In this document: positions 1 to 32,000 of the stretch, one piece after another
Layout of the letters: the number at the start of each line of letters is the position of its first letter
Numbering within the stretch: position 1 is the stretch's first letter
Notes under the pieces: model-generated
The model's input: the letters and a program-made list of their open reading frames with translations, nothing else
Databases searched by the model: none
What the model was told of the DNA's origin: nothing
Translations under genes and position numbers: made by a program
Assembly (NCBI GenBank): GCA_041674405.1
Contig: JBAYVT010000004.1
Location: 60,001 to 92,000 of the forward strand
Source of the DNA: Patescibacteria group bacterium
GTDB lineage: Bacteria > Patescibacteriota > UBA1384 > XYA2-FULL-43-10
Reading direction: 5' to 3'
Length of the DNA stretch: 32,000 nucleotides

Positions 1-3000
1 TTTGCGAATACGCTCTTTGAATTGCCGTTAAATATATTGAAGATATCGTCAGCGGTCAATCTTCCGGATCCTATTTGTGTTCCGATAGATTGGTTTACAG
101 AAGATGCGGCAAGCTTGTCGACTATGTTGTAGCCAGAAACCTTTAGGTAGTCGAGCGGGACTTGCCCACCGGAGCTATTTTTATTCTGCCTTGAAAATAC
201 CGCTTCGCTTTCTTCAGTCGAGATATTTAGCCCGAAGTCCAAAATCTTTTCAAATTGGATAAGATTAGCATCGCTAAATGGCTTGGACGATGTATTATCA
301 GAAACAAATGTGTCTAGGGCAGCTTTTATTTTATCAGCACTTCCATAATCCTTTAGGAAGTCTTTTGCCGCGGCAATTCCTTCGGCAGAAAATTGTGGCG
401 GGAATGACCTAAAATAATTTTCGAGGTAAGAAGGAACTCCGCTGCCTGTTTGTGAAGCTCCTTTAGATATGTCCAAAGATAACAAATAAACTGCGTTTGC
501 AATTTCGTCAGTATAATTTATTTTTTTATCATCGTTTGCGCTCTTGTATTCACTAGCAGCAGAATATGTGCTAAATATATGTTCGCCGGCTTTGTCGAAA
601 TACACGTAGCTATTGTCTGGTATGGTCGTGCCTGCGATATCGACATTTTGTATGGGCTGGCAGGGATTGTCAGGCGTTGCTGCTGCCATTAAGTAATTGT
701 TGTGGTCGACGAAGTAAATTTGGTTAACCCCAGGATTGTCATTTCCTCCCTTGTGTGTCATAAACGCCTTAATCGCTGCTTCGGAAACATGCATTTTTGT
801 TGCCAAAAGCCTGATAGTATCGCTGTCAGCTTCCGATTGGTCATATCCACCGATTTGTTGTCCGGTGATAAATTTCTCGGTCGTCCCGGCCGGCAGCTTG
901 CTTTTCACGTCATTCGCAATCGCCTTGGAGCGAGCCGAAGACCACGCGCTGAAGCTGTTGTTCATAAGGTCATCAAGATCAAATCCCTTTAGTCCCATGC
1001 CCGATGCAAGAATATTGTTTGCTTTGCTCCGGCTTATTTTCAATTTGTTTACCATGCCGTCACGAAGGTCTGCCAAAGATTTTGGTGACGACAGATCAGA
1101 TCCTGTTAAAATTGAGCTTCCGGCAACTCCAGCTTGCTCCTCAAGAGCTGCTGAACCGATGGCACGGAAAAAAATGTCTTTGAAACTTTGGCTGTTCTTT
1201 GCTTGGTCATTGTTTTTTGCCAGAGCCAGTGCGTCCGAAGCATATTTTAGGGCCTTTGAAGAGATCCCCAAGCTGCCGCTTAGTTTAGCTGAGGCAGCGC
1301 CAGATACTAAATCTTGCAAAGTAGTTTTTCCGGACAGGAACGAAACCAGGTCTCCCAATCCAAGCTTGGAGCCACCCAGATCGATGGAGGAAAACTTAAT
1401 ATCACTCAAGTGCAAATCTTCAATCTTAAAATCCGCCTGCTCGTTTCCAGTGGTGATCTCATATGCAGATTTTGTGATATCTTGTACATTCTGCATTACG
1501 CCATTGAGCTGGTGCAGATAATCGGAAAATGTTCCGTCATTGCTTGAAAGGCCTTCGGAGAGATCTGTAGATCCGGAAAATACCGGGGAGCTTGCTTCGT
1601 TAATGATACTGCCAATCGCGATTGCGGCTGTTGTTGTGTCTCCGCCTCCCGGGTTTGCATCAGCCTTTTCGGCAGCGGTCGCGAACACAGACAAAGCCTG
1701 TTTTAGAGCGTCATCCTTTGCTTTTATTGTGCTATTTAATTTGTCTGATACTGCGCTTGAAGCAGACGTATAACTTTGTATTCGTTGATTTAGAGTGTTC
1801 AGTGTGGACTTAATGCCGTTGATTCGGTCGGTATAATATGCCTGATCGCGAACATTTTTATTTTCTAATACATTTGAATTGTTTGCTTCTTGTGTTTTTT
1901 TATCGTCATAGCCCGAAGTCTCAAGTGCTTGCCTTAAGTTTTTTTGCCCTATTTTTTTGAAAGTACCGGCCGGGTCTGATCCTATGCCAAATAAATTTGC
2001 GAAATCGATCTGGTTTATGCCAAGCCTTGAGGCATAGGTTTGCACCTGGATTTGTGCGGTCTGCAAAGACGGCTCCTCTGCTGTATTGGTGGGAACATCT
2101 GTTGTAAATGTTGCATTTGGATTTTTAAACCAGTTGCTCAAATTTGTTCTTGATTGCTCGCCGTTTTCAAGAGCGCTCGATAGAGCAAAGATGCCAGCGT
2201 TCAATAACTGGTCCTGAGAAATTGTCCCCCCAAGAAAACTGGCCAGAGTGCCGGCAGGCAGATTAAAAATACTATCATTTTGGCCATATGAACCATTAAA
2301 GTTTTTGTATACATCCGCTCTTTTTGTGATGTAGCTTTCTGCAATTTGCTGTAGATAATTTGGAAGAGAAAGAACCCCGGCCTTAAGAGACGCTGTTGTT
2401 CCCGATCCCAAGCCGAAATCGGTATCGAGGGCACTTGGAAATGCGATTATGGTTGAAAGCTGGTTTTTTCCAATTGTAGAAAGCACATCATTAAGTCCGG
2501 ATTTATTGAATGATCCCGAGGCAAGGCCAAATTGATTTTCAATTAATCTTGCTCCGATTTGGCTATATAGGCTTGGCTGATTCATTGACTGAACGTCGAA
2601 AACTCCCTCTGGCAGTGAAAGTTCTTGAATTATTCTCTCTCTTCCGATTTGGGCGAGAATATCGGCCCTGTTCTCGCCGGTGAGTGAGCCGTAGGGGAGG
2701 CCAAGGGCTTGTTCTATCCCGGCCCTACCCAGAGATTCTTCGAGGCCATCAATATTTAAGACCGAACCATCCATAAATGGGCCAGAAGGCAACGATAAGG
2801 CTTCTGCAATTATCGAGCCGCCGATTTGTTGTAACGTACCGGAAAGGTCAAGGTTCCAAAAATCTGAATCAGTTCCAGAGTTGATGGTATTGGCAAGAAA
2901 TTGTTGGCCAACCAAGGTTAATACATCACTGAAACTATCTATGTTCATATTCTGTATATCAGAGAAATTCAGCCCGAGGCCAGATAGCATTTCAGTTATC

Positions 3001-4265
3001 GAGTCCTGGGACATTCTCTGTATTGCCGTATTGAAACTGGAATCAATCGCTGCCTTGTCTTTATTGTATCCTTCGGATGTTTGCCACAAGAGCTTAATGT
3101 TCATTGGAGGCTGGGGGATCTTGGTATCGCTGCCAATGCGGCGTTTTTTGATCAAGGTGCAGCGTATATCATCGATTTGCGAAATATCAAAAGCCTGCCC
3201 TGCATTATGCGCTGAAACTATCCGCGGGCTTTCATTGGTAATAATAAAATCTGAGATCGATTTCCCGTTATCATCAACGAGTTGCCCGCTTAAGAGGCTA
3301 TCCTTTTGCTGAATTCCTGCTTCCGCTGCTAGTTCCCCAACGCCAGAATTGTCTTCCTGTGCCTTGTATTCCTCAATTGTTTGTTCTGATTCGGCTTTTT
3401 TCTCACTGTCTTTTTGTTCGGCCACCTCAGATTCCCTGGAGAATTTGGTTACATCGTTTGTATAACTATTTCTAATCTTATCAACCTGAATTCGCCAGTG
3501 CCCGGCACCTCCAATGGGGCTATTTTTTGGACGGACCAGATAATTGAGGGTATCAATAATCCGTTTATCAATTTTGGTATTTATAATACCTTCGACAGCG
3601 GAAACCACATATTGTTTTCCTGAATCATCCTGCATTTGTTGAATCATTGATTCTTGGTCAGTTTCAAATATCTGTGCAAGAATATTTGGGCTTGCGAGAA
3701 GACGCTGTGTTAGATATCCCTGCGTGAAATATTTTGCGGATGCGTTGTCAGCAAATTTTGAAAAGCCTTCCCAGTCACTTTCGCGCATTTGGTTTAGGCT
3801 GCTTATGTCTTTGCCGGTTAAGCGTGAAAGCTCAGACGCATCGCTTTTAAGGTCTGGGAGAACAGAATTGACCAAAGCAATATTTTCCAGATCTTTCTTG
3901 TCGCTTGGGTTTAGAATTATTTTGTCCGACAAAATCAAACCGGTTGAGCTCGCATTTTTATTAAGTGGTGCAGGCGCAACGTATTGGGTGACTGGGGCTG
4001 CATCAGTGTCTGGGGTGGCAATCAACTCATCGGCAGGGAGCGAATCATCAAAATTATCTGTTGCCGGTCCGCTTGCGGGAACTGTATCTTTAGCAGATTC
4101 TCCGGAGTAATCAGCATCTGACCCAACCTGGTCATTTCCTGAATTAGCATATTGATCCTCTTCGAGTGCCTGCACAATCATGGGTTGGTATGGCAACATT
4201 ACCGAAGTTATGATTACAATCGGTATTACTAGAAAAGAAAACAATTTTATAAATTTATTTGTCAT
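1..4265 (-). CDS. Giant secreted/surface protein, partial (>1,421 aa; C-terminus lies beyond window start)
   Basis: Hand translation of the minus strand from ATG 4265-4263 stays open to position 1. It is missing from the ORF track because no stop lies in the window. The + strand ORFs listed for 702-4110 are short, mutually overlapping antisense artefacts. The N-terminus MTNKFIKLFSFLVIPIVIITSVMLPYQPMIVQA/LEE looks like a signal peptide or anchor. The ATG overlaps the upstream stop (4255-4257) by 11 nt. No family recognised. Confidence 0.8.
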   Translation of the reverse strand, partial: MTNKFIKLFSFLVIPIVIITSVMLPYQPMIVQALEEDQYANSGNDQVGSDADYSGESAKDTVPASGPATDNFDDSLPADELIATPDTDAAPVTQYVAPAPLNKNASSTGLILSDKIILNPSDKKDLENIALVNSVLPDLKSDASELSRLTGKDISSLNQMRESDWEGFSKFADNASAKYFTQGYLTQRLLASPNILAQIFETDQESMIQQMQDDSGKQYVVSAVEGIINTKIDKRIIDTLNYLVRPKNSPIGGAGHWRIQVDKIRNSYTNDVTKFSRESEVAEQKDSEKKAESEQTIEEYKAQEDNSGVGELAAEAGIQQKDSLLSGQLVDDNGKSISDFIITNESPRIVSAHNAGQAFDISQIDDIRCTLIKKRRIGSDTKIPQPPMNIKLLWQTSEGYNKDKAAIDSSFNTAIQRMSQDSITEMLSGLGLNFSDIQNMNIDSFSDVLTLVGQQFLANTINSGTDSDFWNLDLSGTLQQIGGSIIAEALSLPSGPFMDGSVLNIDGLEESLGRAGIEQALGLPYGSLTGENRADILAQIGRERIIQELSLPEGVFDVQSMNQPSLYSQIGARLIENQFGLASGSFNKSGLNDVLSTIGKNQLSTIIAFPSALDTDFGLGSGTTASLKAGVLSLPNYLQQIAESYITKRADVYKNFNGSYGQNDSIFNLPAGTLASFLGGTISQDQLLNAGIFALSSALENGEQSRTNLSNWFKNPNATFTTDVPTNTAEEPSLQTAQIQVQTYASRLGINQIDFANLFGIGSDPAGTFKKIGQKNLRQALETSGYDDKKTQEANNSNVLENKNVRDQAYYTDRINGIKSTLNTLNQRIQSYTSASSAVSDKLNSTIKAKDDALKQALSVFATAAEKADANPGGGDTTTAAIAIGSIINEASSPVFSGSTDLSEGLSSNDGTFSDYLHQLNGVMQNVQDITKSAYEITTGNEQADFKIEDLHLSDIKFSSIDLGGSKLGLGDLVSFLSGKTTLQDLVSGAASAKLSGSLGISSKALKYASDALALAKNNDQAKNSQSFKDIFFRAIGSAALEEQAGVAGSSILTGSDLSSPKSLADLRDGMVNKLKISRSKANNILASGMGLKGFDLDDLMNNSFSAWSSARSKAIANDVKSKLPAGTTEKFITGQQIGGYDQSEADSDTIRLLATKMHVSEAAIKAFMTHKGGNDNPGVNQIYFVDHNNYLMAAATPDNPCQPIQNVDIAGTTIPDNSYVYFDKAGEHIFSTYSAASEYKSANDDKKINYTDEIANAVYLLSLDISKGASQTGSGVPSYLENYFRSFPPQFSAEGIAAAKDFLKDYGSADKIKAALDTFVSDNTSSKPFSDANLIQFEKILDFGLNISTEESEAVFSRQNKNSSGGQVPLDYLKVSGYNIVDKLAASSVNQSIGTQIGSGRLTADDIFNIFNGNSKSVFA

Positions 4266-5268
4266 GAAGGGCCCATAGTCCTTTTATAAGTCCGCTATTT
4301 AATTCGCTGGCAGGCGAATATCTGGCCGGCCGGCCGCGCGACGCTTCGGCTGAAGGATCGTTCAGTACTAAGAATTTGTCGTCTTTGCTCACTCCGATAA
4401 TTACAACCCAGTGTTGGCCGGTAGCCCGAAAGGCTGTAATACCTTGTGCTAAAATTGGATTTCCAGCGGCAATCTCTTTTTTGACCGAGTCTAAATTTCG
4501 AGGGACCTGTGCGAGCTCTTTGTTTAACCCTTTACTGTTTATGTAGCTGACCCAAGTAGCCTTGTCGAGCGCCATGCTGTGGTTTGTGTCAGCCAAATAC
4601 TGGCCTAAAATATAGGGGGTTATTCCGGAAACTCCATAATAATTTGCAATCATTGCGGATGATGTAATTGCACACGCAGCACCTGCATACGAATTACGTT
4701 TACTGCTCCATCCTGCTGCTTGGCCAGGTTTGTCTCCCCATCTGGGATCGCCTTGATTGAAATACCATTTTGTCGGATCTCCAGGAACCGTTATTGAGTT
4801 GCCAAGAACTTGTTTTATATCGGCGGCATCAGCCTCGCTATAAACCGAAGCATCGATTGGCTGAGATTTTCCATCCATTCCACGATTTGATCCTGACATT
4901 CTGCCAAAGGCAGGGACGGTTATGAAAAATATTAGGAGAATGACAATGGCAATTGTGGTTAATGTCGGCCAGTTTGCGATCAAAAATGTTTTCAAAAAAT
5001 TTTTGGTCGCGAATTTTAGTGCTTTGTTCGATAAATTATCCAGCGCTTTGCCAATAACCGGTAGTCTCTTTGCTGCCTCCCACGCTCCGCCAGTTGCTGC
5101 ATCAAGCGCCTTGTCTTTGCCTGCATCGATTGCTTTATTAAGGACCTTGTTGCCGGTAACGCCGGAACCAGAACCGGATTTTGCCGCCGTTATGGCCGAG
5201 CCTCTCTCGTTTGGGCGCGGAGCCTCTGATTGTCCATCTAAATTTTCGTTATTAAATTCTTCTGGCAT
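4255..5268 (-). CDS. Membrane-anchored C39-like (Peptidase_C39_2-type) cysteine peptidase, putative cell-wall hydrolase
   Basis: Start moved to ATG 5268 (MPEEFNN...), 2 nt after the upstream TAA (5271-5273), with GGAGGAAA just upstream. One TM segment (WPTLTTIAIVILLIFFITVPAF). NQGDPRW...AGAACAITSSAMIANYYG and GQHWVVIIGVS...LNDP match the Cys/His signature of the C39-like family. Confidence 0.75.
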   Translation of the reverse strand: MPEEFNNENLDGQSEAPRPNERGSAITAAKSGSGSGVTGNKVLNKAIDAGKDKALDAATGGAWEAAKRLPVIGKALDNLSNKALKFATKNFLKTFLIANWPTLTTIAIVILLIFFITVPAFGRMSGSNRGMDGKSQPIDASVYSEADAADIKQVLGNSITVPGDPTKWYFNQGDPRWGDKPGQAAGWSSKRNSYAGAACAITSSAMIANYYGVSGITPYILGQYLADTNHSMALDKATWVSYINSKGLNKELAQVPRNLDSVKKEIAAGNPILAQGITAFRATGQHWVVIIGVSKDDKFLVLNDPSAEASRGRPARYSPASELNSGLIKGLWALHDK

Positions 5269-5270
5269 AT

Positions 5271-6419
5271 TTAGCTCCAATTTCCTCCATATTGAAAATG
5301 CATTGCGTCGCATACTCCCTTAAATTTTGCTCCCCAAAAAAACCCGTTTTTTTCAAAAGCATCTGAAACAGCTTTGGGAATATCATGGGGGCACCCTGCT
5401 GGGTCACGAGGCCTTCCGGATCGTCTTCCATTGGGATTTTGGCCTGGATTAATATCACATGCTGCGCCAGTTGAGTGTGGGCTAAGAAGGCTGGGGCTAT
5501 TCACATTGTGCCTCCAGTTATAACATCCAATATCTTTGATCTTGTATGTTGATCCACTACTTTTGATATCATTTACAACATTTTGGAGGGCAGGAACTAT
5601 ATACTTATTTACTCGAATTGAGTGGCCGAGAAAATTGAAATTAACTAGCTGCTTTTCTACTTCATTTTGTGTTTTTGAATGAAGAGCAGACTGAGCCTGT
5701 GATAATGACTTCCAGATTCCCACCTGTCCACTGCTTCCCGGACCATAACCACGAAAGTCTAAAGATCCGGAGACAAAATTATTAACTGGATTGGGGCTGG
5801 AACATTGTATTTGCCCAGGAACCAATTGTTTTAGAAAAGTGAAAAATATTTCCCTGTCTTCCGAGACATTATTTCTTGAATCAGATTCCGGCGTATATGC
5901 ATCGATCCACCAAGTTTGAATCGCGGTTCCGGCAGGGCGATTTCCATAAGGCGCAACATTATCTCGTGCTTTTGTCAGGGTTTTTACATGTTTTGTGAGC
6001 TGGTCCTCGAAGGATGTGCTACCAGGAGCGACGCCAAACGCATAGCTTGGTTTGCCAAAGTTTTGCTCCTTGCCCCATGTGGCGATTGCTACAGCCGGAT
6101 TTACACCAGCGGCCCTTGTGGCCTGAAGGATCTGATCAATACGCTCCTTGGAAGGCATGATACTTCTTCCGCCGAGTTTGGAGATTACAGAAGCAGAATC
6201 TGGAATTTCAGATGTGGAAGGACTTGTCCAGTTCTGATCTGGCATAACACATTCACCACCACCCCCCATAGCCAAGGGGGTTTCACCGGTGTTTTTGCGC
6301 ATTGTTGCAAATGTCATGCCAGCAGCTGTGCCGGCGACGAGGAATGTCAAAACTGCGCTGATTCCAATTGCAATCACCACATTTCCTCCGGATCGTGAAT
6401 TTAATTTGGCTCCCTCCAT
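5271..6419 (-). CDS. Membrane-anchored peptidoglycan hydrolase: C-terminal M15 (VanY/LAS-type) metallopeptidase plus an uncharacterised N-terminal domain
   Basis: ATG 6419 is preceded by GAGGGATAA. N-terminal TM segment (VVIAIGISAVLTFLVAGTAAG). SPHSTGAACDIN (SxHxxGxAxD, H-x6-D) and CDAMHF give the LAS/M15 zinc-ligand pattern. The N-domain segment AAGVNPAVAIATWGKEQNFG weakly resembles glucosaminidase/lysozyme-like domains (low confidence). Confidence 0.85.
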   Translation of the reverse strand: MEGAKLNSRSGGNVVIAIGISAVLTFLVAGTAAGMTFATMRKNTGETPLAMGGGGECVMPDQNWTSPSTSEIPDSASVISKLGGRSIMPSKERIDQILQATRAAGVNPAVAIATWGKEQNFGKPSYAFGVAPGSTSFEDQLTKHVKTLTKARDNVAPYGNRPAGTAIQTWWIDAYTPESDSRNNVSEDREIFFTFLKQLVPGQIQCSSPNPVNNFVSGSLDFRGYGPGSSGQVGIWKSLSQAQSALHSKTQNEVEKQLVNFNFLGHSIRVNKYIVPALQNVVNDIKSSGSTYKIKDIGCYNWRHNVNSPSLLSPHSTGAACDINPGQNPNGRRSGRPRDPAGCPHDIPKAVSDAFEKNGFFWGAKFKGVCDAMHFQYGGNWS

Positions 6420-6430
6420 TTATCCCTCGC

Positions 6431-7702
6431 CTACAAACCTGTTTGATACAAATGGTTATTCGAAACAAAGTATAGAGTTTTGTTGTCCTTCGAAATCGAA
6501 AGTTCTGTAATATATACGCCCGAAAGTGGAATCGAGAAACCGATTTTTTGTTTAGAATCTACATTAAATTTAAACAAACTTTCTTGCTGTGTCTCCGGGT
6601 CATAGGTAGCGACGGCGATATTGGAATTATCAATCCAAACAATTTTGGAGATTATCGCTTTTATTCCAAGATCTCTGGCGTTTGATCCGTCGCTATTCAT
6701 AACGGATACCTCTGATTTAACTGGATTTGAAGGGTCATCCGAGGTGGTTGTGTAGATAATTTTATTACCATCTGGCGAATATAAGGCTTCTTGGTTGTTG
6801 CCAGTGTCGGTAATATTTTTTACAGCCATCGTGTAAGCATTCAAAAGATAAATTTTGTTGCCGCTTGCATCGGTATTGCGTGGGATAATAAGCAGCCATT
6901 CTGACGAAGGCGACCATCTAAGATATGGGTTTGTAATGCCGTAATCTTTTAGGTTGAGGGCACGTTTGATGTTTGTGTTTGCCTTGTCCGCGAAAATGAT
7001 TGATTGTTCGCCCGAAGATGGGGCATATGAATAAGCAATCTTGGAATCGTCTGGTGCCCAGGCGACATTACCGATATCGTCCCCAAATTTAACTTCCTGT
7101 TGGCTGACAAAATTATATTTTTGAAAATCAAAAAAGTATGCGGCGCTTCCTTTCTGAAAGAGGGCAGCATCTTTCTTGGGTCCCCAGACAATATTCGTAA
7201 TTCCGGAAAAACCAGGATTTGATATCTGTCTTACATAGTCTACACTGCGGTCAGATTTGAACTGGATTTTGTAAAGTGCTGATTTGCCGCTTCCTAGAAA
7301 CATAAGCGAGTCATCTTCATCACCGGTTGTGATATTATCTACCGGCAAATCTTTAATGTTACCAAGTGGCAGGACAATCGGTTTTGGTACCTCGACAAGA
7401 TCAACTTGCACAGATTTACTGCGCCCGCCACTCAGAGTCAAATTCATAATTTGCGTTACGTATCCGTTTTTCTTGACAGTCAGAACATGATCGCCGGGTT
7501 TTGTGGTAATCTTGGCCGTGCCGTCAGGCAGGGTGCTTACAGGGGCGCTGTCAAGCAAAATGTTGGCGTCTTGCGGGGTAAATTTGACCGACAGAGTAGA
7601 TCGGTTCAGGAGAATTATTAGGACCACCGCTGCAACCACTAAAATTCCCAAAAGCAGATACGCTTTTGATCTTAAAAAATTCATTTCGTCTGTGATTTTC
7701 AT
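6431..7702 (-). CDS. Membrane-anchored PEGA-domain + PD40/TolB-like beta-propeller protein
   Basis: Start moved to ATG 7702 (MKITDEMNF...), 1 nt after the virB4 TAA (7704-7706), with GGGAGAA upstream. TM segment AYLLLGILVVAAVVLIILL. PEGA-like segment KPGDHVLTVKKNGYVTQIMNLTL. Repeated PD40-like motifs WAPDDSKIAYSY, WSPSSEWLLI, YSPDGNKIIYTT, MNSDGSNARDLG. Confidence 0.8.
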   Translation of the reverse strand: MKITDEMNFLRSKAYLLLGILVVAAVVLIILLNRSTLSVKFTPQDANILLDSAPVSTLPDGTAKITTKPGDHVLTVKKNGYVTQIMNLTLSGGRSKSVQVDLVEVPKPIVLPLGNIKDLPVDNITTGDEDDSLMFLGSGKSALYKIQFKSDRSVDYVRQISNPGFSGITNIVWGPKKDAALFQKGSAAYFFDFQKYNFVSQQEVKFGDDIGNVAWAPDDSKIAYSYAPSSGEQSIIFADKANTNIKRALNLKDYGITNPYLRWSPSSEWLLIIPRNTDASGNKIYLLNAYTMAVKNITDTGNNQEALYSPDGNKIIYTTTSDDPSNPVKSEVSVMNSDGSNARDLGIKAIISKIVWIDNSNIAVATYDPETQQESLFKFNVDSKQKIGFSIPLSGVYITELSISKDNKTLYFVSNNHLYQTGL

Positions 7703-7703
7703 A

Positions 7704-9551
7704 TTATTCTCCCAATAATTGTTTCGGATCCGTGGTGATGATTTGATCTTCGGCATATGATGCAACAATTTTTATGGCGACATGGTTTAAACCGGCGAAA
7801 AACAATCCTTCGCCTACATCCGATTGCAATAGAATATATTTTTCCCCCTCCGTAAGGCCGAAAGTCTCTGCGATTACATCGATTGACGAAGTGGATTGCT
7901 TCATGAGCATCTGCATAGAAGAGTTGGCAACCACTGCTTTTCCATATCTTGAACCTAAGAAATCTTCCACATCTTGGCTGATCACGGTAACTCCAAGGTA
8001 GTATTTGCGCGCCCGTTTTACTAAGCCGTGTAAGAATTTGGCAGAATCTTCGTATTGCATCATCCACCAAGCTTCATCAATAACCATCAAGCGGCGGCGC
8101 ATATCCATGCGGATTTTGGTCCAGATATAATTTAATATCAGATACATCGCGATCGGCCGAAGTTGCTCTTCGAGATCGCGGACCGAAAACACCACAAAAC
8201 CAGGCTTGAGTTCAAAGTTGGTAGTCTGGTTGAACATGCCAGCAAACGTGCCTTCGGTATATTTAGACAACCGCGCCCTCAAAGACTCGCTGCTGCCCAT
8301 ATTGGACAGAACATTGTAGAAATCTTGCATCACTGGCGGCTCATTTTTTTGGCTCTCTGGGTCGGTAGTAATGTCTTTGATCGCATATGTCTCATACAAA
8401 CCCTTATCTACCAGAGCGTCTTCTTCTGGGGAAAGTCCACCAACCATAAGATTGATGAGTCCGTGCAACGAAGAGATGGTTGACCTTAGAACATCATCTC
8501 CCGATTCTTCTCCTGATTCGGAATGGGGAAGATCAAAAGGGTTAATGCGATGCTCGGCATTTAAAGAAATGCTTAGATAACTGCCCCCGACGGCCTCACA
8601 GAGCGACTTATATTCATTTTCTGGGTCAACTACGACCACATCTGTTCCCGACATCAAATAGCGCAAAATTTCAAGCTTAACTGCGTAAGATTTACCAGAG
8701 CCGGACTTTGCAAAAACCACTGAATTGGCATTTTCCAGATCAAATCTGTCAAAAATTATCAAAGAATTATTGTGGCGATTGATCCCGTACAATATTCCGT
8801 CATCCTGGGTAAGCTCAGTAGATGTAAACGGGAAGGTTGATGAGAGTGATCCAGTATCAAGGTTGCGAAGAACACCGATTTCATCAGTCATCAGAGGAAG
8901 GGTGGTGTTGAAACCCTGTTCCATCTGCAGGAGTGTTTGTTTGGAGTAAACTAGCATGCCGCCGAGAGTAGATTCAAGCTGTTCTGTCAGGGTGTTGAGA
9001 TCGTCTGGGGTTTTTCCATAAATTGTGAAATATAATCCGAACTGGAACAACCTCATCTCACCTCGTTGTAACACGTCACGCAAGGACTCAACATCTCCTA
9101 GTGCTGTTTCCATTTCCGGATCTCTTGGGGCACCCTTCTCTTGCTCGATCATCATCGTTGACTCAAGTTTTCCGACTTGTTTTTTAAGGTCATACATGAC
9201 ATCTTTTGACTCGAGCGGGTGAATATACATCCCAATATCCATCGTAAGATCATAATCAATGATTGGGGAAAGCCAATTTGTATCTAGGTAACGCGGATAG
9301 GTAAATACGAATAAAGTTTTGATAAAATACTCACCCAGTTGCAGATAATTCGGTGTCACAACAAAAGCTGCCGGAGCGATGAGGTCACGCACCGAAGATA
9401 ATCCCTGCGATACGGCATCGATTGTTTGGTCGGTTGCCTTATCGGCCCAGAATTTAGGATCCGAAGCTTGTTTTTCTCGCTTTGCAATGTTTTTTTGGGC
9501 AAGAGCTCTTGGGTCCTGGGTTGCTATTTGTTTTTGATCGTTATCAGCCAT
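7704..9551 (-). CDS. virB4: VirB4/TrbE/PrgJ-family type IV secretion ATPase
   Basis: Walker A is FAKSGSGKSYAV and Walker B is LMVIDEAWWMM. The N-domain is typical of VirB4 (YFIKTLFVFTYPRYLDTNWLSPII). The track start at 9563 is TTG. ATG 9551 lies 1 nt after the upstream TAA (9553-9555) and is preferred. Confidence 0.95.
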   Translation of the reverse strand: MADNDQKQIATQDPRALAQKNIAKREKQASDPKFWADKATDQTIDAVSQGLSSVRDLIAPAAFVVTPNYLQLGEYFIKTLFVFTYPRYLDTNWLSPIIDYDLTMDIGMYIHPLESKDVMYDLKKQVGKLESTMMIEQEKGAPRDPEMETALGDVESLRDVLQRGEMRLFQFGLYFTIYGKTPDDLNTLTEQLESTLGGMLVYSKQTLLQMEQGFNTTLPLMTDEIGVLRNLDTGSLSSTFPFTSTELTQDDGILYGINRHNNSLIIFDRFDLENANSVVFAKSGSGKSYAVKLEILRYLMSGTDVVVVDPENEYKSLCEAVGGSYLSISLNAEHRINPFDLPHSESGEESGDDVLRSTISSLHGLINLMVGGLSPEEDALVDKGLYETYAIKDITTDPESQKNEPPVMQDFYNVLSNMGSSESLRARLSKYTEGTFAGMFNQTTNFELKPGFVVFSVRDLEEQLRPIAMYLILNYIWTKIRMDMRRRLMVIDEAWWMMQYEDSAKFLHGLVKRARKYYLGVTVISQDVEDFLGSRYGKAVVANSSMQMLMKQSTSSIDVIAETFGLTEGEKYILLQSDVGEGLFFAGLNHVAIKIVASYAEDQIITTDPKQLLGE

Positions 9552-9552
9552 T

Positions 9553-10662
9553 TTACCAGCCAAAATCTTTATTTAATGCAGGATCGCTATCTGGATCATT
9601 TGTGGCTTTCGGGTTCACTGGTGGATTGTTAGGTTGGGGAGGTGTTTGCCTGTTCTGTGGCGGTTCATTAATACTTGTGCCGGATTCTTGTGATTGCGCT
9701 TTAGTTTGGGTTTCCGCAGTCTGGCTTTGTGGTGTGGCCGGCTTCTCTTGCGCCTCTGCTGCCGGTGGAGCCGGTGCGGTGCTCGGTGCGTTGGAAGAAT
9801 TTGTGTTTGCGGATACCGTATTGTTTGAAGTCGTCGGCGCTTTCATGTCTCTTTCTGCGTTTTTTTCTATCGCCTGTTGTCTTTCTTCCTGTTCCTTTTT
9901 CTGCTGGGCATTAACTATTTCTGTGTTATCGATTGTAGATTCATCTTCAATCTGGCTGGGCTCGAGAGCCTCGTCTTCTTTGTCTTTTGTGTGTGTAACA
10001 AAAGCTGAGGCGAAAGTATTTGCTTCTTCTGCAAGCCTTTCCTTGCCGGCAACCTCGGGATTGTACGTGCTGTAAAGAAGCTCAATCACTTCTTGTGTAT
10101 TTAGTTGCTTGCAATGTAATCCGATCGAGCCGAGGCCCTGGGCGACGGTAGTAGCGCGCTGCTTTAATTCGGTTGTGTATCGGGCATAGTCTTCTTCGGA
10201 AACCCTGAGCTGGGCAGTTTCATTATTCTTTTTGAAAAGCTTATCCAATATTCCGCCGTTATTTGTGACCAATGGCTGATAACCGACGGTTACGTAAAAA
10301 GTTTTTTTCATAATATTGGCTAGGTTGATAAGCTGAGAGACGAAGTCGACATAATCTTCTGTTTGCAACTTCAAAAGCTCGTTTTTCTGTTTTTCCGCCA
10401 ATTTCTTAATCTTGTTTAAATATGGGGTCAAATCCAGTTTTTTTGATGAAATCAAAATCTCAATCGGAAAATGAAGCGAATTTAAGAAGCTTTGGTAATT
10501 AAAAATAATGCTATTTTGCTCTTGCTCGCTCTTTAAGTCGAAATTTATAGCAGCAACAGACATGACAATGCGGTATTGCCCGTTTCTCAGAATAACTATC
10601 CCGTCGCGAATGCCTGCGACCAAAACGTTTTCTTGGGTTGTGGGAGCTTTGACGGTAGCCAT
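9553..10662 (-). CDS. T4SS-associated protein: N-terminal ~230 aa resembling a VirB4 N-domain without ATPase, plus a disordered P/Q/T/N-rich tail
   Basis: ATG 10662 lies 2 nt after the upstream TAA, with GAGGT upstream. The pattern DGIVILRNGQYRIVMSVAAINFDLKSEQEQNSIIFNYQSFLNSLHFPIEILISSKKLDL resembles N-domains of VirB4/TraC-type proteins. No Walker motifs. The last ~130 aa are low complexity (APAPPAAEAQEKPATPQSQTAETQT...). Confidence 0.75.
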   Translation of the reverse strand: MATVKAPTTQENVLVAGIRDGIVILRNGQYRIVMSVAAINFDLKSEQEQNSIIFNYQSFLNSLHFPIEILISSKKLDLTPYLNKIKKLAEKQKNELLKLQTEDYVDFVSQLINLANIMKKTFYVTVGYQPLVTNNGGILDKLFKKNNETAQLRVSEEDYARYTTELKQRATTVAQGLGSIGLHCKQLNTQEVIELLYSTYNPEVAGKERLAEEANTFASAFVTHTKDKEDEALEPSQIEDESTIDNTEIVNAQQKKEQEERQQAIEKNAERDMKAPTTSNNTVSANTNSSNAPSTAPAPPAAEAQEKPATPQSQTAETQTKAQSQESGTSINEPPQNRQTPPQPNNPPVNPKATNDPDSDPALNKDFGW

Positions 10663-10664
10663 GC

Positions 10665-11114
10665 TTACCTCGTTGCAATATTATTATTTGAAGAATCCAG
10701 CGATTTTGCCATTCTTTCCATCTGCTCGCGGGTTATGTGTTTGGATTCGACATGCGTAGCCGATTCCTTTTCTGGATTTTTGTAAACTTCCACGTCAAAC
10801 CCTGATTCTTCTCTTTGCCAAACGCGCATCCTTGGTTTGCCCATAAAAACAAACAAAGAAGCAAGAAAATGCAAAAAAGGCCGTTCGTTAATTTTAAGAA
10901 ATATCAGAGCCAATGTAAAAAGTGCAACCATTATAGCTAAAAACAAGCCAAACATGTTTGGTATCGACATATAGCAGACATACGCCAATCCGCCGCCAAC
11001 GACAGCATAGACAAACTGAAGCATTGTCAGCGGTCCCAAAATGCGATCCTGCATATCTATATTTTGCGGAACCTTGTAACGCAATTTCCCTCGCTCCCTC
11101 CTTTTGGAGTTCAA
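10665..11114 (-). CDS. PrgI/VirB3-like small membrane protein
   Basis: YKVPQNIDMQDRILGPLTMLQFVYAVVGGGLAYVCY followed by a second TM segment (FGLFLAIMVALFTLALIF) matches PrgI-family architecture. It sits immediately upstream of the VirB4 region. The start is uncertain (track TTG 11114; alternative TTG 11084 after AGGAGGGAG). Confidence 0.7.
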   Translation of the reverse strand: MNSKRRERGKLRYKVPQNIDMQDRILGPLTMLQFVYAVVGGGLAYVCYMSIPNMFGLFLAIMVALFTLALIFLKINERPFLHFLASLFVFMGKPRMRVWQREESGFDVEVYKNPEKESATHVESKHITREQMERMAKSLDSSNNNIATR

Positions 11115-11131
11115 AGGATCGCTAAAAATCT

Positions 11132-11158
11132 CAAATCAATTGTAACACAATTGATTTG
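11132..11158 (-). terminator. Perfect 12-bp inverted repeat (caaatcaattgt / acaattgatttg, 3-nt loop) followed on the minus strand by AGATTTTTA; intra-operon attenuator/terminator or operator
   Basis: Read directly. It lies in the only sizeable (70 nt) intergenic gap of the T4SS gene train, between 11185 and 11114. Confidence 0.4.
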
Positions 11159-11184
11159 GAAAAAATAGGAAAAATTTTGACCAG

Positions 11185-12675
11185 TTATTCTATCGGTGAA
11201 AGAATGTTCGTTTCATTGGCAAGAGCGCCGAGAAATGCACCGCCAACTGCTAGCAGGCCCGTGCTAGATGCCTGGGATTCCGGAGTTGGATTTTGTTTGT
11301 CGAAACCGCCCCAGCCATCATAATATCCCATTGAATCCAAATCCAGCCCATCAAAATCTTCGCCTAAATGGCCTTTTTCTGATTGGACGATTCTCTTTAT
11401 GGTGTTATAAAAAACTAAGTACGATTCGATTGCGCGGGAGATCCCGGGATGTTCCGTCCTTAACTTTTCTATTGAAAAATTTCCGCCGGCGATACCTTCG
11501 GCAATTTCGGCATATTTTGTACTAATTTCTCCTGATTGATCTGTATCCGATTCACTAATGCCGAGTTCTGAACTGGAGAAACGGCTGAAACTGCCGGGAT
11601 CGAGCTTTTTAAGGCATACCTCTAAAAAGCTCAAGAAGCTTCCATCGCTCTGGAGATAAATGGCAGTGTAATCGGTTACAATTTCTTCTGCTGCCATGAT
11701 TTCGCGCGACTTTGTGAACTTTTCTTCCGACCCCCATTTTGCTTTTTCTGTCGGTGAGAGTGAATTATATTCCGATTTTTCCAAGCTCTTAATCACGTTT
11801 CTGACGTGTTGCGGCTGAAAATCAATATAATCTTTTGCATTTCGAATGATTTCTTTTGCCTCTCTAAGCGAAATCTCGATCGGAGAATTGGCATTTTCTT
11901 CATCTGCTTCGGATTCTTTGTGTTTTGCGACAGCGACTATTCCGTGGGATATCTCGTGGTCGATCATTTGAACAAAATCCAAGCTCAGGATTTTTCCTTC
12001 GGAAGTTGCAAAATTATCTTTCAGGGCAGATCTCGAGAGTTTGATAACCCCTCCCCCAAAAGACATAATCCCTTCATAACCAGCCGAGGCTCGAGATTCG
12101 TCCTCTAAACTATCGGATATTTCAACATTTTGAACGAGTGTACAGACATCATTAGCGGTAAGGTGCCCATTGATTATCGGGAGAGATAGGGCATAAAGGA
12201 TCTCTGTTTTTTTACTCAATACTCCCGAATACTCAGGGTTTTTTGATAACTCGGAAATAGCGGCATCTGAATCTTGAAACAGCGCTTCTGAACGTGCGAT
12301 AAAAATCGCCGTCTCAGTGAGAGCGCTACTAGATGGCGCAGACTCTCCGTATCGCTCTTTTAATATCGCATAAATTTTTTCAATCAGGTAAGAATTCAGA
12401 TTTTCGTCCGATATATGATTGAGGAGAATTGCAAAAACTTCTCTCTTGTCCAGGGAGTGGCTTTTATTTTCGTGAGTCATTCTTTTCGTTGCTTCGAGAA
12501 TAGAGGGACGATTCTGCTCGGTAATTTCAACTTCACCGGAATGATCTATCTCCGGTTCTGCCCCTTCCTGGCCTTCGTTGCCCCCTTCTGGTTGTTCTCT
12601 TGTTTGATCCGCTTCCGAAATTTCTGGCGATTGTCCAGGTGGGCCAGCAGAAGGGTTTGGGGCGTCAGTGGCCAT
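11185..12675 (-). CDS. Acidic T4SS-associated protein with an HExxH motif (putative metalloprotease-like) and a hydrophobic C-terminus
   Basis: 496-aa ORF starting at ATG 12675. Highly acidic N-terminus (EGGNEGQEGAEPEIDHSGEVE). MIDHEISHGIVAV contains HEISH. The C-terminal STGLLAVGGAFLGALA could be a membrane anchor. No family recognised. Confidence 0.75.
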   Translation of the reverse strand: MATDAPNPSAGPPGQSPEISEADQTREQPEGGNEGQEGAEPEIDHSGEVEITEQNRPSILEATKRMTHENKSHSLDKREVFAILLNHISDENLNSYLIEKIYAILKERYGESAPSSSALTETAIFIARSEALFQDSDAAISELSKNPEYSGVLSKKTEILYALSLPIINGHLTANDVCTLVQNVEISDSLEDESRASAGYEGIMSFGGGVIKLSRSALKDNFATSEGKILSLDFVQMIDHEISHGIVAVAKHKESEADEENANSPIEISLREAKEIIRNAKDYIDFQPQHVRNVIKSLEKSEYNSLSPTEKAKWGSEEKFTKSREIMAAEEIVTDYTAIYLQSDGSFLSFLEVCLKKLDPGSFSRFSSSELGISESDTDQSGEISTKYAEIAEGIAGGNFSIEKLRTEHPGISRAIESYLVFYNTIKRIVQSEKGHLGEDFDGLDLDSMGYYDGWGGFDKQNPTPESQASSTGLLAVGGAFLGALANETNILSPIE

Positions 12676-12706
12676 GACAGCCTTTCTTTTTTATCGTCAA
12701 ATTATC

Positions 12707-15421
12707 TTATTCGGGATTTGCGCTTGGTGGTTCTGCGGGGGGAGTCGGAGGGGGAGTCGGTGTTGAATGGGTCTCAGGGCGTGGGGTAGACGGCGCCTCT
12801 ACGGTAGTATTGTTGTTGATCACAGTTGTGTTCTGAACTGGGTTTGGCCGAACCGCATCAACGGCCCTTGCAGGTGATACGCGTGAAGATGCTTTTGCTG
12901 TGGCGCTGCCGATTTCGCGAGCAAGAGATTTTTGGAATCTTTCACTCATTAGTGTTGATGCGAGCGAATCCCCGCCGGAAACCCCCGAAGCAGCGGCAAC
13001 GCTTCCCAGGATGGAACTTGCCTGCATCGGTGAGTACGAAACAGCTGCTCCTCCTCGAGCTGCAGCGGTGGCTTGTGCAACCTGGTTCACATGTTGGGTC
13101 AACGCTTCGATATGATCGGAACCTTCGGCAAAGCCATCGCCAACCGAAATATTCTCAAATTGAGAAGCTAATTGCTTGGTTTGGTCGGCCATGCTCTGCA
13201 TCGATAATCTGGCGGAGGCAGTAGCTTCGGCAGCAGTTCTTAGTTCGGTCTGTTTGGAAGTCTGAAATTGTTTAAGAGAGTCTGACCAGGCTCGCCCTTC
13301 TGTTGAAGTCAGTTGTCCGGAAGCAGCCATTGATCTTGCGTTTACGGCTGCCTGCTGAACCTGTTGAAACGTTGAAGCTAACTTTTGTTTGGCGGCGGGA
13401 TCGCTCGTGCTAATTTTGGGTACTCCCATCTTACTAGCAATTTTGGCCGCCTCTTCAATATCACCAGCCTGAAGCTTGCTTGCGCCTGCGGCAGCATCCT
13501 GAGAAATCAATGCCAGCTTAGACCCTAGACCTTGTGGGGAAACACCGCTCATTTGGCCACGGATTAGCCTCAAACCTGCAATTTGGTCTTCGATTTGTTG
13601 GGCTCCTGCTTCAACCTCTTCGTTAACCATGGAATCACGAGCCTTCCTAACATCTTCAAAGTGTTTTCGGAGTTCTTGTTGCGCTCCAGGACTCATTGCA
13701 GCAACATCACCACCCAATCTTTGAGCCAGTTGGTCAAAATTTTCATTGCTGTGCATTGCGGCACGAGAGACCTGATCAGCCTGTGCACCAGCAAGAGCCC
13801 TAATTCCCTGGCTTGCACCGCTGATAGATGCAGCTTCTGTAGTAGCTTGGGCAGCTGCCTCAATTTCTTCACCAACAGGAGAAGAAAATCCGGAAGCATC
13901 CATGTTTCTGTTTCTTTTTCGCAAAGCTCCGGTTGTAGGATCTCTGGACTCGTCGGTTCGGAATCTCCCTTTTTCTTTACTTACAGCATCAATACTTTCC
14001 CCATTAAAAAATTTCAAGGCTTCATCATGTCCGTCGGCACTGGAATTTCCAGCCCTTCTGGTAAGTTCCTTATACTTCGCCATATATTCCCTTGATTGCG
14101 CCCAACTCATCTTTTTGTCTCTAAATAATTTTCCGTTTTTTCCTGGAGTTGCAACTTCGCCTGTTTCAGGATCGATCTCCATCGCTCCGGCCAACTTAGA
14201 AACTTCTTCATATTGCCAGGTTTTTTGTTCATCGAGAGAATCAGCCCTTAATGCGGCCCTTACTCGACCCTGGGCTCCCTTTGGCAATTTTCCGCTCATC
14301 ATAAGATCAAAGTACCTCTGGTTGAGTGCCTCTTTCTCGTACTTAGCTCTCACGTCCTGCGGAATTTGCTTAGCGGCTTTTCTATTCATCATCATCTTAC
14401 CCAAACGAGTCAGCTGAAAATCTCCTTTTTTATCATGATATCCGATCATCCTGTTCTGGGCTCTGGTTTTGACATTGTCATATTTTTCCTTCGCAAAATC
14501 ACCGGCGTATTTGGCAGCCCGACCGCCTGTCTTATTCCATCCCCATTTGCCAAGGTTGTTCCATGCTGTCATCACGCCTTTACCCATCATTTGTGGAGTG
14601 GTGATGGCAAGATAAAAACATACGCCTGCAAAGAGGATAGATAAAAACGAAAGGCCTGGGTCTCCGTCCGTTAAAGGAGCTAGCCATCTGCCGCCCACCC
14701 AAAGCCAGAAGAGGGACACAACCGGCATAAATGTCCATTTCCAGAACATTTGCCACCATTGATTAAAAACGGACTTAGAGAGGGTTAAGACGCTGGCCAT
14801 AAATGCGAGCGGTGCCAGTGCAACTAAGAAATATAGAACATAATTTCTAACGAAAAAGAAAAATGCCAGAACCAGCACCATTATCGCACCAGCGAATTCA
14901 ACCAAGGTCAAGACAAGAAAAAGGCCTATTTGTTTCCAATTGAGTGCCCCATTTGTTACCAGGGTGCTTTTATCGAAATTAGTAAGGAATGCCCCAGAAA
15001 TTCCATAATCATTATTACCTATTCCAGCTCCACCTGCAGGAGAATTTATCAGCATGCTCATCGCTGCGCTCGACAAGTCGACAATAAAGCGGCAAATCAA
15101 GTAACTGAAGTTTGCAAGAACAACAGCCATCACCAGTGCGGGCAAGAATTTTTTGATCCCGTATGTATTTATGTTTAGCTGTAAAATGTTGGCAAATGCG
15201 ATAAAGATAAGAGCGGCAATCACAACATAATTTACCATGCTGCGGATAGATTCCCAGACCTCTTTGATTGTTGCCGAAGGACCGGTTGTGCCTTGAAGTA
15301 CCTGGTAGAGTAACTCAGCGTGAGCATGAGCTGGAAAAGCAAGCGTTATCACAAAAAGAATCAGGATGATCAAGTTTGCCATAGCCACGATTCGATAAAA
15401 TTTTTGCGATTTTGCACTCAT
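12707..15421 (-). CDS. VirB6/TrbL/TcpH/ConG-like polytopic membrane protein with a ~550-aa Ala/Gln-rich helical extension and Pro-rich tail
   Basis: ATG 15421. Signal-like N-terminus (LILFVITLAFPAHAHA), then about 7-8 hydrophobic helices within the first ~300 aa. The size and position relative to the PrgI-like and VirB4 genes match Gram-positive VirB6 analogues. The C-terminal half is Ala/Gln/Ser rich and ends PTPPPTPPAEPPSANPE. Confidence 0.7.
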   Translation of the reverse strand: MSAKSQKFYRIVAMANLIILILFVITLAFPAHAHAELLYQVLQGTTGPSATIKEVWESIRSMVNYVVIAALIFIAFANILQLNINTYGIKKFLPALVMAVVLANFSYLICRFIVDLSSAAMSMLINSPAGGAGIGNNDYGISGAFLTNFDKSTLVTNGALNWKQIGLFLVLTLVEFAGAIMVLVLAFFFFVRNYVLYFLVALAPLAFMASVLTLSKSVFNQWWQMFWKWTFMPVVSLFWLWVGGRWLAPLTDGDPGLSFLSILFAGVCFYLAITTPQMMGKGVMTAWNNLGKWGWNKTGGRAAKYAGDFAKEKYDNVKTRAQNRMIGYHDKKGDFQLTRLGKMMMNRKAAKQIPQDVRAKYEKEALNQRYFDLMMSGKLPKGAQGRVRAALRADSLDEQKTWQYEEVSKLAGAMEIDPETGEVATPGKNGKLFRDKKMSWAQSREYMAKYKELTRRAGNSSADGHDEALKFFNGESIDAVSKEKGRFRTDESRDPTTGALRKRNRNMDASGFSSPVGEEIEAAAQATTEAASISGASQGIRALAGAQADQVSRAAMHSNENFDQLAQRLGGDVAAMSPGAQQELRKHFEDVRKARDSMVNEEVEAGAQQIEDQIAGLRLIRGQMSGVSPQGLGSKLALISQDAAAGASKLQAGDIEEAAKIASKMGVPKISTSDPAAKQKLASTFQQVQQAAVNARSMAASGQLTSTEGRAWSDSLKQFQTSKQTELRTAAEATASARLSMQSMADQTKQLASQFENISVGDGFAEGSDHIEALTQHVNQVAQATAAARGGAAVSYSPMQASSILGSVAAASGVSGGDSLASTLMSERFQKSLAREIGSATAKASSRVSPARAVDAVRPNPVQNTTVINNNTTVEAPSTPRPETHSTPTPPPTPPAEPPSANPE

Positions 15422-15436
15422 TTGATTCTTGCCTAT

Positions 15437-17329
15437 TTAGTTGCTAGCCAAATTTTCATATTTTCCGGAATTAACCATGTTATTATAAACTTCTGAAAAC
15501 AAAAGATAATTGTTCGCTCCTGTTCCCGCTAAGATGGCCTGGGAAGAGTAAATCGAGGGGACAAGATTCGCGGCTTTAAAAGTTGCAGTCAGCGTAGAAG
15601 TTAAGTCATCCCAGCCCTCAAAGGTAATAGTGGCCGATGAGTTATGTTGGCTATTTGGTATCCAATTTTTGGCTTGGTCTAAGGGTCCGATCTTTGCCCA
15701 AACACTGCCCCGTTGAGTCTGTGCTGCAGTCTTCAGTGCAGAGTACTTCGCAACATTTCTAAATTGAATTTTTGCTCGTAATACGTAGGCATAAGAGCTT
15801 CCTCCGCCTCCTGTTCCGCCTGCGGCGGTTCCGCTATCGGTTGTACCACCGCTAGGTGTACCACTAGTGGAATCCGTTCCAGTTCCGGAGGCTTCAGAGC
15901 TGGCAGGAGAGCTTTGTGGCTCACTGGCCTTGGCGCAGACATCAGTTTTGTTTGCCGAGGCTGATCCCGTTGCCTCGTCAGTGACTCCAAGCGATTTTTC
16001 CATTATTCCAAGTGACCAACAATAAAACGCGTTTGCCCAATTGTTTAGTATTATTGTCAGGCCGCAAAATGCACTAGCGATCATATTTACAATATATGAT
16101 TGGTCCGACACGTCGCATTCAGTTTTTCCGTCATTGGTCGAATTTAATCTTCCAGCATCCCAGAAACCCCTTGGGCCCATAACTAGCTGTAAACTGCAAT
16201 TTTTTGCTGCCGGGTCGCTAATACTTCCGTCAGCTCCAATCGTAACTTCATAATTCTGGTTCATAAAAATTTCCATATTGTTTTCTGTGGCTTGTCTTGC
16301 CTCTGACCAATCTTTGAAACCTCCTTGTGTGGGAGTATCGGGTCGGGTGACACTGTTCGGCTGGTCAGGGTTGTCATTTTTTAAGAAAAATTCCGGCATA
16401 ATTTTATAAGTTCCGGCCGGAAGGCCAGAGAGATCTGCGGACCACTGACCACTGGGTGTTCCCTCATTTGAAATCAAAACATATCCTTTGGAAATATTTC
16501 CCATCGAGGCATTTACATATGTATCAGTTGCAATTTTGAATTGGATGTAAACTGGCACATCTAGTGTCCTTGTGGCACCGGCGTCCATAAAATCCCCCGG
16601 CCATTGGACCTTGTCTTTTGGAGCCAGTTTTTTATCATTCTCAGAAAGTTTGTCCCAATAAACTGATTTCGAAAAATCAATCGCTGCAGTTCCACAGATT
16701 TTAGTACCATTGGGGATTTTTTGGGTATAAAAATTGTTAACTTTTTGGAAAATTCCAGCCACATTGCTATTTTCAGCACCAACTCCACCGTTCATATAAA
16801 AGATATAATCTTTCATGCTTTGATCAAGAGTAGGGAGCTCTTTTGATGAAGTGCCCATGGTACTCGGAAGTACCTCATACGTTTTATTATCAGTCCCCCT
16901 GTGTAACCAGAGGTAAAAATCCTTACCCTGAAGGCTTTCCTTTTTGTACAACCCCAGGGTTTCGGCATTTTTAAAACGAACCCCCAGGTAGAATCCTGCT
17001 TGTCCTTGCATCTGATACATCAAGATGCCTTCGTCATCGGTGATACCCCCTACGGTTGCAACAACAGGTGGTAAACCATTAAATGGTTTACCTGCCTTCC
17101 ATAGCTCACCAGAAATCTTTTGGGGAGATGAAAATTTGTGGCCCGTTTCTGTTGCCCCCAATTTTTCTGTAATAGTTGTGGAGGAAACGTCGAAGTAATA
17201 ATCATATTTTTGGCCTGGTGTGGGAATCATGGCTGCGCGCGCGCGGGGAGTTGTGTATGTAAACAACCCAAATAAGTTTGCTGATAGCAGCAAAACAGAT
17301 AAGGCCAAAGAATAAATTTTTTTAATCAC
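15437..17329 (-). CDS. Secreted/cell-surface protein of unknown family (630 aa)
   Basis: GTG 17329 follows GGAGGGGAT. Signal peptide MIKKIYSLALSVLLLSANLFGLFTYTTPRARA. One internal hydrophobic segment (IVNMIASAFCGLTIILNNWANAFYCWSLGI). A Ser/Thr/Gly-rich linker (SGTGTDSTSGTPSGGTTDSGTAAGGTGGGG) and a ~130-aa C-terminal domain. Confidence 0.8.
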   Translation of the reverse strand: MIKKIYSLALSVLLLSANLFGLFTYTTPRARAAMIPTPGQKYDYYFDVSSTTITEKLGATETGHKFSSPQKISGELWKAGKPFNGLPPVVATVGGITDDEGILMYQMQGQAGFYLGVRFKNAETLGLYKKESLQGKDFYLWLHRGTDNKTYEVLPSTMGTSSKELPTLDQSMKDYIFYMNGGVGAENSNVAGIFQKVNNFYTQKIPNGTKICGTAAIDFSKSVYWDKLSENDKKLAPKDKVQWPGDFMDAGATRTLDVPVYIQFKIATDTYVNASMGNISKGYVLISNEGTPSGQWSADLSGLPAGTYKIMPEFFLKNDNPDQPNSVTRPDTPTQGGFKDWSEARQATENNMEIFMNQNYEVTIGADGSISDPAAKNCSLQLVMGPRGFWDAGRLNSTNDGKTECDVSDQSYIVNMIASAFCGLTIILNNWANAFYCWSLGIMEKSLGVTDEATGSASANKTDVCAKASEPQSSPASSEASGTGTDSTSGTPSGGTTDSGTAAGGTGGGGSSYAYVLRAKIQFRNVAKYSALKTAAQTQRGSVWAKIGPLDQAKNWIPNSQHNSSATITFEGWDDLTSTLTATFKAANLVPSIYSSQAILAGTGANNYLLFSEVYNNMVNSGKYENLASN

Positions 17330-17345
17330 ATCCCCTCCGAATACA

Positions 17346-17996
17346 CTATTTGTTCAGCTCGTCTAGATATTTTGTAACATTTTCATTGGTCGGCTCGGCT
17401 AATCTTGCTTTTTGCCAGGATTCTTCTGCTTTCCCCCTGTAAAATTCTCTTGATTCACCCGATATCTCTGCGTCCTTCATCATATAATAATTTGCAAGCC
17501 CCAGATATATCCACGCATCAGCGTAATTTTCGTCCATTTCGGTTGCGGTGGTCGCAACGAGTATTGCCAGGTCGGGTCGGCCGTTTTCAATGTAGGCTTT
17601 AGCATCTTTTACAGCTTCCGATTCATTTTGCGGAACCTTGTTGGCTTCTGAGAGATCGTTCAGCGCATCTATGTCATTAATCTCTCTGAAAAATGGCTCT
17701 AGTTTTGTAATGTCCTTTTCGCTTTCCCTGGCTATAATTGTCCGTTCGTTAGCCTTGCTGCTACCTGCCAGGAACGCTGCTTTGCGGTATTCGACTAATG
17801 CAGATATAAATTTGCGATTTTTCAAAAAATCATCGCCCGAAGTTATATATTTATTTGTACCCGAAACTCTGGCGGGGCTTAAGGCGAAATACAAAATAAC
17901 AATCAGCAACAAGCCTATAACTGACCACAAAGCTGCTTTTTTCCATGATTTCTCCCCGAAATTATGCGGAGGTTTACGGGTGGCTACCTTTTTCAA
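17346..17996 (-). CDS. Membrane-anchored TPR-like repeat protein
   Basis: TTG start at 17996, 3 nt after the uppP stop. TM segment ALWSVIGLLLIVILYFAL. TPR-like helices (ALVEYRKAAFLAGS, AWIYLGLANYYMMKD). Confidence 0.7.
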   Translation of the reverse strand: MKKVATRKPPHNFGEKSWKKAALWSVIGLLLIVILYFALSPARVSGTNKYITSGDDFLKNRKFISALVEYRKAAFLAGSSKANERTIIARESEKDITKLEPFFREINDIDALNDLSEANKVPQNESEAVKDAKAYIENGRPDLAILVATTATEMDENYADAWIYLGLANYYMMKDAEISGESREFYRGKAEESWQKARLAEPTNENVTKYLDELNK

Positions 17997-17999
17997 GAA

Positions 18000-18821
18000 T
18001 TATCTCACAAAATAAACTATAACGACAACCAGCGCCACGATAACCCTATACCAAGTAAATATGGCGTAATTTCCCTTTTGCAAATATTGTAACAGATATT
18101 TTATTGCAATAAAACCAAATATTGCTGAAGTTAAAATTCCGACAAAAAATCCGGCATCCAACATCCCGGCATCAATGTGGCGAAATTTAAATAGCGAGGT
18201 TCCTAGCATGATTGGGGCGGCCAGAAGGAATGAAAATCTGGCGCTATCTGGCCTGGTCAAGCCTATTGCCCTTCCTGCGGCCATCGTTGATCCGGCTCGT
18301 GATACTCCGGGTACAATCGCCAACATTTGGGCCAAACCAACTAGTAATCCGAGCTTATAGTTTACAGCTTTTAGCTGATAGCTTCTTTTTGCATATCGAT
18401 CAATCATCCAAATAATAATACCAAAGACGGCTAGATTGATAGCAACAAGAAGCGGATTACGAAAAATCGTTTCGGCATTTTTTTCCAAAAGCACTCCGGC
18501 AATAGATCCCGGAATTGTGGCAACAATGATGATCCAAAGAAGATTCTTTGGATAGCTGCTAGCTGTTAGCTGTAAGCTGTCAGCTTTTTCCGACCCGCTC
18601 TTACTTGAGAATGCCGATCGGAAAATATTCACCCAGTCTTTCCAAAAAAAGGCGATGATAGCGAGGAGTGTGCCGAAATGCAGCGCGACGTCAAATGTTA
18701 ATCCGAAATCTTGCCAGTGAAAAAGCCATGGCGTAAGAACAAGGTGCGCGGACGAGGAAATCGGTAAAAACTCGGTGATTCCTTGAATAATTCCAAGGAT
18801 TGCAGGCTGAATTATGCTCAT
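18000..18821 (-). CDS. uppP: Undecaprenyl-diphosphatase (BacA/UppP)
   Basis: MSIIQPAILGIIQGITEFLPISSSAHL is the canonical UppP N-terminus; PGVSRAGSTMAAG is also present. Start moved to ATG 18821, which forms an ATGA overlap with the PAP2 stop. GGAGGA lies 6 nt upstream. Confidence 0.95.
   Translation of the reverse strand: MSIIQPAILGIIQGITEFLPISSSAHLVLTPWLFHWQDFGLTFDVALHFGTLLAIIAFFWKDWVNIFRSAFSSKSGSEKADSLQLTASSYPKNLLWIIIVATIPGSIAGVLLEKNAETIFRNPLLVAINLAVFGIIIWMIDRYAKRSYQLKAVNYKLGLLVGLAQMLAIVPGVSRAGSTMAAGRAIGLTRPDSARFSFLLAAPIMLGTSLFKFRHIDAGMLDAGFFVGILTSAIFGFIAIKYLLQYLQKGNYAIFTWYRVIVALVVVIVYFVR
18554..18588 (-). repeat. Five tandem 7-nt units AGCTGNN (+ strand) in frame inside uppP
   Basis: agctgct agctgtt agctgta agctgtc agctttt. 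Encodes ADSLQLTASSYP in a loop of UppP. Confidence 0.9.
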
Positions 18822-19384
18822 GAAACGTCCTCCAGTTTCCAATATTTTTGAGATTTATGCACAAAAAGAAATGAAAAAATGCCCGATGCTATTCCGAGAA
18901 GTGCTCCCCCTATAACATCGGAGGGATAATGTAGCCCTACGCCAATTCGGGAAATTGCAACCAAAATTGCAACGGCAAATAAAAATACTCCCAGTTTCTT
19001 GTGTCCATACAAAAATATTGCCGTTGCAATTGCAAAGGCAATATAGGTGTGAGAAGACGAAAAAGATGAGGTATGAATGCTAATATTTACATTTTCAGGG
19101 AAAACAAGCTCGGGATGAGAGATAAACGGACGGGGACGGCTCCAGAATATTGAAATAATAATGTCCGTAATCAAGGCCACCCCTGTTGCTAGAGCGGCGC
19201 CTATCAGAGCATTGATCCTTCTTTGCCAGATTAAATATATTGTTGAGAGGACCGAGATTATTACCCCGTAAGCAGCAAAAAAATAGAACAAAAGGCCAAG
19301 TGCGGGGTAGTTCAAATTTGCCCTATGGAAATAAAGGTATAACGTAAAATCGTAATGTCTGATTGCATCAAATAAATTCTGCAT
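18818..19384 (-). CDS. PAP2-family phosphatase (phosphatidic acid / undecaprenyl-PP phosphatase type)
   Basis: PAP2 motifs SFSSSHT and GLHYPSDVIGGALLG, with multiple TM segments. The track start is ATG 19393. The second ATG at 19384 lies exactly 7 nt downstream of an extended -10 and is preferred as a leaderless start. Confidence 0.85.
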   Translation of the reverse strand: MQNLFDAIRHYDFTLYLYFHRANLNYPALGLLFYFFAAYGVIISVLSTIYLIWQRRINALIGAALATGVALITDIIISIFWSRPRPFISHPELVFPENVNISIHTSSFSSSHTYIAFAIATAIFLYGHKKLGVFLFAVAILVAISRIGVGLHYPSDVIGGALLGIASGIFSFLFVHKSQKYWKLEDVS

Positions 19385-19391
19385 TAAATTC

Positions 19392-19402
19392 ATTCTAGCA
19401 CA
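19392..19402 (-). promoter_or_regulatory. Extended -10 promoter TGTGCTAGAAT driving PAP2/uppP and probably the downstream T4SS-like train
   Basis: Reverse complement of 19392-19402. The identical 11-mer occurs upstream of tsaD (24932-24942). There is a 7-nt gap to ATG 19384. Confidence 0.5.
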
Positions 19403-19404
19403 GA

Positions 19405-19413
19405 TGGTATAAT
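19405..19413 (+). promoter_or_regulatory. Extended -10 promoter TGGTATAAT for the xerC-like gene (leaderless)
   Basis: TGGTATAAT at 19405-19413, with a 7-nt gap to ATG 19421. It sits back to back with the minus-strand promoter, 2 nt away. Confidence 0.55.
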
Positions 19414-19420
19414 GGTGGCT

Positions 19421-20482
19421 ATGAAAGACCTTTTTAGGTTGAAGCGAGAATTTTTAGAATACTGCGAGATTGAAAAGGGCCAATCTCTTTTGACGATTGA
19501 AAATTATGACAGATACCTGTCTCGTTTTTTAACTTGGCTAAAAACCGAGAAAACTCAAAACTCAATCCGCCAACCGGCGGGCAAAAGCCAAAACAAAGGG
19601 AGTGCACTACAGACTACAGACTACAGACTACGGACTTCTGATATTGACCAGGAGATTATTCGCAAATATCGTCTATACATCAATCGTTTGCAGGGGGCGG
19701 ATGGCAGAGAACTTAAGGCAACGACACAGAATCACCATATTTTGGCCTTGAGGGCATTTTTGCGCTACCTTTCCTTTTCCGGTGAGAAGGTAATTTCGCC
19801 GGAAAAATTGACATTGGCCAAAACCGGAGATCGGGAAGTGAGTTTTCTGAACAAGGAGGAATATCTGCGCCTGCTTGATGCCCCGAATACCGCGAATTTG
19901 AATGGCCTACGTGATAAATCAATGCTTGAGCTTTTGTTTTCGACCGGTTTGCGCGTTTCTGAGCTTTGCGGCCTCAAGCTGGGGCAGATGAATTTTGACA
20001 AAGGAGAAATTGCTGTTCTGGGAAAAGGGAAAAAACTGAGAGTAGTATTCTTGTCAGATGTTACGCTCAAATATTTGGCCGACTATCTTGTAAACCGCAA
20101 AGTTTTGAAAATTATCGCTGACGACAGCTCAAGTCAATTGCAATATTTTATTTCAGAAACTTATAAAGATGATCCAGTTTTTCTTTCAAATCGCAAGAAT
20201 CCAATCAAACCCAGAGCAGTGGAGCGCCTGGTACAGAAATATGCCAAAGTTGCCGGAATTACTAAAACAGTCACGCCCCACACTCTTCGCCACACTTTCG
20301 CAACTGACTTGCTCGGTGCTGGTGCTGACATTCGTAGCGTTCAATCGCTTTTAGGGCATTCTAATATTTCCACGACTCAAGTCTATACTCACGTCACCGA
20401 CAAACACCTGAGGGAGATACACCAGAAATTCCACGATCGATCTCGTATAGAAGTAGATGAGGAACAAAAAAATTCGGGTTAA
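19421..20482 (+). CDS. xerC: Tyrosine recombinase, XerC/XerD-like
   Basis: C-terminal catalytic signature HTLRHTFATDLLGAGADIRSVQSLLGHSNISTTQVYTHV. The N-terminal SAM-like domain is interrupted by a ~30-aa low-complexity insertion. The track start at 19412 overlaps the -10 element, so ATG 19421 is preferred. Confidence 0.9.
   Translation: MKDLFRLKREFLEYCEIEKGQSLLTIENYDRYLSRFLTWLKTEKTQNSIRQPAGKSQNKGSALQTTDYRLRTSDIDQEIIRKYRLYINRLQGADGRELKATTQNHHILALRAFLRYLSFSGEKVISPEKLTLAKTGDREVSFLNKEEYLRLLDAPNTANLNGLRDKSMLELLFSTGLRVSELCGLKLGQMNFDKGEIAVLGKGKKLRVVFLSDVTLKYLADYLVNRKVLKIIADDSSSQLQYFISETYKDDPVFLSNRKNPIKPRAVERLVQKYAKVAGITKTVTPHTLRHTFATDLLGAGADIRSVQSLLGHSNISTTQVYTHVTDKHLREIHQKFHDRSRIEVDEEQKNSG
19550..19563 (+). 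repeat. Two tandem 7-nt units AAAACTC in frame inside xerC
   Basis: aaaactc aaaactc. Related AAAACTC/AAYCTCA words occur in tsaD (25175-25195) and valS (28191-28225). Confidence 0.8.
19606..19633 (+). repeat. Four tandem 7-nt units ACTACAG x3 + ACTACGG in frame inside xerC
   Basis: Indexed base by base. Encodes LQTTDYRLR. Confidence 0.95.
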
Positions 20483-20494
20483 ACCGAATTTTTT
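20467..20494. terminator. A/T-flanked hairpin (aaaaaaattcgg-gttaaa-ccgaatttttt) at the xerC stop; weak bidirectional terminator
   Basis: The stop TAA (20480-20482) sits in the loop. An A-run lies upstream and a T-run downstream. The stem has only 3 GC pairs. Confidence 0.45.
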
Positions 20495-20509
20495 AATATC
20501 CAATATTGA

Positions 20510-20680
20510 TTAATTGTTATCTGGTATATCATTCCACATATCGAATACTTCTACCTGGCAAATCGCCACCTCTTTGGGGCAGTTGGCGATTTCTGTTTTG
20601 ATCTGCTCGATACGATGAAAATTCGAATTCACAGGAATTTTTGTTTTTGTATCTTCAATTTTATTTACTTTGAGTTTCAT
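20510..20680 (-). CDS. Small hypothetical protein (56 aa), below the ORF-track cutoff
   Basis: ATG 20680 to TAA 20510, translating to MKLKVNKIEDTKTKIPVNSNFHRIEQIKTEIANCPKEVAICQVEVFDMWNDIPDNN. GAAGG lies 11 nt upstream. It is convergent with xerC onto the bidirectional hairpin. Confidence 0.35.
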   Translation of the reverse strand: MKLKVNKIEDTKTKIPVNSNFHRIEQIKTEIANCPKEVAICQVEVFDMWNDIPDNN

Positions 20681-20702
20681 TTTTGTTTTGCCTTCGGCAA
20701 TT

Positions 20703-20779
20703 ACTTATGAACATAAGAACTTATGAACGGAAGAACAATTTTATGTTTCGGTTCTTCAGTCCTTCGGTTCTTCAGTTTC
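20703..20779. repeat. Intergenic tandem repeats: 2 x 16 nt (acttatgaacRKaaga) and 2 x 16 nt (tcggttcttcagtYYY)
   Basis: 20703-20718/20719-20734 and 20748-20763/20764-20779. They contain GGAAGAAC and its complement GGTTCTTC, the same 8-mer word as the valS insertion at 28956-28987. Confidence 0.9.
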
Positions 20780-20799
20780 CGAAGGGATTAGATCATTAT

Positions 20800-20839
20800 A
20801 ACAAAAACGACACCCCGTGTCAACCAGTGACACGGGGTA
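20800..20839 (-). terminator. Intrinsic terminator of GC-island A gene
   Basis: Minus strand reads accccgtgtca-ctggt-tgacacggggtg followed by TCGTTTTTGTT. The stem is 11-12 bp and GC-rich, 56 nt after stop 20895. Confidence 0.7.
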
Positions 20840-20894
20840 CAGCTCTCGTCTATTCCGTTGTGGCCCAGTCTTGAGCTTGGCGGTTGGTTGGGGG

Positions 20895-21389
20895 TTATCC
20901 GGCACCCCCGTTCCAGTGTTTACCCAGCTCCGGAGGCTCCTCCGGCTGGATGTGCGGCTGTCCGGCGGGCGTCGGCGGATCAGCTCGTCTTGTTCGTTTG
21001 CGACAAGCAAGGACAACGATCGCCAGCCCAGCCAGAATAGCCAAGGTAACTCTGTAGTTCCCTGCCAGGCCCAGAGTGATCACCAGGGCCCCGATACACC
21101 ACAGCATTGCCTTAGCCGACATCTCCCTGCTCTGTTCCCTGCTATTGTCGATACCACGGCTACTGCCCATGGTCGCTCCTTTCCTCAATTTCGGAATTCG
21201 CTTCAGAAGTTGCGAGAGTGCCAGTGGCCAATTTGTCCGAAGGACAACAAATATGGCTGCTGCGCAGGCAAGGGCAAAAACGATCATTGCGAAGTAGGCA
21301 AGAATCCCGATCGAGTTGAGTGTCCCGATCGTGAATATTGCTGTGAACGTTCCGACAAGCAACCCACTCGACGATTTTTGTGGCAACAA
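20895..21389 (-). CDS. GC-rich small integral membrane protein (4 predicted TM), unknown function
   Basis: TTG 21389 lies 7 nt after AGGAGG. TM segments GLLVGTFTAIFTIGTL, IGILAYFAMIVFALACAAAIFVV, MLWCIGALVITLGLAG and TLAILAGLAIVVLA. It has its own terminator. The opposing 212-aa + ORF is Arg/Ser/Cys-rich junk. Confidence 0.7.
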   Translation of the reverse strand: MLPQKSSSGLLVGTFTAIFTIGTLNSIGILAYFAMIVFALACAAAIFVVLRTNWPLALSQLLKRIPKLRKGATMGSSRGIDNSREQSREMSAKAMLWCIGALVITLGLAGNYRVTLAILAGLAIVVLACRKRTRRADPPTPAGQPHIQPEEPPELGKHWNGGAG

Positions 21390-21478
21390 TTTCGACCTCC
21401 TGAGGGACGGGCTTGTTTGTTCGCAGAAACAAAAAACACAACGAGCAACAACTAGAAATCCAGGGTGTTACCGCTGTG

Positions 21479-22807
21479 TCACCTGTCTTCTCCAAACAAA
21501 CGGATAAGTTCCTCACGTACGACCTTGCGGTCGGAGTAGGGAACGAACTCATGTAAGCCGACTGCCATCACTTCTTCTGCTCCTTTTCCAGTAACGACAA
21601 CAACATCATTTTTTTTTGCTTCCTTTATCGCTTTGTGAATAGCTTGTTTTCGATCGAGGACTTTCCAATAATTTCGATTCAACCGCCACTGATGTTTCTT
21701 GCCGCCGCGGAAAATACCCTCTGAAACCTGCTCGATAATATCGGCAGGATTCTCGTCATACGGATCTTCGTCGGTAAAAATCACCAGATCAGCATAGTGT
21801 CCGGCAAGCGCGCCCATGATCGGGCGCTTAGTCTTGTCTCTATGGCCGGTGGCACCAAGCACGGCGATCAATCGCCCACCAGTTTTTTGTATGCTATCAG
21901 TCACTGTTTCATAAACATTTTTCAGGGAATCGGCGTTGTGGGCATAGTCCACGATTACGGTAAAGTCTTGTTTTTTACTTACTTTAATCGATTCCATTCT
22001 CCCGGTAACTCCGGACATATTCTCAAGTCCCATCCTAGTCTTTTCTGTATCGAGTCCCAAGGCAAGACCGACAGAAAATGCGGCTAAAGCATTTAGAACG
22101 TTAAAAATTCCTGGCATTTTCAAGTTGATTGTGGACTGGCCATTGTCGTATGCGGCAGTGAAAGTAACGCTCTCGGGAGAGGTCAATATTTTTCTTGCAA
22201 CCGCTCCGTGATCAACCTGCTTCTTAACTGAGTACAAAAATTTTTCGGAGGCTGGGAGAGAGTAGAATTTATTCCATTCTGCGTCATCACTATTGATAAT
22301 AAATTTTGCTTTTGGGTGATCGCGGAAAAGTTTAAGTTTGGCGTTCAGATAGTTCTCTTTGGTTTTGTGATACTCCATGTGCTCGTGCGAAAGGTTGGTG
22401 TAAACCAACACATCGAAATCGATTCCATAAATCCTGTTTTGGTCGATCGCTTGTGAAGTCACCTCTAAAATTGCATATTCACACTTATTGGCCACCGCTC
22501 TTTTCAAAAATCTTTGAATCACATCGGAGGGAGGAGTTGTTACCCATCGATCTTTGGTTTTGTGCGCGGTTATTTCGTCGTTTATTTTCGTATTGATGGT
22601 TGTTTCCATCGCGTTTTTGATGCCATTGGCATCGAGAACAGAAGCGATCATATTACAAACGGTGGTTTTCCCTTTGGTACCGGTAACGCCGATTACTTTG
22701 AGTTTTTTCGCCGGGTGGCCATATTTAAAACCGGCCCATGAAGCCTCAGCTCTGTGGAGCTTGTTTTTCGTTTTCTGCGATAAAATTTTAGATATTAGTC
22801 GTTTCAT
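21479..22807 (-). CDS. murE: MurE-like Mur ligase (UDP-MurNAc-L-Ala-D-Glu: diamino acid ligase), N-terminal domain truncated
   Basis: P-loop VIGVTGTKGKTT. NLSHEHMEYH, VIVDYAHNADSL and GATGHRDKTKRPIMG fit MurE. The mDAP-specifying DNPR position reads DEDPY (no Arg). Only ~40 aa precede the P-loop. Confidence 0.8.
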   Translation of the reverse strand: MKRLISKILSQKTKNKLHRAEASWAGFKYGHPAKKLKVIGVTGTKGKTTVCNMIASVLDANGIKNAMETTINTKINDEITAHKTKDRWVTTPPSDVIQRFLKRAVANKCEYAILEVTSQAIDQNRIYGIDFDVLVYTNLSHEHMEYHKTKENYLNAKLKLFRDHPKAKFIINSDDAEWNKFYSLPASEKFLYSVKKQVDHGAVARKILTSPESVTFTAAYDNGQSTINLKMPGIFNVLNALAAFSVGLALGLDTEKTRMGLENMSGVTGRMESIKVSKKQDFTVIVDYAHNADSLKNVYETVTDSIQKTGGRLIAVLGATGHRDKTKRPIMGALAGHYADLVIFTDEDPYDENPADIIEQVSEGIFRGGKKHQWRLNRNYWKVLDRKQAIHKAIKEAKKNDVVVVTGKGAEEVMAVGLHEFVPYSDRKVVREELIRLFGEDR

Positions 22808-22810
22808 ATT

Positions 22811-22882
22811 TTATTGCTAAATTGCTGTATTGCTAAATTGCTTACACAACAATTTGACAATTTAACCATTTAACAATTTATC
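22811..22882. repeat. Nine consecutive 8-nt units filling the murE/FemAB-gene spacer
   Basis: ttattgct aaattgct gtattgct aaattgct tacacaac aatttgac aatttaac catttaac aatttatc. The array overlaps the FemAB-gene stop (22878-22880). CAATTTAAC recurs in tsaD at 25691 and 25707. Confidence 0.95.
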
Positions 22883-23792
22883 TTCGGATTTTTTCCGCAA
22901 TTTTAAATAATTGGTATTCGAATGGTTTATAAACCTTGTCGTAACTGCCCATAATTTTAACTTCATCTCCACCGAACTGCTTTTTGAATCTGGTAACTCC
23001 TGCCCATAAGTGGCGCGGGTTGTCATCCGGCGCAATTCCGAAGAAGTCGTATATTTTGCAGCCGCGGCTTATGGCATTTTGAATCATTTCCCATTGTAAT
23101 TTGTATGGCGCCATTAGGTTCTTGAATTCGTCACTTGAGGCACCAAAAAGATAGATTGCTGAGCCCTGATAAATGCTGCAGATTGCCGCTGCTAAGACGA
23201 CTTCCTCACCTTCAATTTCGGCATAAGCTTCGAACAACTCACAATATCCCTTGGGTTCAAGAAAGTCAAGCAACTTCTGAAAATATTCCTCACCTCTAAA
23301 TGTAATTCCATGTCTCTTGCCTGTCTTCTCGTAGAGCTTGTAAAAATTACTGGCATCTCTTGTTTTTCTCACCAGAATATTATTTTTTTCGGCAACCTTG
23401 ATGTTATAGCGGCCTTTCTGTTTCATCTCACCAAGAAGGTCATCATTCGATTTGGAGAGGTCAAGAACTAGGGTGTGTTCCGGCTGCATCTCCTCGAAAG
23501 ATTTAATTAGTCCATAGTCTGTAGTCTGTAGTTCATAGTCTGTGGGGATATCGAATTCAATCCGGTAGAAAATTGCATTTTCCTCTTTTGCTATTTGAAA
23601 GGTTTGGTTCCAGTAGCTTTGGTTTTTGACATTTGAAATTTGATCTTGACTCGCCATCGGCGAGTATAACATCGACCTTCCCATTGGCAGGTCTTTTTTG
23701 AGCACCAAAATATCCTCGACGCGAAAGGATTTCGAATAGCCTGTAGCGAGTTTAAATTTCTCCCATTCGGGAGATTGAAATATAGAACTCAT
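22878..23792 (-). CDS. FemAB-family peptidoglycan interpeptide-bridge aminoacyltransferase
   Basis: N-terminus MSSIFQSPEWEKFKLATGY, and the overall FemX/FemAB-like pattern (YLFGASSDEFKNLMAPYKLQWEMI, GVTRFKKQFGG). Confidence 0.8.
   Translation of the reverse strand: MSSIFQSPEWEKFKLATGYSKSFRVEDILVLKKDLPMGRSMLYSPMASQDQISNVKNQSYWNQTFQIAKEENAIFYRIEFDIPTDYELQTTDYGLIKSFEEMQPEHTLVLDLSKSNDDLLGEMKQKGRYNIKVAEKNNILVRKTRDASNFYKLYEKTGKRHGITFRGEEYFQKLLDFLEPKGYCELFEAYAEIEGEEVVLAAAICSIYQGSAIYLFGASSDEFKNLMAPYKLQWEMIQNAISRGCKIYDFFGIAPDDNPRHLWAGVTRFKKQFGGDEVKIMGSYDKVYKPFEYQLFKIAEKIRR
23513..23547 (-). repeat. Five tandem 7-nt units (coding sense ACTATGA ACTACAG ACTACAG ACTATGG) in frame inside the FemAB-family gene
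   Basis: The + strand reads catagtc tgtagtc tgtagtt catagtc tgtgggg. Encodes YELQTTDYG. Confidence 0.95.
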
Positions 23793-23799
23793 TACCTAA

Positions 23800-23808
23800 A
23801 TATTATCA
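23800..23808 (-). promoter_or_regulatory. Extended -10 promoter TGATAATAT for the FemAB-family gene (leaderless)
   Basis: Reverse complement of 23800-23808, with a 7-nt gap (ttaggta) to ATG 23792. This is the same geometry as the xerC and PAP2 promoters. Confidence 0.5.
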
Positions 23809-23828
23809 CTCTTGCCTCTTGCTGCCAA

Positions 23829-23870
23829 TAAAAAAGAGGGCCTCCTGACCCGGTGGGACTGGGTCGGAGG
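23829..23870 (-). terminator. Intrinsic terminator at the left edge of GC-island B
   Basis: Minus strand reads cctccgaccc-agtcccacc-gggtcaggagg (one bulge) followed by CCCTCTTTTTTA. Confidence 0.65.
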
Positions 23871-23885
23871 CGGTGCGGGTTGCGG

Positions 23886-24110
23886 CTATCCTGAGAGAAT
23901 ATCGCATCCCCGGGGAGGCTCCTTGCGATGGCCATGGATTGCCTTCATTGCCGTCAGGCGGTAGCTCTGTCCATGTATCTTCGACATCGCTTCGTGGTGA
24001 CGGATGCGCCACATAACGCGCTCCGTCATACCTGGCTTGGGTAAATCGGAATGGGCTCCGACCACCAAACCAAGCGTACATCCCAATCTCTGATTTGCTG
24101 TCTTTATCAT
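23886..24110 (-). CDS. GC-rich small ORF (74 aa), reading frame uncertain
   Basis: ATG 24110 lies 8 nt after GGAGGAG, and stop 23886 lies 16 nt before the terminator stem. Hand-counted third-position G+C is 43/74. The competing 112-aa frame (23806-24144) runs through the terminator and has lower GC3 (about 42/88). The protein (MIKTANQRLGCTLGLVVGAHSD...) matches nothing I recognise. Confidence 0.3.
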   Translation of the reverse strand: MIKTANQRLGCTLGLVVGAHSDLPKPGMTERVMWRIRHHEAMSKIHGQSYRLTAMKAIHGHRKEPPRGCDILSG

Positions 24111-24195
24111 GTCCACCACTCCTCCAGAAGTTCTGTGATTCCAAGCTAGTGTAAAATTACTATAATGTCAAGCTCTGCATTAGATAATTTGGCAT

Positions 24196-24233
24196 ATAAA
24201 AAATTAAGCCCCCACCTAGCGTGTAGGTGGGGG
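24196..24233 (-). terminator. Intrinsic terminator inside GC-island B
   Basis: cccccacct-acacgct-aggtggggg (9-bp stem, 24209-24233) followed on the minus strand by CTTAATTTTTTATA. The stem overlaps the last codons and stop of the 62-aa ORF. Confidence 0.65.
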
Positions 24234-24404
24234 TGCGACTTGCGGGACCATCTCGATGCTGTTGCGCGGCACTTCGTGCCGTCTCAGTGTACCGCCATCG
24301 AGAGCGGCGCGGACGACAGCTTTGCCGCCTTTGTATTCGATGAGAGTACCACCAGTGTACTTGCCGTCTTTCTGCCTGATTCTCACGCGCGCGTTGATGG
24401 GCAT
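24216..24404 (-). CDS. GC-rich small protein (62 aa), possibly an SH3/KOW-like beta-barrel
   Basis: ATG 24404 is preceded by GAGGTGAAAGGC (the track start at 24413 is GTG). Sequence MPINARVRIRQKDGKYTGGTLIEYKGGKAVVRAALDGGTLRRHEV. It has its own terminator and an AT-rich upstream patch at 24430-24475. Confidence 0.5.
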   Translation of the reverse strand: MPINARVRIRQKDGKYTGGTLIEYKGGKAVVRAALDGGTLRRHEVPRNSIEMVPQVAPPPTR

Positions 24405-24496
24405 GCCTTTCACCTCGTGGCAGTATTTCAGTCCAACTCATTGTTAATATATCAAAAAAATATGCAGAGTAAACAGCAACACCGCAGGCGTGTTGC

Positions 24497-24868
24497 CTAC
24501 GGTGCGCGGTCGCTTCGAGGCGAAGTTGCCCAGTCTACACAGCCCAGGAGGCCTGCGTGGACGAGCGGGCGAATAGCCCCTGCCAACTTGGTCGTCGTCA
24601 TCGGGTCGCGTGGAATTCCATCCCAGGAAATGATGGTTCCGTTTCTGAAGTAGCGGGGCGTTTCCTTACCATCCCTGTTATAGGTGGTGACTTTGACGAT
24701 CCCGCATGGCTCCAGATTGTAACCGCCATTGCCTGTGATTCTGTCCACATCTGCCAACATGGTTGCGATTAGGCGTCGCTCTTTGGAAGACAGACAGCTC
24801 CTTCGCTTTAGCACCATGAGGTGCAAGGTGATAACCTCCTTCTTCGACAGAATTCCAATCCTCTGCAT
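24497..24868 (-). CDS. GC-rich hypothetical protein (123 aa)
   Basis: The ATG 24868 ORF spans the right part of island B. No recognised motifs and no clear SD. It is divergent from tsaD. Confidence 0.45.
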   Translation of the reverse strand: MQRIGILSKKEVITLHLMVLKRRSCLSSKERRLIATMLADVDRITGNGGYNLEPCGIVKVTTYNRDGKETPRYFRNGTIISWDGIPRDPMTTTKLAGAIRPLVHAGLLGCVDWATSPRSDRAP

Positions 24869-24931
24869 TATGGTTTTAGATAATTGATTGAGTCAACCCA
24901 ACAATTTTCCGAGTGGTAAAAAGTTTGGTTT

Positions 24932-24942
24932 TGTGCTAGAAT
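24932..24942 (+). promoter_or_regulatory. Extended -10 promoter TGTGCTAGAAT for tsaD
   Basis: Identical 11-mer to the PAP2 promoter. An 11-nt gap to ATG 24954 and no SD, implying a very short leader. Confidence 0.5.
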
Positions 24943-24953
24943 TTTTCAGTTAA

Positions 24954-26168
24954 ATGACAAAGAAAAACCTAAAAATTTTAGCAATCGAAACAAGCTGTGA
25001 TGAGACGGCTGCTGCTGTGATTTCTGAAAATCGAAATAAACCAGAAATACTATCGAACATTGTTTCTTCACAAATTGATCTTCATGCTAAGACCGGCGGA
25101 GTAGTGCCGGAAGTTGCATCGAGAGCGCATATGGAGGCGATATTGCCTGTCGTAAGTGAGGCGCTTGTACAGGCAAAACTCAAAAATCCAGAAAAACTAC
25201 GGACTACGGACTACAACCTACAAACTGGTCTGTCGGATATCACCCATATTGCCGTAACTGCTGGGCCAGGGCTGATCGGCTCACTCTTGGTTGGGTTCAA
25301 CACGGCAAAATCGCTGGCTTATTCGCTGGATTTGCCAATCATTCCAATCAATCATATAGAAGGACATGTGTACTCCGCATTCGCGGAGCAATTTCCAATT
25401 CCCAATTTCCAATTTCCAATTCTAGCATTGACTGTGTCTGGCGGCCATAGCTCGTTAACTTTGATGAAAGATCACGGAATCTATGAAAATTTGGGTCAGA
25501 CTTTAGATGATGCGGCGGGAGAAGCTTTCGACAAGGTTGCGAAACTTCTCGATCTTGGTTATCCAGGAGGACCGGTGGTTTCTAAACTCGCGGACGAGTT
25601 AAGAAACAAAGTCAAAAATCAAAGATCACCCGTCTCGGCCGAGGCACGATCCGAGGTCGGAAAGATCAAAAATAATAAAGAAAAAAATAGCAATTTAACA
25701 ATGAAACAATTTAACAACGAGATTGTATTTCCCCGTCCGATTCTGAATGACGGCACATTCAATTTCTCATTTTCCGGATTAAAAACCGCGGTTTTGACGG
25801 AGGTGGTCAAACTAAGGACTAAGGACTACGAACTACCGACTAGTGAAATCTGTGCGGCATTTGAAGATTCGCTTACCGATGTGCTTACGACAAAAACAAT
25901 GAGAGCGATTGATAAATTCAAACCAAAAGGTTTGATTCTTGCCGGAGGAGTAGCGGCCAACAGCTATCTGCAAGCCGAACTTCAACGGAAGGTTAATGAA
26001 TACAATCAGACTTTAAAGAAAAGAGATCAGATTAATTTTTATATGCCTCCGCGGGATATGACAGGTGACAATGCGGCGATGATCGGTCTTGCAGCTTACT
26101 ATCATATATCGAGGGGAGATGTAAAAGGGTGGGACGAGATCGAAGTCGATTCAAATTTTAAGCTCTAA
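24954..26168 (+). CDS. tsaD: tRNA N6-adenosine threonylcarbamoyltransferase TsaD, carrying four repeat-derived insertions
   Basis: ILAIETSCDETAAAV, TAGPGLIGSLLVG, HIEGH, VSGGHS, FSFSGLKTAV and GGVAAN are all canonical TsaD/Kae1 motifs. Confidence 0.95.
   Translation: MTKKNLKILAIETSCDETAAAVISENRNKPEILSNIVSSQIDLHAKTGGVVPEVASRAHMEAILPVVSEALVQAKLKNPEKLRTTDYNLQTGLSDITHIAVTAGPGLIGSLLVGFNTAKSLAYSLDLPIIPINHIEGHVYSAFAEQFPIPNFQFPILALTVSGGHSSLTLMKDHGIYENLGQTLDDAAGEAFDKVAKLLDLGYPGGPVVSKLADELRNKVKNQRSPVSAEARSEVGKIKNNKEKNSNLTMKQFNNEIVFPRPILNDGTFNFSFSGLKTAVLTEVVKLRTKDYELPTSEICAAFEDSLTDVLTTKTMRAIDKFKPKGLILAGGVAANSYLQAELQRKVNEYNQTLKKRDQINFYMPPRDMTGDNAAMIGLAAYYHISRGDVKGWDEIEVDSNFKL
25196..25228 (+). repeat. 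Tandem 7-nt units ACTACGG ACTACGG ACTACAA CCTACAA ACTGG in frame in tsaD
   Basis: Encodes KLRTTDYNLQTG. Preceded by aaaactcaaaaatccagaaaa. Confidence 0.95.
25389..25423 (+). repeat. Five tandem 7-nt units CAATTYC in frame in tsaD
   Basis: caatttc caattcc caatttc caatttc caattct. Encodes QFPIPNFQFPIL immediately before the VSGGHS motif. Confidence 0.95.
25691..25718 (+). repeat. Direct repeat CAATTTAACAA x2 (period 16) in frame in tsaD, within a ~38-aa insertion
   Basis: caatttaacaa tgaaa caatttaacaa. The surrounding insertion reads NKVKNQRSPVSAEARSEVGKIKNNKEKNSNLTMKQFNNE. Confidence 0.9.
25811..25845 (+). repeat. Five tandem 7-nt units ACTAAGG ACTAAGG ACTACGA ACTACCG ACTAGTG in frame in tsaD
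   Basis: Encodes KLRTKDYELPTSE. Confidence 0.95.
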
Positions 26169-26178
26169 AACGGCGAAC

Positions 26179-26202
26179 GCCACCCCGATGTTCTGGGGTG
26201 GC
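26179..26202. terminator. GC-rich hairpin gccacccc-gatgttct-ggggtggc between the convergent tsaD and island C genes
   Basis: 8-bp stem. The + strand is followed by GCGCTTTGTTCTT and the minus strand by GTTCGCCGTTTTA. Confidence 0.55.
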
Positions 26203-26229
26203 GCGCTTTGTTCTTGGTGGTGGCCGCTA

Positions 26230-26745
26230 CTAGGCGACCAACCGCAGGGTCGTGTCGAAGCCGGAAAGCCAGGTCGCGACCTGGTCGTAGGCCTCTCTGG
26301 CCCCGTTGTCGAAGTCCTCAGGCCGCAGGATCTGGTCGCTGGGGACCATTATCCGCGACTGCAGCTCCGCTTCCGGAACGCCGGTTGCCCGCTCTGTGGC
26401 CTCGAAGGGCGCTCCTGCTAGGAAGTCCTCGATGGTTAACGGGCCGCCGGAAGTGACATCCCCGAACTGCTTGGATGAGATGACCACATAGCCGCCAGTG
26501 GCGAGCGTGGCCATCATGTCGATGTGGGTCCGAGCAACGTTCCTCTCGGTGACGTAGTAGAGCTCGGCGACGCGGACGTCGCGGGCCATCACAAAGTTGG
26601 GAATGTTCCCCGGAACATGGCGCGGCGCCAGGCGGACCGGAGTGAACGGCGCGTCCTCAAGTGCCTTTGCGAGAAGGCGCCCATGGCCGGGGTTGCCGGC
26701 CACGATGAGCAATGTGGCTTGGTTTATCACAAGCATTACCTCCAT
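26230..26745 (-). CDS. GC-rich hypothetical protein with a degenerate P-loop-like N-terminus
   Basis: LLIVAGNPGHGRLLAKAL resembles GxPGSGKSTLAKAL of small P-loop kinases but lacks the Lys-Ser/Thr. GGAGG lies 8 nt before GTG 26730, suggesting the true start is there (MINQATLLIVAGNPGHG). Confidence 0.65.
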   Translation of the reverse strand: MEVMLVINQATLLIVAGNPGHGRLLAKALEDAPFTPVRLAPRHVPGNIPNFVMARDVRVAELYYVTERNVARTHIDMMATLATGGYVVISSKQFGDVTSGGPLTIEDFLAGAPFEATERATGVPEAELQSRIMVPSDQILRPEDFDNGAREAYDQVATWLSGFDTTLRLVA

Positions 26746-26771
26746 GGGTTTGTTCCGTCCTGCTCGAGCAT

Positions 26772-26800
26772 TTTATATCATAAAATAAACAAATTGTCAA
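26772..26800 (-). promoter_or_regulatory. Sigma70-type promoter for the island C gene: TTGACA, 17 nt, TATAAA
   Basis: -35 is the reverse complement of 26795-26800 and -10 the reverse complement of 26772-26777. It lies in AT-rich DNA just outside the GC-rich block. Confidence 0.55.
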
Positions 26801-26897
26801 TCGTAAATACGAATAATTGTTCATCTGGTGCGTTTTTATTGGATTCAGCCTCTTTTTGTGTTATTCTTAAGCACGAAACTGGTTAATTTCGGAAGTT

Positions 26898-29147
26898 ATG
26901 TCAAAAGAATTCGCCAAAACCTGGGACTCGAAGAAGTTTGAAGAGGATTTATACCAAAACTGGGAAAAATCCGGCTATTTCAAGCCTGAATTGAACATGC
27001 CCGAAAATCCAAAATATGATCGGGCGCTCGAAGGCAAACCATTCGTCATCCCAATTCCGCCGCCGAATGTCACCGGCAAGCTTCACATCGGCCATTCGTT
27101 ATTCATCACAATTCAGGATGTCATGATCCGCTTCCATCGCATGCTTGGCGAGCCCACGCTTTGGATCCCCGGCACCGATCACGCCGGTATCGCTACGCAG
27201 ACGGTCGTGGACAAAGCCTTACAAAAAAAGGGAATTAAGCGCCACGAAATTGGCCGTGAGAAATTTGTCGAAGAAGTTTGGAAGTGGAAAGAAGAATACG
27301 GCGGTATTATCACCTCACAACTCAAACGAATGGGTGCTTCCTGCGACTGGTCGCGCGAGCGTTTTACCCTCGACGAAGGTTTATCCAAAGCTGTGAAAGA
27401 GGCATTTGTCCACCTATACGAGAAGGGATTGATCTACCGCGGCGAATATATCGTCAATTGGTGCCCGAAATGCGGCACGGCGATCGCGGATGACGAGATG
27501 GAGCACGAAGAACAAACCGCAAAATTGTACTATTTCAAATACGACAAAAACTTTCCGATCACCATAGCAACTACCCGGCCAGAAACCAAACTTGGAGATA
27601 CGGCTGTGGCGGTCAATCCAACCGACAAGCGTTATGAGCAGTACATTGGCAAAGAATTCGATGTTGATATCGATGGCGTTAAGCGCAAGATCAAAATTGT
27701 TGCCGATCGCTCTATTGATATGAAATTCGGTACCGGCGCAGTCGGAATTACGCCTGCACACTCGGCTATCGACTGGAAAATCGGTGAAGTTAATGATCTT
27801 CCGATTGTCAAAGTCATCGACGAACGAGCAAAAATGACCGCCGAGGCCGGCAAATACGAGGGAATGAAGGTGCTCGAAGCCCGAGAAAAACTAGTTGAAT
27901 ATCTGAAAGGCGAAACACTCCTGGAAAAAGAGGAGCCGATCACAAATAATTTGAGCGTCTGCTACCGCTGCAACACGGCTATAGAGCCGATTCCGTCTCT
28001 ACAGTGGTTTGTGAGTATGCGCCCACTGGCAGAAAAAGCTAAAGCGGCCGTAACCTCCGGCGCTATCAAAATTATCCCGAAAAGATTTGAGAAGAATTAC
28101 AATCAGTGGATGGACAATATCCGCGACTGGTGCATCTCCCGCCAGCTTTGGTGGGGACACAGAATCCCGGTTTGGTATCGCAAACAGGAAAATCTCAAAC
28201 CTCAAACCTCAAATCTCAAACCCGAAGACATCTATGTCGGAAAAGAACCGCCAGCTGATATTGAGAGTTGGATTCAAGACGAAGATGTGCTCGATACCTG
28301 GTTTTCCTCGGCGCTTTGGCCGTTTTCTTCACTTGGTTGGCCAGAGAAAACCAAAGATCTGCAGTATTTCTATCCGGCAACCGTTCTCGAAACCGGATAT
28401 GACATTCTCTTTTTCTGGGTCGCCCGAATGGTAATGATGGGACTTGAGCTTACTGATTCGATTCCATTTGAGAATATTTACCTCCACGGCTTGGTTCGCG
28501 ATGAGAAAAATAGAAAGATGTCCAAGTCTCTCGGCAATGCGCTCGATCCGCTCGATATGATCGATAAATACGGCACAGATGCTGTCCGGATGGGTCTTGT
28601 GGTCGGCACTACCCCCGGGCTTGATATTCCTGTGGGTGAGCACAAGCTTAAGAATTATCGCAATTTCTCGAACAAAATCTGGAATGCCTCGCGCTTCGTT
28701 TCTCTTCGAGTTTCCGAAGGTGATCTGGCCTCGGGAGAAATTGGAGATGAGAAAATCGAGAACTTAAATATCGACCAATCAATTTTAACCGACGCCGACA
28801 AAAAAATTCTCGAAGCACACGAGGAAATCAAAAAGCGCGTGACAAAAGACCTCAAGGAGTTCAAATTCTCTGGCGCCGGCGAAGGGCTATATGAGTATTT
28901 CTGGCACAATTTCTGCGATATCTACATAGAAGCTGCTAAAGGGCAGCTCCAAACTGAAGAACCGAAGAACCGAAGAACCGAAGAACATTCAGAAAACACA
29001 AAAAAAATCCTGCTCAAAGTTCTGTCTGAATCTTTACAGATGCTGCATCCGTTCGTTCCTTATGTCACCGAAGCTGTCTGGCAGGAACTACGCGAAATTT
29101 ATCCAAAACTTTCCGAATCGATCATGATCTCCAAGTGGCCTATGTAA
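26898..29147 (+). CDS. valS: Valine--tRNA ligase (short form, no long C-terminal coiled coil), carrying two repeat-derived insertions
   Basis: PPPNVTGKLHIGHS (HIGH motif), TTRPETKLGDTAVAVNP and RKMSKSLGN (KMSKS motif). A possible extended -10, TGGTTAATT (26880-26888), lies 9 nt before the ATG. Confidence 0.95.
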   Translation: MSKEFAKTWDSKKFEEDLYQNWEKSGYFKPELNMPENPKYDRALEGKPFVIPIPPPNVTGKLHIGHSLFITIQDVMIRFHRMLGEPTLWIPGTDHAGIATQTVVDKALQKKGIKRHEIGREKFVEEVWKWKEEYGGIITSQLKRMGASCDWSRERFTLDEGLSKAVKEAFVHLYEKGLIYRGEYIVNWCPKCGTAIADDEMEHEEQTAKLYYFKYDKNFPITIATTRPETKLGDTAVAVNPTDKRYEQYIGKEFDVDIDGVKRKIKIVADRSIDMKFGTGAVGITPAHSAIDWKIGEVNDLPIVKVIDERAKMTAEAGKYEGMKVLEAREKLVEYLKGETLLEKEEPITNNLSVCYRCNTAIEPIPSLQWFVSMRPLAEKAKAAVTSGAIKIIPKRFEKNYNQWMDNIRDWCISRQLWWGHRIPVWYRKQENLKPQTSNLKPEDIYVGKEPPADIESWIQDEDVLDTWFSSALWPFSSLGWPEKTKDLQYFYPATVLETGYDILFFWVARMVMMGLELTDSIPFENIYLHGLVRDEKNRKMSKSLGNALDPLDMIDKYGTDAVRMGLVVGTTPGLDIPVGEHKLKNYRNFSNKIWNASRFVSLRVSEGDLASGEIGDEKIENLNIDQSILTDADKKILEAHEEIKKRVTKDLKEFKFSGAGEGLYEYFWHNFCDIYIEAAKGQLQTEEPKNRRTEEHSENTKKILLKVLSESLQMLHPFVPYVTEAVWQELREIYPKLSESIMISKWPM
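28191..28225 (+). repeat. Five tandem 7-nt units AAYCTCA in frame in valS
   Basis: aatctca aacctca aacctca aatctca aacccga. Encodes ENLKPQTSNLKPE. Confidence 0.95.
28956..28987 (+). repeat. Four tandem 8-nt units GAAGAACC in frame in valS
   Basis: gaagaacc x3 + gaagaaca. Encodes TEEPKNRRTEEH. The reverse complement ggttcttc occurs twice in the 20748-20779 spacer. Confidence 0.95.
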
Positions 29148-29188
29148 CATATGTTGCATTGACAAATTAATGTAACATATGTTACAAT
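29143..29188 (+). promoter_or_regulatory. Toxin-antitoxin promoter with two 16-bp palindromic operators
   Basis: TGTAACATATGTTGCA (29143-29158), TTGACA (29159-29164), TGTAACATATGTTACA (29171-29186) and -10 TACAAT (29183-29188). The spacer is 18 nt. ATG 29198 lies 9 nt after the -10. Confidence 0.6.
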
Positions 29189-29197
29189 AAAATCGAA

Positions 29198-29449
29198 ATG
29201 CAACACGATTATGTTTCGACAATTGAAGCGGCAAAAATCACAGGTTTGAACAGAACCCAGATTTTTCGCTTGATCAAGGTGGGCAAACTCCCAGCCGCTC
29301 GTATTGGGCGCAATTATATCATCAAAAAAGATGATCTCGGAATTTTGACTGCAGAAATTACGCCAAAAGAGAAGAAAAACATCGAACACTCGGTAGATAA
29401 GGTTTTTGAAGAGTATGGCGATGTGCTTAAAAAACTGGGGGAGGAATGA
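29198..29449 (+). CDS. Excisionase/MerR-type helix-turn-helix DNA-binding protein, putative antitoxin
   Basis: STIEAAKITGLNRTQIFRLIKVGKLPAARIGRNYIIKKDDL is a typical excisionase-family HTH. It forms an ATGA overlap with the downstream Doc gene. Confidence 0.8.
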   Translation: MQHDYVSTIEAAKITGLNRTQIFRLIKVGKLPAARIGRNYIIKKDDLGILTAEITPKEKKNIEHSVDKVFEEYGDVLKKLGEE

Positions 29450-29865
29450 TATTCCCAATCTCATTAAACGAGGTTGAGCTTATTTCTCACCGAATGGCAA
29501 AAGAAATGCTTCGCTGGAATGAACCAATTCCTGATTTCTCCACCCGCTATCCCAATGTGCTTGAATCTTGCCTATCTACACCATTTCAAACCTATAATAA
29601 GCGAAATCTTTACCGCGGCCTTGTGCCACAAGCTGCAGCTTTGTTTTATCTGATGATTAAAAACCACCCGTTTCAGAATGGGAATAAAAGGGTGGCGATC
29701 ACGACTTTGTTCGTATTTTTATCGAAAAATGGCAAATGGATCCGCGTCGATTCGCAAGAACTATACAATCTCGCTGTCTGGGTAGCCGGCTCTCCGCCTG
29801 CTTTTCGTGAAGAAGTAGTTGCCGCAATTGAAAAATTCCTTAAGAAAAATATTGTTGATAAATAG
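29446..29865 (+). CDS. doc: Doc (death-on-curing) / Fic-family toxin
   Basis: HPFQNGNKRVA matches the Doc variant of the Fic motif, HxFx(D/N)(A/G)NKR. GGGGAGG lies upstream of ATG 29446. Confidence 0.9.
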   Translation: MIFPISLNEVELISHRMAKEMLRWNEPIPDFSTRYPNVLESCLSTPFQTYNKRNLYRGLVPQAAALFYLMIKNHPFQNGNKRVAITTLFVFLSKNGKWIRVDSQELYNLAVWVAGSPPAFREEVVAAIEKFLKKNIVDK

Positions 29866-29973
29866 AAATTTCAGTATGTGCAAAAAATGCACATATAGAT
29901 TAGTCAATTCTACAATGGATAATATCTTAGTTATTTCCATTTTGAAAAACACCTGAAATATCAAACGTAAAAC

Positions 29974-30158
29974 TTGACAAAATTTTATCAGCTGTTAAAG
30001 TATGAACAATTTAGTCTCTGGAATTATCATGATTAAGAAAAGCAACAATCAGGTGCGTCGTCATCATTACCCGTTTCTCTCGAGCTGCTTTTTTGTTGTG
30101 TAAAACTTTATAAAATCTCATAGACATCAAGGTTGGCAGCTCGAGAGAGCTGTTTTTT
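29974..30158 (+). promoter_or_regulatory. Candidate promoter + leader with alternative hairpins upstream of the GC-rich GNAT gene
   Basis: TTGACA (29974-29979), 16 nt, TAAAGT (29996-30001). A perfect 13-bp inverted repeat tctctcgagctgc (30076-30088) / gcagctcgagaga (30136-30148) competes with a 6-bp hairpin cagctc-gaga-gagctg + TTTTTT (30137-30158). A 33-codon ORF at 30002-30103 (MNNLVSGIIMIKKSNNQVRRHHYPFLSSCFFVV) covers the left arm. Confidence 0.35.
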
Positions 30159-30214
30159 CGTACCTTGAAATCTTGTCTGTAATAAAATCAATCTGGAAAA
30201 GGAGATGGTAGAAG

Positions 30215-31237
30215 GTGGTAAACACGAGTGAGGTTGTCGGTAAGTCCGAGTGTGCGCGGATCATTTCAGAAATGATCCGGCCCGAGTCAGCGTCTGGAAA
30301 GATGCTGTACCGCGATCAAGACGAGATTCTCTCAATGCTCGAATCCGGACATAGCACGTTCATCCGAGATGGCGCCGGTATGCCGGTGTCATTCTGCGGC
30401 TTCTATGAGTTCGACCAATACATCGAGGTCGGCTCTACGATCACGAATCCGGAATTTCGCGGGCGTGGGCTTGCCACCGAGTGCCTTTACCGGGTGCTGG
30501 ATGCCATTCAGTGTTCCGGGAAGGAGATAGTGGCATTCTGCAACGATGGCTCAGCTGGTCTCTTTGCGAAAGCCGGATTCAGCGAACGGCCAAAGGCCGA
30601 GATGCCGGACGAAGCGCTAGCTTTTTGCGCAGACTGTGCGGAGAGCCAAACATTCCCAGGATGTCACTGCCGCTACATGGTATTTGGGCATCGAGTTGTG
30701 CAGGGAAGGGGCGTCTGGCACACGATCATCGAAGACCCGGCAGGCGGCCAGCTTAAAAAGGTGGCAGAGCTTTACTGCCAAGTCTGGGCGGAGCCGCCTT
30801 GGGACGAGTACGACTGGGATCTGGCCGAGGTTGAGACCGAACTTAGTGAAGCGTCAAGTGATCCAGCAACGGCATTCTTTGTGAGTATGGTCCGTGGAGA
30901 AGTCAACGGCTTCACCATAGGCTACCCGATGGACAAGACGGCGCTTGCGGCGAAAGCCGGAGGAGAACAACTTGGCCATCTGTGCGAAGATCGCAGGCAG
31001 GTCTTCTATGTGGCCGAACTGGGAGTGGCGAAAGAATCCCGGTGCCATGGCACGGGAATCATGCTATCAGAGCTACTCTCTGCCAGGGCAAGGTCTCTCG
31101 GGTACAGCCGGCTGATCCTGCGTACTCACATAAAGGCCGCCCCCGCCAGGGCGTTGTATGCCAGGCTGGGGTTTGTCGATACCGGCATTCCTGACGCAAA
31201 CTACCCCGATCGCACATACTGGGTTTACGACGAATAG
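30215..31237 (+). CDS. GC-rich tandem-GNAT N-acetyltransferase (two acetyltransferase domains, Cys-rich linker)
   Basis: GTG 30215 lies 10 nt after AAGGAG. Domain 1 has motif A, FRGRGLATECL...AKAGF. Domain 2 is VAKESRCHGTGIMLSELL...ARLGFVDTG. The linker is FCADCAESQTFPGCHC. Confidence 0.85.
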   Translation: MVNTSEVVGKSECARIISEMIRPESASGKMLYRDQDEILSMLESGHSTFIRDGAGMPVSFCGFYEFDQYIEVGSTITNPEFRGRGLATECLYRVLDAIQCSGKEIVAFCNDGSAGLFAKAGFSERPKAEMPDEALAFCADCAESQTFPGCHCRYMVFGHRVVQGRGVWHTIIEDPAGGQLKKVAELYCQVWAEPPWDEYDWDLAEVETELSEASSDPATAFFVSMVRGEVNGFTIGYPMDKTALAAKAGGEQLGHLCEDRRQVFYVAELGVAKESRCHGTGIMLSELLSARARSLGYSRLILRTHIKAAPARALYARLGFVDTGIPDANYPDRTYWVYDE

Positions 31238-31256
31238 CGCAAGGTACGAACATCCA

Positions 31257-31282
31257 GCCGAGCGGGCAAAAACCCGCTCGGC
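31257..31282 (+). terminator. GC-rich stem-loop gccgagcggg-caaaaa-cccgctcggc at the right edge of GC-island D
   Basis: 10-bp perfect stem, 20 nt after the GNAT stop. No T-run follows, so terminator function is uncertain. Confidence 0.4.
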
Positions 31283-31307
31283 CAGCATTCATAAATTAAG
31301 GAGAAAA

Positions 31308-32000
31308 ATGGATCTGGAAATCTTAAAAAAGTTAGTAGAGTTTGACACAAGATCGGAAAATACGAATTTGCCGCTAATTTATTATTGCCAAAAGAAATTT
31401 GAAGAGTATGGTTTTGAAACGCGAATATGGGGAAAGGACAACAAAGCAAATTTATTTGCATTCAAGCCTGCTTATGGCAGTAGAATTGTACTTTCGGCGC
31501 ATACCGACACCGTCCCGCCCGGCGAAGGTTGGAATTCGGACCCATTCAAGCTTGAACAAAATGAAGATTCGATAATTGGGTTGGGTATTGCCGACATGAA
31601 AATTTTTATTGCGATCATGCTTAAATTGGCTCAAGCTAATTTAGCCAAAAATTTAGCCTTTCTTCTAACTTACAACGAAGAAACCGATTTCGAAGGGGCA
31701 AAATTAATTGATAGAAAAATTATCGGCAAAAGCGATTATTTAATCATTGGAGAACCGACTGGCGGGAAGATTATTACAAATTCTAAGGGTCTTGTCGCAT
31801 ATGAGCTGGAATTGACCGGAAAAGGAGGCCACGGAAGCGAACCGGAAAATGGAGTCTCCAGCATATTAGACTCATCAAAATTTATTTTAGAATTGTCGAA
31901 AGGATTTAAAGAAATTCAAGAAAAAAACAAAGATGATTCATTTGTAAATCCACTGCCTACTTTGAATTTTGGCACAATTTCTGGCGGAGAAGCTATAAAC
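31308..32000 (+). CDS. M20-family metallopeptidase (ArgE/DapE-like deacylase), partial (continues past window end)
   Basis: ATG 31308 lies 5 nt after AAGGAG. LSAHTDTVPPGEGWNSDPF and GLGIADMKIF are the M20 metal-binding and catalytic motifs. The frame is open to position 32000 and is absent from the ORF track because no stop lies in the window. Confidence 0.85.
   Translation, partial: MDLEILKKLVEFDTRSENTNLPLIYYCQKKFEEYGFETRIWGKDNKANLFAFKPAYGSRIVLSAHTDTVPPGEGWNSDPFKLEQNEDSIIGLGIADMKIFIAIMLKLAQANLAKNLAFLLTYNEETDFEGAKLIDRKIIGKSDYLIIGEPTGGKIITNSKGLVAYELELTGKGGHGSEPENGVSSILDSSKFILELSKGFKEIQEKNKDDSFVNPLPTLNFGTISGGEAIN

What the first reader, a model, noticed from the sequence alone, without database searches (positions are those of the whole stretch)
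1..17996. T4SS-like envelope machine with no visible relaxase or coupling protein and many lineage-specific parts
Eleven co-directional minus-strand genes are joined by translational-coupling junctions. These are TAA-N-ATG at 7702/7704 and 9551/9553, TAA-NN-ATG at 5268/5271 and 10662/10665, and an 11-nt overlap at 4255-4265.

The recognisable core is VirB6-like, then PrgI/VirB3-like, then VirB4, then cell-wall hydrolases. This is colinear with the Gram-positive prgH-I-J-K / tcp / con modules.

Within 18 kb I see no VirD4/TcpA-type coupling ATPase, relaxase, VirB8-like protein or oriT-like repeat. About two thirds of the coding capacity is unrecognisable. This includes the TPR anchor, the 630-aa secreted protein, the HExxH acidic protein, the VirB4-N-domain-like protein, the PEGA-propeller protein and the >1,421-aa giant.

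The G+C composition matches the core genes and the train appears co-transcribed with uppP/PAP2. It therefore looks like a resident cell-surface apparatus rather than a conjugative element. Possible roles are host contact, effector delivery or DNA uptake in a reduced-genome organism.
Basis: partly seen in the sequence, partly recalled or inferred. Interest (0 to 1): 0.8.

Follow-up and report, generated by a model that had tools for sequence, protein, structure and literature searches.

The report
Chromosomal Patescibacteria type IV secretion locus
This is the chromosomal type IV secretion system that candidate-phyla-radiation (Patescibacteria) bacteria carry without conjugation genes; it is real and well conserved, but was already described in 2023-2025, and this is a Berkelbacteria-type copy with a few clade-specific parts.

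Summary
Eleven tightly packed minus-strand genes, or thirteen counting uppP and PAP2, sit at the stated coordinates, and every reported junction is correct.

The core is a monoderm-type T4SS:
- a VirB4 ATPase
- an adjacent TrsD-like protein homologous to the VirB4 N-domain
- PrgI/VirB3
- an extended VirB6/TrbL-like protein
- membrane-anchored peptidoglycan hydrolases

I found no relaxase, coupling ATPase, att repeats or composition shift anywhere from 5.7 kb before the window to 10 kb after it. The flanks are housekeeping genes (recF, dciA, uppP, xerC/D-like, mur/fem, tsaD).

The window comes from a 158-kb Patescibacteria contig. Its closest relatives are Berkelbacteria, and gene order is conserved in at least 10 genomes.

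It is not new, however. It matches the Patescibacteria T4SS shown to be essential in Southlakia (Wang 2023) and surveyed across 3,035 genomes (Quiñonero-Coronel 2025).

The modest additions here are:
- a narrowly distributed cytoplasmic HExxH protein found only between virB6 and prgI, with a confident predicted fold and no PDB match
- a 2,429-aa secreted protein carrying a conserved SxHxxGxAxD motif
- no VirB2-like pilin genes in this clade's loci

The system's function remains inferred.

The parts
1..4265 (-). N-terminal 1,421 codons of a 2,429-aa secreted 'giant' protein. The gene runs about 3.0 kb beyond position 1. It has a signal peptide, a conserved domain at about aa 230-400 with an invariant SxHxxGxAxD motif at aa 351-360, and then long S/L/A/G/N-rich regions with scattered LGLPxGS motifs.
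   Evidence: Translation. Full length from the source contig. The motif is present in 27 of 31 homologues and is invariant in alignment A2. Matches are motif-level only: Hedgehog/DD-peptidase in the PDB at E about 1.3 and the locus's own M15_4 domain by hhalign at 15% probability. No Pfam or NCBIfam family.
4255..5268 (-). Membrane-anchored papain-like cysteine peptidase (Peptidase_C39_2 / C70-like), a probable peptidoglycan endopeptidase.
   Evidence: PF13529 at 1.5e-10, 42 bits against a cut-off of 24. Start and SD. Homologues occur in 44 related loci.
5271..6419 (-). Membrane-anchored hydrolase with an unassigned N-terminal domain and a C-terminal Peptidase_M15_4 (LAS-type DD/LD-peptidase) module.
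   Evidence: PF13539 at 6.7e-15. The C-terminal catalytic module is swapped in other genomes. No PDB sequence match for the N-terminal part.
6431..7702 (-). Single-pass membrane protein with a PEGA-like domain and a TolB/PD40-type beta-propeller outside the cell.
   Evidence: PD40 at 1.6e-8. PEGA at 1.2e-3, just under the cut-off. TolB propeller at 1.3e-9. Homologues occur in 58 of 80 loci. The Southlakia locus has a PEGA protein, SEML1_0005.
7704..9551 (-). VirB4 ATPase (615 aa) with Walker A (GSGKS) and Walker B (VIDEAW) motifs. It lacks the first ~175 positions of full-length VirB4 models.
   Evidence: PF19044 at 6e-32. NF045971 conju_CD1110 at 358.5 bits against a cut-off of 325, model positions 176-733 of 752. 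PDB 4ag5 at 1.5e-46. More than 8,000 homologues, the top 120 at 73-91% identity, all named ones from Patescibacteria or unnamed MAGs.
9553..10662 (-). TrsD-like protein. About 250 aa are homologous to the VirB4 N-terminal domain, followed by a P/Q/T-rich low-complexity tail.
   Evidence: NF041427 TrsD at 2e-8. Matches to the N-terminal positions of VirB4 models CD1110 (11-121) and Mbov_0397 (126-304). Precomputed PF26593 TraC-like. An iterated profile also retrieves VirB4 ORFs.
10665..11084 (-). PrgI/VirB3-like small membrane protein (139 aa from the TTG at 11084, which has an AGGAGG SD).
   Evidence: PF12666 at 1.3e-9. Start. Present in 61 of 80 loci.
11132..11158 (.). Perfect 12-bp palindrome (CAAATCAATTGT-GTT-ACAATTGATTTG) in the only sizeable intergenic gap. 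It contains TGTTACAAT and may be an internal promoter/operator or an RNA hairpin.
   Evidence: It is not positionally conserved in related loci, so a role is inferred only.
11185..12675 (-). Acidic cytoplasmic protein (496 aa, no signal peptide or TM segment) with invariant H240-E241-x-x-H244 and near-invariant E331. It is a zincin-like putative metallopeptidase of an uncurated, narrowly distributed family.
   Evidence: Alignments A1, A3 and A7. AlphaFold2 pLDDT 85.6, pTM 0.85. No PDB fold match. The best BFVD hit is an IrrE-like domain at E 3e-3. No Pfam or NCBIfam family. 48 representative clusters in 1.84 billion proteins. Always found between virB6 and prgI: 18 genome loci and 5 of 5 metagenome loci.
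12707..15421 (-). Extended VirB6/TrbL-like polytopic membrane protein (904 aa). It has a signal-like N-terminus, about 5-6 TM helices in the first 300 aa, and a long hydrophilic A/Q/S-rich C-terminal region.
   Evidence: Precomputed PF19590 TrbL_3. 14 of 35 profile-linked family members hit PF04610 TrbL, best 8.6e-8. TM pattern. My own hmmscan of the window protein found no family.
15437..17329 (-). Secreted 630-aa protein with a signal peptide. It evolves fast. Positional analogues of 350-660 aa share only a C-x(13-22)-[FL]C-amphipathic-helix-S[IL]G module.
   Evidence: No family or homologue by tblastn or profile in 80 loci. A gene of this kind sits between the TPR gene and virB6 in each of the nine related loci mapped that cover this interval.
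17346..17996 (-). Single-pass membrane protein with weak TPR matches (216 aa).
   Evidence: TPR_16 at 5.9e-4, below the cut-off. Conserved directly after uppP in 12 loci.
18000..19393 (-). uppP (BacA, 18000-18821) and a PAP2 phosphatase (18818-19393). Both are undecaprenyl-diphosphate phosphatase-type genes at the head of the same-strand train.
   Evidence: PF02673 at 2.4e-77 and PF01569 at 4.7e-19. ATGA overlap and a 3-nt gap to the TPR gene. uppP lies next to the TPR gene in each of the nine related loci mapped that reach this far (L014, L013, L022, L020, L019, L027, L024, L007, L018); PAP2 was detected in only four loci. Co-transcription is not shown.

Best explanation
The locus is a chromosomally resident, vertically inherited member of the Patescibacteria-clade type IV secretion system. 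That clade derives from the monoderm MPF-FATA conjugation machinery. This copy sits in a Berkelbacteria-related genome.

**Shown here.**
- A VirB4 ATPase with its TrsD-like N-domain partner, PrgI/VirB3 and an extended VirB6 form the recognisable membrane translocon.
- Two membrane-anchored peptidases (M15_4 and C39-like) are present. The giant protein may add a third such domain, but it carries only an M15-like (LAS) motif.
- Single-pass PEGA/beta-propeller and TPR proteins are conserved alongside.
- Relaxase, coupling ATPase and integration boundaries are absent from about 48 kb.

**Inferred.**
- The hydrolases open or remodel the wall around the channel, a VirB1-like role.
- The PEGA-propeller and TPR proteins scaffold the extracytoplasmic part.
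- The Sec-exported 630-aa fast-evolving protein and the 2,429-aa giant protein are surface-exposed host-contact parts.
- VirB4 powers assembly and export of protein, rather than conjugative DNA, towards a host cell on which the bacterium depends. This is suggested by analogy with the essential Southlakia system.
- The in-locus cytoplasmic HExxH protein is a candidate substrate or processing factor.
For: - **Core families:**
- **Source and relatives:** the window is identical to a 158-kb ENA contig, and NCBI names the proteins as 'Patescibacteria group bacterium'. The closest VirB4 homologues are Berkelbacteria, at up to 82% in species-representative genomes.
- **Synteny:** in at least 10 genomes the order is uppP, TPR, secreted protein, VirB6, (HExxH), PrgI, TrsD, VirB4, hydrolase/PEGA, C39, giant.
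- **Flanks:** housekeeping genes, with recF and dciA within 2.7 kb of the giant gene's end.
- **No element boundaries:** no att-like repeats and no G+C shift.
- **Literature:**
  - A monophyletic Patescibacteria VirB4 clade is present in 2,407 of 3,035 assemblies, with TrsD, PrgI and VirB6 nearby, relaxases nearly absent, and the locus often near dnaA/dnaN.
  - The Southlakia T4SS genes are essential in co-culture, and that locus is colinear with this one.
  - A comEC deletion there abolishes competence but not viability.
Against: - **Function:** function and substrate are not shown for any Patescibacteria T4SS, and nothing here tests activity.
- **Placement:** I did not build a VirB4 tree, so placement in the published clade rests on identity and on the names of relatives.
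- **VirB6 call:** my own hmmscan of the window's 904-aa protein did not reproduce the TrbL hit. That call relies on a precomputed annotation and on transitive homology.
- **Genome coverage:** the rest of the genome could not be searched. A distant VirD4-like gene, a relaxase or pilin genes may exist; the literature reports distant t4cp genes in most of these genomes.
- **Transcription:** co-transcription with uppP/PAP2 is supported only by spacing and synteny. Promoter and terminator scans were no better than shuffles.
Confidence: 0.88

Rival explanations
1. It is an ordinary, or decaying, integrative conjugative element of the Gram-positive prg/tcp/con type. Its relaxase, coupling protein and oriT lie outside the window.
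For: VirB4 scores above the cut-off of a conjugative-element model, conju_CD1110. The order VirB6-PrgI-VirB4-hydrolase is colinear with prgH-I-J-K. A tyrosine recombinase lies 1.4 kb from the end of the finding's region, right after the uppP-PAP2 genes that head the train.
Against: - Gene calls and domain hits over about 48 kb show no relaxase or VirD4/TcpA.
- The recombinase is XerC/D-like at 238 bits and sits at the same place in other genomes.
- No flanking repeat of 13 bp or more and no composition shift.
- Both flanks are housekeeping genes, and synteny is conserved across genomes whose housekeeping proteins are only about 50-60% identical.
- The literature finds relaxases in only 103 of 3,035 Patescibacteria genomes.
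Confidence: 0.04
2. It is a DNA-import machine, analogous to ComB of Helicobacter or Ced of Sulfolobales. It would feed nucleotides or genes to a bacterium that cannot make them.
For: The bacterium has a reduced genome. VirB4 gives weak sub-threshold matches to CedB and CedD (1.6e-11 and 4e-7, far below cut-off). recF and dciA are neighbours. The literature notes comF, recG and radA near T4SS genes in class ABY1.
Against: No ComEC-, ComB- or Ced-specific component is in the locus. In Southlakia, competence depends on comEC and type IV pili. A comEC deletion abolishes transformation without loss of viability, whereas the T4SS is essential, so the essential role there is not DNA uptake. The CedB and CedD scores are generic P-loop similarity.
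Confidence: 0.06
3. The VirB4 module mainly assembles an extracellular filament or adhesive structure (pilus biogenesis or surface display) and does not translocate substrates into another cell.
For: VirB4 is required for pilus biogenesis in known systems. Other Patescibacteria loci carry VirB2-like pilin arrays that are essential in Southlakia. This locus encodes large secreted or surface proteins next to the ATPase.
Against: No VirB2-like pilin gene lies in this locus or in its closest relatives. The giant and 630-aa proteins have Sec-type signal peptides, so they do not need the T4SS for export.
Confidence: 0.15

Closest known systems
T4SS of Candidatus Southlakia epibionticum ML1 (SEML1_0004-0019; Wang et al. 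2023, PMC10633639) and the Patescibacteria VirB4 clade (Quiñonero-Coronel et al. 2025, PMC12102498)
   Same: - Chromosomal and next to recF.
- Colinear: PEGA protein, wall hydrolases (lysozyme/cysteine peptidase and a large DD-peptidase-fold protein), VirB4, TrsD-like, PrgI and large VirB6-like proteins.
- No relaxase or coupling protein in the locus.

   Different: - No VirB2-like pilin array here; Southlakia has six essential pilin genes.
- One VirB6-like gene here instead of two.
- No NTF2/VirB8-like gene recognised.
- Extra parts here: the cytoplasmic HExxH protein, a TPR anchor, a 630-aa secreted protein, a beta-propeller fused to the PEGA protein, and a giant of 2,429 aa against 1,113 aa.
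- The train is headed by uppP and PAP2.
Gram-positive conjugative MPF-FATA systems: pCF10 prgH-I-J-K-L, pGO1/pSK41 trsC-D-E-G, Clostridioides CTn-type (CD1110 family)
   Same: - VirB4 scores above the CD1110 family cut-off.
- PrgI family member present.
- TrsD-like partner as in pGO1.
- VirB6 before VirB3 before VirB4, followed by wall hydrolases.
- No outer-membrane core.

   Different: - No relaxase, VirD4/TcpA, VirB8-like PrgL/TraM or PrgB-type adhesin found.
- The hydrolases are M15 and C39 types rather than SLT plus CHAP.
- The setting is a conserved chromosomal one, not a plasmid or ICE.
T4CP-less effector or toxin exporters (Bordetella Ptl, Brucella VirB), as cited
   Same: VirB4-dependent machines that work without a dedicated coupling protein and export proteins rather than DNA.
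   Different: Those are diderm MPF-T systems with a full VirB2-VirB11 set. Their substrates are known, and some cross the inner membrane by Sec. There is no sequence relationship beyond VirB4, VirB3 and VirB6.
IrrE/ImmA-type (M78) and other minimal zincins, for the 496-aa HExxH protein only
   Same: - Invariant HExxH on a long helix preceded by a small beta-sheet, and a conserved downstream Glu on another helix.
- The best structural hit is an IrrE N-terminal-like domain of a phage protein.
- From general knowledge: zincin domains of this kind occur in proteins delivered by conjugative elements and phages, for example ArdC-type and polyvalent proteins.
   Different: - No Pfam or NCBIfam membership.
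- Foldseek finds nothing in the PDB.
- The BFVD hit is weak (E 3e-3, TM 0.23).
- The candidate Glu lies 87 residues after the motif, farther than in IrrE.
- Catalysis is untested.

Membership tests
Type IV secretion system (VirB4-defined superfamily) | VirB4-family ATPase with intact Walker A and B motifs | tested here: met
   PF19044 at 6e-32. NF045971 at 358.5 bits against a cut-off of 325. PDB 4ag5 at 1.5e-46. GSGKS and VIDEAW are visible in the sequence.
Type IV secretion system (VirB4-defined superfamily) | VirB3-like small membrane partner next to VirB4 | tested here: met
   PF12666 PrgI at 1.3e-9, 38.9 bits against a cut-off of 27.
Type IV secretion system (VirB4-defined superfamily) | VirB6/TrbL-like polytopic membrane protein | tested here: met
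   Precomputed PF19590 TrbL_3 on this exact protein. 14 of 35 profile-linked homologues hit PF04610, best 8.6e-8. 5-6 N-terminal TM helices. My direct hmmscan of the window protein was negative.
Type IV secretion system (VirB4-defined superfamily) | VirB8-like (NTF2-fold) component | tested here: inconclusive
   No sequence family hit in any locus protein. Folds of the TPR, 630-aa and giant proteins could not be modelled, so a divergent VirB8 is not excluded.
Conjugative element (ICE or plasmid, MPF-FATA) | Relaxase (MOB family) linked to the T4SS | tested here: not met
   None found in the window or in the precomputed domain hits for the flanks, from -5.7 kb to about +10 kb. The rest of the genome was not searchable.
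Conjugative element (ICE or plasmid, MPF-FATA) | Type IV coupling protein (VirD4 or TcpA) | tested here: not met
   Same scans as for the relaxase. The only P-loop T4SS ATPase is VirB4. The literature warns that t4cp homologues are often distant from virB4.
Conjugative element (ICE or plasmid, MPF-FATA) | Integration module with att boundaries, and island-like composition or variable presence | tested here: not met
   The recombinase is XerC/D-like and syntenic in other genomes. No shared repeat of 13 bp or more between the flanks; the four 12-mers found compare with about 0.7 expected per strand. G+C is 0.443 against 0.455.
Patescibacteria-clade T4SS (Quiñonero-Coronel 2025; Wang 2023) | VirB4 belongs to the monophyletic Patescibacteria clade | tested here: inconclusive
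   All close relatives (54-91% identity) are Patescibacteria or unnamed MAGs. No phylogeny with reference MPF classes was built.
Patescibacteria-clade T4SS (Quiñonero-Coronel 2025; Wang 2023) | TrsD homologue and PrgI/VirB3 encoded beside virB4 | tested here: met
   NF041427 TrsD at 2e-8 and PF26593. PrgI. The order PrgI-TrsD-VirB4 is seen in 60 or more loci.
Patescibacteria-clade T4SS (Quiñonero-Coronel 2025; Wang 2023) | Chromosomal location, often near replication genes (dnaA, dnaN, recF) | tested here: met
   dciA and recF lie 1.3-2.6 kb beyond the giant gene. recF is also near the T4SS in L040-L043. dnaA and dnaN themselves lie beyond the sequence I could read.
Patescibacteria-clade T4SS (Quiñonero-Coronel 2025; Wang 2023) | VirB2-like pilin genes near virB4 (frequent but not universal: 1,135 of 1,948 pilin-bearing assemblies) | tested here: not met
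   No small 2-TM ORF and no PF18895 or PF04956 hit in the window or in the close loci L004-L029. The same screen found verified PF18895 genes in L030, L035, L036, L062, L065 and L079.
Zincin metallopeptidases (for the 496-aa protein) | HExxH on an active-site helix plus a third zinc ligand | tested here: met
   H240, E241 and H244 are invariant and E331 is at least 90% conserved in three alignments. The model places HExxH in helix 234-256 after a three-strand sheet, and E331 in helix 317-341. Site geometry was not measurable.
Zincin metallopeptidases (for the 496-aa protein) | Membership of a curated family or a significant fold match | tested here: not met
   No Pfam or NCBIfam hit. Only sub-threshold Zincin_1, SprT-like and DUF4344 matches in 1-2 of 48 members. 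PDB Foldseek E > 0.2. PDB profile against M48/BepA at E about 0.5. BFVD IrrE-like at E 3e-3.
LAS / M15 (Hedgehog/DD-peptidase fold) zinc peptidases (for the giant protein's conserved domain) | H-x6-D zinc-binding motif (SxHxxGxAxD) | tested here: met
   SAHNAGQAFD at aa 351-360. Present in 27 of 31 homologues. S, H, G, A and D are invariant in A2.
LAS / M15 (Hedgehog/DD-peptidase fold) zinc peptidases (for the giant protein's conserved domain) | Third His ligand and the LAS fold | tested here: inconclusive
   No invariant downstream His in A2. hhalign to the M15_4 module aligns 20 columns at 15% probability. The PDB profile hits Sonic hedgehog at E about 1.3. The single-sequence AlphaFold model was unusable, pLDDT 34. 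The Southlakia counterpart was annotated with this fold by others.

The most novel reading that the evidence does not exclude
The Berkelbacteria-type locus may be a pilin-less variant of the Patescibacteria T4SS in which two things hold.

1. A dedicated cytoplasmic zincin-like protein is the system's own substrate (an effector delivered to the host cell) or an obligatory processing or coupling factor that stands in for the missing T4CP. This protein belongs to a new family with a confident predicted fold, no PDB match, and a fixed position between virB6 and prgI.
2. The 2,429-aa protein with the LAS-like motif and the fast-evolving secreted protein form the host-wall-breaching contact structure.
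Probability: 0.15. Interest if true: 0.65.

Novelty: new member of a known kind. Interest (0 to 1): 0.3.

Why it matters
Patescibacteria make up a large share of bacterial diversity and appear to live on other microbes. Their T4SS is the first one shown to be essential for its owner's growth, yet its substrate and mechanism are unknown.

This locus does not change that picture. It does give a clean, compact, well-conserved Berkelbacteria-type example that differs in three useful ways:
- no pilin array in the locus
- a dedicated cytoplasmic HExxH protein
- modular, swappable wall hydrolases and a giant secreted protein

These differences narrow down which parts are universal: VirB4, TrsD, PrgI, VirB6, the PEGA protein, hydrolases and a large protein with the SxHxxGxAxD motif. 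They also nominate one concrete candidate substrate or cofactor to test.

Tried and rejected
- **Ordinary ICE.** Rejected, for three reasons. The flanks are housekeeping genes. No att repeats were found. The recombinase is Xer-like and syntenic.
- **Homologue searches for the HExxH protein.** The word-indexed search returned only the query itself, both with the single protein and with a 17-sequence profile, which cost two of three searches. The exhaustive representative search worked and gave 48 clusters.
- **Structure prediction with locus-derived homologues.** It was accepted with the representative-search hits.
- **Giant protein's conserved domain.**
  - Single-sequence AlphaFold2 gave pLDDT 34, unusable.
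  - The profile against the PDB and hhalign against M15_4 gave only motif-level matches.
- **N-terminal domain of the M15 hydrolase family.** No PDB sequence match.
- **Promoter and terminator scans.** No enrichment over shuffles, so the operon structure is unresolved.
- **Palindrome at 11132-11158.** Not positionally conserved, so I do not claim it as oriT or a regulator.
- **Metagenome scan with the broad HExxH alignment.** A narrower alignment gave 5 loci.
- **GC-rich, apparently ORF-poor stretches.**
  - I suspected non-coding RNAs, but found no Rfam or tRNA hit.
  - One stretch resolved into a small membrane-protein gene plus a terminator.
  - One looks like a GC-rich foreign ORF.
  - One remains unexplained.

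Full report
**Observation**

The window's minus strand carries an unbroken train of genes from 19393 down past position 1.
- TAA-N-ATG at 7706-7700 and at 9555-9549.
- TAA-NN-ATG at 5273-5266 and at 10667-10660.
- An 11-nt overlap at 4255-4265.

The train extends two genes further than the finding's end. The uppP stop at 18000 is 3 nt from the TPR gene start, and PAP2 and uppP overlap as ATGA. The only real gap is 11115-11184. G+C is 0.443 for the train and 0.455 for the rest of the window.

**Source and extent**

An exact-protein look-up found the source, a 158-kb ENA metagenome contig (ERZ27247358 k141_1092591). Its sequence is identical to the window over the 15,268 bases compared. The proteins are also in NCBI as hypothetical or DUF87 proteins of a 'Patescibacteria group bacterium' MAG, locus tags WC080_03250-03295.

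The contig shows that the 'giant' is 2,429 aa. It is followed by a 306-aa zinc-ribbon protein, dciA and recF. Beyond the other end of the window lie an M20 peptidase, a GNAT acetyltransferase, a DedA-type protein, a Phd antitoxin and polysaccharide-synthesis genes. Inside the window, after the train, come a XerC/D-like recombinase, a Mur ligase, FemAB, TsaD, a class I tRNA synthetase, an HTH-Fic pair and a double GNAT.

Over about 48 kb there is no relaxase, no VirD4/TcpA and no pilin family hit. No repeat of 13 bp or more is shared between the two flanks.

**Identities of the parts**

- **VirB4** is unambiguous: PF19044 at 6e-32, NCBIfam conju_CD1110 above its curated cut-off, and PDB 4ag5 at 1.5e-46. 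It aligns to model positions 176-733 of 752.
- **The 369-aa protein** upstream aligns to the missing N-terminal positions of VirB4 models and to TrsD, NF041427 at 2e-8. Its precomputed annotation is PF26593 TraC-like. This is the TrsD/VirB4 pair known from pGO1-type systems.
- **PrgI** is a Pfam member.
- **The 904-aa protein** has 5-6 N-terminal TM helices and a long hydrophilic tail. A precomputed annotation gives PF19590 TrbL_3. Of 35 homologues linked to it by an iterated profile, 14 hit PF04610 TrbL/VirB6. My direct scan of the window protein itself was negative.
- **Two membrane-anchored hydrolases** carry Peptidase_M15_4 and Peptidase_C39_2 domains.
- **The 423-aa protein** is a single-pass PEGA-like plus TolB/PD40 propeller protein.

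**The 'unrecognisable' parts**

1. **The giant.** It has a signal peptide and a conserved domain at aa 230-400. The SxHxxGxAxD motif in that domain, the H-x6-D signature of LAS/M15 peptidases, is present in 27 of 31 homologues and invariant in the alignment. Profile searches gave only motif-level matches: Sonic hedgehog at E about 1.3, and the locus's own M15_4 module over 20 columns at 15% probability. A single-sequence AlphaFold model failed with pLDDT 34. The fold is therefore unproven here. The Southlakia gene in the same position, SEML1_0007, was annotated as Hedgehog/DD-peptidase by structure.

2. **The acidic 496-aa protein.**
   - *Sequence features:* it has no signal peptide or TM segment. 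H240-E241-x-x-H244 is invariant and E331 is at least 90% conserved in three alignments.
   - *Predicted structure:* with a 48-sequence alignment AlphaFold2 gave pLDDT 85.6 and pTM 0.85. The model has a small three-strand sheet, then the HExxH helix, and E331 on a later long helix. This layout is zincin-like.
   - *Fold and family matches:* Foldseek found nothing in the PDB at E below 0.2. The best BFVD hit was a phage 'IrrE N-terminal-like domain' at E 3e-3, probability 0.97, TM 0.23. No Pfam or NCBIfam family matches.
   - *Distribution:* the family is narrow, with 48 representative clusters in 1.84 billion proteins.
   - *Genomic context:* I found it only between virB6 and prgI, in 18 genome loci and in all 5 metagenome loci retrieved with the protein itself as bait.

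3. **The 630-aa secreted protein.** It has no detectable homologue by standard searches. A signal-peptide protein of 350-660 aa occupies the same slot in each of the nine related loci mapped that cover this interval. These share a short C-x(13-22)-[FL]C-amphipathic-helix-S[IL]G module.

4. **The TPR protein.** It is a weak TPR match but is conserved directly after uppP in 12 loci.

**Relatives and synteny**

A scan of one genome per species found 217 loci encoding relatives of this VirB4. The closest (73-82% identity) are named Berkelbacteria, Patescibacteria or Saccharibacteria MAGs.

In at least 10 of them the order is (xer | PAP2) - uppP - TPR - secreted protein - VirB6 - (HExxH) - PrgI - TrsD - VirB4 - hydrolase/PEGA-propeller - C39 - giant. 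In these genomes VirB4 is about 75% identical to the window's, while UppP, PAP2 and Xer are about 50-60% and the accessory proteins 25-45%. That pattern is expected for an old, vertically inherited locus with a strongly constrained ATPase. It is not the pattern of a recently moved element.

The triplet PrgI-TrsD-VirB4 is seen in more than 60 loci spanning several candidate phyla. The PEGA protein occurs in 58.

VirB2-like pilin genes (PF18895) were verified next to virB4 in more distant loci. None exists in the window or in the close clade.

**Comparison with the literature**

This is the Patescibacteria T4SS.
- **Wang et al. 2023 (PMC10633639)** showed by Tn-seq that the Southlakia locus SEML1_0006-0019 is essential. 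They noted that it resembles Gram-positive conjugative T4SSs, has pilins, and lacks recognisable coupling and relaxase proteins. Their tables show a locus colinear with this window, starting next to recF.
- **Quiñonero-Coronel et al. 2025 (PMC12102498)** surveyed 3,035 genomes:
  - They found a monophyletic VirB4 clade nested in MPF-FATA in 2,407 of them, with TrsD, PrgI, VirB6 and VirB2-like genes nearby.
  - Relaxases occurred in only 103 genomes, t4cp homologues were mostly far from virB4, and the locus was frequently close to dnaA/dnaN.
- **A 2025 review (PMC12857230)** lists these systems as a new T4SS subgroup. It also reports that comEC deletion abolishes competence without affecting viability.

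**Mechanism**

*Shown:* the parts list, their order, their conservation, and the lack of conjugation functions nearby.

*Inferred:*
- A VirB4/TrsD-powered PrgI-VirB6 channel sits in a monoderm envelope.
- Local wall remodelling is done by the anchored M15 and C39 peptidases, and perhaps by the giant's domain.
- The PEGA-propeller and TPR proteins act as extracytoplasmic scaffolds.
- The giant and the fast-evolving secreted protein are surface contact parts.
- The system exports protein towards a host cell rather than carrying out conjugation or DNA uptake.

The cytoplasmic HExxH protein is the most concrete new lead, as a candidate substrate or cofactor, but nothing here tests that.

**Verdict**

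This is a new, clade-specific member. Interest is modest (0.3) because the open question of what the machine transports is not made more tractable by this locus, beyond nominating one candidate protein.

Noticed in passing
window 11132-11158: A perfect 12-bp palindrome (CAAATCAATTGT-GTT-ACAATTGATTTG) sits in the only sizeable intergenic gap of the train. It contains a TGTTACAAT extended -10-like element and is followed by a T-run. It is not conserved at this position in related loci.
   Followed up: partly
window 23800-24900: A GC-rich (about 0.5-0.59) 1.1-kb divergent intergenic stretch lies between femAB and tsaD. It has only short ORFs overlapping on both strands, no Pfam hit, no Rfam or tRNA hit, and moderately negative folding z-scores (-2 to -3). 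It remains unexplained.
   Followed up: partly
window 20483-21478: A GC-rich convergent 'intergenic' kilobase holds an uncalled-looking 164-aa four-TM protein gene (20895-21389, minus strand, AGGAGG SD). A strong hairpin-plus-T terminator at about 20810-20840 follows it. A possible 56-aa ORF lies at 20510-20680.
   Followed up: yes
window 26230-26745 and 30215-31237: Two ORFs have much higher G+C than the genome: a 171-aa ORF at about 0.64 with no family hit, and a double-GNAT 340-aa gene at about 0.52. They look like foreign acquisitions among housekeeping genes.
   Followed up: partly
window 29198-29865: An HTH_17 (AlpA/MerR-like) gene overlaps a Fic/Doc-family gene by 4 nt. This is a toxin-antitoxin-like pair.
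   Followed up: no
L024 1253-1657, 7744-8094, 11859-12221, 15671-16081; L014 9590-9949; L013 2062-2430; L022 8592-8864; L010 6512-7887 and 9544-9975: Related T4SS operons are peppered with small inserted genes that the window lacks. These are PF05635 '23S rRNA-intervening sequence' four-helix-bundle genes (four copies inside one operon), an AbiEi/AbiEii pair, and a DUF559 endonuclease-like gene.
   Followed up: partly
window 5271-6419 and its homologues (e.g. L017 12288-13634, L010 11881-13131, L016 6697-7941): The membrane-anchored hydrolase near virB4 keeps its N-terminal domain but swaps the C-terminal catalytic module between genomes: M15_4, C39/NlpC-like or amidase-like. The order of this gene and the PEGA-propeller gene also flips between genomes.
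   Followed up: partly
window 19412-20482: A XerC/D-like tyrosine recombinase is transcribed divergently only 18-27 bp from the PAP2 start. The same arrangement occurs in L013 and L014, with xer also close to uppP in L022. It could be mistaken for an ICE integrase.
   Followed up: yes

Follow-up and report, generated by a model that had tools for sequence, protein, structure and literature searches.

The 32,000-nt stretch analysed here (the window; G000:C4:60001-92000) opens within a giant gene that closes a T4SS-like operon, and we put at about one half the probability that its product is an accessory of the Patescibacterial T4SS-like machine that is tethered to the membrane and spans the wall or contacts the host. 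The product is an exported giant, genetically tied to a T4SS-like operon, so it is best read as serving the apparatus at the surface or in the envelope, and it is a good candidate for the wall-crossing, host-directed part of the machine. The original prediction had proposed an adhesin, a pilus-tip or needle-like component, or a secreted effector. Its exported giant tied to the T4SS operon was borne out, but the specific roles found no support as stated.

On the minus strand, a frame runs open from the ATG at 4265 to the window edge, 1,421 codons that are open at the 3' end. This is the largest gene of the window, as predicted, the next-largest ORF having 904 aa. The frame was said to have no stop inside the window, which is correct; when it was followed along the contig to its stop, an intact gene of 7,290 nt (L002:11976-19265, minus strand, equivalent to C4:56976-64265) was recovered, encoding a protein of 2,429 aa, P0002. 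The earlier reading had thus overlooked 1,008 codons outside the window, which encode the C-proximal hairpin and the C-terminal domain. A frameshift breaking it up into several ordinary genes had been named as a competing outcome, but 0 indels were seen in the Logan contigs that cover the gene, which come from four separate runs, one of groundwater (2022) and three of landfill (2018, 2019 and 2022). The gene lies whole within one X1 contig, although X1 may be the source of the present assembly. Intact frames of 2,200-3,200 aa occupy the same position in dozens of relatives. Given these relatives and the four-run contigs, the giant gene is real and no assembly artefact. The features of the gene and its neighbours are collected in Table 1.

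Table 1. Features of the giant gene and of the operon that it terminates; positions are window coordinates unless another frame is named.
Feature	Position (nt)	Strand	Basis or remark
Giant gene, 5' part, first 1,421 of 2,429 codons	3..4265	-	intact in independent contigs
Giant gene, remaining 1,008 codons and stop	before the window, L002:11976-15002 = C4:56976-60002	-	
Signal peptide or N-terminal anchor, residues 1-33	4167..4265	-	Kyte-Doolittle 2.4; equivalent in 184/209 long relatives
Acidic linker, residues 34-100	3966..4166	-	15 D/E vs 1 K/R in 67 aa
All-helical N-domain, residues ~115-250	3516..3923	-	pLDDT 75-89, helices H26-150 of model m82feeca96b03
GGAGH block after the N-domain	His256 at 3498-3500	-	G252-H256 invariant within order
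Family-defining core, residues 318-425	2991..3314	-	most conserved block (0.71)
SxHxxGxAxD motif, Ser351-Asp360	3186-3215	-	
WQT motif, residues 394-396	3078-3086	-	
Four tandem ~29-aa units, residues 477-594	2484..2837	-	conserved columns; each modelled as helix-turn-helix
Long four-helix bundle, residues ~798-944	1434..1874	-	
C39-like cysteine peptidase gene, membrane-anchored product	4255..5313	-	Pfam Peptidase_C39_2, 1.5e-10
M15_4 peptidase gene	5271-6419	-	same operon, upstream; synteny
PEGA/PD40 propeller protein gene	6431-7768	-	same operon, upstream; synteny
VirB4 ATPase gene	7704-9563	-	NF045971, 7e-107

The operon, of the composition PrgI-TrsD-VirB4-propeller-hydrolase, closes with the giant and borders on dnaA/dnaN/recF. 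The giant's predicted terminal position was confirmed: the PrgI, TrsD-like and VirB4 genes lie upstream on the same strand, while the next gene on the 3' side is convergent, with a terminator-like hairpin between, and is followed by dciA, recF, dnaN and dnaA. The predicted overlap with the preceding hydrolase gene is one of 11 nt, between the giant's ATG (4265-4263) and the TAA (4257-4255) of the C39-like peptidase gene, and because that stop falls inside the giant's first codons, coupled translation is suggested. No relaxase or coupling protein is encoded in the window, and the locus agrees with the description of the Patescibacteria-clade T4SS, i.e., an MPF_FATA-like VirB4 with TrsD and PrgI, a chromosomal location near dnaA, and neither a relaxase nor a T4CP close by. 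The locus also matches the accounts of S. epibionticum SEML1_0006-0019 (Wang et al. 2023, PMC10633639) and of Quinonero-Coronel et al. 2025 (PMC12102498), with wall hydrolases and a PEGA-domain protein downstream of virB4 and dnaA/dnaN/recF adjoining. The CPR T4SS, which is without coupling protein and relaxase, is essential for epibiotic growth of S. epibionticum (PMC10633639). Both papers are silent on this family and on any giant gene, the terms 'giant' and 'large protein' having 0 occurrences in PMC10633639 and PMC12102498; the family is undescribed in the literature searched.

All 24 related loci with sufficient flanking sequence show the order PrgI-TrsD-VirB4-(hydrolases)-PD40-giant. A further 25 class genomes have both virB4 and a homologue listed on a single contig, and in 25 of 25 the homologue is encoded on virB4's strand, 2-10 kb downstream of it. 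Because of this constancy of position, the tie to the T4SS is strong. In family f57, from another class, the PD40-giant pair stands immediately next to the T4SS core as a unit of divergent orientation, and position has been retained through many rearrangements of the intervening genes. VirB4 was found in 155 of 162 class genomes, and in about 20 good-quality class genomes that have VirB4 a homologue of the giant was undetectable. Variants of ~1,440 aa that lack the C-terminal domain (by HMM) also occur, so the giant is not indispensable in this form. The proposed comparison of variability among relatives revealed fast divergence: across the same loci, the giant is 24-34% identical where VirB4 is 73-83% identical. 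Between the giant and its counterpart in a co-occurring strain, 11 of 15 differences are synonymous. The fast divergence is surface-like evolution.

Gene order alone cannot separate a part of the machine from a co-regulated surface protein. The giant might be a general cell-surface protein, an S-layer-like coat or a host adhesin, that shares a transcript with the T4SS genes near the origin merely for high expression and is independent of the machine. Export, rapid evolution and a low-complexity composition (S, L, G, A and N make up 46%) are in keeping with such a protein, as are the VirB4-bearing genomes with no detectable homologue and the oriC-adjacent position, which is thought to raise expression (PMC12102498). 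We nevertheless consider it very unlikely, given that the gene is single-copy, keeps its position through rearrangements and across two classes, and is apparently coupled in translation to a T4SS-associated hydrolase gene. Homology to an S-layer or housekeeping surface protein, which the original prediction had named as a competing outcome, was not found, nor was any SLH or adhesin domain. A PrgB-type adhesin in particular was considered and rejected, there being no C-terminal LPXTG and no adhesin, PrgB-type or Ig-like domains in Pfam. No adhesin, PrgB for example, was detected in the Patescibacteria dataset of the 2025 survey (PMC12102498). Nothing was found that would show a pilus-tip or needle role.

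The N-terminus is as predicted, a signal or anchor segment followed by an acidic stretch. Residues 1-33 comprise a Lys-containing n-region, a 22-aa hydrophobic core and VQA before Leu34, and the linker is Pro/Ala/Asp-rich, low in complexity and poorly conserved (0.18-0.27), with a pLDDT of about 30 at the start of the AlphaFold model. The database gene call, P0003 (2,401 aa), begins at Met29 and would remove the hydrophobic segment. Since 184 of the 209 long family members have such a segment, the ATG at 4265 is favoured.

The structure predictions, Foldseek runs and remote-homology searches that had been proposed gave helical models and no significant homologue. AlphaFold, run as two half-models, predicted a nearly all alpha-helical protein that matched no known fold, and no significant Pfam, NCBIfam or PDB match was obtained for the giant (0 Pfam families for P0002). 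The earlier statement that there are no repeats or nameable domains holds for significant Pfam matches but is not entirely correct for repeats. A degenerate ~29-aa unit of the form IGxxxIExxLGLPxGS/T ("GLPxGT") recurs, with further degenerate copies beyond the tandem array out to residue 2273; such repeats occur in the relatives too and number 0 in shuffled sequences. No DNA-level repeats were found within the gene. A huge, helical, repeat-bearing protein recalls, by loose analogy, CagY of the H. pylori cag T4SS, which is very large, largely alpha-helical, repeat-bearing and envelope-spanning, with a conserved C-terminus and a fast-changing exposed part. CagY, however, has a VirB10 domain at its C-terminus and owes its variation to recombination among DNA repeats, whereas the giant has neither a VirB10 match nor DNA repeats and belongs to a monoderm cell. 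A VirB10/CagY-type subunit with a C-terminal VirB10/TrbI beta-barrel was rejected, there being no Pfam match and the C-terminal domain being modelled as a small alpha/beta unit.

Also overlooked was the core at residues ~318-425, a candidate degenerate module of the LAS/M15 (Hedgehog/DD-peptidase) type. Its motif, S351-x-H353-x-x-G356-x-A358-x-D360, is strongly conserved: among ~190 members His353 and Asp360 are each kept in about 96%, Gln395 in 100% and Cys369 in about 85%. In Pfam scans of 148 core segments, matches below threshold fell to Peptidase_M15_4 (29), Extensin-like_C (19), VanY (12) and Peptidase_M15_3 (8). Families placeable outside the LAS clan took at most 2 segments each, and DUF5715, placed neither inside nor outside the clan, took 6. 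The same scan of the C-terminal domain, used as a control, gave scatter only. No match among the 148 segments reached the Pfam gathering score (best E 0.0042). The motif aligns with the zinc motifs of the Sonic hedgehog N-domain and of the operon's own M15_4 protein (hhalign P 0.0018; an earlier run with a wider query gave a probability of 0.2%), and Peptidase_M15_3 was the sole named set among the Atlas feature neighbours of the core. In the LAS (Peptidase_MD) clan the first two zinc ligands lie in H-x(3-6)-D, which is SxHxxGxAxD in M15B/VanY-type enzymes, and both are present in the giant. The clan's third ligand is a downstream His in HxH or [DE]xxH, which the operon's M15_4 protein has as DAMH; the giant instead has the invariant Gln395 in WQ[ST], and no conserved His follows Asp360 among the ~190 members. 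The LAS fold, in which a central antiparallel sheet carries the metal site, is unconfirmed, because the AlphaFold stretch that holds the motif (model residues 252-274, with short strands on either side) has a pLDDT below 50; Foldseek and VIA-align returned no LAS chain. The core is thus a candidate, from its sequence, for a diverged LAS/M15-like module related to wall peptidases.

If the module were active, the giant might be chiefly an enzyme, a VirB1-type wall hydrolase. Its core, binding metal through His353 and Asp360 and perhaps also through Cys369 or His256, would cut peptidoglycan stem peptides and so make an opening in the wall for the machine. The nearly universal His-x6-Asp, the LAS-clan enrichment and the retention of Cys369, which varies together with His256 (the pair is H/C in 84 members, and each of the 6 with Arg256 has Val or Ile at 369), would fit such an enzyme, although the co-variation may stem from a single clade. 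Gram-positive T4SSs need a large membrane-anchored hydrolase, and the essential S. epibionticum gene that adjoins virB4, SEML1_0007 (1,113 aa), encodes a Hedgehog/DD-peptidase domain. That domain is C-terminal (residues 951-1105), whereas the LAS-like core of the giant lies towards the N-terminal end of a chain of double that length. The VirB1-like hydrolases PrgK (pCF10), TraG (pIP501) and CwlT (ICEBs1) are, like the giant, exported, membrane-associated, wall-directed products of a monoderm-type T4SS operon, but they carry a lysozyme/SLT domain and a CHAP or NlpC/P60 domain behind the N-terminal membrane segment, and the giant has only the segment: SLT, glucosaminidase, CHAP and NlpC/P60 gave no match in P0002 or in 38 relatives (full-length or N-halves). 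The giant is also 3-6 times longer, and the hydrolase role is filled by the separate, canonical M15_4 and C39-like peptidases of the operon. A module that is <5% of the giant leaves the other ~2,300 residues unexplained, and with no third His we regard a chiefly enzymatic role as distinctly unlikely.

The last 180 residues rank with the best conserved parts of the protein (0.42-0.53) and include a Cys/His-bearing domain of ~135 aa. Just upstream of this domain, one or two hydrophobic helices are present in 115 of the 125 relatives that have it; two helices, or one stretch of at least 36 aa, are present in 108, and other strongly hydrophobic segments in 6. Kyte-Doolittle values of 2-3.3 mark the hairpin of most relatives as strongly hydrophobic. 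The giant's own hairpin is weakly so (about 1.5, with one Asp per helix), making a stable membrane tether uncertain in this protein. A VirB6/PrgH-type channel subunit, with five or more TM helices, was rejected, as only the N-terminal segment and the one C-proximal hairpin are hydrophobic. A C-terminal sorting signal was not found: the last residues are THVGF, and LPXTG, a hydrophobic stretch and a basic tail are all missing. Size, the terminal position in a secretion operon and weak Atlas neighbours among toxin translocation domains might suggest a secreted effector or a polymorphic toxin that the apparatus delivers to the host, but such a role is highly improbable. A free effector is disfavoured by the hydrophobic helices and the conserved C-terminus, where a toxin would have a variable tip; the Sec signal peptide and the hairpin argue for membrane residence, Pfam revealed no toxin domain, and the neighbouring gene is not immunity-like but convergent, with replication genes behind it.

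The hairpin also bears on a tape-measure-like translocator, in which the giant would be the missing trans-envelope conduit of the Patescibacterial T4SS. The chain would extend to the host, the N-terminal LAS-derived module would dock on or open host peptidoglycan, and the hairpin and C-terminal domain would insert in the host membrane to form or prime a conduit, in parallel with tape-measure proteins, T3SS translocators and colicin-type hairpins. Phage T5 Pb2 is the basis for the architectural parallel. Like tape-measure proteins, the giant combines a long helical chain, hydrophobic helices, an embedded wall-enzyme-like module and a small C-terminal domain; tape-measure and minor tail proteins took nearly all the top rows of a BFVD Foldseek search (E 0.003-0.1, TM-scores 0.05-0.11). 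Atlas feature neighbours of residues 2230-2429 included toxin translocation and colicin pore-forming sets (0.61-0.75), and the marginal hydrophobicity of the giant's hairpin resembles that of conditional-insertion hairpins. All of these matches are below significance, however, and tape-measure proteins are the commonest long helical proteins of the viral library. There is neither sequence homology nor phage context, and the strongly hydrophobic hairpin of most relatives should halt in the cell's own membrane during Sec export. A conduit of this kind, which would be the channel by which these biosynthetically crippled epibionts take up host material, is unlikely.

In sum, we favour a Sec-exported, mostly alpha-helical giant envelope protein that would be a fixed accessory of the relaxase-less, chromosomally encoded T4SS-like machine in this class of Patescibacteria. 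The signal peptide would carry the N-terminus across the membrane, and some 2,200 residues, made up of helical hairpin repeats and bundles of helices, would lie on the outer side. A tight hydrophobic hairpin, about 140-200 residues from the C-terminus in most relatives, would tether the chain to the cell's own membrane, leaving the C-terminal domain likewise outside. Near the distal N-terminal end, the diverged LAS/M15-like module, with His-x6-Asp kept and Gln for the third His, may be a recognition site for peptidoglycan stem peptides, with cleavage at best atypical. The analysis shows that the gene is intact, that its linkage to virB4 is conserved, how hydropathy is distributed, that helices are predicted, that the motifs are conserved and that divergence is fast; topology, wall binding and host contact are inferred. 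The giant, the adjacent PEGA/PD40 propeller and the operon's two true hydrolases of the wall (M15_4, C39-like) would make up the wall-crossing, host-facing part of the apparatus.

The original prediction had described a giant gene of more than 1,421 aa at 1-4265, without a stop in the window. Recovery of the full ORF from the contig bore this out: the minus-strand frame, open for 1,421 codons from an ATG at 4265 to the window edge, belongs to an uninterrupted gene encoding 2,429 aa (P0002; hereafter, the giant). The predicted overlap with the preceding hydrolase gene is likewise real, measuring 11 nt, with the giant's ATG lying over the stop codon of its upstream neighbour, a gene for a membrane-anchored C39-like cysteine peptidase. 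The source genome, at 929 kb in 7 contigs and 98.7% complete, has the size of ultrasmall Patescibacteria (CPR). A frameshift or assembly artefact, the danger foreseen for so long a frame, was not found: the gene was free of indels in Logan contigs from four runs (landfill 2018, 2019 and 2022, and groundwater 2022), and one of these contigs, from a run that is possibly the source of the assembly, covers the entire gene. In one run, short contigs from a second strain had 15 listed differing sites in the giant gene, of which 11 were synonymous, as purifying selection on a translated gene would lead one to expect. Landfill run X1 contained short, low-depth second-strain contigs that were 6-8% divergent in the stretches encoding the conserved core and the repeats. 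At 24 loci of other species, giant frames of 2,200-3,170 aa were found wherever the contig permits. The public gene call (P0003, 2,401 aa) has Met29 as its start, which leaves out the signal peptide encoded at window 4167-4265. Because the N-terminus is hydrophobic in 184 of 209 long relatives, the ATG at 4265 is the better start; with the start at Met29, export of the giant would escape automatic annotation.

On the same strand upstream of the giant lie genes for the C39-like protein, an M15_4 peptidase, a PEGA/PD40 propeller, a VirB4 ATPase (matching NF045971 at 7e-107), a TrsD-like protein and PrgI, together with three unannotated genes. The TrsD-like gene is a separate gene, related to the VirB4 N-terminus; in family f5 genomes (~700 kb), one stop-to-stop frame of 880-911 aa extends across both the TrsD-like and VirB4 parts, which may be fused there. 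The three unannotated proteins encoded upstream of prgI had no matches in Pfam or NCBIfam, and the 904-aa protein, to which weakly related proteins are encoded upstream of prgI in other classes, may be a candidate VirB6-like channel subunit. Beyond the T4SS block are commonplace wall and housekeeping genes, for BacA, PAP2, an Xer-type integrase, a Mur ligase, FemAB, TsaD and a class I tRNA synthetase; the Xer/phage-integrase-family recombinase gene, which may be the chromosomal XerC/D or a trace of earlier mobility, adjoins bacA and the PAP2 phosphatase gene just past the upstream end of the T4SS block. On the 3' side of the giant is a convergent zinc-ribbon gene, with a terminator-like hairpin between the two that could terminate both convergent transcripts, followed by dciA, recF, dnaN and dnaA. 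The giant is therefore the terminal gene of the operon, as originally proposed, and the T4SS operon ends against replication-origin genes.

Coordinates of the giant gene and associated features (L002 is the locus containing the window's giant gene)
Feature	Coordinates	Strand	Remarks
Giant gene	L002:11976-19265	-	2,429 aa (P0002)
Terminator-like hairpin	L002:11921-11944 (3,056-3,079 nt before window start)		GC-rich; in the 82-nt gap between giant stop and zinc-ribbon gene end
Second-strain contigs	L002:17430-17593, 17889-18039 (window 2430-2593, 2889-3039)		Mostly synonymous transitions
Split VirB4	window 7704-10662	-	369-aa TrsD-like gene overlaps start of 619-aa ATPase gene
Three large genes upstream of prgI	window 11185-17329	-	496, 904 and 630 aa
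Xer/phage-integrase-family recombinase gene	window 19412-20482	+	
Divergent PD40-giant unit, family f57	L031:7553-20000, L032:7181-19295, L033:3-8358		Unlike the window's single co-directional operon
Subgroup with Arg for His256	L030:9763-10893		Also several representatives: P0103, P0121, P0122, P0124, P0130, P0141

The T4SS encoded by the window operon is the one already described for the Patescibacteria clade (PMC10633639, PMC12102498). That T4SS-like machine lacks a relaxase and a coupling protein (PMC10633639, PMC12102498), and neither was found within the window. In S. epibionticum, the sole genetically tested species, the machine is essential for epibiotic growth, and the system found essential by Tn-seq includes large genes just downstream of virB4 (PMC10633639). 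The giant is mentioned in neither PMC10633639 nor PMC12102498, and adhesins of the PrgB kind or others went undetected in a published survey of Patescibacteria (PMC12102498). The giant was set apart from the VirB1-like, PrgB-like, VirB6, VirB10/CagY and polymorphic-toxin families because it was tested for the defining feature of each and does not have it. That the giant is itself an effector, one of the roles first suggested for it, is very improbable.

Linkage of the giant to the T4SS extends well beyond the window. The gene order PrgI-TrsD-VirB4-(hydrolases)-PD40-giant was kept at all related loci with sufficient flank, and the dnaA block came next after the giant in most of them. Among four more distant class members, the homologue lay 2-7 kb downstream of virB4 in all four and near dnaA-side genes in three; a coordinate comparison of 25 further class genomes placed it, in every one, on the strand of virB4 and 2-10 kb downstream of that gene. 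In family f57, which belongs to another class, the T4SS core (the VirB6-like candidate, PrgI, TrsD and VirB4) occupies one strand, and directly beside it, on the opposite strand, lies a divergent unit of a PD40-like gene and then the giant. The propeller-giant pair thus looks like a separable module attached to the T4SS. That the giant is a surface protein independent of the machine is improbable. Giant-VirB4 co-occurrence was dropped as a test: VirB4 was found in 155 of 162 class genomes, and because it is near-universal, presence or absence has no power to test dependence on it. A giant homologue went undetected in about 20 good-quality class genomes with VirB4. Among loci, identity was 73-83% for VirB4 versus 24-34% for the giant, so the giant evolves much faster than VirB4.

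A word-indexed search returned only 11 relatives, which were 2,400-3,100 aa long and had no Pfam domain. When the conserved core was used in an exhaustive profile search, 268 cluster representatives came up, 175 of them at E < 1e-30, and the best 150 of the 268 were mostly 1,400-3,280 aa long. In whole genomes, 129 of the 162 species of the window's class had a match: full-length relatives in the window's own order and, in the rest of the class, proteins of 1,400-2,900 aa having mainly the core in common. Outside the class, matches were found in eight of 251 phylum genomes sampled (f57, 6/6; f111, 1/1; f61, 1/6). The matching genomes of the class carry the depositors' labels Candidatus Berkelbacteria, Saccharibacteria/Saccharimonadales or 'Patescibacteria group'; every homologue is named 'hypothetical protein'. 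The family comprises at least 268 sequence clusters, without annotation or recognisable fold.

Pfam and NCBIfam gave nothing for full P0002 or five overlapping pieces of it at E up to 5, nor did Pfam for five divergent full-length relatives. PDB sequence profiles gave only coiled-coil noise for both halves and the C-terminal domain. The two AlphaFold halves, nearly all helical (pLDDT 68.7 and 61.3), had no Foldseek match in the PDB below E 0.2; an ESM Atlas shape search gave TM-scores of at most 0.2 by query, and a VIA-align wide search found nothing beyond generic helical hairpins and four-helix bundles. A BFVD search returned tape-measure proteins with non-significant E-values, which we treated as analogy rather than homology, and an Atlas feature search with the giant's C-terminus returned sets for toxin translocation and for colicins, scoring at most 0.75, a lead only. 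A host-membrane translocator or tape-measure analogue is unlikely, if less so than an effector or an independent surface protein. The giant is classed as a putative T4SS envelope accessory protein of an undescribed family and unrecognised fold.

Residues 1-33 are a predicted signal peptide or anchor, followed by an acidic linker (34-100) and a helical N-domain (~115-250) modelled with confidence (pLDDT 75-89). The core, residues ~318-425, is the best-conserved block of the family, with SxHxxGxAxD, Cys369-Thr370 and WQT in that order; over ~190 members, conservation is ~96% for each of His353 and Asp360, 100% for Gln395 and ~85% for Cys369. Upstream of the core, a GGAGH block (His256) is found only in the long-N subfamily. 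In that subfamily residues 256 and 369 co-vary, being His and Cys in 84 members, and all six Arg256 members have Val or Ile at 369. A subgroup of relatives of 2,300-3,200 aa has Arg for His256 and Val/Ile for Cys369, and some also lack His353 or Asp360. That His256, Cys369 and His353/Asp360 are seemingly lost together hints at one common site. Residues 477-594 consist of four tandem ~29-aa units (IGxxxIExxLGLPxG[ST]), with degenerate copies as far as residue 2273; at a strict cut-off, a repeat model found up to 7 copies in relatives (median 1) and none in shuffled sequences. DNA-level repeats were not found in the giant gene, and CagY-style variation by that route was rejected.

The single P0002 core gave nothing significant, and 148 core segments were therefore scanned singly against Pfam. 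Matches fell on Peptidase_M15_4 (29 members), Extensin-like_C (19), VanY (12) and Peptidase_M15_3 (8), all of the LAS/Peptidase_MD clan; DUF5715 matched 6 members and every other family at most 2. Run on 103 C-terminal domains as a negative control, the procedure gave nothing but scatter, no family being matched by more than 2 members. In a PDB profile search the core motif lined up with the zinc motif of the Sonic hedgehog N-domain (E 1.6), and Peptidase_M15_3 (score 0.83) was the one set with a name among Atlas feature neighbours of the core. No core match reached the Pfam gathering score, and the core model, poor across the core motif, retrieved no LAS structure; like the lack of a His conserved after Asp360, both count against full clan membership. 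With hhalign, the wide core alignment gave 0.2% probability against the operon's M15_4 family, whereas a narrower, deeper query aligned the core motif with SPHSTGAACD of the operon's M15_4 protein at P 0.0018 (probability 15%); LAS homology is therefore kept as likely, though unproven. On this profile evidence, the core probably descends from a LAS-type wall peptidase. An active hydrolase would fit that ancestry, but the family core has no conserved His after Asp360 and this reading is unlikely; we concluded that the core appears to be either non-catalytic, with a putative stem-peptide-binding site, or possessed of an atypical ligand set. Two other catalytic pairs were rejected as lacking profile support: a YkuD-like His353-Cys369 dyad with 16-residue spacing, in which Cys369 is replaced in ~15% of members, and a papain/CHAP-like Cys2305-His2426 pair in the C-terminal domain, in which Cys2305 is modelled in a strand.

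A predicted hairpin encoded outside the window (residues ~2258-2296) consists of two neighbouring hydrophobic helices, starting just after the last GLPxGT motif and ending at NLFGVYK. Of the 125 relatives that carry the C-terminal domain, two such helices (or one stretch of at least 36 aa) are present in 108, a single helix in 7 and none in 10; a further strong hydrophobic segment occurs in only 6 of the 125. The hairpin of P0002 is weak, with a Kyte-Doolittle value of about 1.5 and one Asp per helix. The C-terminal domain, ~135 aa, was found in 125 of 221 members and was undetected in ~1,440-aa variants; Cys2305, Cys2395, Cys2408 and His2426 were invariant in a first alignment of 11 sequences, and the family ends in H-[IVL]-[GRA]-[FYW]. 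Read most simply, the hydropathy pattern would mean that Sec exports the chain, placing ~2,200 residues outside the cell, that the tight hairpin is embedded in the membrane of the cell itself, and that the C-terminal domain lies outside again, where disulfides between its cysteines would be possible. With the signal peptide cleaved, the N-terminal LAS-like module would be the distal tip of a long helical stalk; if uncleaved, the ectodomain would be a loop tethered at two ends. The giant shares its operon, and apparently coupled translation, with genes for two genuine wall hydrolases and a TolB-like propeller. This makes it the strongest candidate for the part of the T4SS-like machine that spans the wall or contacts the host, a reading to which we assign a probability of about 0.5.

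Patescibacteria account for much of bacterial diversity and apparently live on other microbes. The giant is a concrete candidate for the part of their machine that crosses the wall or touches the host, being operon-terminal throughout one class, adjacent to the T4SS core in one family from another class, and fast-evolving, with a core seemingly derived from a wall enzyme and a predicted membrane hairpin. As an unannotated family without recognisable fold, it plainly invites structural study.

Follow-up and report, generated by a model that had tools for sequence, protein, structure and literature searches.

The window analysed here is a stretch of 32,000 nucleotides from a Patescibacteria (CPR) MAG. 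It carries uppP, xerC, a FemAB-family gene, tsaD and valS, the identities of which were supported by Pfam matches (BacA, Phage_integrase, FemAB, TsaD and tRNA-synt_1, respectively), together with a Mur ligase gene, a conserved 56-aa ORF (20510-20680, minus strand) and a T4SS-like operon. Tandem arrays of 7- or 8-nt units were located by TRF and by a separate period detector, both of which recovered them at the positions given in the original prediction. Ten clear arrays were found within genes (in uppP, xerC, FemAB, four times in tsaD and twice in valS, together with short ones) and four between genes (Table 1). All fell between 18.5 and 29 kb, i.e. in ~10.5 kb of the 46 kb of genome examined. 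None was found in the 12 kb downstream or the 4.7 kb upstream of the window, the Mur ligase gene was devoid of arrays, and a TRF scan found the T4SS-like operon array-free, as had been predicted.

Table 1. Arrays and associated features, with positions in the window
Feature	Position	Strand	Sequence and product	Basis
uppP (BacA) array	18553..18585	-	sense strand AGCTGAC AGCTTAC AGCTAAC AGCTAGC AGCTA (7 nt x 4.7) -> ADSLQLTASSY	TRF, Pfam, codon alignment with L010
xerC short array	19550..19565	+	AAAACTC x 2.3, immediately 5' of GC-rich hairpin	TRF, sequence
xerC small GC-rich hairpin	19566..19582	+	TCCGCCAACCGGCGGG, in frame -> IRQPAG	sequence, fold
xerC array	19606..19636	+	ACTACAG x 4.4 -> LQTTDYRLRT	TRF
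Octamer array, 3' arm of 5'UTR hairpin	20703..20736	-	GTTCTTCC GTTCATAA GTTCTTAT GTTCATAA (minus strand)	TRF, RNA fold
Octamer array, 5' arm	20747..20777	-	ACTGAAGA ACCGAAGG ACTGAAGA ACCGAAAC (minus strand)	TRF, fold, inverted-complement pair
Perfect sigma-70-like promoter	20795..20823	-	TTGACA-17-TATAAT, with TG	sequence
Octamer array, FemAB-Mur spacer, 3' arm	22812..22842	-	AGCAATTT AGCAATAC AGCAATTT AGCAATA (minus strand)	TRF, sequence
Octamer array, FemAB-Mur spacer, 5' arm	22848..22880	-	AAATTGTT AAATGGTT AAATTGTC AAATTGTT (minus strand)	TRF, fold, inverted pair
FemAB array	23515..23543	-	sense strand ACAGACT ATGAACT ACAGACT ACAGACT AT -> TDYELQTTDY	TRF, codon alignment
FemAB short array	23625..23643	-	CAAATTTC AAATGTC AAA (sense)	TRF, comparison with L012
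tsaD array 1	25196..25228	+	ACTACGG ACTACGG ACTACAA CCTACAA ACT, residues 81-92 (KLRTTDYNLQTG)	TRF and period detector (25196-25214), sequence
tsaD array 2	25389..25421	+	CAATTTC x 4.7, residues 146-156 (QFPIPNFQFPI)	TRF, codon alignment
tsaD degenerate A-rich units, left of hairpin element	25607..25628	+	CAAAGTC AAAAATC AAAGATC	TRF
tsaD 33-nt GC-rich hairpin mini-element	25628..25660	+	ACCCGTCTCGGCCGAGGCACGATCCGAGGTCGG, in frame -> PVSAEARSEVG	L012 comparison, fold
tsaD A-rich units, right of hairpin	25661..25690	+	AAAGATC AAAAATA ATAAAGA AAAAAAT	sequence
tsaD array 3	25691..25717	+	octamer CAATTTAA x 3.4, residues 246-255 (SNLTMKQFNN)	TRF; disordered loop
tsaD array 4	25810..25835	+	ACTAAGG ACTAAGG ACTACGA ACTA, residues 286-294 (KLRTKDYEL)	TRF
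valS array A	28190..28222	+	AAATCTC AAACCTC AAACCTC AAATCTC AAACC -> ENLKPQTSNLKP	TRF, relatives comparison
valS array B	28952..28986	+	octamer AACTGAAG AACCGAAG x 4.4 -> QTEEPKNRRTE	TRF, relatives comparison

The predicted excess over base composition was borne out by 100 Markov-2 simulations: at a score of at least 10, the window contained seven period-7 and two period-8 arrays, versus 0.02-0.06 expected per period. Periods 4-6 and 9-11 gave no array at this score in the window and period 12 gave two, the enrichment being confined to periods 7 and 8. Over 16 array-rich loci, TRF returned 128 period-7, 28 period-8 and 24 period-14 rows, the last mostly re-describing period-7/8 arrays, and at most 21 rows for any other period. 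Array length was ~30 nt (IQR 26-33) irrespective of unit length, for 7-mers and 8-mers, and for genic and intergenic arrays alike. Since periods 7 and 8 were visible in DNA alone and no short repeat was present at the amino-acid level, the arrays are DNA-level repeats translated in frame rather than amino-acid expansions, in agreement with the original prediction. Consensus units free of stop codons displayed 89.9% matches versus 79.1% for stop-containing units (p = 3e-6), and no perfect array was built from the latter. In uppP, in-frame TGA, TAA and TAG are avoided via the variable fifth base of the unit. The sense strand of arrays contained 44% A and 10% G, with A exceeding T in 66 of 84 arrays.

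Each array had been described as an insertion adding residues at a loop position. Most of them indeed lie in surface or variable loops: in the AF2 model of TsaD (mean pLDDT 87), arrays 1-3 are placed in loops with pLDDT of 43-77, which range from 5 to 62 aa across 107 homologues. Array 1 was modelled as short helices and a loop (pLDDT ~77), and residues 240-253 of the array 3 loop had pLDDT below 50. Array 4, however, is predicted at the terminus of a confident helix and brings no net gain in length, its segment counting 14 aa for a family minimum of 13. The word 'inserted' is also too simple for other sites. In L012 ValS, an array stands in place of a native segment that two relatives conserve, and the codons of the TsaD QFPI motif (CAATTTCCAATT) represent 1.7 copies of the array 2 unit, array 2 itself taking in the invariant FP codons.

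Arrays were also found in L001 (Berkelbacteria), L003 (Uhrbacteria) and L010-L013, and were absent from L014 (a related lineage) and from the non-CPR controls L004 (Chloroflexota) and L005 (Leptospira); in mixed metagenome loci totalling 862 kb, a few loci accounted for most of the arrays. Orthologous arrays occupied identical codons with identical length in two to four genomes, third codon positions being 0.37-0.50 identical, and their lag-7 self-identity was 0.56-0.92. In L010, the uppP orthologue contains five units at the identical codon location (codon alignment), the xerC site carries CTACAGA x 3.6 at matching codons, the tsaD array 1 site carries AAAAGCT x 4.9, and array 4 is 91% identical to its counterpart in the window. 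The array 2 family recurs in L010, P0007, P0008 and L117, and the array 3 site is filled by AACAATCG or AACAATTT arrays in L010, L011 and L013. Peptide segments shared with unrelated lineages would, according to the original prediction, speak against insertions; such sharing was encountered among related lineages, for FPISNFQFP and KLRTxDYxLP, and indicates that the arrays are orthologous and of old date rather than newly inserted in the source genome.

Sister arrays nevertheless carried the same substitution in every unit at constant length. The 30-nt FemAB array has a codon position common to the window, L010, L011 and L012, and its unit was altered in concert (xxxGACT / xxxAGCT / xxxAACT / xxxAGCT across genomes), 15 of the 16 units bearing their own-genome state at unit positions 4-5. 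Even the period may change: tsaD site 4 of L012 holds an octamer array (AAGAACTG x 3.8) versus the 7-mer array of the window, and where the window has the octameric valS array B, L012 has CAGTCAG x 4.4 and ACCGCCA x 4.3, both of them perfect arrays of heptamers. Codon position and length are thus shared with sisters, yet units change in concert, so that the arrays are neither frozen nor simple one-off insertions. The L012 orthologue of valS array A (AAATCCG x 3.4) goes out of frame inside the array, and adding one 7-nt unit recovers the reading frame; instability at the level of a single unit therefore exists.

These data bear on two explanations. The first, close to the original suggestion of frozen arrays, holds that blocks were inserted in frame long ago and that the arrays are their frozen remnants, the process having ended. 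Three assemblies were 100% identical, without any difference in copy number, and orthologous positions are occupied in sister species, so the arrays may be called frozen in the short term. Between species this explanation is already contradicted by the concerted change across all units, and we consider it very improbable: 13 genic arrays of relatives with at least three copies are 100% perfect despite near-saturated third positions, a sign of recent homogenisation, some arrays are length-neutral or replace native sequence, and L012 valS is frameshifted by one unit. The second explanation, contingency (phase-variation) loci switched on and off through copy number, can hardly be credited. Unit lengths not divisible by three and the frameshifted valS would suit it, but valS, tsaD and uppP are single-copy housekeeping genes for which an off state would be lethal, copy number is low (4-5) and invariant in the three assemblies, and array length is conserved between species.

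In four of five orthologous arrays compared between the window and L010, conservation was 0.76-0.91 versus ~0.70 for their genes, which could mean functional constraint. The architecture of the arrays had been proposed to be tandem rather than palindromic, a view that overlooked inverted pairs with hairpins between genes, in addition to the in-frame hairpin elements described below. On the minus strand, region 20690-20795 folds at -30.7 kcal/mol (z -5.1), the promoter lying directly upstream of this array hairpin and of the 56-aa ORF. In the FemAB-Mur spacer, one arm stops 4 nt short of the Mur ATG and the other overlaps the FemAB stop codon; the spacer folds at -20.5 kcal/mol, with z -3.4 on the minus strand versus -1.1 on the plus strand, and those of five out of five relatives each form a single long hairpin. 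It is conceivable that arrays are selected cis-elements, i.e. mRNA or DNA platforms for a multimeric or cooperative binder (candidates would be single-strand-binding proteins of the cold-shock or S1-like type, with a footprint of ~7 nt) or structures regulating translation, with periodicity kept by selection. A binding-platform or regulatory role has been proposed for TAACTGA repeats, and binding of heptamer repeats by CspB noted (PMC4679880). Such a role would agree with the periodicity that orthologous sites keep although synonymous divergence is nearly saturated, with the constant size, with the better folding on the transcribed strand and with the positions behind a promoter or before a start codon. 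We regard it as rather improbable, however, for neither unit sequence nor period is conserved and a single genome contains many unrelated units side by side, while genic positions simply coincide with variable loops. At these sites arrays are missing from L014 and from most bacteria, no Rfam family matched, sister spacers gave weak z-scores (-1.1 to -1.8) except that of L011, which is array-free, and the frameshifted L012 valS resembles a cost rather than a function.

GC-rich hairpin mini-elements were found in association with the arrays. The 33-nt element of tsaD is placed at a heptamer-unit boundary, folds as a hairpin and is identical at 28 of 33 nt to a copy in L012 FemAB, whose empty site is the short FemAB array of the window; the tsaD of P0009 is missing exactly the 11 aa encoded by the element. 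The xerC hairpin is flanked by A-rich heptamer units (folding a 30-nt stretch gave -10.5 kcal/mol), and peptides related to its product (IRQLAD / LTDRQAG / LPTGRQV) occur in L011 and L013. These in-frame elements resemble Rickettsia palindromic elements.

Sharing of unit families concerned 4.2% of pairs within genomes, 0.9% between genomes and 0.29% of random units, which hints at copying between sites. In L023, near-identical 30-nt arrays with one common defective unit occur at three sites, and valS array B has its unit family in common with the intergenic arm 20747-20777. Arrays might accordingly be dispersed ~30-nt modules that spread as blocks and overwrite loop arrays with copies from elsewhere, through ectopic gene conversion or a transposition-like process possibly tied to the small hairpin elements. 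Their uniform length whatever the unit size, the different unit family or period at orthologous sites of unchanged length (FemAB, tsaD site 4, valS site B), the native codons replaced in L012 ValS and the demonstrable mobility of the 33-nt element point in this direction. This remains unlikely in our opinion. Conserved termini, target-site duplications and clean pairs of empty and filled array sites are all lacking. Unit diversity is very high (the commonest family occurs only 5 times among 103 heptamer arrays), the core xerC is the only transposase-like gene seen in the loci, and inverted hairpin partners explain part of the within-genome sharing. Moreover, an arbitrary heptamer repeated exactly four times (AGCATCG x 4) occurs in IMG/VR phage contigs, as do the window's own units, and this speaks for a mutational process of a general kind.

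The explanation that we retain, with about an even chance of being correct, is that the arrays are self-homogenising heptamer/octamer microsatellites (STRR-like), typical of Patescibacteria lineages and filtered by selection. Out-of-register replication or repair would generate ~30-nt tracts of 7-/8-nt units and continually re-homogenise them, candidate routes being slippage, template switching, or conversion between units or between arrays. In genes, as the statistics show, selection retains only versions that keep the frame, are devoid of stop codons in all three phases (a 7-mer being read in each of them), specify hydrophilic peptides, for which an A-rich sense strand is needed, and lie in tolerant surface loops; the ribosome just translates them. 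Between genes, the same process would yield inverted pairs folding as hairpins in a 5'UTR or an operon spacer. Period specificity, lineage distribution, orthology, concerted change and the filters on stop codons and composition are shown by the data; how the arrays arise at the molecular level (slippage or conversion), why units measure 7-8 nt and why tracts reach ~30 nt are inferences. Stepwise slippage by single units in an essential gene would produce lethal frameshifts, so that arrays there must grow by multiples of three units, or else by conversion or replacement, and no clean indel of 21 or 24 nt came to light. Nor does simple slippage predict that 7-mer and 8-mer arrays alike cluster near ~30 nt. 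The unvarying copy number of the three assemblies, the confinement to 10.5 kb, the sharing of unit families within genomes and the conservation of arrays above that of their genes count against the retained explanation.

In-frame heptamer arrays in housekeeping enzymes are apparently undescribed for Patescibacteria. Heptanucleotide SSR excesses of the same kind are known from other prokaryotes, as cyanobacterial STRR, the GGGAATC repeats of Xanthomonas and the TAACTGA repeats of Beggiatoa. An excess of heptamer SSRs is reported in two papers, where ~7 nt is suggested to be the polymerase footprint (PMC4679880, PMC4692102, both citing Mrazek 2007).

A period-7 or period-8 array was returned by TRF at every position where the original prediction had placed one, and the TRF listing held essentially nothing comparable for the rest of the window. 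A match/mismatch detector applied to the window responded to no period except 7, 8 and twice these values. At a score of at least 10 it gave seven period-7 and two period-8 arrays, with a chance expectation of 0.02-0.06 arrays per period in 100 second-order Markov simulations; the predicted excess over base composition was thus confirmed (about 0.06 period-7 arrays expected). With the same detector and score, periods 4-6 and 9-11 gave no arrays and period 12 gave two. The host genes were assigned by Pfam to BacA/UppP, PAP2, XerC-like integrase, Mur ligase, FemAB, TsaD and ValS, and all array-bearing ORFs were intact, with end-to-end matches to Pfam models. About 10 of the 14 window arrays were within ORFs: one in uppP, one plus a short one in both xerC and FemAB, four in tsaD, which also contained degenerate units around a hairpin, and two in valS. 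These are not dispensable surface, virulence or restriction genes. The Mur ligase gene had no array, and the four intergenic arrays filled two spacers.

Positions of arrays, hairpins and associated features in the window
Feature	Position	Strand	Remarks
uppP array	18553-18585	-	unit AGCTNAC
Small in-frame hairpin in xerC	19566-19582		peptide IRQPAG
56-aa ORF	20510-20680	-	conserved
First spacer, folded segment	20690-20795	-	-30.7 kcal/mol, z -5.1
First spacer, arrays	20703-20777	-	hairpin between promoter and ORF start at 20680; 5'UTR
Promoter, sigma-70 type	20823-20795	-	TTGACA-17-TATAAT, perfect (12/12) with extended TG
Small ORFs between housekeeping genes	20817-21455; 23806-24868; 26230-26745		no assigned family; array-free
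Second spacer (FemAB-Mur), folded segment	22800-22890	-	-20.5 kcal/mol, z -3.4
Second spacer, arrays	22812-22880	-	hairpin fills the spacer
Second spacer, array next to Mur	22812-22842		stops 4 nt short of Mur ATG
FemAB array	23515-23543	-	
FemAB empty site of the 33-nt hairpin	23625-23643		
tsaD array 1	25196-25228	+	
tsaD array 2	25389-25421	+	
33-nt hairpin in tsaD	25628-25660		ACCCGTCTCGGCCGAGGCACGATCCGAGGTCGG; GC-rich, in frame, peptide PVSAEARSEVG
tsaD array 3	25691-25717	+	
tsaD array 4	25810-25835	+	
valS array, site A	28190-28222		
valS array, site B	28952-28986		
HTH_17 and Fic-domain gene pair	29099-29865		immediately 3' of valS
Inverted repeat at this pair	29150-29190		ACATATGTTGCA...TGTAACATATGTTAC
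Array-free stretches	1-18500; 29000-32000		

Contig walking extended the scan to 46 kb of the genome. Every array lay between 18.5 and 29 kb, and this clustering in one 10.5-kb block of the sequence examined is real. The T4SS-like operon (TrbL, TraG/VirB4-like ATPase, PrgI, TraC-like protein, peptidases and a 2429-aa protein) had been described as free of arrays, and the cluster indeed contained none of period 7 or 8. The gene of the 2429-aa protein extends past the window start and is array-free. Similarly, no arrays were detected in the downstream 12 kb, which carries acetyltransferase and sugar-nucleotide genes; the array-free sequence corresponds to window 1-18500 and 29000-32000, L115 11786-21023 and L116. 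A replication origin was rejected as the reason for the clustering, DnaA boxes not being enriched (seven matches versus 7.4 expected). Recent horizontal gain of the array-free flanks was weakened as an explanation: synteny with relatives extends over the TPR/T4SS side as well as the sugar-gene side, so recent acquisition is no easy answer. The window's TsaD was 100% identical to a protein encoded on a 158-kb contig of a Patescibacteria MAG. Assemblies of the same DNA existed in ENA (ERZ27247358) and twice in Logan (SRR6484325 and SRR22315508), and they matched the window at 100% identity along 17, 13 and 1.7 kb, covered arrays included. No copy-number variation of the arrays was visible at the level of these three assemblies.

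Analysis of array anatomy was based on 121 arrays from 16 array-rich loci, 85 of them genic and 36 intergenic. In these loci, TRF listed 128 rows of period 7 and 28 of period 8; the 24 rows of period 14 mostly re-described the same arrays, and any other period had at most 21. Array lengths clustered around 30 nt, with medians of 30 nt for genic 7-mers (IQR 26-33), 27.5 nt for genic 8-mers, 29 nt for intergenic 7-mers and 30.5 nt for intergenic 8-mers. The sense strand of genic arrays was composed of 44% A, 21% C, 24.5% T and 10% G, with more A than T in 66 of 84. Neither 7 nor 8 shares a factor with 3, so a unit comes to be translated in each of its phases. Genic arrays whose consensus unit was stop-free in every phase showed 89.9% matches, 13 of them being perfect, whereas those whose unit had a potential stop showed 79.1% matches and none was perfect (p = 3e-6). 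This contrast is a clear mark of selection in genic arrays. In the unit of the uppP array, variation falls on exactly the base where TGA, TAA or TAG would otherwise appear in frame.

Syntenic loci of relatives, gathered by searching for contigs encoding the protein (L010-L014), allowed the arrays to be compared between genomes. The proteins of L010 were 71-80% identical to those of the window, and its arrays occupied the same codons in uppP, xerC and FemAB as well as at each of the four sites in tsaD, so that the sister-genome comparison called for by the original prediction yielded orthologous arrays. Lag-7 self-identity of orthologous arrays was 0.56-0.92, and the identity of third codon positions among these genomes was only 0.37-0.50. 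At the FemAB site, a 30-nt array lay at identical codons in four genomes, with three xxxGACT units and one xxxAACT in the window, four xxxAGCT in both L010 and L012, and four xxxAACT in L011; 15 of the 16 units had their own genome's state at positions 4-5. On sequence comparison, this is a pattern of concerted evolution or of array replacement at unchanged length. In addition, the 7-mer array of tsaD site 4 in the window and L010 corresponded to an 8-mer array in L012, and at valS site B, where the window has an 8-mer array, L012 had two perfect 7-mer arrays. In the ValS of L012, an AAAGCTA array was found in place of NMPENPKYDRALEG, a segment conserved in the window and L011. Four of five window-L010 array pairs were more alike (0.76-0.91) than the whole genes (about 0.70).

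It is worth noting that valS of L012 was split into two ORFs, the frame changing inside an AAATCCG x 3.4 array (L012 7651-7681), and that the frame was restored once a 7-nt unit was added to bring the array to its usual 4.4 copies. Recoding, the assembly of a minor allele or a genuine frameshift may lie behind this split, and CGAAAAAGC, which occurs at the junction, might permit the ribosome to slip by -1. Such a displacement by one unit is what phase-variable contingency loci would produce, but with hosts such as valS, tsaD, uppP, xerC and FemAB this explanation is extremely improbable. Repeats with a unit length that is not a multiple of three usually mark switchable genes; here they are translated in valS, tsaD and uppP throughout the lineage. 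Taken with the concerted unit change, the period swap and the segment replacement, the one-unit frameshift implies that the arrays are neither frozen nor simple insertions. The suggestion that they might be frozen was therefore not sustained, since units change in concert between genomes at constant length, and an origin as frozen relics is very improbable.

The original prediction also held that the arrays add residues at loops. TsaD homologues from Patescibacteria ranged from 348 to 546 aa, and the extra residues fell in the same few loops, with peptides resembling three-phase translation of heptamers (KSQITNH, NPKSEIR, FPISNFQFP, KLEAESYKLKA). When TsaD was modelled with AlphaFold (107 aligned sequences, mean pLDDT 87), arrays 1-3 and the 33-nt hairpin were placed in surface loops or short helices with pLDDT 43-77, and homologues had between 5 and 62 aa in the loops with arrays 1-3; for these arrays the claim holds. 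It does not hold for array 4, which was modelled at the end of a confident helix and adds no length, the segment having 14 aa against a family minimum of 13. The native QFPI codons (CAATTTCCAATT) correspond to 1.7 copies of the array 2 unit, and array 2 extends them. Gap lengths among TsaD pairs with at least 70% identity, used to test a two-state model of +3 units, did not peak cleanly at either 7 or 8 codons.

Besides the arrays, a second copy of the 33-nt tsaD hairpin was found in FemAB of L012 (- strand, about 3463-3495), with 28 of 33 nt identical. Both copies lay exactly between two heptamer units. The corresponding window FemAB is 11 codons (33 nt) shorter than that of L012 and represents an empty site without target duplication; P0009/L117, where TsaD lacks exactly the 11 aa, did not provide a clean second one. 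From these sites, the hairpin looks like a tiny mobile element targeting the arrays. The arrays could not be regarded as piled-up target-site duplications of this element, because a spacing of 40 nt, as between the AAAGATCA copies on either side of the hairpin, would disrupt the reading frame, and because the empty site indicates that 33 nt were simply inserted between two units. GC-rich hairpins were located at most 12 nt from an array in 15% of cases versus 4.3% of random intervals (3.5x). Small in-frame palindromes, often nested among heptamer units within the same loops, encoded IRQPAG / IRQLAD / LTDRQAG / LPTGRQV in xerC of the window, tsaD of L011 and both genes of L010 and L013, and other peptide types in these loci were CHSEFISES...KQVQ(G/H)D and CHPRPDRGS...RLRGND.

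Rickettsia palindromic elements (RPEs), to which the original prediction had likened the arrays, are mobile palindromes of 100-150 bp with a defined sequence, selfish repeats tolerated in frame at surface positions of essential proteins. The analogy stands for the in-frame location in essential genes with a preserved ORF, but the genic arrays consist of direct tandem repeats spanning about 30 nt and lack palindromic structure; the real counterpart of RPEs is the 33-nt hairpin, which is 3-4 times smaller. Palindromic features of the present system were restricted to this element and the intergenic inverted array pairs. The hairpin also resembles the small dispersed repeats (SDRs) of Nostoc, hairpins of 21-27 nt that Elhai et al. 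(2008) reportedly described as embedded in tandem heptamers, their mobility being inferred from empty and filled sites. As far as this description allows the likening, the 33-nt hairpin is also below 35 nt, dispersed, within tandem heptamers and associated with empty and filled sites. It differs by taxon and sequence, and both hairpin and arrays are in frame in housekeeping genes.

In each of the two spacers, the two arrays were inverse complements, and the transcribed strand was predicted to fold stably. The poorer folding of the + strand points to G-U pairs. The ORF downstream of the first hairpin has counterparts of 52-56 aa at the corresponding position in L010, L012 and L013. The FemAB-Mur spacer was predicted to form a single long hairpin in five of five relatives, with array-built arms in the array-rich L010, L012 and L013 and without arrays in L011 and L014. 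Inverted array pairs were also present inside one gene, the tsaD of locus L080. A scan of 18-30 kb against Rfam gave no match at E < 0.07. That the arrays are selected periodic cis-elements seems improbable.

The phenomenon is real and extends well beyond the window. An excess of heptamers was present in L001 (Berkelbacteria), L003 (Uhrbacteria) and L010-L013, and absent from L014 (short-form TsaD), L004 (Chloroflexota) and L005 (Leptospira). A TsaD search of genome contigs retrieved no close genome, the best match being a Berkelbacteria MAG at 56%. The metagenome matches listed were mostly distant bacteria with 38-47% identity and served as background; in these 862 kb of mixed loci, period-7 arrays were concentrated in few loci. 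Exact four-unit arrays of the window's own units also occurred in IMG/VR phage contigs, some with 56-68% GC, as did those of an arbitrary control unit (AGCATCG), which makes heptamer arrays a general class, in agreement with the literature. Phage contigs L095-L114 (IMG/VR), many of them with 56-68% GC, contained numerous 7-/8-mer arrays, which often had 4.4 copies (31 nt), were perfect and formed inverted pairs; one of these contigs, L100, combined a portal protein with 13 TRF rows of period 7 or 8 in 13 kb. The portal protein of a high-GC array-bearing phage contig had no match in INPHARED.

Heptanucleotide repeats are not new as such. Their excess in prokaryotes (Mrazek 2007) and the STRR sequences of cyanobacteria (Mazel et al. 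1990) are reported as cited and summarised in PMC4692102 and PMC4679880, and the same sources carry the suggestion that the polymerase holds a stretch of about 7 nt; slippage related to the polymerase footprint has been proposed. The present arrays share with these repeats the head-to-tail 7-nt units, the dispersal of many low-copy arrays per genome and a lineage-specific excess of period 7 without neighbouring periods. However, known heptanucleotide repeats are mainly intergenic and scarce in coding regions, whereas about two thirds of the arrays analyzed here were within ORFs, at conserved loop positions and including essential genes. Their units were also diverse, A-rich and G-poor instead of one or a few fixed motifs, octamers participated and the hosts were Patescibacteria. 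STRR units proper (CCCCAGT, TTGGTCA, CAACAGT) belong to heterocystous cyanobacteria and differ from those of this MAG; among our data, only L108, an unrelated high-GC viral contig, contained TTGGTCA (STRR2). Xanthomonas and Nostoc GGGAATC / GGGGAYT arrays show a strong bias to about four units, explained by a G-quadruplex, are partly inverted, lie near gene starts or ends and are depleted in coding regions (PMC4692102). Heptamers, unit number, partial inversion and proximity to gene ends and starts are shared with our arrays, but the G-quadruplex was rejected as cause of the four-unit bias here, none being possible at 10% G. TAACTGA repeats of Beggiatoaceae and cyanobacteria occur in 2-6 copies a few nt upstream of start codons, also within operons, their orientation in genes being constrained by stop codons (PMC4679880). 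Window arrays before the Mur start and in the 5'UTR are similarly placed; TAACTGA is one fixed unit with stops in all frames, which keeps it out of ORF interiors, unlike the many stop-free units found inside ORFs here, and the 5'-proximal units differ (ACCGAAGA, AGCAATTT, AAATTGTT). Finally, Borg tandem repeats create intrinsically disordered regions with many copies of units that, in genes, are multiples of three (PMC9879509). Both systems are rapidly evolving, often perfect DNA-level repeats adding low-complexity or disordered protein segments, but the 7-8-nt units are read in all three phases. A literature search for heptamer repeats in Patescibacteria/CPR found nothing. What is known is thus the class of heptameric, STRR-like repeats; in-frame translation in essential Patescibacteria genes appears to be new, as do arrays that are conserved in position, renewed in sequence and the target of an in-frame 33-nt hairpin.

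Of array pairs taken from the same genome, 4.2% had a unit family in common, compared with 0.9% for pairs from different genomes and 0.29% with random units. Neither this sharing within genomes nor the common length of about 30 nt is predicted by plain slippage. The explanation that we favor, at about even chances, is a self-homogenising microsatellite process specific to 7-8-nt units, combined with strong selective filtering in genes. The data establish the period specificity, the distribution among lineages, the orthology, the concerted change and the filters on stop codons and composition, and the molecular process is inferred. Within essential genes, arrays could not grow by single units. 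Block copying or ectopic conversion between arrays, possibly linked to hairpin elements, is an unlikely though not negligible alternative. It is also conceivable, if doubtful, that an active and dedicated 'loop-writing' occurs in Patescibacteria, in which an enzyme or ultra-small mobile system lays down or overwrites tracts of about 30 nt at hotspots, in the form of 33-nt hairpins or of periodic 7/8-mers. Continual remodelling would then affect the hairpins of 5'UTRs and spacers as well as the surface loops of essential proteins, and the constant length, 7-/8-mer interchange and unit sharing within genomes would be signatures of machinery rather than of generic slippage.

Returning to the favored microsatellite process, a nucleotide-level repeat process can persist in essential genes and shape low-complexity or disordered protein loops, and the arrays may account for the wide length variation of CPR housekeeping proteins such as TsaD. 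Orthologous arrays with concerted change and constant length offer a test bed for microsatellite homogenisation under strict frame constraint. Their association with the 33-nt hairpin parallels that of heptamers and SDRs in cyanobacteria and makes the 7-nt preference of bacterial repeats more tractable. In MAG annotation, array tracts can yield frameshift calls or split genes, as for valS of L012.

Some neighboring small genes were also recorded. The unassigned small ORFs had a GC content of 0.49-0.53 versus about 0.43 in their surroundings, and unannotated ORFs of similar size were found at the corresponding positions in L011 and L012.

Follow-up and report, generated by a model that had tools for sequence, protein, structure and literature searches.

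Why should nearly the same short peptide recur in unrelated proteins of one genome, encoded each time by a tandem repeat with a unit of seven nucleotides? The question is raised by a stretch of 32,000 nucleotides (hereafter, the window) from a contig of an uncultured bacterium of the Patescibacteria (CPR), in which four arrays of the heptamer family ACTAYRG lie inside the genes of a Xer-like tyrosine recombinase, a FemAB-family peptidyltransferase, and TsaD (Table 1). A preliminary description had proposed that these arrays encode one common peptide, LQTTDY, always in sense orientation, and that this argues for selection filtering a DNA-level insertion process. We conclude that they are probably heptanucleotide simple-sequence repeats (SSRs) of the STRR or long-SSR type that turn over by slippage and are filtered by reading frame, stop codons, and the tolerance of protein loops.

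Heptamer arrays and their host genes

Inspection of the sequence and its translations confirmed all four ACTAYRG-type arrays, each in sense orientation to its host gene and all similar in size (31-36 nt). The array of the Xer-like gene consists of (ACTACAG)x3 + ACTACGG + ACT and is read as A-LQTTDYRLR-TS; the relative L124 shares this array at the same codons (CTACAGACTACGGACTACAAACTAC). The sense strand of the FemAB-family gene reads ACAG ACTATGA ACTACAG ACTACAG ACTATGG ACTA, giving PTDYELQTTDYGL, and the two arrays of tsaD read ACTACGG ACTACGG ACTACAA CCTACAA ACTGG (site 1, giving KLRTTDYNLQTG) and ACTAAGG ACTAAGG ACTACGA ACTACCG ACTAGTG (site 4, giving KLRTKDYELPTS). The proposed LQTTDY is thus exact in the Xer-like and FemAB-family proteins but appears as LRTTDY and LRTKDY in TsaD, so that the three proteins have only TTDY/DY-x-L in common.

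These four arrays, which lie within 6.2 kb in the 41 kb of the genome that were read, are half of the eight heptamer arrays of the window. The family previously described as AAYCTCA is present in valS and, as AAAACTC, in the Xer-like gene, and the array at site 2 of tsaD has the invariant native F154-P155 motif at its 3' end. Searching the window for ACTAYRGACTAYRG with up to two mismatches gave 12 matches compared to 0.76 expected, a number reached by none of 100 shuffles; all 12 matches to this two-unit pattern fall inside the four ACTAYRG arrays, never in antisense orientation to a gene. Period 7 alone is enriched in the window (8 arrays versus ca. 0.1 in shuffles), with 0-3 arrays at periods 4-6 and 8-12. 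TRF and a period scan of the window gave 2.3-4.7 imperfect head-to-tail copies at eight sites, all of which are genic. The sequence is identical across three independent assemblies (ERZ27247358, SRR6484325, and SRR22315508), which excludes an assembly artefact for the sequence.

Among the host genes, tsaD, valS, and uppP are essential housekeeping genes. TsaD scores above its NCBIfam cutoff, the recombinase is XerC/D-like but scores under the equivalog cutoffs, and the FemAB gene is assigned to family level only.

Table 1. Repeat arrays of the window and the genes that contain them (positions counted from the first nucleotide of the window).
Feature	Position	Strand	Location or size	Copies	Peptide or remark
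uppP/bacA	18000..18842	-			
AGCTNAC array	18553..18585	- (sense)	uppP	4.7	ADSLQLTASSY
Xer-like tyrosine recombinase gene	19412..20482	+	356 aa		
AAAACTC short array	19550..19565	+	Xer-like gene	2.3	
ACTACAG array	19606..19636	+	Xer-like gene	4.4	LQTTDYRLRT
FemAB-family peptidyltransferase gene	22878..23792	-	304 aa		
ACTAYRG array	23512..23547	- (sense)	FemAB-family gene	~5	TDYELQTTDYGL
tsaD	24954..26168	+	404 aa		3 heptamer arrays and a 38-aa low-complexity insert
ACTACGG/ACTACAA array	25196..25228	+	tsaD loop, site 1		LRTTDYNLQTG
CAATTTC (AATTTCC) array	25389..25421	+	tsaD loop, site 2	4.7	QFPIPNFQFPI
ACTAAGG/ACTACGA array	25811..25845	+	tsaD loop, site 4		LRTKDYELPTS
valS	26898..29147	+	749 aa		
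AAACCTC/AAATCTC array (AAYCTCA)	28190..28222	+	valS	4.7	NLKPQTSNLKP
AACCGAAG octamer array	28952..28986	+	valS, in frame	4.4	EEPKNRRTEE

Reading frames, orientation, and stop codons

Seven is not a multiple of three, and an array is therefore read in three frames and encodes a peptide with a period of seven residues. As had been pointed out before, a 7-nt array runs through all frames with a super-period of 21 nt or 7 aa, so that (ACTACAG)n gives a cyclic permutation of TTDYRLQ whichever frame it is read in. The earlier view that the underlying process acts on DNA rather than on the peptide stands as well.

The stop codon arithmetic of the preliminary description is correct for ACTACAG, whose complement contains TAG, and for AAYCTCA. 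It does not hold for the whole degenerate family, because ACTAYRG includes ACTATAG with a TAG on the sense strand, and the array unit ACTAAGG contains a cyclic TAA. Sense-only copies had also been taken as an argument for selection, and all genic copies are indeed in sense orientation, but the rule is near-tautological and carries almost no evidential weight: with three antisense units or more, each reading frame contains a TAG, and consequently no intact ORF can hold them. Across 133 arrays of at least three ACTAYRG units in other genomes, every open frame across an array is for this reason the sense one, and sense orientation of all four arrays in the window amounts by itself to p=0.06. The expectation that antisense arrays exist only outside genes was borne out in other phyla, where ORF-internal arrays are in sense orientation only and intergenic ones run both ways (31 co-oriented and 46 anti-oriented relative to the downstream gene; 41 and 39 relative to the upstream gene).

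Selection is visible more directly at the level of single units, where substitutions occur exactly at positions at which an unaltered consensus unit would introduce TAA or TGA into the reading frame. At site 4 of tsaD the unit in the TAx frame carries a C and reads TAC instead of TAA, and in the uppP array the would-be TGA unit reads TTA. Stop codons are not the sole filter, since the consensus unit of genic period-7 arrays carries a sense-strand stop in 11 of 33 cases. In addition, units of TsaD homologues without a stop on either strand are nevertheless found mostly in the orientation that encodes a hydrophilic peptide (EIRNPKS 3 versus DFGFRIS 1; ESRKSKV 2 versus 0; ETRNSKL 2 versus 0).

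Arrays in relatives and abundance in CPR genomes

Arrays are found at orthologous protein loops in relatives of 60-70% identity. The FemAB loop comprises 13 codons in each of four lineages and keeps the pattern x-[DSN]-Y-[EK]-L-[EQ]-[TA]-x-[DSN]-[YWFL]-G-[LIF], while its units are lineage-specific (GACT, AGCT, or AACT); there is no net length change relative to L126, whose loop has no obvious heptamer array. At site 1 of tsaD, the array is missing in P0003/L187, and L124 and L188 have an array of AGCTA type there; the array at site 4 occurs in L124 as well, and L188 has an octamer array at this position. Within each lineage, TsaD site 1 has the same unit type as the FemAB loop (ACTA-type for the window, AGCTA-type for both L124 and L188), and for these two loops the unit identity within lineages (0.81 and 0.76) exceeds that between lineages at the same position (0.68 and 0.59).

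A difference of three whole units is seen at TsaD site 2, and valS of L188 has a frameshift that would fit one unit; no such variation was seen for the ACTAYRG arrays. At site 2, the segment FPISNFQ (exactly 7 aa, i.e., 21 nt) is present or absent just upstream of the native FPI in the pairs P0027/P0095 (88.6% identity) and P0047/P0106 (78%), and the array is contiguous at the DNA level with the native TTT CCA AT seed (TTTCCAAT). At the orthologous site of L188 valS, the reading frame changes inside (AAATCCG)x3.4 and one extra unit would restore it, a frameshift that could be an assembly error. The three assemblies and allele scans revealed no copy-number polymorphism of the ACTAYRG arrays, and TsaD variants at 97-99.8% identity have no internal indels. 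Loops with arrays vary in length between orthologues and against solved TsaD structures, and an AF2 model places the TsaD arrays in regions without regular structure, with low confidence (pLDDT 58) only at site 1.

Beyond this locus, ca. 108 kb of CPR DNA contain 46 period-7 arrays or about one per 2.4 kb, with 33 of them (72%) inside crude ORFs compared to a crude coding fraction of 83%. Period 7 is also the commonest amino-acid period in 120 CPR TsaD homologues of 348 to 546 aa (87 runs versus 1-46 at other periods), and 23 of these 87 runs back-translate exactly to one DNA heptamer, which is true of 0.39% of random 7-mers. The ACTAYRG unit itself is no commoner in viral contigs than permuted controls (17 stretches versus 27 and 14), and (ACTAYRG)n occurs on multiple contigs in several other genomes, e.g., on five contigs of Blastocatellia SMAG_U10123.

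Comparison with known repeats

The STRR heptamers of cyanobacteria have units such as CCCCAGT, TTGGTCA, and CAACAGT. Work by Mazel et al. from 1990 reportedly described them in heterocystous species as few unit families forming short arrays at many loci. The arrays studied here resemble them as short tandem arrays of a few heptamer families and, with one unit at four loci in the 41 kb that were read, may also resemble them in occupying many loci per genome, but STRRs are predominantly intergenic and heterocystous cyanobacterial, whereas ours are patescibacterial and all genic, and their units are not matched by ours (ACTAYRG, AGCTNAC, AATTTCC, and AAACCTC). Cyanobacterial STRR heptamers are also mentioned in PMC4692102.

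According to Mrazek, Guo & Shah 2007, as cited in PMC4692102 and PMC4679880, long SSRs of the majority of prokaryotic genomes are most often heptamers, with slippage of the polymerase as their proposed cause. Tandem 7-nt units more frequent than chance are what we observe here, and the likeness extends to the period-7 excess, the proposed slippage, and the scatter across phyla. As cited there, however, these SSRs are mainly intergenic, with multiples of three expected in genes, and the survey does not include Patescibacteria, whereas the arrays of the window are all genic and those of the wider CPR sample mostly so.

TAACTGA repeats of Beggiatoaceae, cyanobacteria, and Bacteroidetes (MacGregor 2015, PMC4679880) likewise consist of one heptamer unit dispersed over a genome. 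One orientation has stops in all three frames, the other encodes the 7-aa repeat LSVISYQ inside ORFs, and the same argument about stops and orientation was published for them; as in our case, ORF-internal copies are in the stop-free orientation only. Unlike our gene-internal arrays, the TAACTGA repeats have another unit and lie mostly "forward" just upstream of start codons, and their few ORF-internal copies belong to hypothetical proteins or to the ends of proteins rather than to conserved loops in housekeeping enzymes. The GGGNATC and GGGGAYT heptamers of Xanthomonas and Nostoc (Rehm 2015, PMC4692102) likewise have a small preferred copy number (ca. four) and arrays that vary in length and sequence at one locus among close species, but these repeats are G-quadruplex-forming, intergenic, and under-represented in coding sequence, whereas ours are A-rich and coding.

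Borg tandem repeats (aaTRs; Schoelmerich 2023, PMC9879509) are also ORF-internal and form new, often disordered segments without stops. Every ORF-internal unit of theirs is divisible by three and near perfect, whereas here the short, imperfect arrays have units of 7 nt (in a few cases 8 nt) and derive their 7-aa period from three frames. Contingency-locus SSRs (e.g., of Haemophilus, PMC2651432) are similarly non-triplet repeats in ORFs in which a change by one unit shifts the frame, but their tracts are long and perfect, their hosts are surface or restriction-modification genes, and switching by copy number is documented for them, compared to short degenerate tracts in essential genes and no observed polymorphism here.

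Origin of the arrays

We suggest that the arrays arise and turn over in place, with whole 7-nt units gained and lost as strands slip or misalign on direct repeats of this length. Selection would act as a filter that passes net length changes by a multiple of three (e.g., three units, 21 nt), arrays without in-frame stops (the unit being stop-free in sense orientation or substituted in the dangerous frame), and surface loops that tolerate the peptide. With heptamers read under such a filter, it is automatic that the proteins share TTDY and that the arrays are in sense orientation only. This reading is supported by the period-7 enrichment, the location in loops of variable length, the substitutions at would-be stops, the homogeneity within arrays, the 21-nt presence/absence beside a native seed, the L188 valS frame change (which fits loss of one unit), the frequency of ACTAYRG at the level of permuted controls, and the intergenic arrays in both orientations. 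Against it, slippage that acts independently in situ does not predict a single unit family at four loci in 6.2 kb or in four of the eight arrays of the window, tracts that slip actively are not typically as imperfect and as short (33 nt or less) as these arrays, and neither the assemblies nor close TsaD variants show copy-number polymorphism. The matching unit types of the FemAB loop and TsaD site 1 hint at inter-locus exchange, and the unchanged length of the FemAB loop relative to L126 means that simple expansion is not the whole story.

Some of these observations would fit a non-local process in which heptamer blocks are copied to new sites or exchanged between loci, e.g., through ectopic gene conversion or template switching, or by an as yet unknown mobile or enzymatic activity, and selection purges harmful copies. 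We consider it unlikely, though it would accommodate the single unit family and near-equal size of the four arrays, the co-varying unit types, and the spread of (ACTAYRG)n over several contigs of other genomes; dispersed single-unit families are also known, unexplained, from cyanobacterial STRRs and Beggiatoa TAACTGA repeats. However, the arrays lie at orthologous loops of diverged lineages without common flanks, target duplications, or inverted termini, the FemAB loop has no net insertion, and the 21-nt indel adjoins a native seed, all of which leaves the previously proposed DNA-level insertion process unsupported. Furthermore, the co-variation comes from two independent lineages only and ACTAYRG is not over-represented against permuted controls. 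A MITE or REP-like mobile insert was rejected for lack of flanking inverted repeats and the unrelated flanks of the four arrays. More speculatively, CPR bacteria may have an active lineage-specific process (array conversion or templated heptamer-writing) that rewrites surface loops of essential proteins with the current heptamer of the genome. This is doubtful, but if true, it would explain one unit at four loci, the joint unit change between lineages, and a sharp size ceiling of ca. 33 nt.

It is improbable that TTDY or DY-x-L-x-T is a selected protein motif, such as an interaction or modification site, with secondary DNA periodicity. The conserved FemAB loop pattern and the favored hydrophilic orientations would agree with it, but selection on proteins does not produce a 7-nt periodicity at synonymous positions, and the peptides are cyclic permutations with differing start phases. 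The sites of relatives hold unrelated heptamer or octamer peptides (KLEAESYKL, NLRTEELKN) or nothing, and in the TsaD model the segments fall in loops or in regions without regular structure, with low confidence at site 1. Phase-variable contingency loci, at which unit-number changes switch genes on and off, are a highly improbable reading: each gain or loss of a unit shifts the frame and one relative's valS is frameshifted inside its array, but the hosts are essential, the imperfect tracts are short, three samples have one and the same sequence, and close TsaD variants lack indels. Chance or an assembly artefact is refuted for practical purposes by the shuffles, the identical assemblies, and the arrays common to relatives.

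Implications

The arrays are real but, as heptamer SSRs that probably arise by slippage, essentially ordinary examples of a repeat type described before. The literature already covers heptamer SSRs, the excess of such repeats in bacteria, and the constraint by stops and orientation, and the finding alone has little weight. What it means for Patescibacteria is that conserved essential genes tolerate dense 7-nt repeats, which recur at the same loops in different lineages and supply much of the length variation in these proteins. This is relevant for annotation (low-complexity inserts and apparent frameshifts like that of L188 valS), for aligning CPR marker proteins and reconstructing their phylogeny, and for the origin of new protein loops from a non-triplet repeat.

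Heptamer arrays in housekeeping genes

The window belongs to a 158-kb metagenomic contig (ENA ERZ27247358) of a Patescibacteria (CPR) bacterium. Its 18-29 kb region, the sequence of which is identical in three independent assemblies, encodes UppP, a PAP2 phosphatase, a Xer-like tyrosine recombinase, a Mur ligase, a FemAB-family protein, TsaD, and ValRS. We found all four ACTAYRG arrays of a preliminary description there together with their encoded peptides, i.e., one unit family at four loci within 6 kb (see table). The peptide LQTTDY, previously attributed to three proteins, occurs exactly in two of them, while TsaD has LRTTDY and LRTKDY instead. Allowing up to two mismatches, ACTAYRGACTAYRG matches 12 times in the window compared to 0.76 expected; no shuffle reached 12 matches, and all 12 in the window fall within the four arrays, each on the sense strand of the host gene. 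Period 7 is the sole enriched repeat period in the window, with eight arrays (ca. 0.1 in shuffles; 0-3 arrays at periods 4-6 and 8-12), and all eight are genic. They are concentrated in ca. 10 kb of housekeeping genes (18553-28222); no period-7 arrays were found in the 18 kb upstream (1-18500; TrbL-like and large unannotated ORFs) or in the 13 kb downstream (28300-41237, window plus its rightward extension L186), of which the 9.2 kb extension contributed no further ones.

Array positions and related features. Coordinates without a prefix count within the window; L-numbers are fetched loci and P-numbers TsaD homologues.
Feature	Gene or context	Location	Strand
ACTAYRG array	Xer-like gene	19606-19636	+
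ACTAYRG array	FemAB loop	23512-23547	-
ACTAYRG array	tsaD, site 1	25196-25228	+
ACTAYRG array	tsaD, site 4	25811-25845	+
AGCTNAC array (period 7)	uppP	18553-18585	-
AATTTCC array (period 7)	tsaD, site 2	25389-25421	
AAACCTC array (period 7)	valS	28190-28222	+
AAAACTC array, short (period 7)	Xer-like gene	19550-19565	+
Octamer AAGAACTG x3.7	tsaD, loop of site 4	L188:4917-4946	
valS called as two genes	orthologous to valS array	L188:7559-7960	
38-aa low-complexity insert	tsaD, aa 221-258	25607-25720	
(TCAATTT)4.5, (CAAAATT)4.3	tsaD, site of 38-aa insert	L125:3928-3997	
Octamer AACCGAAG x4.4, in frame	valS	28952-28986	
8- and 16-nt repeats ACTTATGA, TTCAGTTC, ATTGCTAA, AACAATTT	intergenic	20703-20777, 22812-22880	
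REP-like in-frame inserts	tsaD, Xer-like gene	L124:7576-8907, L124:2020-3327; P0006, P0016/P0035, P0020	
Inverted ACTAYRG pairs	other phyla	L010:7360-7440, L055:3596-3711, L060:5025-5096, L065:7711-7775, L119:3451-3556, L119:6214-6324	

Modelling of TsaD (mean pLDDT 81) placed the arrays in loops or at helix ends, with a pLDDT of ca. 58 at site 1, and the alignment to solved TsaD structures is gapped at array positions. The same protein carries a low-complexity insert (KVKNQRSP...NLTMKQFNNE, pLDDT <50) with decayed 7- and 8-nt repeats (CAAAGAT, CAATTTAA), and relatives have perfect arrays at this site. Tandem repeats of other unit lengths are also present in the window, both between genes and in valS. 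Relatives also have in-frame inserts of a second type in tsaD and the Xer-like gene, consisting of palindromic REP-like DNA that translates as CHPRPDRGS...DSRLRGND, CHPEQSEGS, RFAQNDK, or YCHSREGGNLLLVDPRVKP.

Stop codons and array orientation

The preliminary description had explained the sense orientation of all genic arrays by stop codons that arise on the complementary strand. This arithmetic is correct, since (ACTACAG)3 gives a rotation of TTDYRLQ in any frame while its complement reads L*SVVCS. ACTATAG, one form of the degenerate ACTAYRG, and the unit ACTAAGG carry a sense-strand stop. Given that an intact ORF cannot hold three or more antisense units, the "always sense" rule is forced rather than discovered, and the same argument had already been made for TAACTGA heptamers (MacGregor 2015, PMC4679880). 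Stops are absent from both strands in 50% of all heptamers and from a single strand in 37%, while the remaining 13% have them on both. When we checked arrays of at least three ACTAYRG units in other genomes, open frames spanning an array were always in sense (133 arrays among the matches listed), while intergenic arrays, likewise among the matches listed, occurred in both orientations relative to the downstream gene (31 co-oriented, 46 anti-oriented) and the upstream gene (41 and 39). This check, suggested in the preliminary description, had the predicted outcome, with ORF-internal arrays in sense only.

Selection shows more directly in single units than in this orientation rule: the third unit of the array at tsaD site 4 has TAC at the position where ACTAAGG, the consensus, would create an in-frame TAA, and the uppP array has TTA in a unit otherwise read as TGA. 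Stops are not the sole filter on the arrays. The consensus unit of 11 of the 33 genic CPR arrays contains a sense-strand stop, and units without stops on either strand mostly lie in the orientation encoding hydrophilic peptides (TsaD homologues). The sense strand is A-rich in 24 genic CPR arrays versus 9, matching a coding-strand A excess of +0.07. The earlier interpretation of selection filtering a DNA-level insertion process is supported regarding the filter but not regarding the insertion process.

Probable array turnover at fixed loops

Comparison with six relatives that have the local gene order and with one further TsaD locus in another gene neighbourhood (L124-L127 and L187-L189) revealed arrays at equivalent loops across lineages of roughly 60-70% protein identity. 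The arrays of the Xer-like gene and TsaD site 4 are common to the window and L124 codon for codon. At the FemAB loop and TsaD site 1, L124 and L188 have AGCTA-type arrays, L187 an AACT-type array, and L127 an ACTACAG-type array, while TsaD site 1 of L187 is without an insert. The FemAB loop comprises 13 codons in four lineages, i.e., there was no net insertion. Units are more alike within a lineage (identity 0.81 and 0.76) than at the same position between lineages (0.68 and 0.59), a signature of arrays that evolve in concert or arise anew time and again at a fixed loop. The unit type at the FemAB loop and TsaD site 1 also matches within each genome, being ACTA-type in the window and AGCTA-type in both L124 and L188, which suggests exchange between loci, judging from about two independent lineages. 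At the loop of TsaD site 4, the window and L124 have a heptamer array and L188 an octamer array.

The arrays probably turn over in place by slippage, and polymerase slippage has been proposed as the cause of heptanucleotide simple sequence repeats (SSRs), the most abundant class of long SSRs (Mrazek 2007, as related in PMC4692102 and PMC4679880). The AATTTCC array at TsaD site 2 terminates in the native, invariant motif F154-P155-I/M, and in each of two pairs of relatives (88.6% and 78% identical) one member has and the other lacks exactly FPISNFQ immediately before the native FPI, a difference of 7 aa (21 nt, three units). At identical residues of this array, codons match in 8/8 to 9/9 cases (7/8 and 8/9 in two pairs) compared to 36-49% elsewhere in tsaD. 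We had first read this as constraint but set that reading aside due to the 21-nt presence/absence among close relatives, which makes repeated recent expansion starting at a conserved TTTCCAAT seed, or else homogenisation, the more likely fit. In L188, the reading frame of valS shifts within (AAATCCG)x3.4 (L188:7651-7674), at the position orthologous to the valS array of the window, and one extra unit would restore it. This points either to slippage by one unit in an essential gene or to an error in the assembly.

Counting against active slippage, there are no internal indels among TsaD variants of 97-99.8% identity, and the longest period-7 array in ca. 108 kb of CPR DNA measures 33 nt. A search of metagenome contigs with fixed flanks and a variable gap found no copy-number alleles of the arrays in the Xer-like gene or at TsaD site 4; the three contigs with the same TsaD show 100% identity across as much as 13 kb and are therefore uninformative on polymorphism. 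A mobile element with termini was rejected because the four ACTAYRG arrays have nothing in common beyond the ca. 35-nt repeat block, with neither common flanks nor inverted termini, and a functional motif, phase variation, and artefact were rejected as well.

Distribution and relation to known repeats

The ca. 108 kb of CPR DNA (window with L186, L124-L127, L187, L188, L071, and L102) contain 46 period-7 arrays, 72% of them in crude ORFs compared to 83% crude coding. Eleven of the 46 are 30-33 nt long and none is longer (4.7 units). Their length seems to be sharply capped; ACTAYRG arrays between genes in other phyla are up to 91 nt long. Among 120 CPR TsaD homologues, period 7 is also the commonest amino acid period (87 runs versus 1-46 at others), and 23 of these 87 runs back-translate exactly to a single heptamer compared to 0.39% of random 7-mers.

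Arrays of at least three ACTAYRG units are present in many phyla, mostly intergenic or directly upstream of start codons among the matches listed, and lie inside genes at two loci labelled Patescibacteria (a large helicase-like ORF in L071, and L102). Permuted control units are as common in viral contigs (27 and 14 versus 17 for ACTAYRG), so the unit is not special and we dropped the idea of a cross-phylum family. Genomes of Gemmatimonadota and Acidobacteriota contain pairs of ACTAYRG arrays in inverted orientation, with ca. 40-95 nt between their starts; long hairpins could form from such pairs.

The observation is confirmed, and the kind of repeat is itself already known. Its closest descriptions are heptanucleotide long SSRs (Mrazek 2007, as related in PMC4692102 and PMC4679880), cyanobacterial STRRs, TAACTGA repeats (PMC4679880), and G-rich GGGNATC repeats (PMC4692102), all reported to be mainly intergenic, whereas the window arrays are genic. 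The ORF-internal tandem repeats of Borgs always have units divisible by three (PMC9879509), unlike the 7-nt unit described here. Our literature search found no paper describing heptamer repeats within coding genes of CPR. Two aspects set the present case apart, namely the host phylum and the fact that a non-triplet repeat occurs routinely within essential, conserved genes.

Follow-up and report, generated by a model that had tools for sequence, protein, structure and literature searches.

Hypervariable regions of streamlined bacteria, such as Prochlorococcus and SAR11, are flexible islets between core genes, and phage morons and integron cassettes are small self-contained or hairpin-terminated units with orphan genes inserted between others. 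Ribosome-mediated attenuators with leader peptides are found in the enterobacterial his, trp, leu and thr operons. The amelioration model of horizontally acquired genes, reportedly formulated by Lawrence and Ochman in 1997 and also cited in PMC11293555, regards GC that deviates at all three codon positions as a foreign mark and lets third positions drift to the host value. In Patescibacteria, islands of horizontal gene transfer (HGT) are known, and HGT has been credited with up to 13% of genome length (PMC12455944). The GC of species-specific prokaryote orphans tracks that of the genome almost one to one (0.45 vs 0.46, rho 0.96), with virus-like orphans being lower (PMC11293555).

The four GC-rich islands (A–D) in the 32,000-nt stretch of DNA analyzed here (the window), from an ultra-small, AT-rich bacterium, resemble the hypervariable islets and the Patescibacteria HGT islands in carrying small accessory, often orphan genes in variable slots between core genes. 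They differ from the islets in scale (one to three genes), in borders free of tRNA, integrase or repeat, and in a cargo which exceeds the genome in GC instead of being AT-richer, forms a single coherent compositional class and in at least some members keeps its composition through deep divergence. All three codon positions are atypical, as in the foreign genes of the amelioration model, but in island D and several other families the GC stays 0.10–0.22 above that of the flanks at 26–62% identity. The orphans are short, lineage-restricted and homolog-free like those described for other prokaryotes, yet lie 11–21 points above the genome GC. In contrast to a phage moron, the flanks are murE, femAB, tsaD and valS in conserved order and not a prophage. 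Integron cassettes do not fit either: no attC-like shared end motif, array or integron integrase was found, the islands are dissimilar, and the units are dispersed, each with its own promoter, while their hairpins are ordinary terminators with T-runs.

Verification and borders of the islands

Computed GC was 0.545, 0.533, 0.635 and 0.569 in islands A to D, respectively, against 0.42–0.46 in the flanking core genes, and in 600-nt windows the islands fell into the 96th–99.8th percentile of the genome (z 2.1–4.0). The earlier description of four GC-rich islands amid an AT-rich core thus stands, together with its six hand counts of G+C in 60-nt lines (all exact on recount), the hairpin terminators present in islands A–C and the GC stem-loop without T-run that closes D. 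The atypical composition expected of a genomic island was found both in GC (0.53–0.64 vs 0.42) and in the dinucleotide signature of the whole GC-rich class (δ* 0.155 vs 0.018 for core resampling). The steepest GC changes were located at 23837/24866 for B, 26178/26718 for C and 30200/31286 for D; in A, whose highest-GC stretch was 20800–21200, the sharpest rise was at ~20810, while the drop was gradual and steepest near 21571, inside murE. Within island B the genes are separated by AT-rich patches; what is GC-rich there is each coding body with its hairpin rather than the block as a whole.

Three separately made assemblies were 100% identical across 11.9–15.8 kb, including all eight junctions, and the island signals interlock with native ones: the terminator of C works in two directions, a native promoter lies inside the terminator of A and the dapE ribosome-binding site follows the hairpin of D. 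The islands are correctly assembled.

The earlier claim that the borders lack mobility marks held in part. No tRNA or Rfam family was found in the window, nor were there convincing terminal repeats: nothing brackets A–C, and of the two repeats bracketing D (16-nt direct and 19-nt inverted), the inverted one, which was the only one compared, was not kept in orthologous loci. However, a tyrosine recombinase gene (PF00589, 19412–20482) is present ~300 bp from island A, the sole recombinase at the borders. It occupied the same place in the gene order of every relative whose sampled region reached that far, whether slot A was filled or not, and therefore looks like a housekeeping Xer. The islands had also been described as lying in spacers between essential genes, but the left neighbor of D is an HTH-Doc toxin-antitoxin pair.

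Table 1. Positions of island genes and signals within the window
Feature	Position	Strand	Description
Island A cassette	20790..21470	-	slot between xer/56-aa gene and murE; GC 0.545 vs core 0.42
Island A ORF	20895..21389	-	164 aa; predicted membrane protein
Island A terminator hairpin	20810..20840	-	13 bp + T-run
Island B cassette	23806..24870	-	femAB-tsaD slot; three small GC-rich transcription units; GC 0.533
B1 ORF	24497..24868	-	123 aa (public gene calls: 109 aa)
B1 promoter-like site	24896-24867
B1 terminator	24505-24479
B2 ORF	24216..24413	-	65 aa
B2 promoter-like patch	24473-24446
B2 terminator	24233-24209		overlaps stop codon
B3 ORF	23886..24119	-	77 aa (public calls: 74 aa)
B3 terminator	23851-23838
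Island C ORF	26230..26745	-	171 aa; start probably Met4 or Val6, after GGAGG
Two-way terminator hairpin	26178..26203		common to tsaD (+) and island C gene (-)
Island D leader	29974..30160	+	AT-rich, conserved
D leader promoter	29974-30001		TTGACA-16-TAAAGT
D leader ORF	30029-30103		24 codons; MIKKSNNQVRRHHYPFLSSCFFVV
D leader antiterminator arms	30076-30088 and 30136-30148
D leader terminator	30135-30160		hairpin + T7
Island D gene	30215..31237	+	340 aa; two-domain GNAT N-acetyltransferase; Cys cluster between domains
Island D 3' GC hairpin	31257..31282	+	10 bp, no T-run; between GNAT gene and M20 (dapE/argE-like) gene starting 31308

Gene order and slots in relatives

By MurE (68–76% identity), the nearest named relatives were Berkelbacteria and Patescibacteria metagenome-assembled genomes (MAGs). 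The same GC-rich/AT-rich pattern was seen in relatives. The gene order xer-murE-femAB-tsaD-valS-doc…dapE is conserved, with variable slots which in other genera were either empty or occupied by unrelated genes, often also GC-rich. Slot A was empty (120–230 bp) or held unrelated DNA, and the femAB-tsaD slot measured 59–200 bp in many relatives and held unrelated DNA in others. The A ORF, B2 and C were not found in the order-level relatives searched (43, 43 and 40 genomes, respectively, the nearest belonging to other genera), while D was found at the same site. The slot content turns over between genera.

Islands A, B and C

The A ORF, shortened to 91 aa in the public assemblies by an internal Met start, contained apparent hydrophobic segments and matched DUF6479 weakly, below threshold; its coding signature was weak (GC1/2/3 of 0.56/0.51/0.60). 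A perfect TTGACA-17-TATAAT promoter (20823–20795) overlapping the A terminator serves a conserved 56-aa gene (20510–20680).

Each unit of island B combined a Shine-Dalgarno-like sequence, an ORF and a terminator. B1 (GC3 0.65) matched only itself among 5.8 billion proteins. The B2 frame (GC1/2/3 of 0.65/0.49/0.66) is only putative, since the public gene callers chose instead an opposite-strand ORF of 137 aa. For B3 (0.58/0.45/0.60) the family search gave nothing at threshold and only marginal PHROG matches. Folding z-scores against codon permutation were -2.2 for B1 and -2.3 for B3.

Island C had the strongest coding signature (0.66/0.44/0.80) and an alpha/beta pattern in its protein. The AlphaFold model had a pLDDT of 59, and the fold search gave no match. 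Searches of 5.8 billion proteins and of 1.8 billion representatives detected no homolog; a match among the latter was rejected as a repeat-inflated artifact.

Island D and its leader

The D protein matched Pfam Acetyltransf_1 in two stretches (4.5e-19, 69.3 bits with a cut-off of 20.7), its PDB profile matches were exclusively GNAT enzymes, and 40 columns were invariant over eight homologs. Only seven homologs besides its own copy were present among 5.8 billion proteins. The five with examined context were all GC-rich (41–58% identity) and lay on AT-rich contigs or genomes beside the same neighbor genes, four of them next to Berkelbacteria-type core genes. The gene was directly upstream of an M20 gene in relatives G003, L053 and L055, and a Fic/Doc gene was its upstream neighbor in L052, L054 and G003. 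Orthologs had a GC of 0.54–0.60 against 0.36–0.45 in their neighbors and were related in a star-like manner across five or more lineages (pairwise identity 55–62%); at conserved fourfold sites 39 GC-to-AT and 28 AT-to-GC changes were counted, which is roughly stationary; the count covers ~48 sites per lineage, and two lineages lean to GC loss. Judged from these comparisons, D is an old, vertically kept, native two-domain acetyltransferase that is still GC-rich. The homologs in a donor lineage by which a genomic island would be recognized were not found for D, since the full-length homologs with examined context lie on contigs or genomes sharing its neighbor genes.

The D leader was conserved in five lineages beyond the coding sequence (88% vs about 67% identity to L052), with the Arg/His cluster of its peptide kept in all five loci, and RNAalifold predicted 24 pairs, four with compensatory changes. 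It contains a short ORF with regulatory codons, an overlapping arm, mutually exclusive antiterminator and terminator helices and a U-run, and looks like an Arg/His attenuator. As in the his and trp attenuators, the 3' end of the leader ORF would form the antiterminator arm competing with the terminator hairpin and its U-run. In contrast to them, only 2–4 Arg/His codons without a long run are present, the host is a CPR bacterium, the genes presumed to be controlled are those for a GNAT and an M20 peptidase, and Rfam has no fitting family: the search at the leader gave only chance miRNA-like matches, and nothing in the window reached a gathering score. The hairpin behind the gene recurs in each of the five orthologous loci, where compensatory changes occur (such as GAGCGGG/CCCGCTC vs GGGTGGG/CCCACCC), and is directly followed by an AAGGAG ribosome-binding site and an ATG, suggesting that D is probably co-transcribed with the M20 peptidase gene.

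The genome-wide GC-rich class

The four-island pattern, although real, was not local: with islands defined by a minimum length of 400 bp and a minimum GC of 55%, the 929-kb genome contained 67 of them (67 kb in total, 7%), and the GC-rich class amounted to about 65–100 ORFs, or 5–7% of the DNA. The islands shared no DNA-level similarity. ORF GC was bimodal, peaking at about 0.40 and 0.58; island edges were step-like, from 0.58 to 0.38 inside 40–80 nt. The class was as homogeneous as the core (gene-to-own-pool δ* 0.078 vs 0.084), with 95% of the GC-rich genes closer to the GC-rich pool. Five out of 14 contig ends lay inside islands (P = 0.002).

Among homologs of other class families in AT-rich relatives, 10 out of 17 exceeded the GC of their flanks by 0.08 or more at 26–54% identity, which does not fit a recent import that then decays to the composition of the host; persistence was not universal, since the other seven (PurN-like, one lipoprotein, one GNAT) were AT-typical. 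On sequence comparison, the GC-rich state has evidently persisted through deep divergence in AT-rich genomes for D and several other families.

Compared with synonymous-codon permutations, GC-rich genes folded more strongly (mean z -1.19, p = 2e-9) than AT-typical ones (-0.45; Mann-Whitney p = 7.5e-4). The excess was moderate and was absent in C, the most GC-rich island (z -0.3), and in B2 (+0.8). Excess mRNA folding is thus a partial correlate of the GC-rich state.

Origin of the islands

The explanation which we favor, with moderate confidence, is that the islands are self-contained small-gene cassettes belonging to a discrete GC-rich class, placed in variable slots of the Candidatus Berkelbacteria (Patescibacteria/CPR) gene order, with their composition being maintained. 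Each cassette combines a GC-rich coding body and hairpin with an AT-rich promoter patch, and would move in and out of slots through DNA uptake and recombination, with no mobility gene or repeat involved. A force on the coding body, most likely selection partly tied to mRNA folding or stability, would stop its relaxation to the AT-rich level of the host. Islands A–C would be lineage-specific orphans of the same class; with no relatives found to date them by, they could be recent. Against maintenance, the dinucleotide signature of the class (δ* 0.155) is foreign-like, as imported DNA would show, and slow partial decay from a very GC-rich start could still leave GC3 at 0.6–0.75.

The earlier note had proposed repeated piecemeal acquisition from a high-GC donor, possibly the host of an epibiont. 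The separate self-contained additions, the varying slot content and the distinct signature agree with this, but the donor does not. For D, the homologs were GC-rich on AT-rich contigs with the same neighbors, the very finding that the note had set against its own proposal; for A–C, protein and genome searches of the A ORF, B1, B2 and C gave no homolog and hence no donor can be named. Recent high-GC import is, therefore, refuted for D, which is GC-rich in diverged relatives, and lacks donor evidence for the orphans A–C; with at least D being an old native gene, fresh import from a GC-rich host is too simple an account of the four islands. A narrower version, recent transfer of at least A–C from a donor of 58–65% GC, possibly the host cell, into tolerated spacers, as yet undecayed, is unlikely. 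In its favor, the shift at all three codon positions is that of genes from a genome of roughly 57–63% GC, the coherent foreign-like signature is compatible with one donor type, the A ORF, B2 and C are missing from the order-level genomes, and the contig ends inside islands suggest strain-variable DNA. However, ordinary high-GC genes usually have relatives, which C and B1 lack in the protein collections searched; many diverged relatives, themselves AT-rich, carry D and other class members in GC-rich form; the AT-rich intergenic patches of island B with native-type promoters are unlike a block from a GC-rich genome; and the second GC mode stands apart, where decay would give a continuum.

Less probable still is a clade-specific GC-rich mobile pool (phages, plasmids or extrachromosomal elements of CPR) that refills the slots and lends them its composition. 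This would account for the coherent signature, the orphans, their patchy distribution, the unrelated GC-rich slot cargo and the contig breaks, and on one related contig a GC-rich gene adjoins a transposase. Against it, A–C had no PHROG matches beyond marginal ones, the syntenic Xer was the sole integrase, no att-like or terminal repeats were seen, and the stable position of D, its conserved leader and neighbor-like divergence point to vertical descent. Phages are, moreover, usually AT-richer than their hosts (PMC11293555).

That some islands, especially A and B, encode structured RNAs, with the ORFs as by-products of high GC, is quite improbable. The weak coding signature of A, the ambiguous B frames with overlapping opposite-strand calls, and the folding z-scores, about -2 in B1 and B3 and -1.1 to -1.5 on average against dinucleotide shuffles, would agree with it, but such scores are modest for structured RNAs, no Rfam match was found, codon periodicity is clear in C and D, the latter being a conserved enzyme, and every B unit has its Shine-Dalgarno-like sequence, ORF and terminator. 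Finally, the splicing of another organism's GC-rich reads into the contig, conceivable for a metagenome-assembled genome, has a negligible probability given the identical assemblies, the interlocking border signals, the GC-rich D orthologs at the same locus in MAGs from other studies and 67 internal islands with clean gene-level edges.

Biological meaning

Returning to cassettes of maintained composition, a broader reading is offered tentatively: genomes of Berkelbacteria-type CPR might possess two compositional "dialects", both stable: one of an AT-rich core, the other of selectively maintained GC-rich small accessory genes, whose GC-rich state may be limited to coding bodies, long inherited and associated with mRNAs that fold more strongly. 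If this is true, GC-richness would be a functional property, for example controlling transcript stability or the expression of accessory genes, rather than a trace of foreign origin.

Composition and anatomy of the islands

The sliding GC profile of the window showed four peaks at the places where an earlier note had put the GC-rich islands A to D, and the six 60-nt hand counts of that note all proved exact on recount. Whole-island GC was 0.545 in A, 0.533 in B, 0.635 in C and 0.569 in D, with 0.42–0.455 in the core genes between them; at a 600-nt scale the islands rank at the 96th to 99.8th percentile genome-wide. Every unit (coding frames were picked by codon-position GC) combined a GC-rich body and hairpin with an AT-rich promoter patch, and the intergenic stretches inside island B were AT-rich. 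The hairpin terminators described for A, B and C were found, as was the hairpin lacking a T-run after D. The terminator hairpin of island A includes a perfect, TG-extended TTGACA-17-TATAAT promoter, facing a conserved 56-aa gene which adjoins xer in most relatives. Structured RNA genes were rejected as island content: the window had no Rfam family and no tRNA.

Features of the islands, of related loci and of the GC-rich gene class (window coordinates unless a contig or locus is named; C1–C3 are contigs of the genome holding the window, L060, L062 and L067 related loci)
Feature	Location	Strand	Size	GC1/GC2/GC3	Remark
A ORF	island A (~20790–21470)	-	164 aa	0.56/0.51/0.60	
B1 ORF	island B (23806–24870)	-	123 aa	0.51/0.49/0.65	
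B2 ORF	island B	-	65 aa	0.65/0.49/0.66	
B3 ORF	island B	-	77 aa	0.58/0.45/0.60	
C ORF	island C (~26170–26760)	-	171 aa	0.66/0.44/0.80	
D ORF	30215–31237	+	340 aa	0.61/0.46/0.64	two-domain GNAT
Core genes				~0.50/0.35/0.45	
56-aa gene	20510–20680		56 aa		
Promoter in A terminator	20795–20840				
D leader	29974–30160				promoter, 24-codon ORF and putative competing antiterminator/terminator helices; conserved in five lineages
Hairpin after D stop	31257–31282		10 bp		
Direct repeat around D	30184–30199; 31305–31320		16 nt		14/16 matching
Slot A element	L060:4629–4713; L062:1828–1910; L067:5091–5142		50–85 nt		72–81% identity
Purine-biosynthesis-like genes	C3:4109–5227; C3:109215–110591; C3:126480–127196				GC-rich class; from sequence reading
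HtpX/M48-peptidase-like gene	C1:77018–77947				GC 0.60; from sequence reading
Its paralog	C2:76603–77505				GC 0.43, AT-typical

The borders had been described as free of integrases, but ~300 bp separate island A from a gene for a tyrosine recombinase. In relatives this gene stays in place beside filled and empty spacers alike, and the housekeeping Xer is therefore its most likely identity. The placement of the islands between essential genes likewise needs one exception: the left neighbour of D is a non-essential HTH-Doc toxin-antitoxin pair. A search for terminal repeats gave nothing convincing, in agreement with the earlier note. The 19-nt inverted repeat which brackets island D is not conserved in the orthologous loci and is therefore probably due to chance. 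An imperfect direct repeat also flanks the D gene, its second copy spanning the start codon of the adjacent M20 gene; it could be either chance or an old insertion scar copying the neighbour's start.

Integrity of the assembly

A 158-kb ENA contig and a Logan contig (run SRR6484325) matched the window at 100% identity, the former over 15.8 kb and the latter over 11.9 kb, and jointly spanned all eight island junctions. Native and island signals were, furthermore, interlocked: one two-way terminator serves both tsaD and the gene of island C, the perfect promoter of the 56-aa gene sits within the terminator of island A, and the RBS of dapE directly follows the island D hairpin. An assembly artefact is thus very unlikely. 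Five of the 14 contig ends of the genome were located within ~500 bp of a GC island (end of C1, both ends of C3, end of C4 and start of C7) against ~1 expected (P = 0.002); GC-rich islands may vary between strains or have poor coverage.

A genome-wide class of GC-rich genes

The genome (929 kb in seven contigs, 42% GC), whose nearest named relatives by MurE identity (68–76%) are Candidatus Berkelbacteria and other Patescibacteria MAGs, contained 67 islands of at least 400 bp and at least 55% GC, in total 67 kb or 7% of its length. They had no DNA-level similarity among themselves, so that a repeat or mobile-element family was rejected. In a crude ORF set the GC content was bimodal, with the main mode at ~0.40 and a second one at ~0.58. 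The latter included ~100 ORFs, 65 of them with codon-position periodicity; they were shorter, with an excess of Arg, Pro, Cys, Trp and His and a deficit of Lys, Ile and Asn. On average, the GC content of the class stayed at 0.58 right to the gene edge and dropped to 0.38 within 40–80 nt ahead of the start codon and ~40 nt beyond the stop codon; with such steps at gene edges, the GC-rich state is a property of the coding body and its hairpin and not of a DNA block. The dinucleotide signature of the class was far from that of the core (δ* 0.155 vs 0.018 for core resampling), while its internal homogeneity matched the core (0.078 vs 0.084) and 95% of the GC-rich genes were nearer to their own pool. 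Such homogeneity suggests a single type of source or a single process.

Judged by eye from the sequences, some members of the class resemble enzymes of purine biosynthesis (PurM-like, PurN-like and a fusion of PurC/PurE type), which are present in just 2–3 of 40 relatives; the PurM-like gene has 58% GC in all three genomes carrying one. Another member is an HtpX/M48-peptidase-like membrane protein with an AT-typical paralog at 30% identity; the relatives carry only one homolog (27–36% identity), which presumably corresponds to the AT-typical copy.

Contents of the same spacers in relatives

The gene order uppP-pap2-xer-(56-aa gene)-murE-femAB-tsaD-valS-(Fic/Doc)…M20 was conserved in ~20 relatives, while the spacers corresponding to islands A, B and C varied from ~120 to 1129 bp, from 59 to 1078 bp and from 17 to 1577 bp, respectively. 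When filled, they often carried small GC-rich ORFs with GC peaks of 0.53–0.65, such as a lipoprotein in slot A of one relative (G005) and a 175-aa ORF with GC3 of 0.74 in slot C of another (G028). GC islands made up 7.3% of ~145 kb of relatives' DNA. None of the occupants was akin to the islands of the present genome. The 175-aa ORF was rejected as a positional homolog of island C because their sequences are unrelated. The occupants were also mostly unrelated among themselves, with the exception of one AT-typical gene common to two genomes. The GC-rich slot A occupants of three relatives, otherwise unrelated, have a short element beside the 56-aa gene in common, which was not detected in the present genome.

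Island C had no homologs in 40 relatives, 5.8 billion proteins or 1.8 billion representatives and no counterpart in Pfam, NCBIfam or PHROGs, and its AlphaFold model was of low confidence with no fold match; a hit to a 13-repeat Big_4 protein in an exhaustive HMMER search was spurious, inflated by the 13 identical repeats. B1 was an orphan among 5.8 billion proteins, and six-frame searches of the order's other 43 genomes gave no match to A or B2.

Persistence of the GC-rich state

The island D gene had just seven homologs besides its own copy in 5.8 billion proteins. The related contigs show the same neighbouring genes, and one relative (G003) has a single-domain GNAT version directly upstream of its M20 gene; scanning named genomes for a pattern from the GNAT alignment gave no match. 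In all related contigs and in G003 the D homologs had a GC of 0.54–0.60 against 0.36–0.45 in their neighbours. The five full-length orthologs were 55–62% identical in a star-like pattern, each with GC3 of 0.60–0.75. The identities to G003 were similar for GNAT (41%), dapE (44%) and tsaD (46%), which fits a joint vertical descent. At fourfold sites of conserved codons, changes from the consensus were 39 from GC to AT and 28 from AT to GC, a roughly stationary balance, albeit on small counts and with two lineages leaning toward GC loss. At the DNA level the core genes are only ~67% identical, a divergence at which silent sites are saturated; an import under passive decay should by then have the composition of the host, unless it was extremely GC-rich at the start.

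A set of 20 other GC-rich ORFs, taken from outside the window, was compared with 40 relatives as two concatenated queries. Eleven lacked a homolog, eight had patchy homologs and one matched only orthologs of its own AT-typical paralog. Among the homologous places fetched, 10 of 17 exceeded the GC of their flanks by 0.08 or more. These included PurM-like genes of 52–54% identity, a secreted-protein family present in five genomes at just 26–29% identity, and a further two families with an excess of 0.20 and 0.22. PurN-like genes, one lipoprotein and one GNAT were AT-typical in relatives. Persistence of the GC-rich state is thus common, but not universal.

A candidate attenuator upstream of the island D gene

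The AT-rich leader upstream of D was more conserved than the gene itself (88% vs ~67% identity to the related locus L052). Its ORF, 24–28 codons long, had an Arg/His cluster at all five loci (RRHH, HRHSR or RNHRR). A long-range helix, predicted by RNAalifold with 24 pairs, four of them with compensatory changes, has its 5' arm at the end of the leader ORF and its 3' arm overlapping the terminator hairpin and U-run. This layout is that of a ribosome-mediated attenuator, so that the leader, which matches no Rfam family, is a candidate for leader-peptide attenuation in a CPR bacterium. The GC hairpin without T-run between the GNAT and M20 (dapE/argE-like) genes was retained, with compensatory changes, at each of the five orthologous loci; it could serve in the processing or stabilisation of the mRNA.

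Possible causes of the GC-rich state

In a synonymous-codon permutation with protein and codon usage held fixed, the GC-rich genes exceeded the expected folding stability (mean z -1.19, p = 2e-9), differing from AT-typical genes (z -0.45; p = 7.5e-4). The values for single genes varied from -2.3 in B3, -2.2 in B1 and -1.4 in A to -0.7 in D, -0.3 in C and +0.8 in B2; folding is a real but partial correlate of the class.

Of the origin proposed earlier, repeated piecemeal addition from a high-GC donor or host, the piecemeal part is supported. The donor part is refuted for D by what the earlier note itself had named as counter-evidence, closest homologs only in the same AT-rich lineage; for A–C there was no donor evidence, and a GC-rich state persisting across the class fits such an origin poorly. 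Biased gene conversion is disfavoured by the step-like edges at gene boundaries, which lack gradients. A shortage of tRNAs for GC-ending codons was rejected, these being fully decoded by a set of 46 tRNAs, 16 of which have C at the wobble position.

Implications

A survey of Patescibacteria ascribed as much as 13% of genome length to HGT, and its passages on GC content and genomic islands do not describe GC-rich mini-islands (PMC12455944); literature searches gave no description of the pattern. The GC of prokaryotic orphans matches that of their genome almost one to one, virus-like orphans being lower (PMC11293555), which makes the GC-rich orphans found here atypical.

Deviating GC is the standard cue for horizontally acquired DNA and is assumed to fade over time. 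Here, about a tenth of the genes are sharply set apart as a GC-rich class within a reduced, AT-rich genome, and some of them have stayed GC-rich through a divergence deep enough to saturate silent sites. To our knowledge, gene regulation in CPR bacteria is almost unknown, and the putative leader-peptide attenuator offers a concrete regulatory candidate. If the persistence is true, compositional HGT detectors would mislabel native genes in such lineages, selection or another mechanism would have to counter the universal AT-biased mutation pressure gene by gene, and the question of what sets GC content would become testable inside a single genome.
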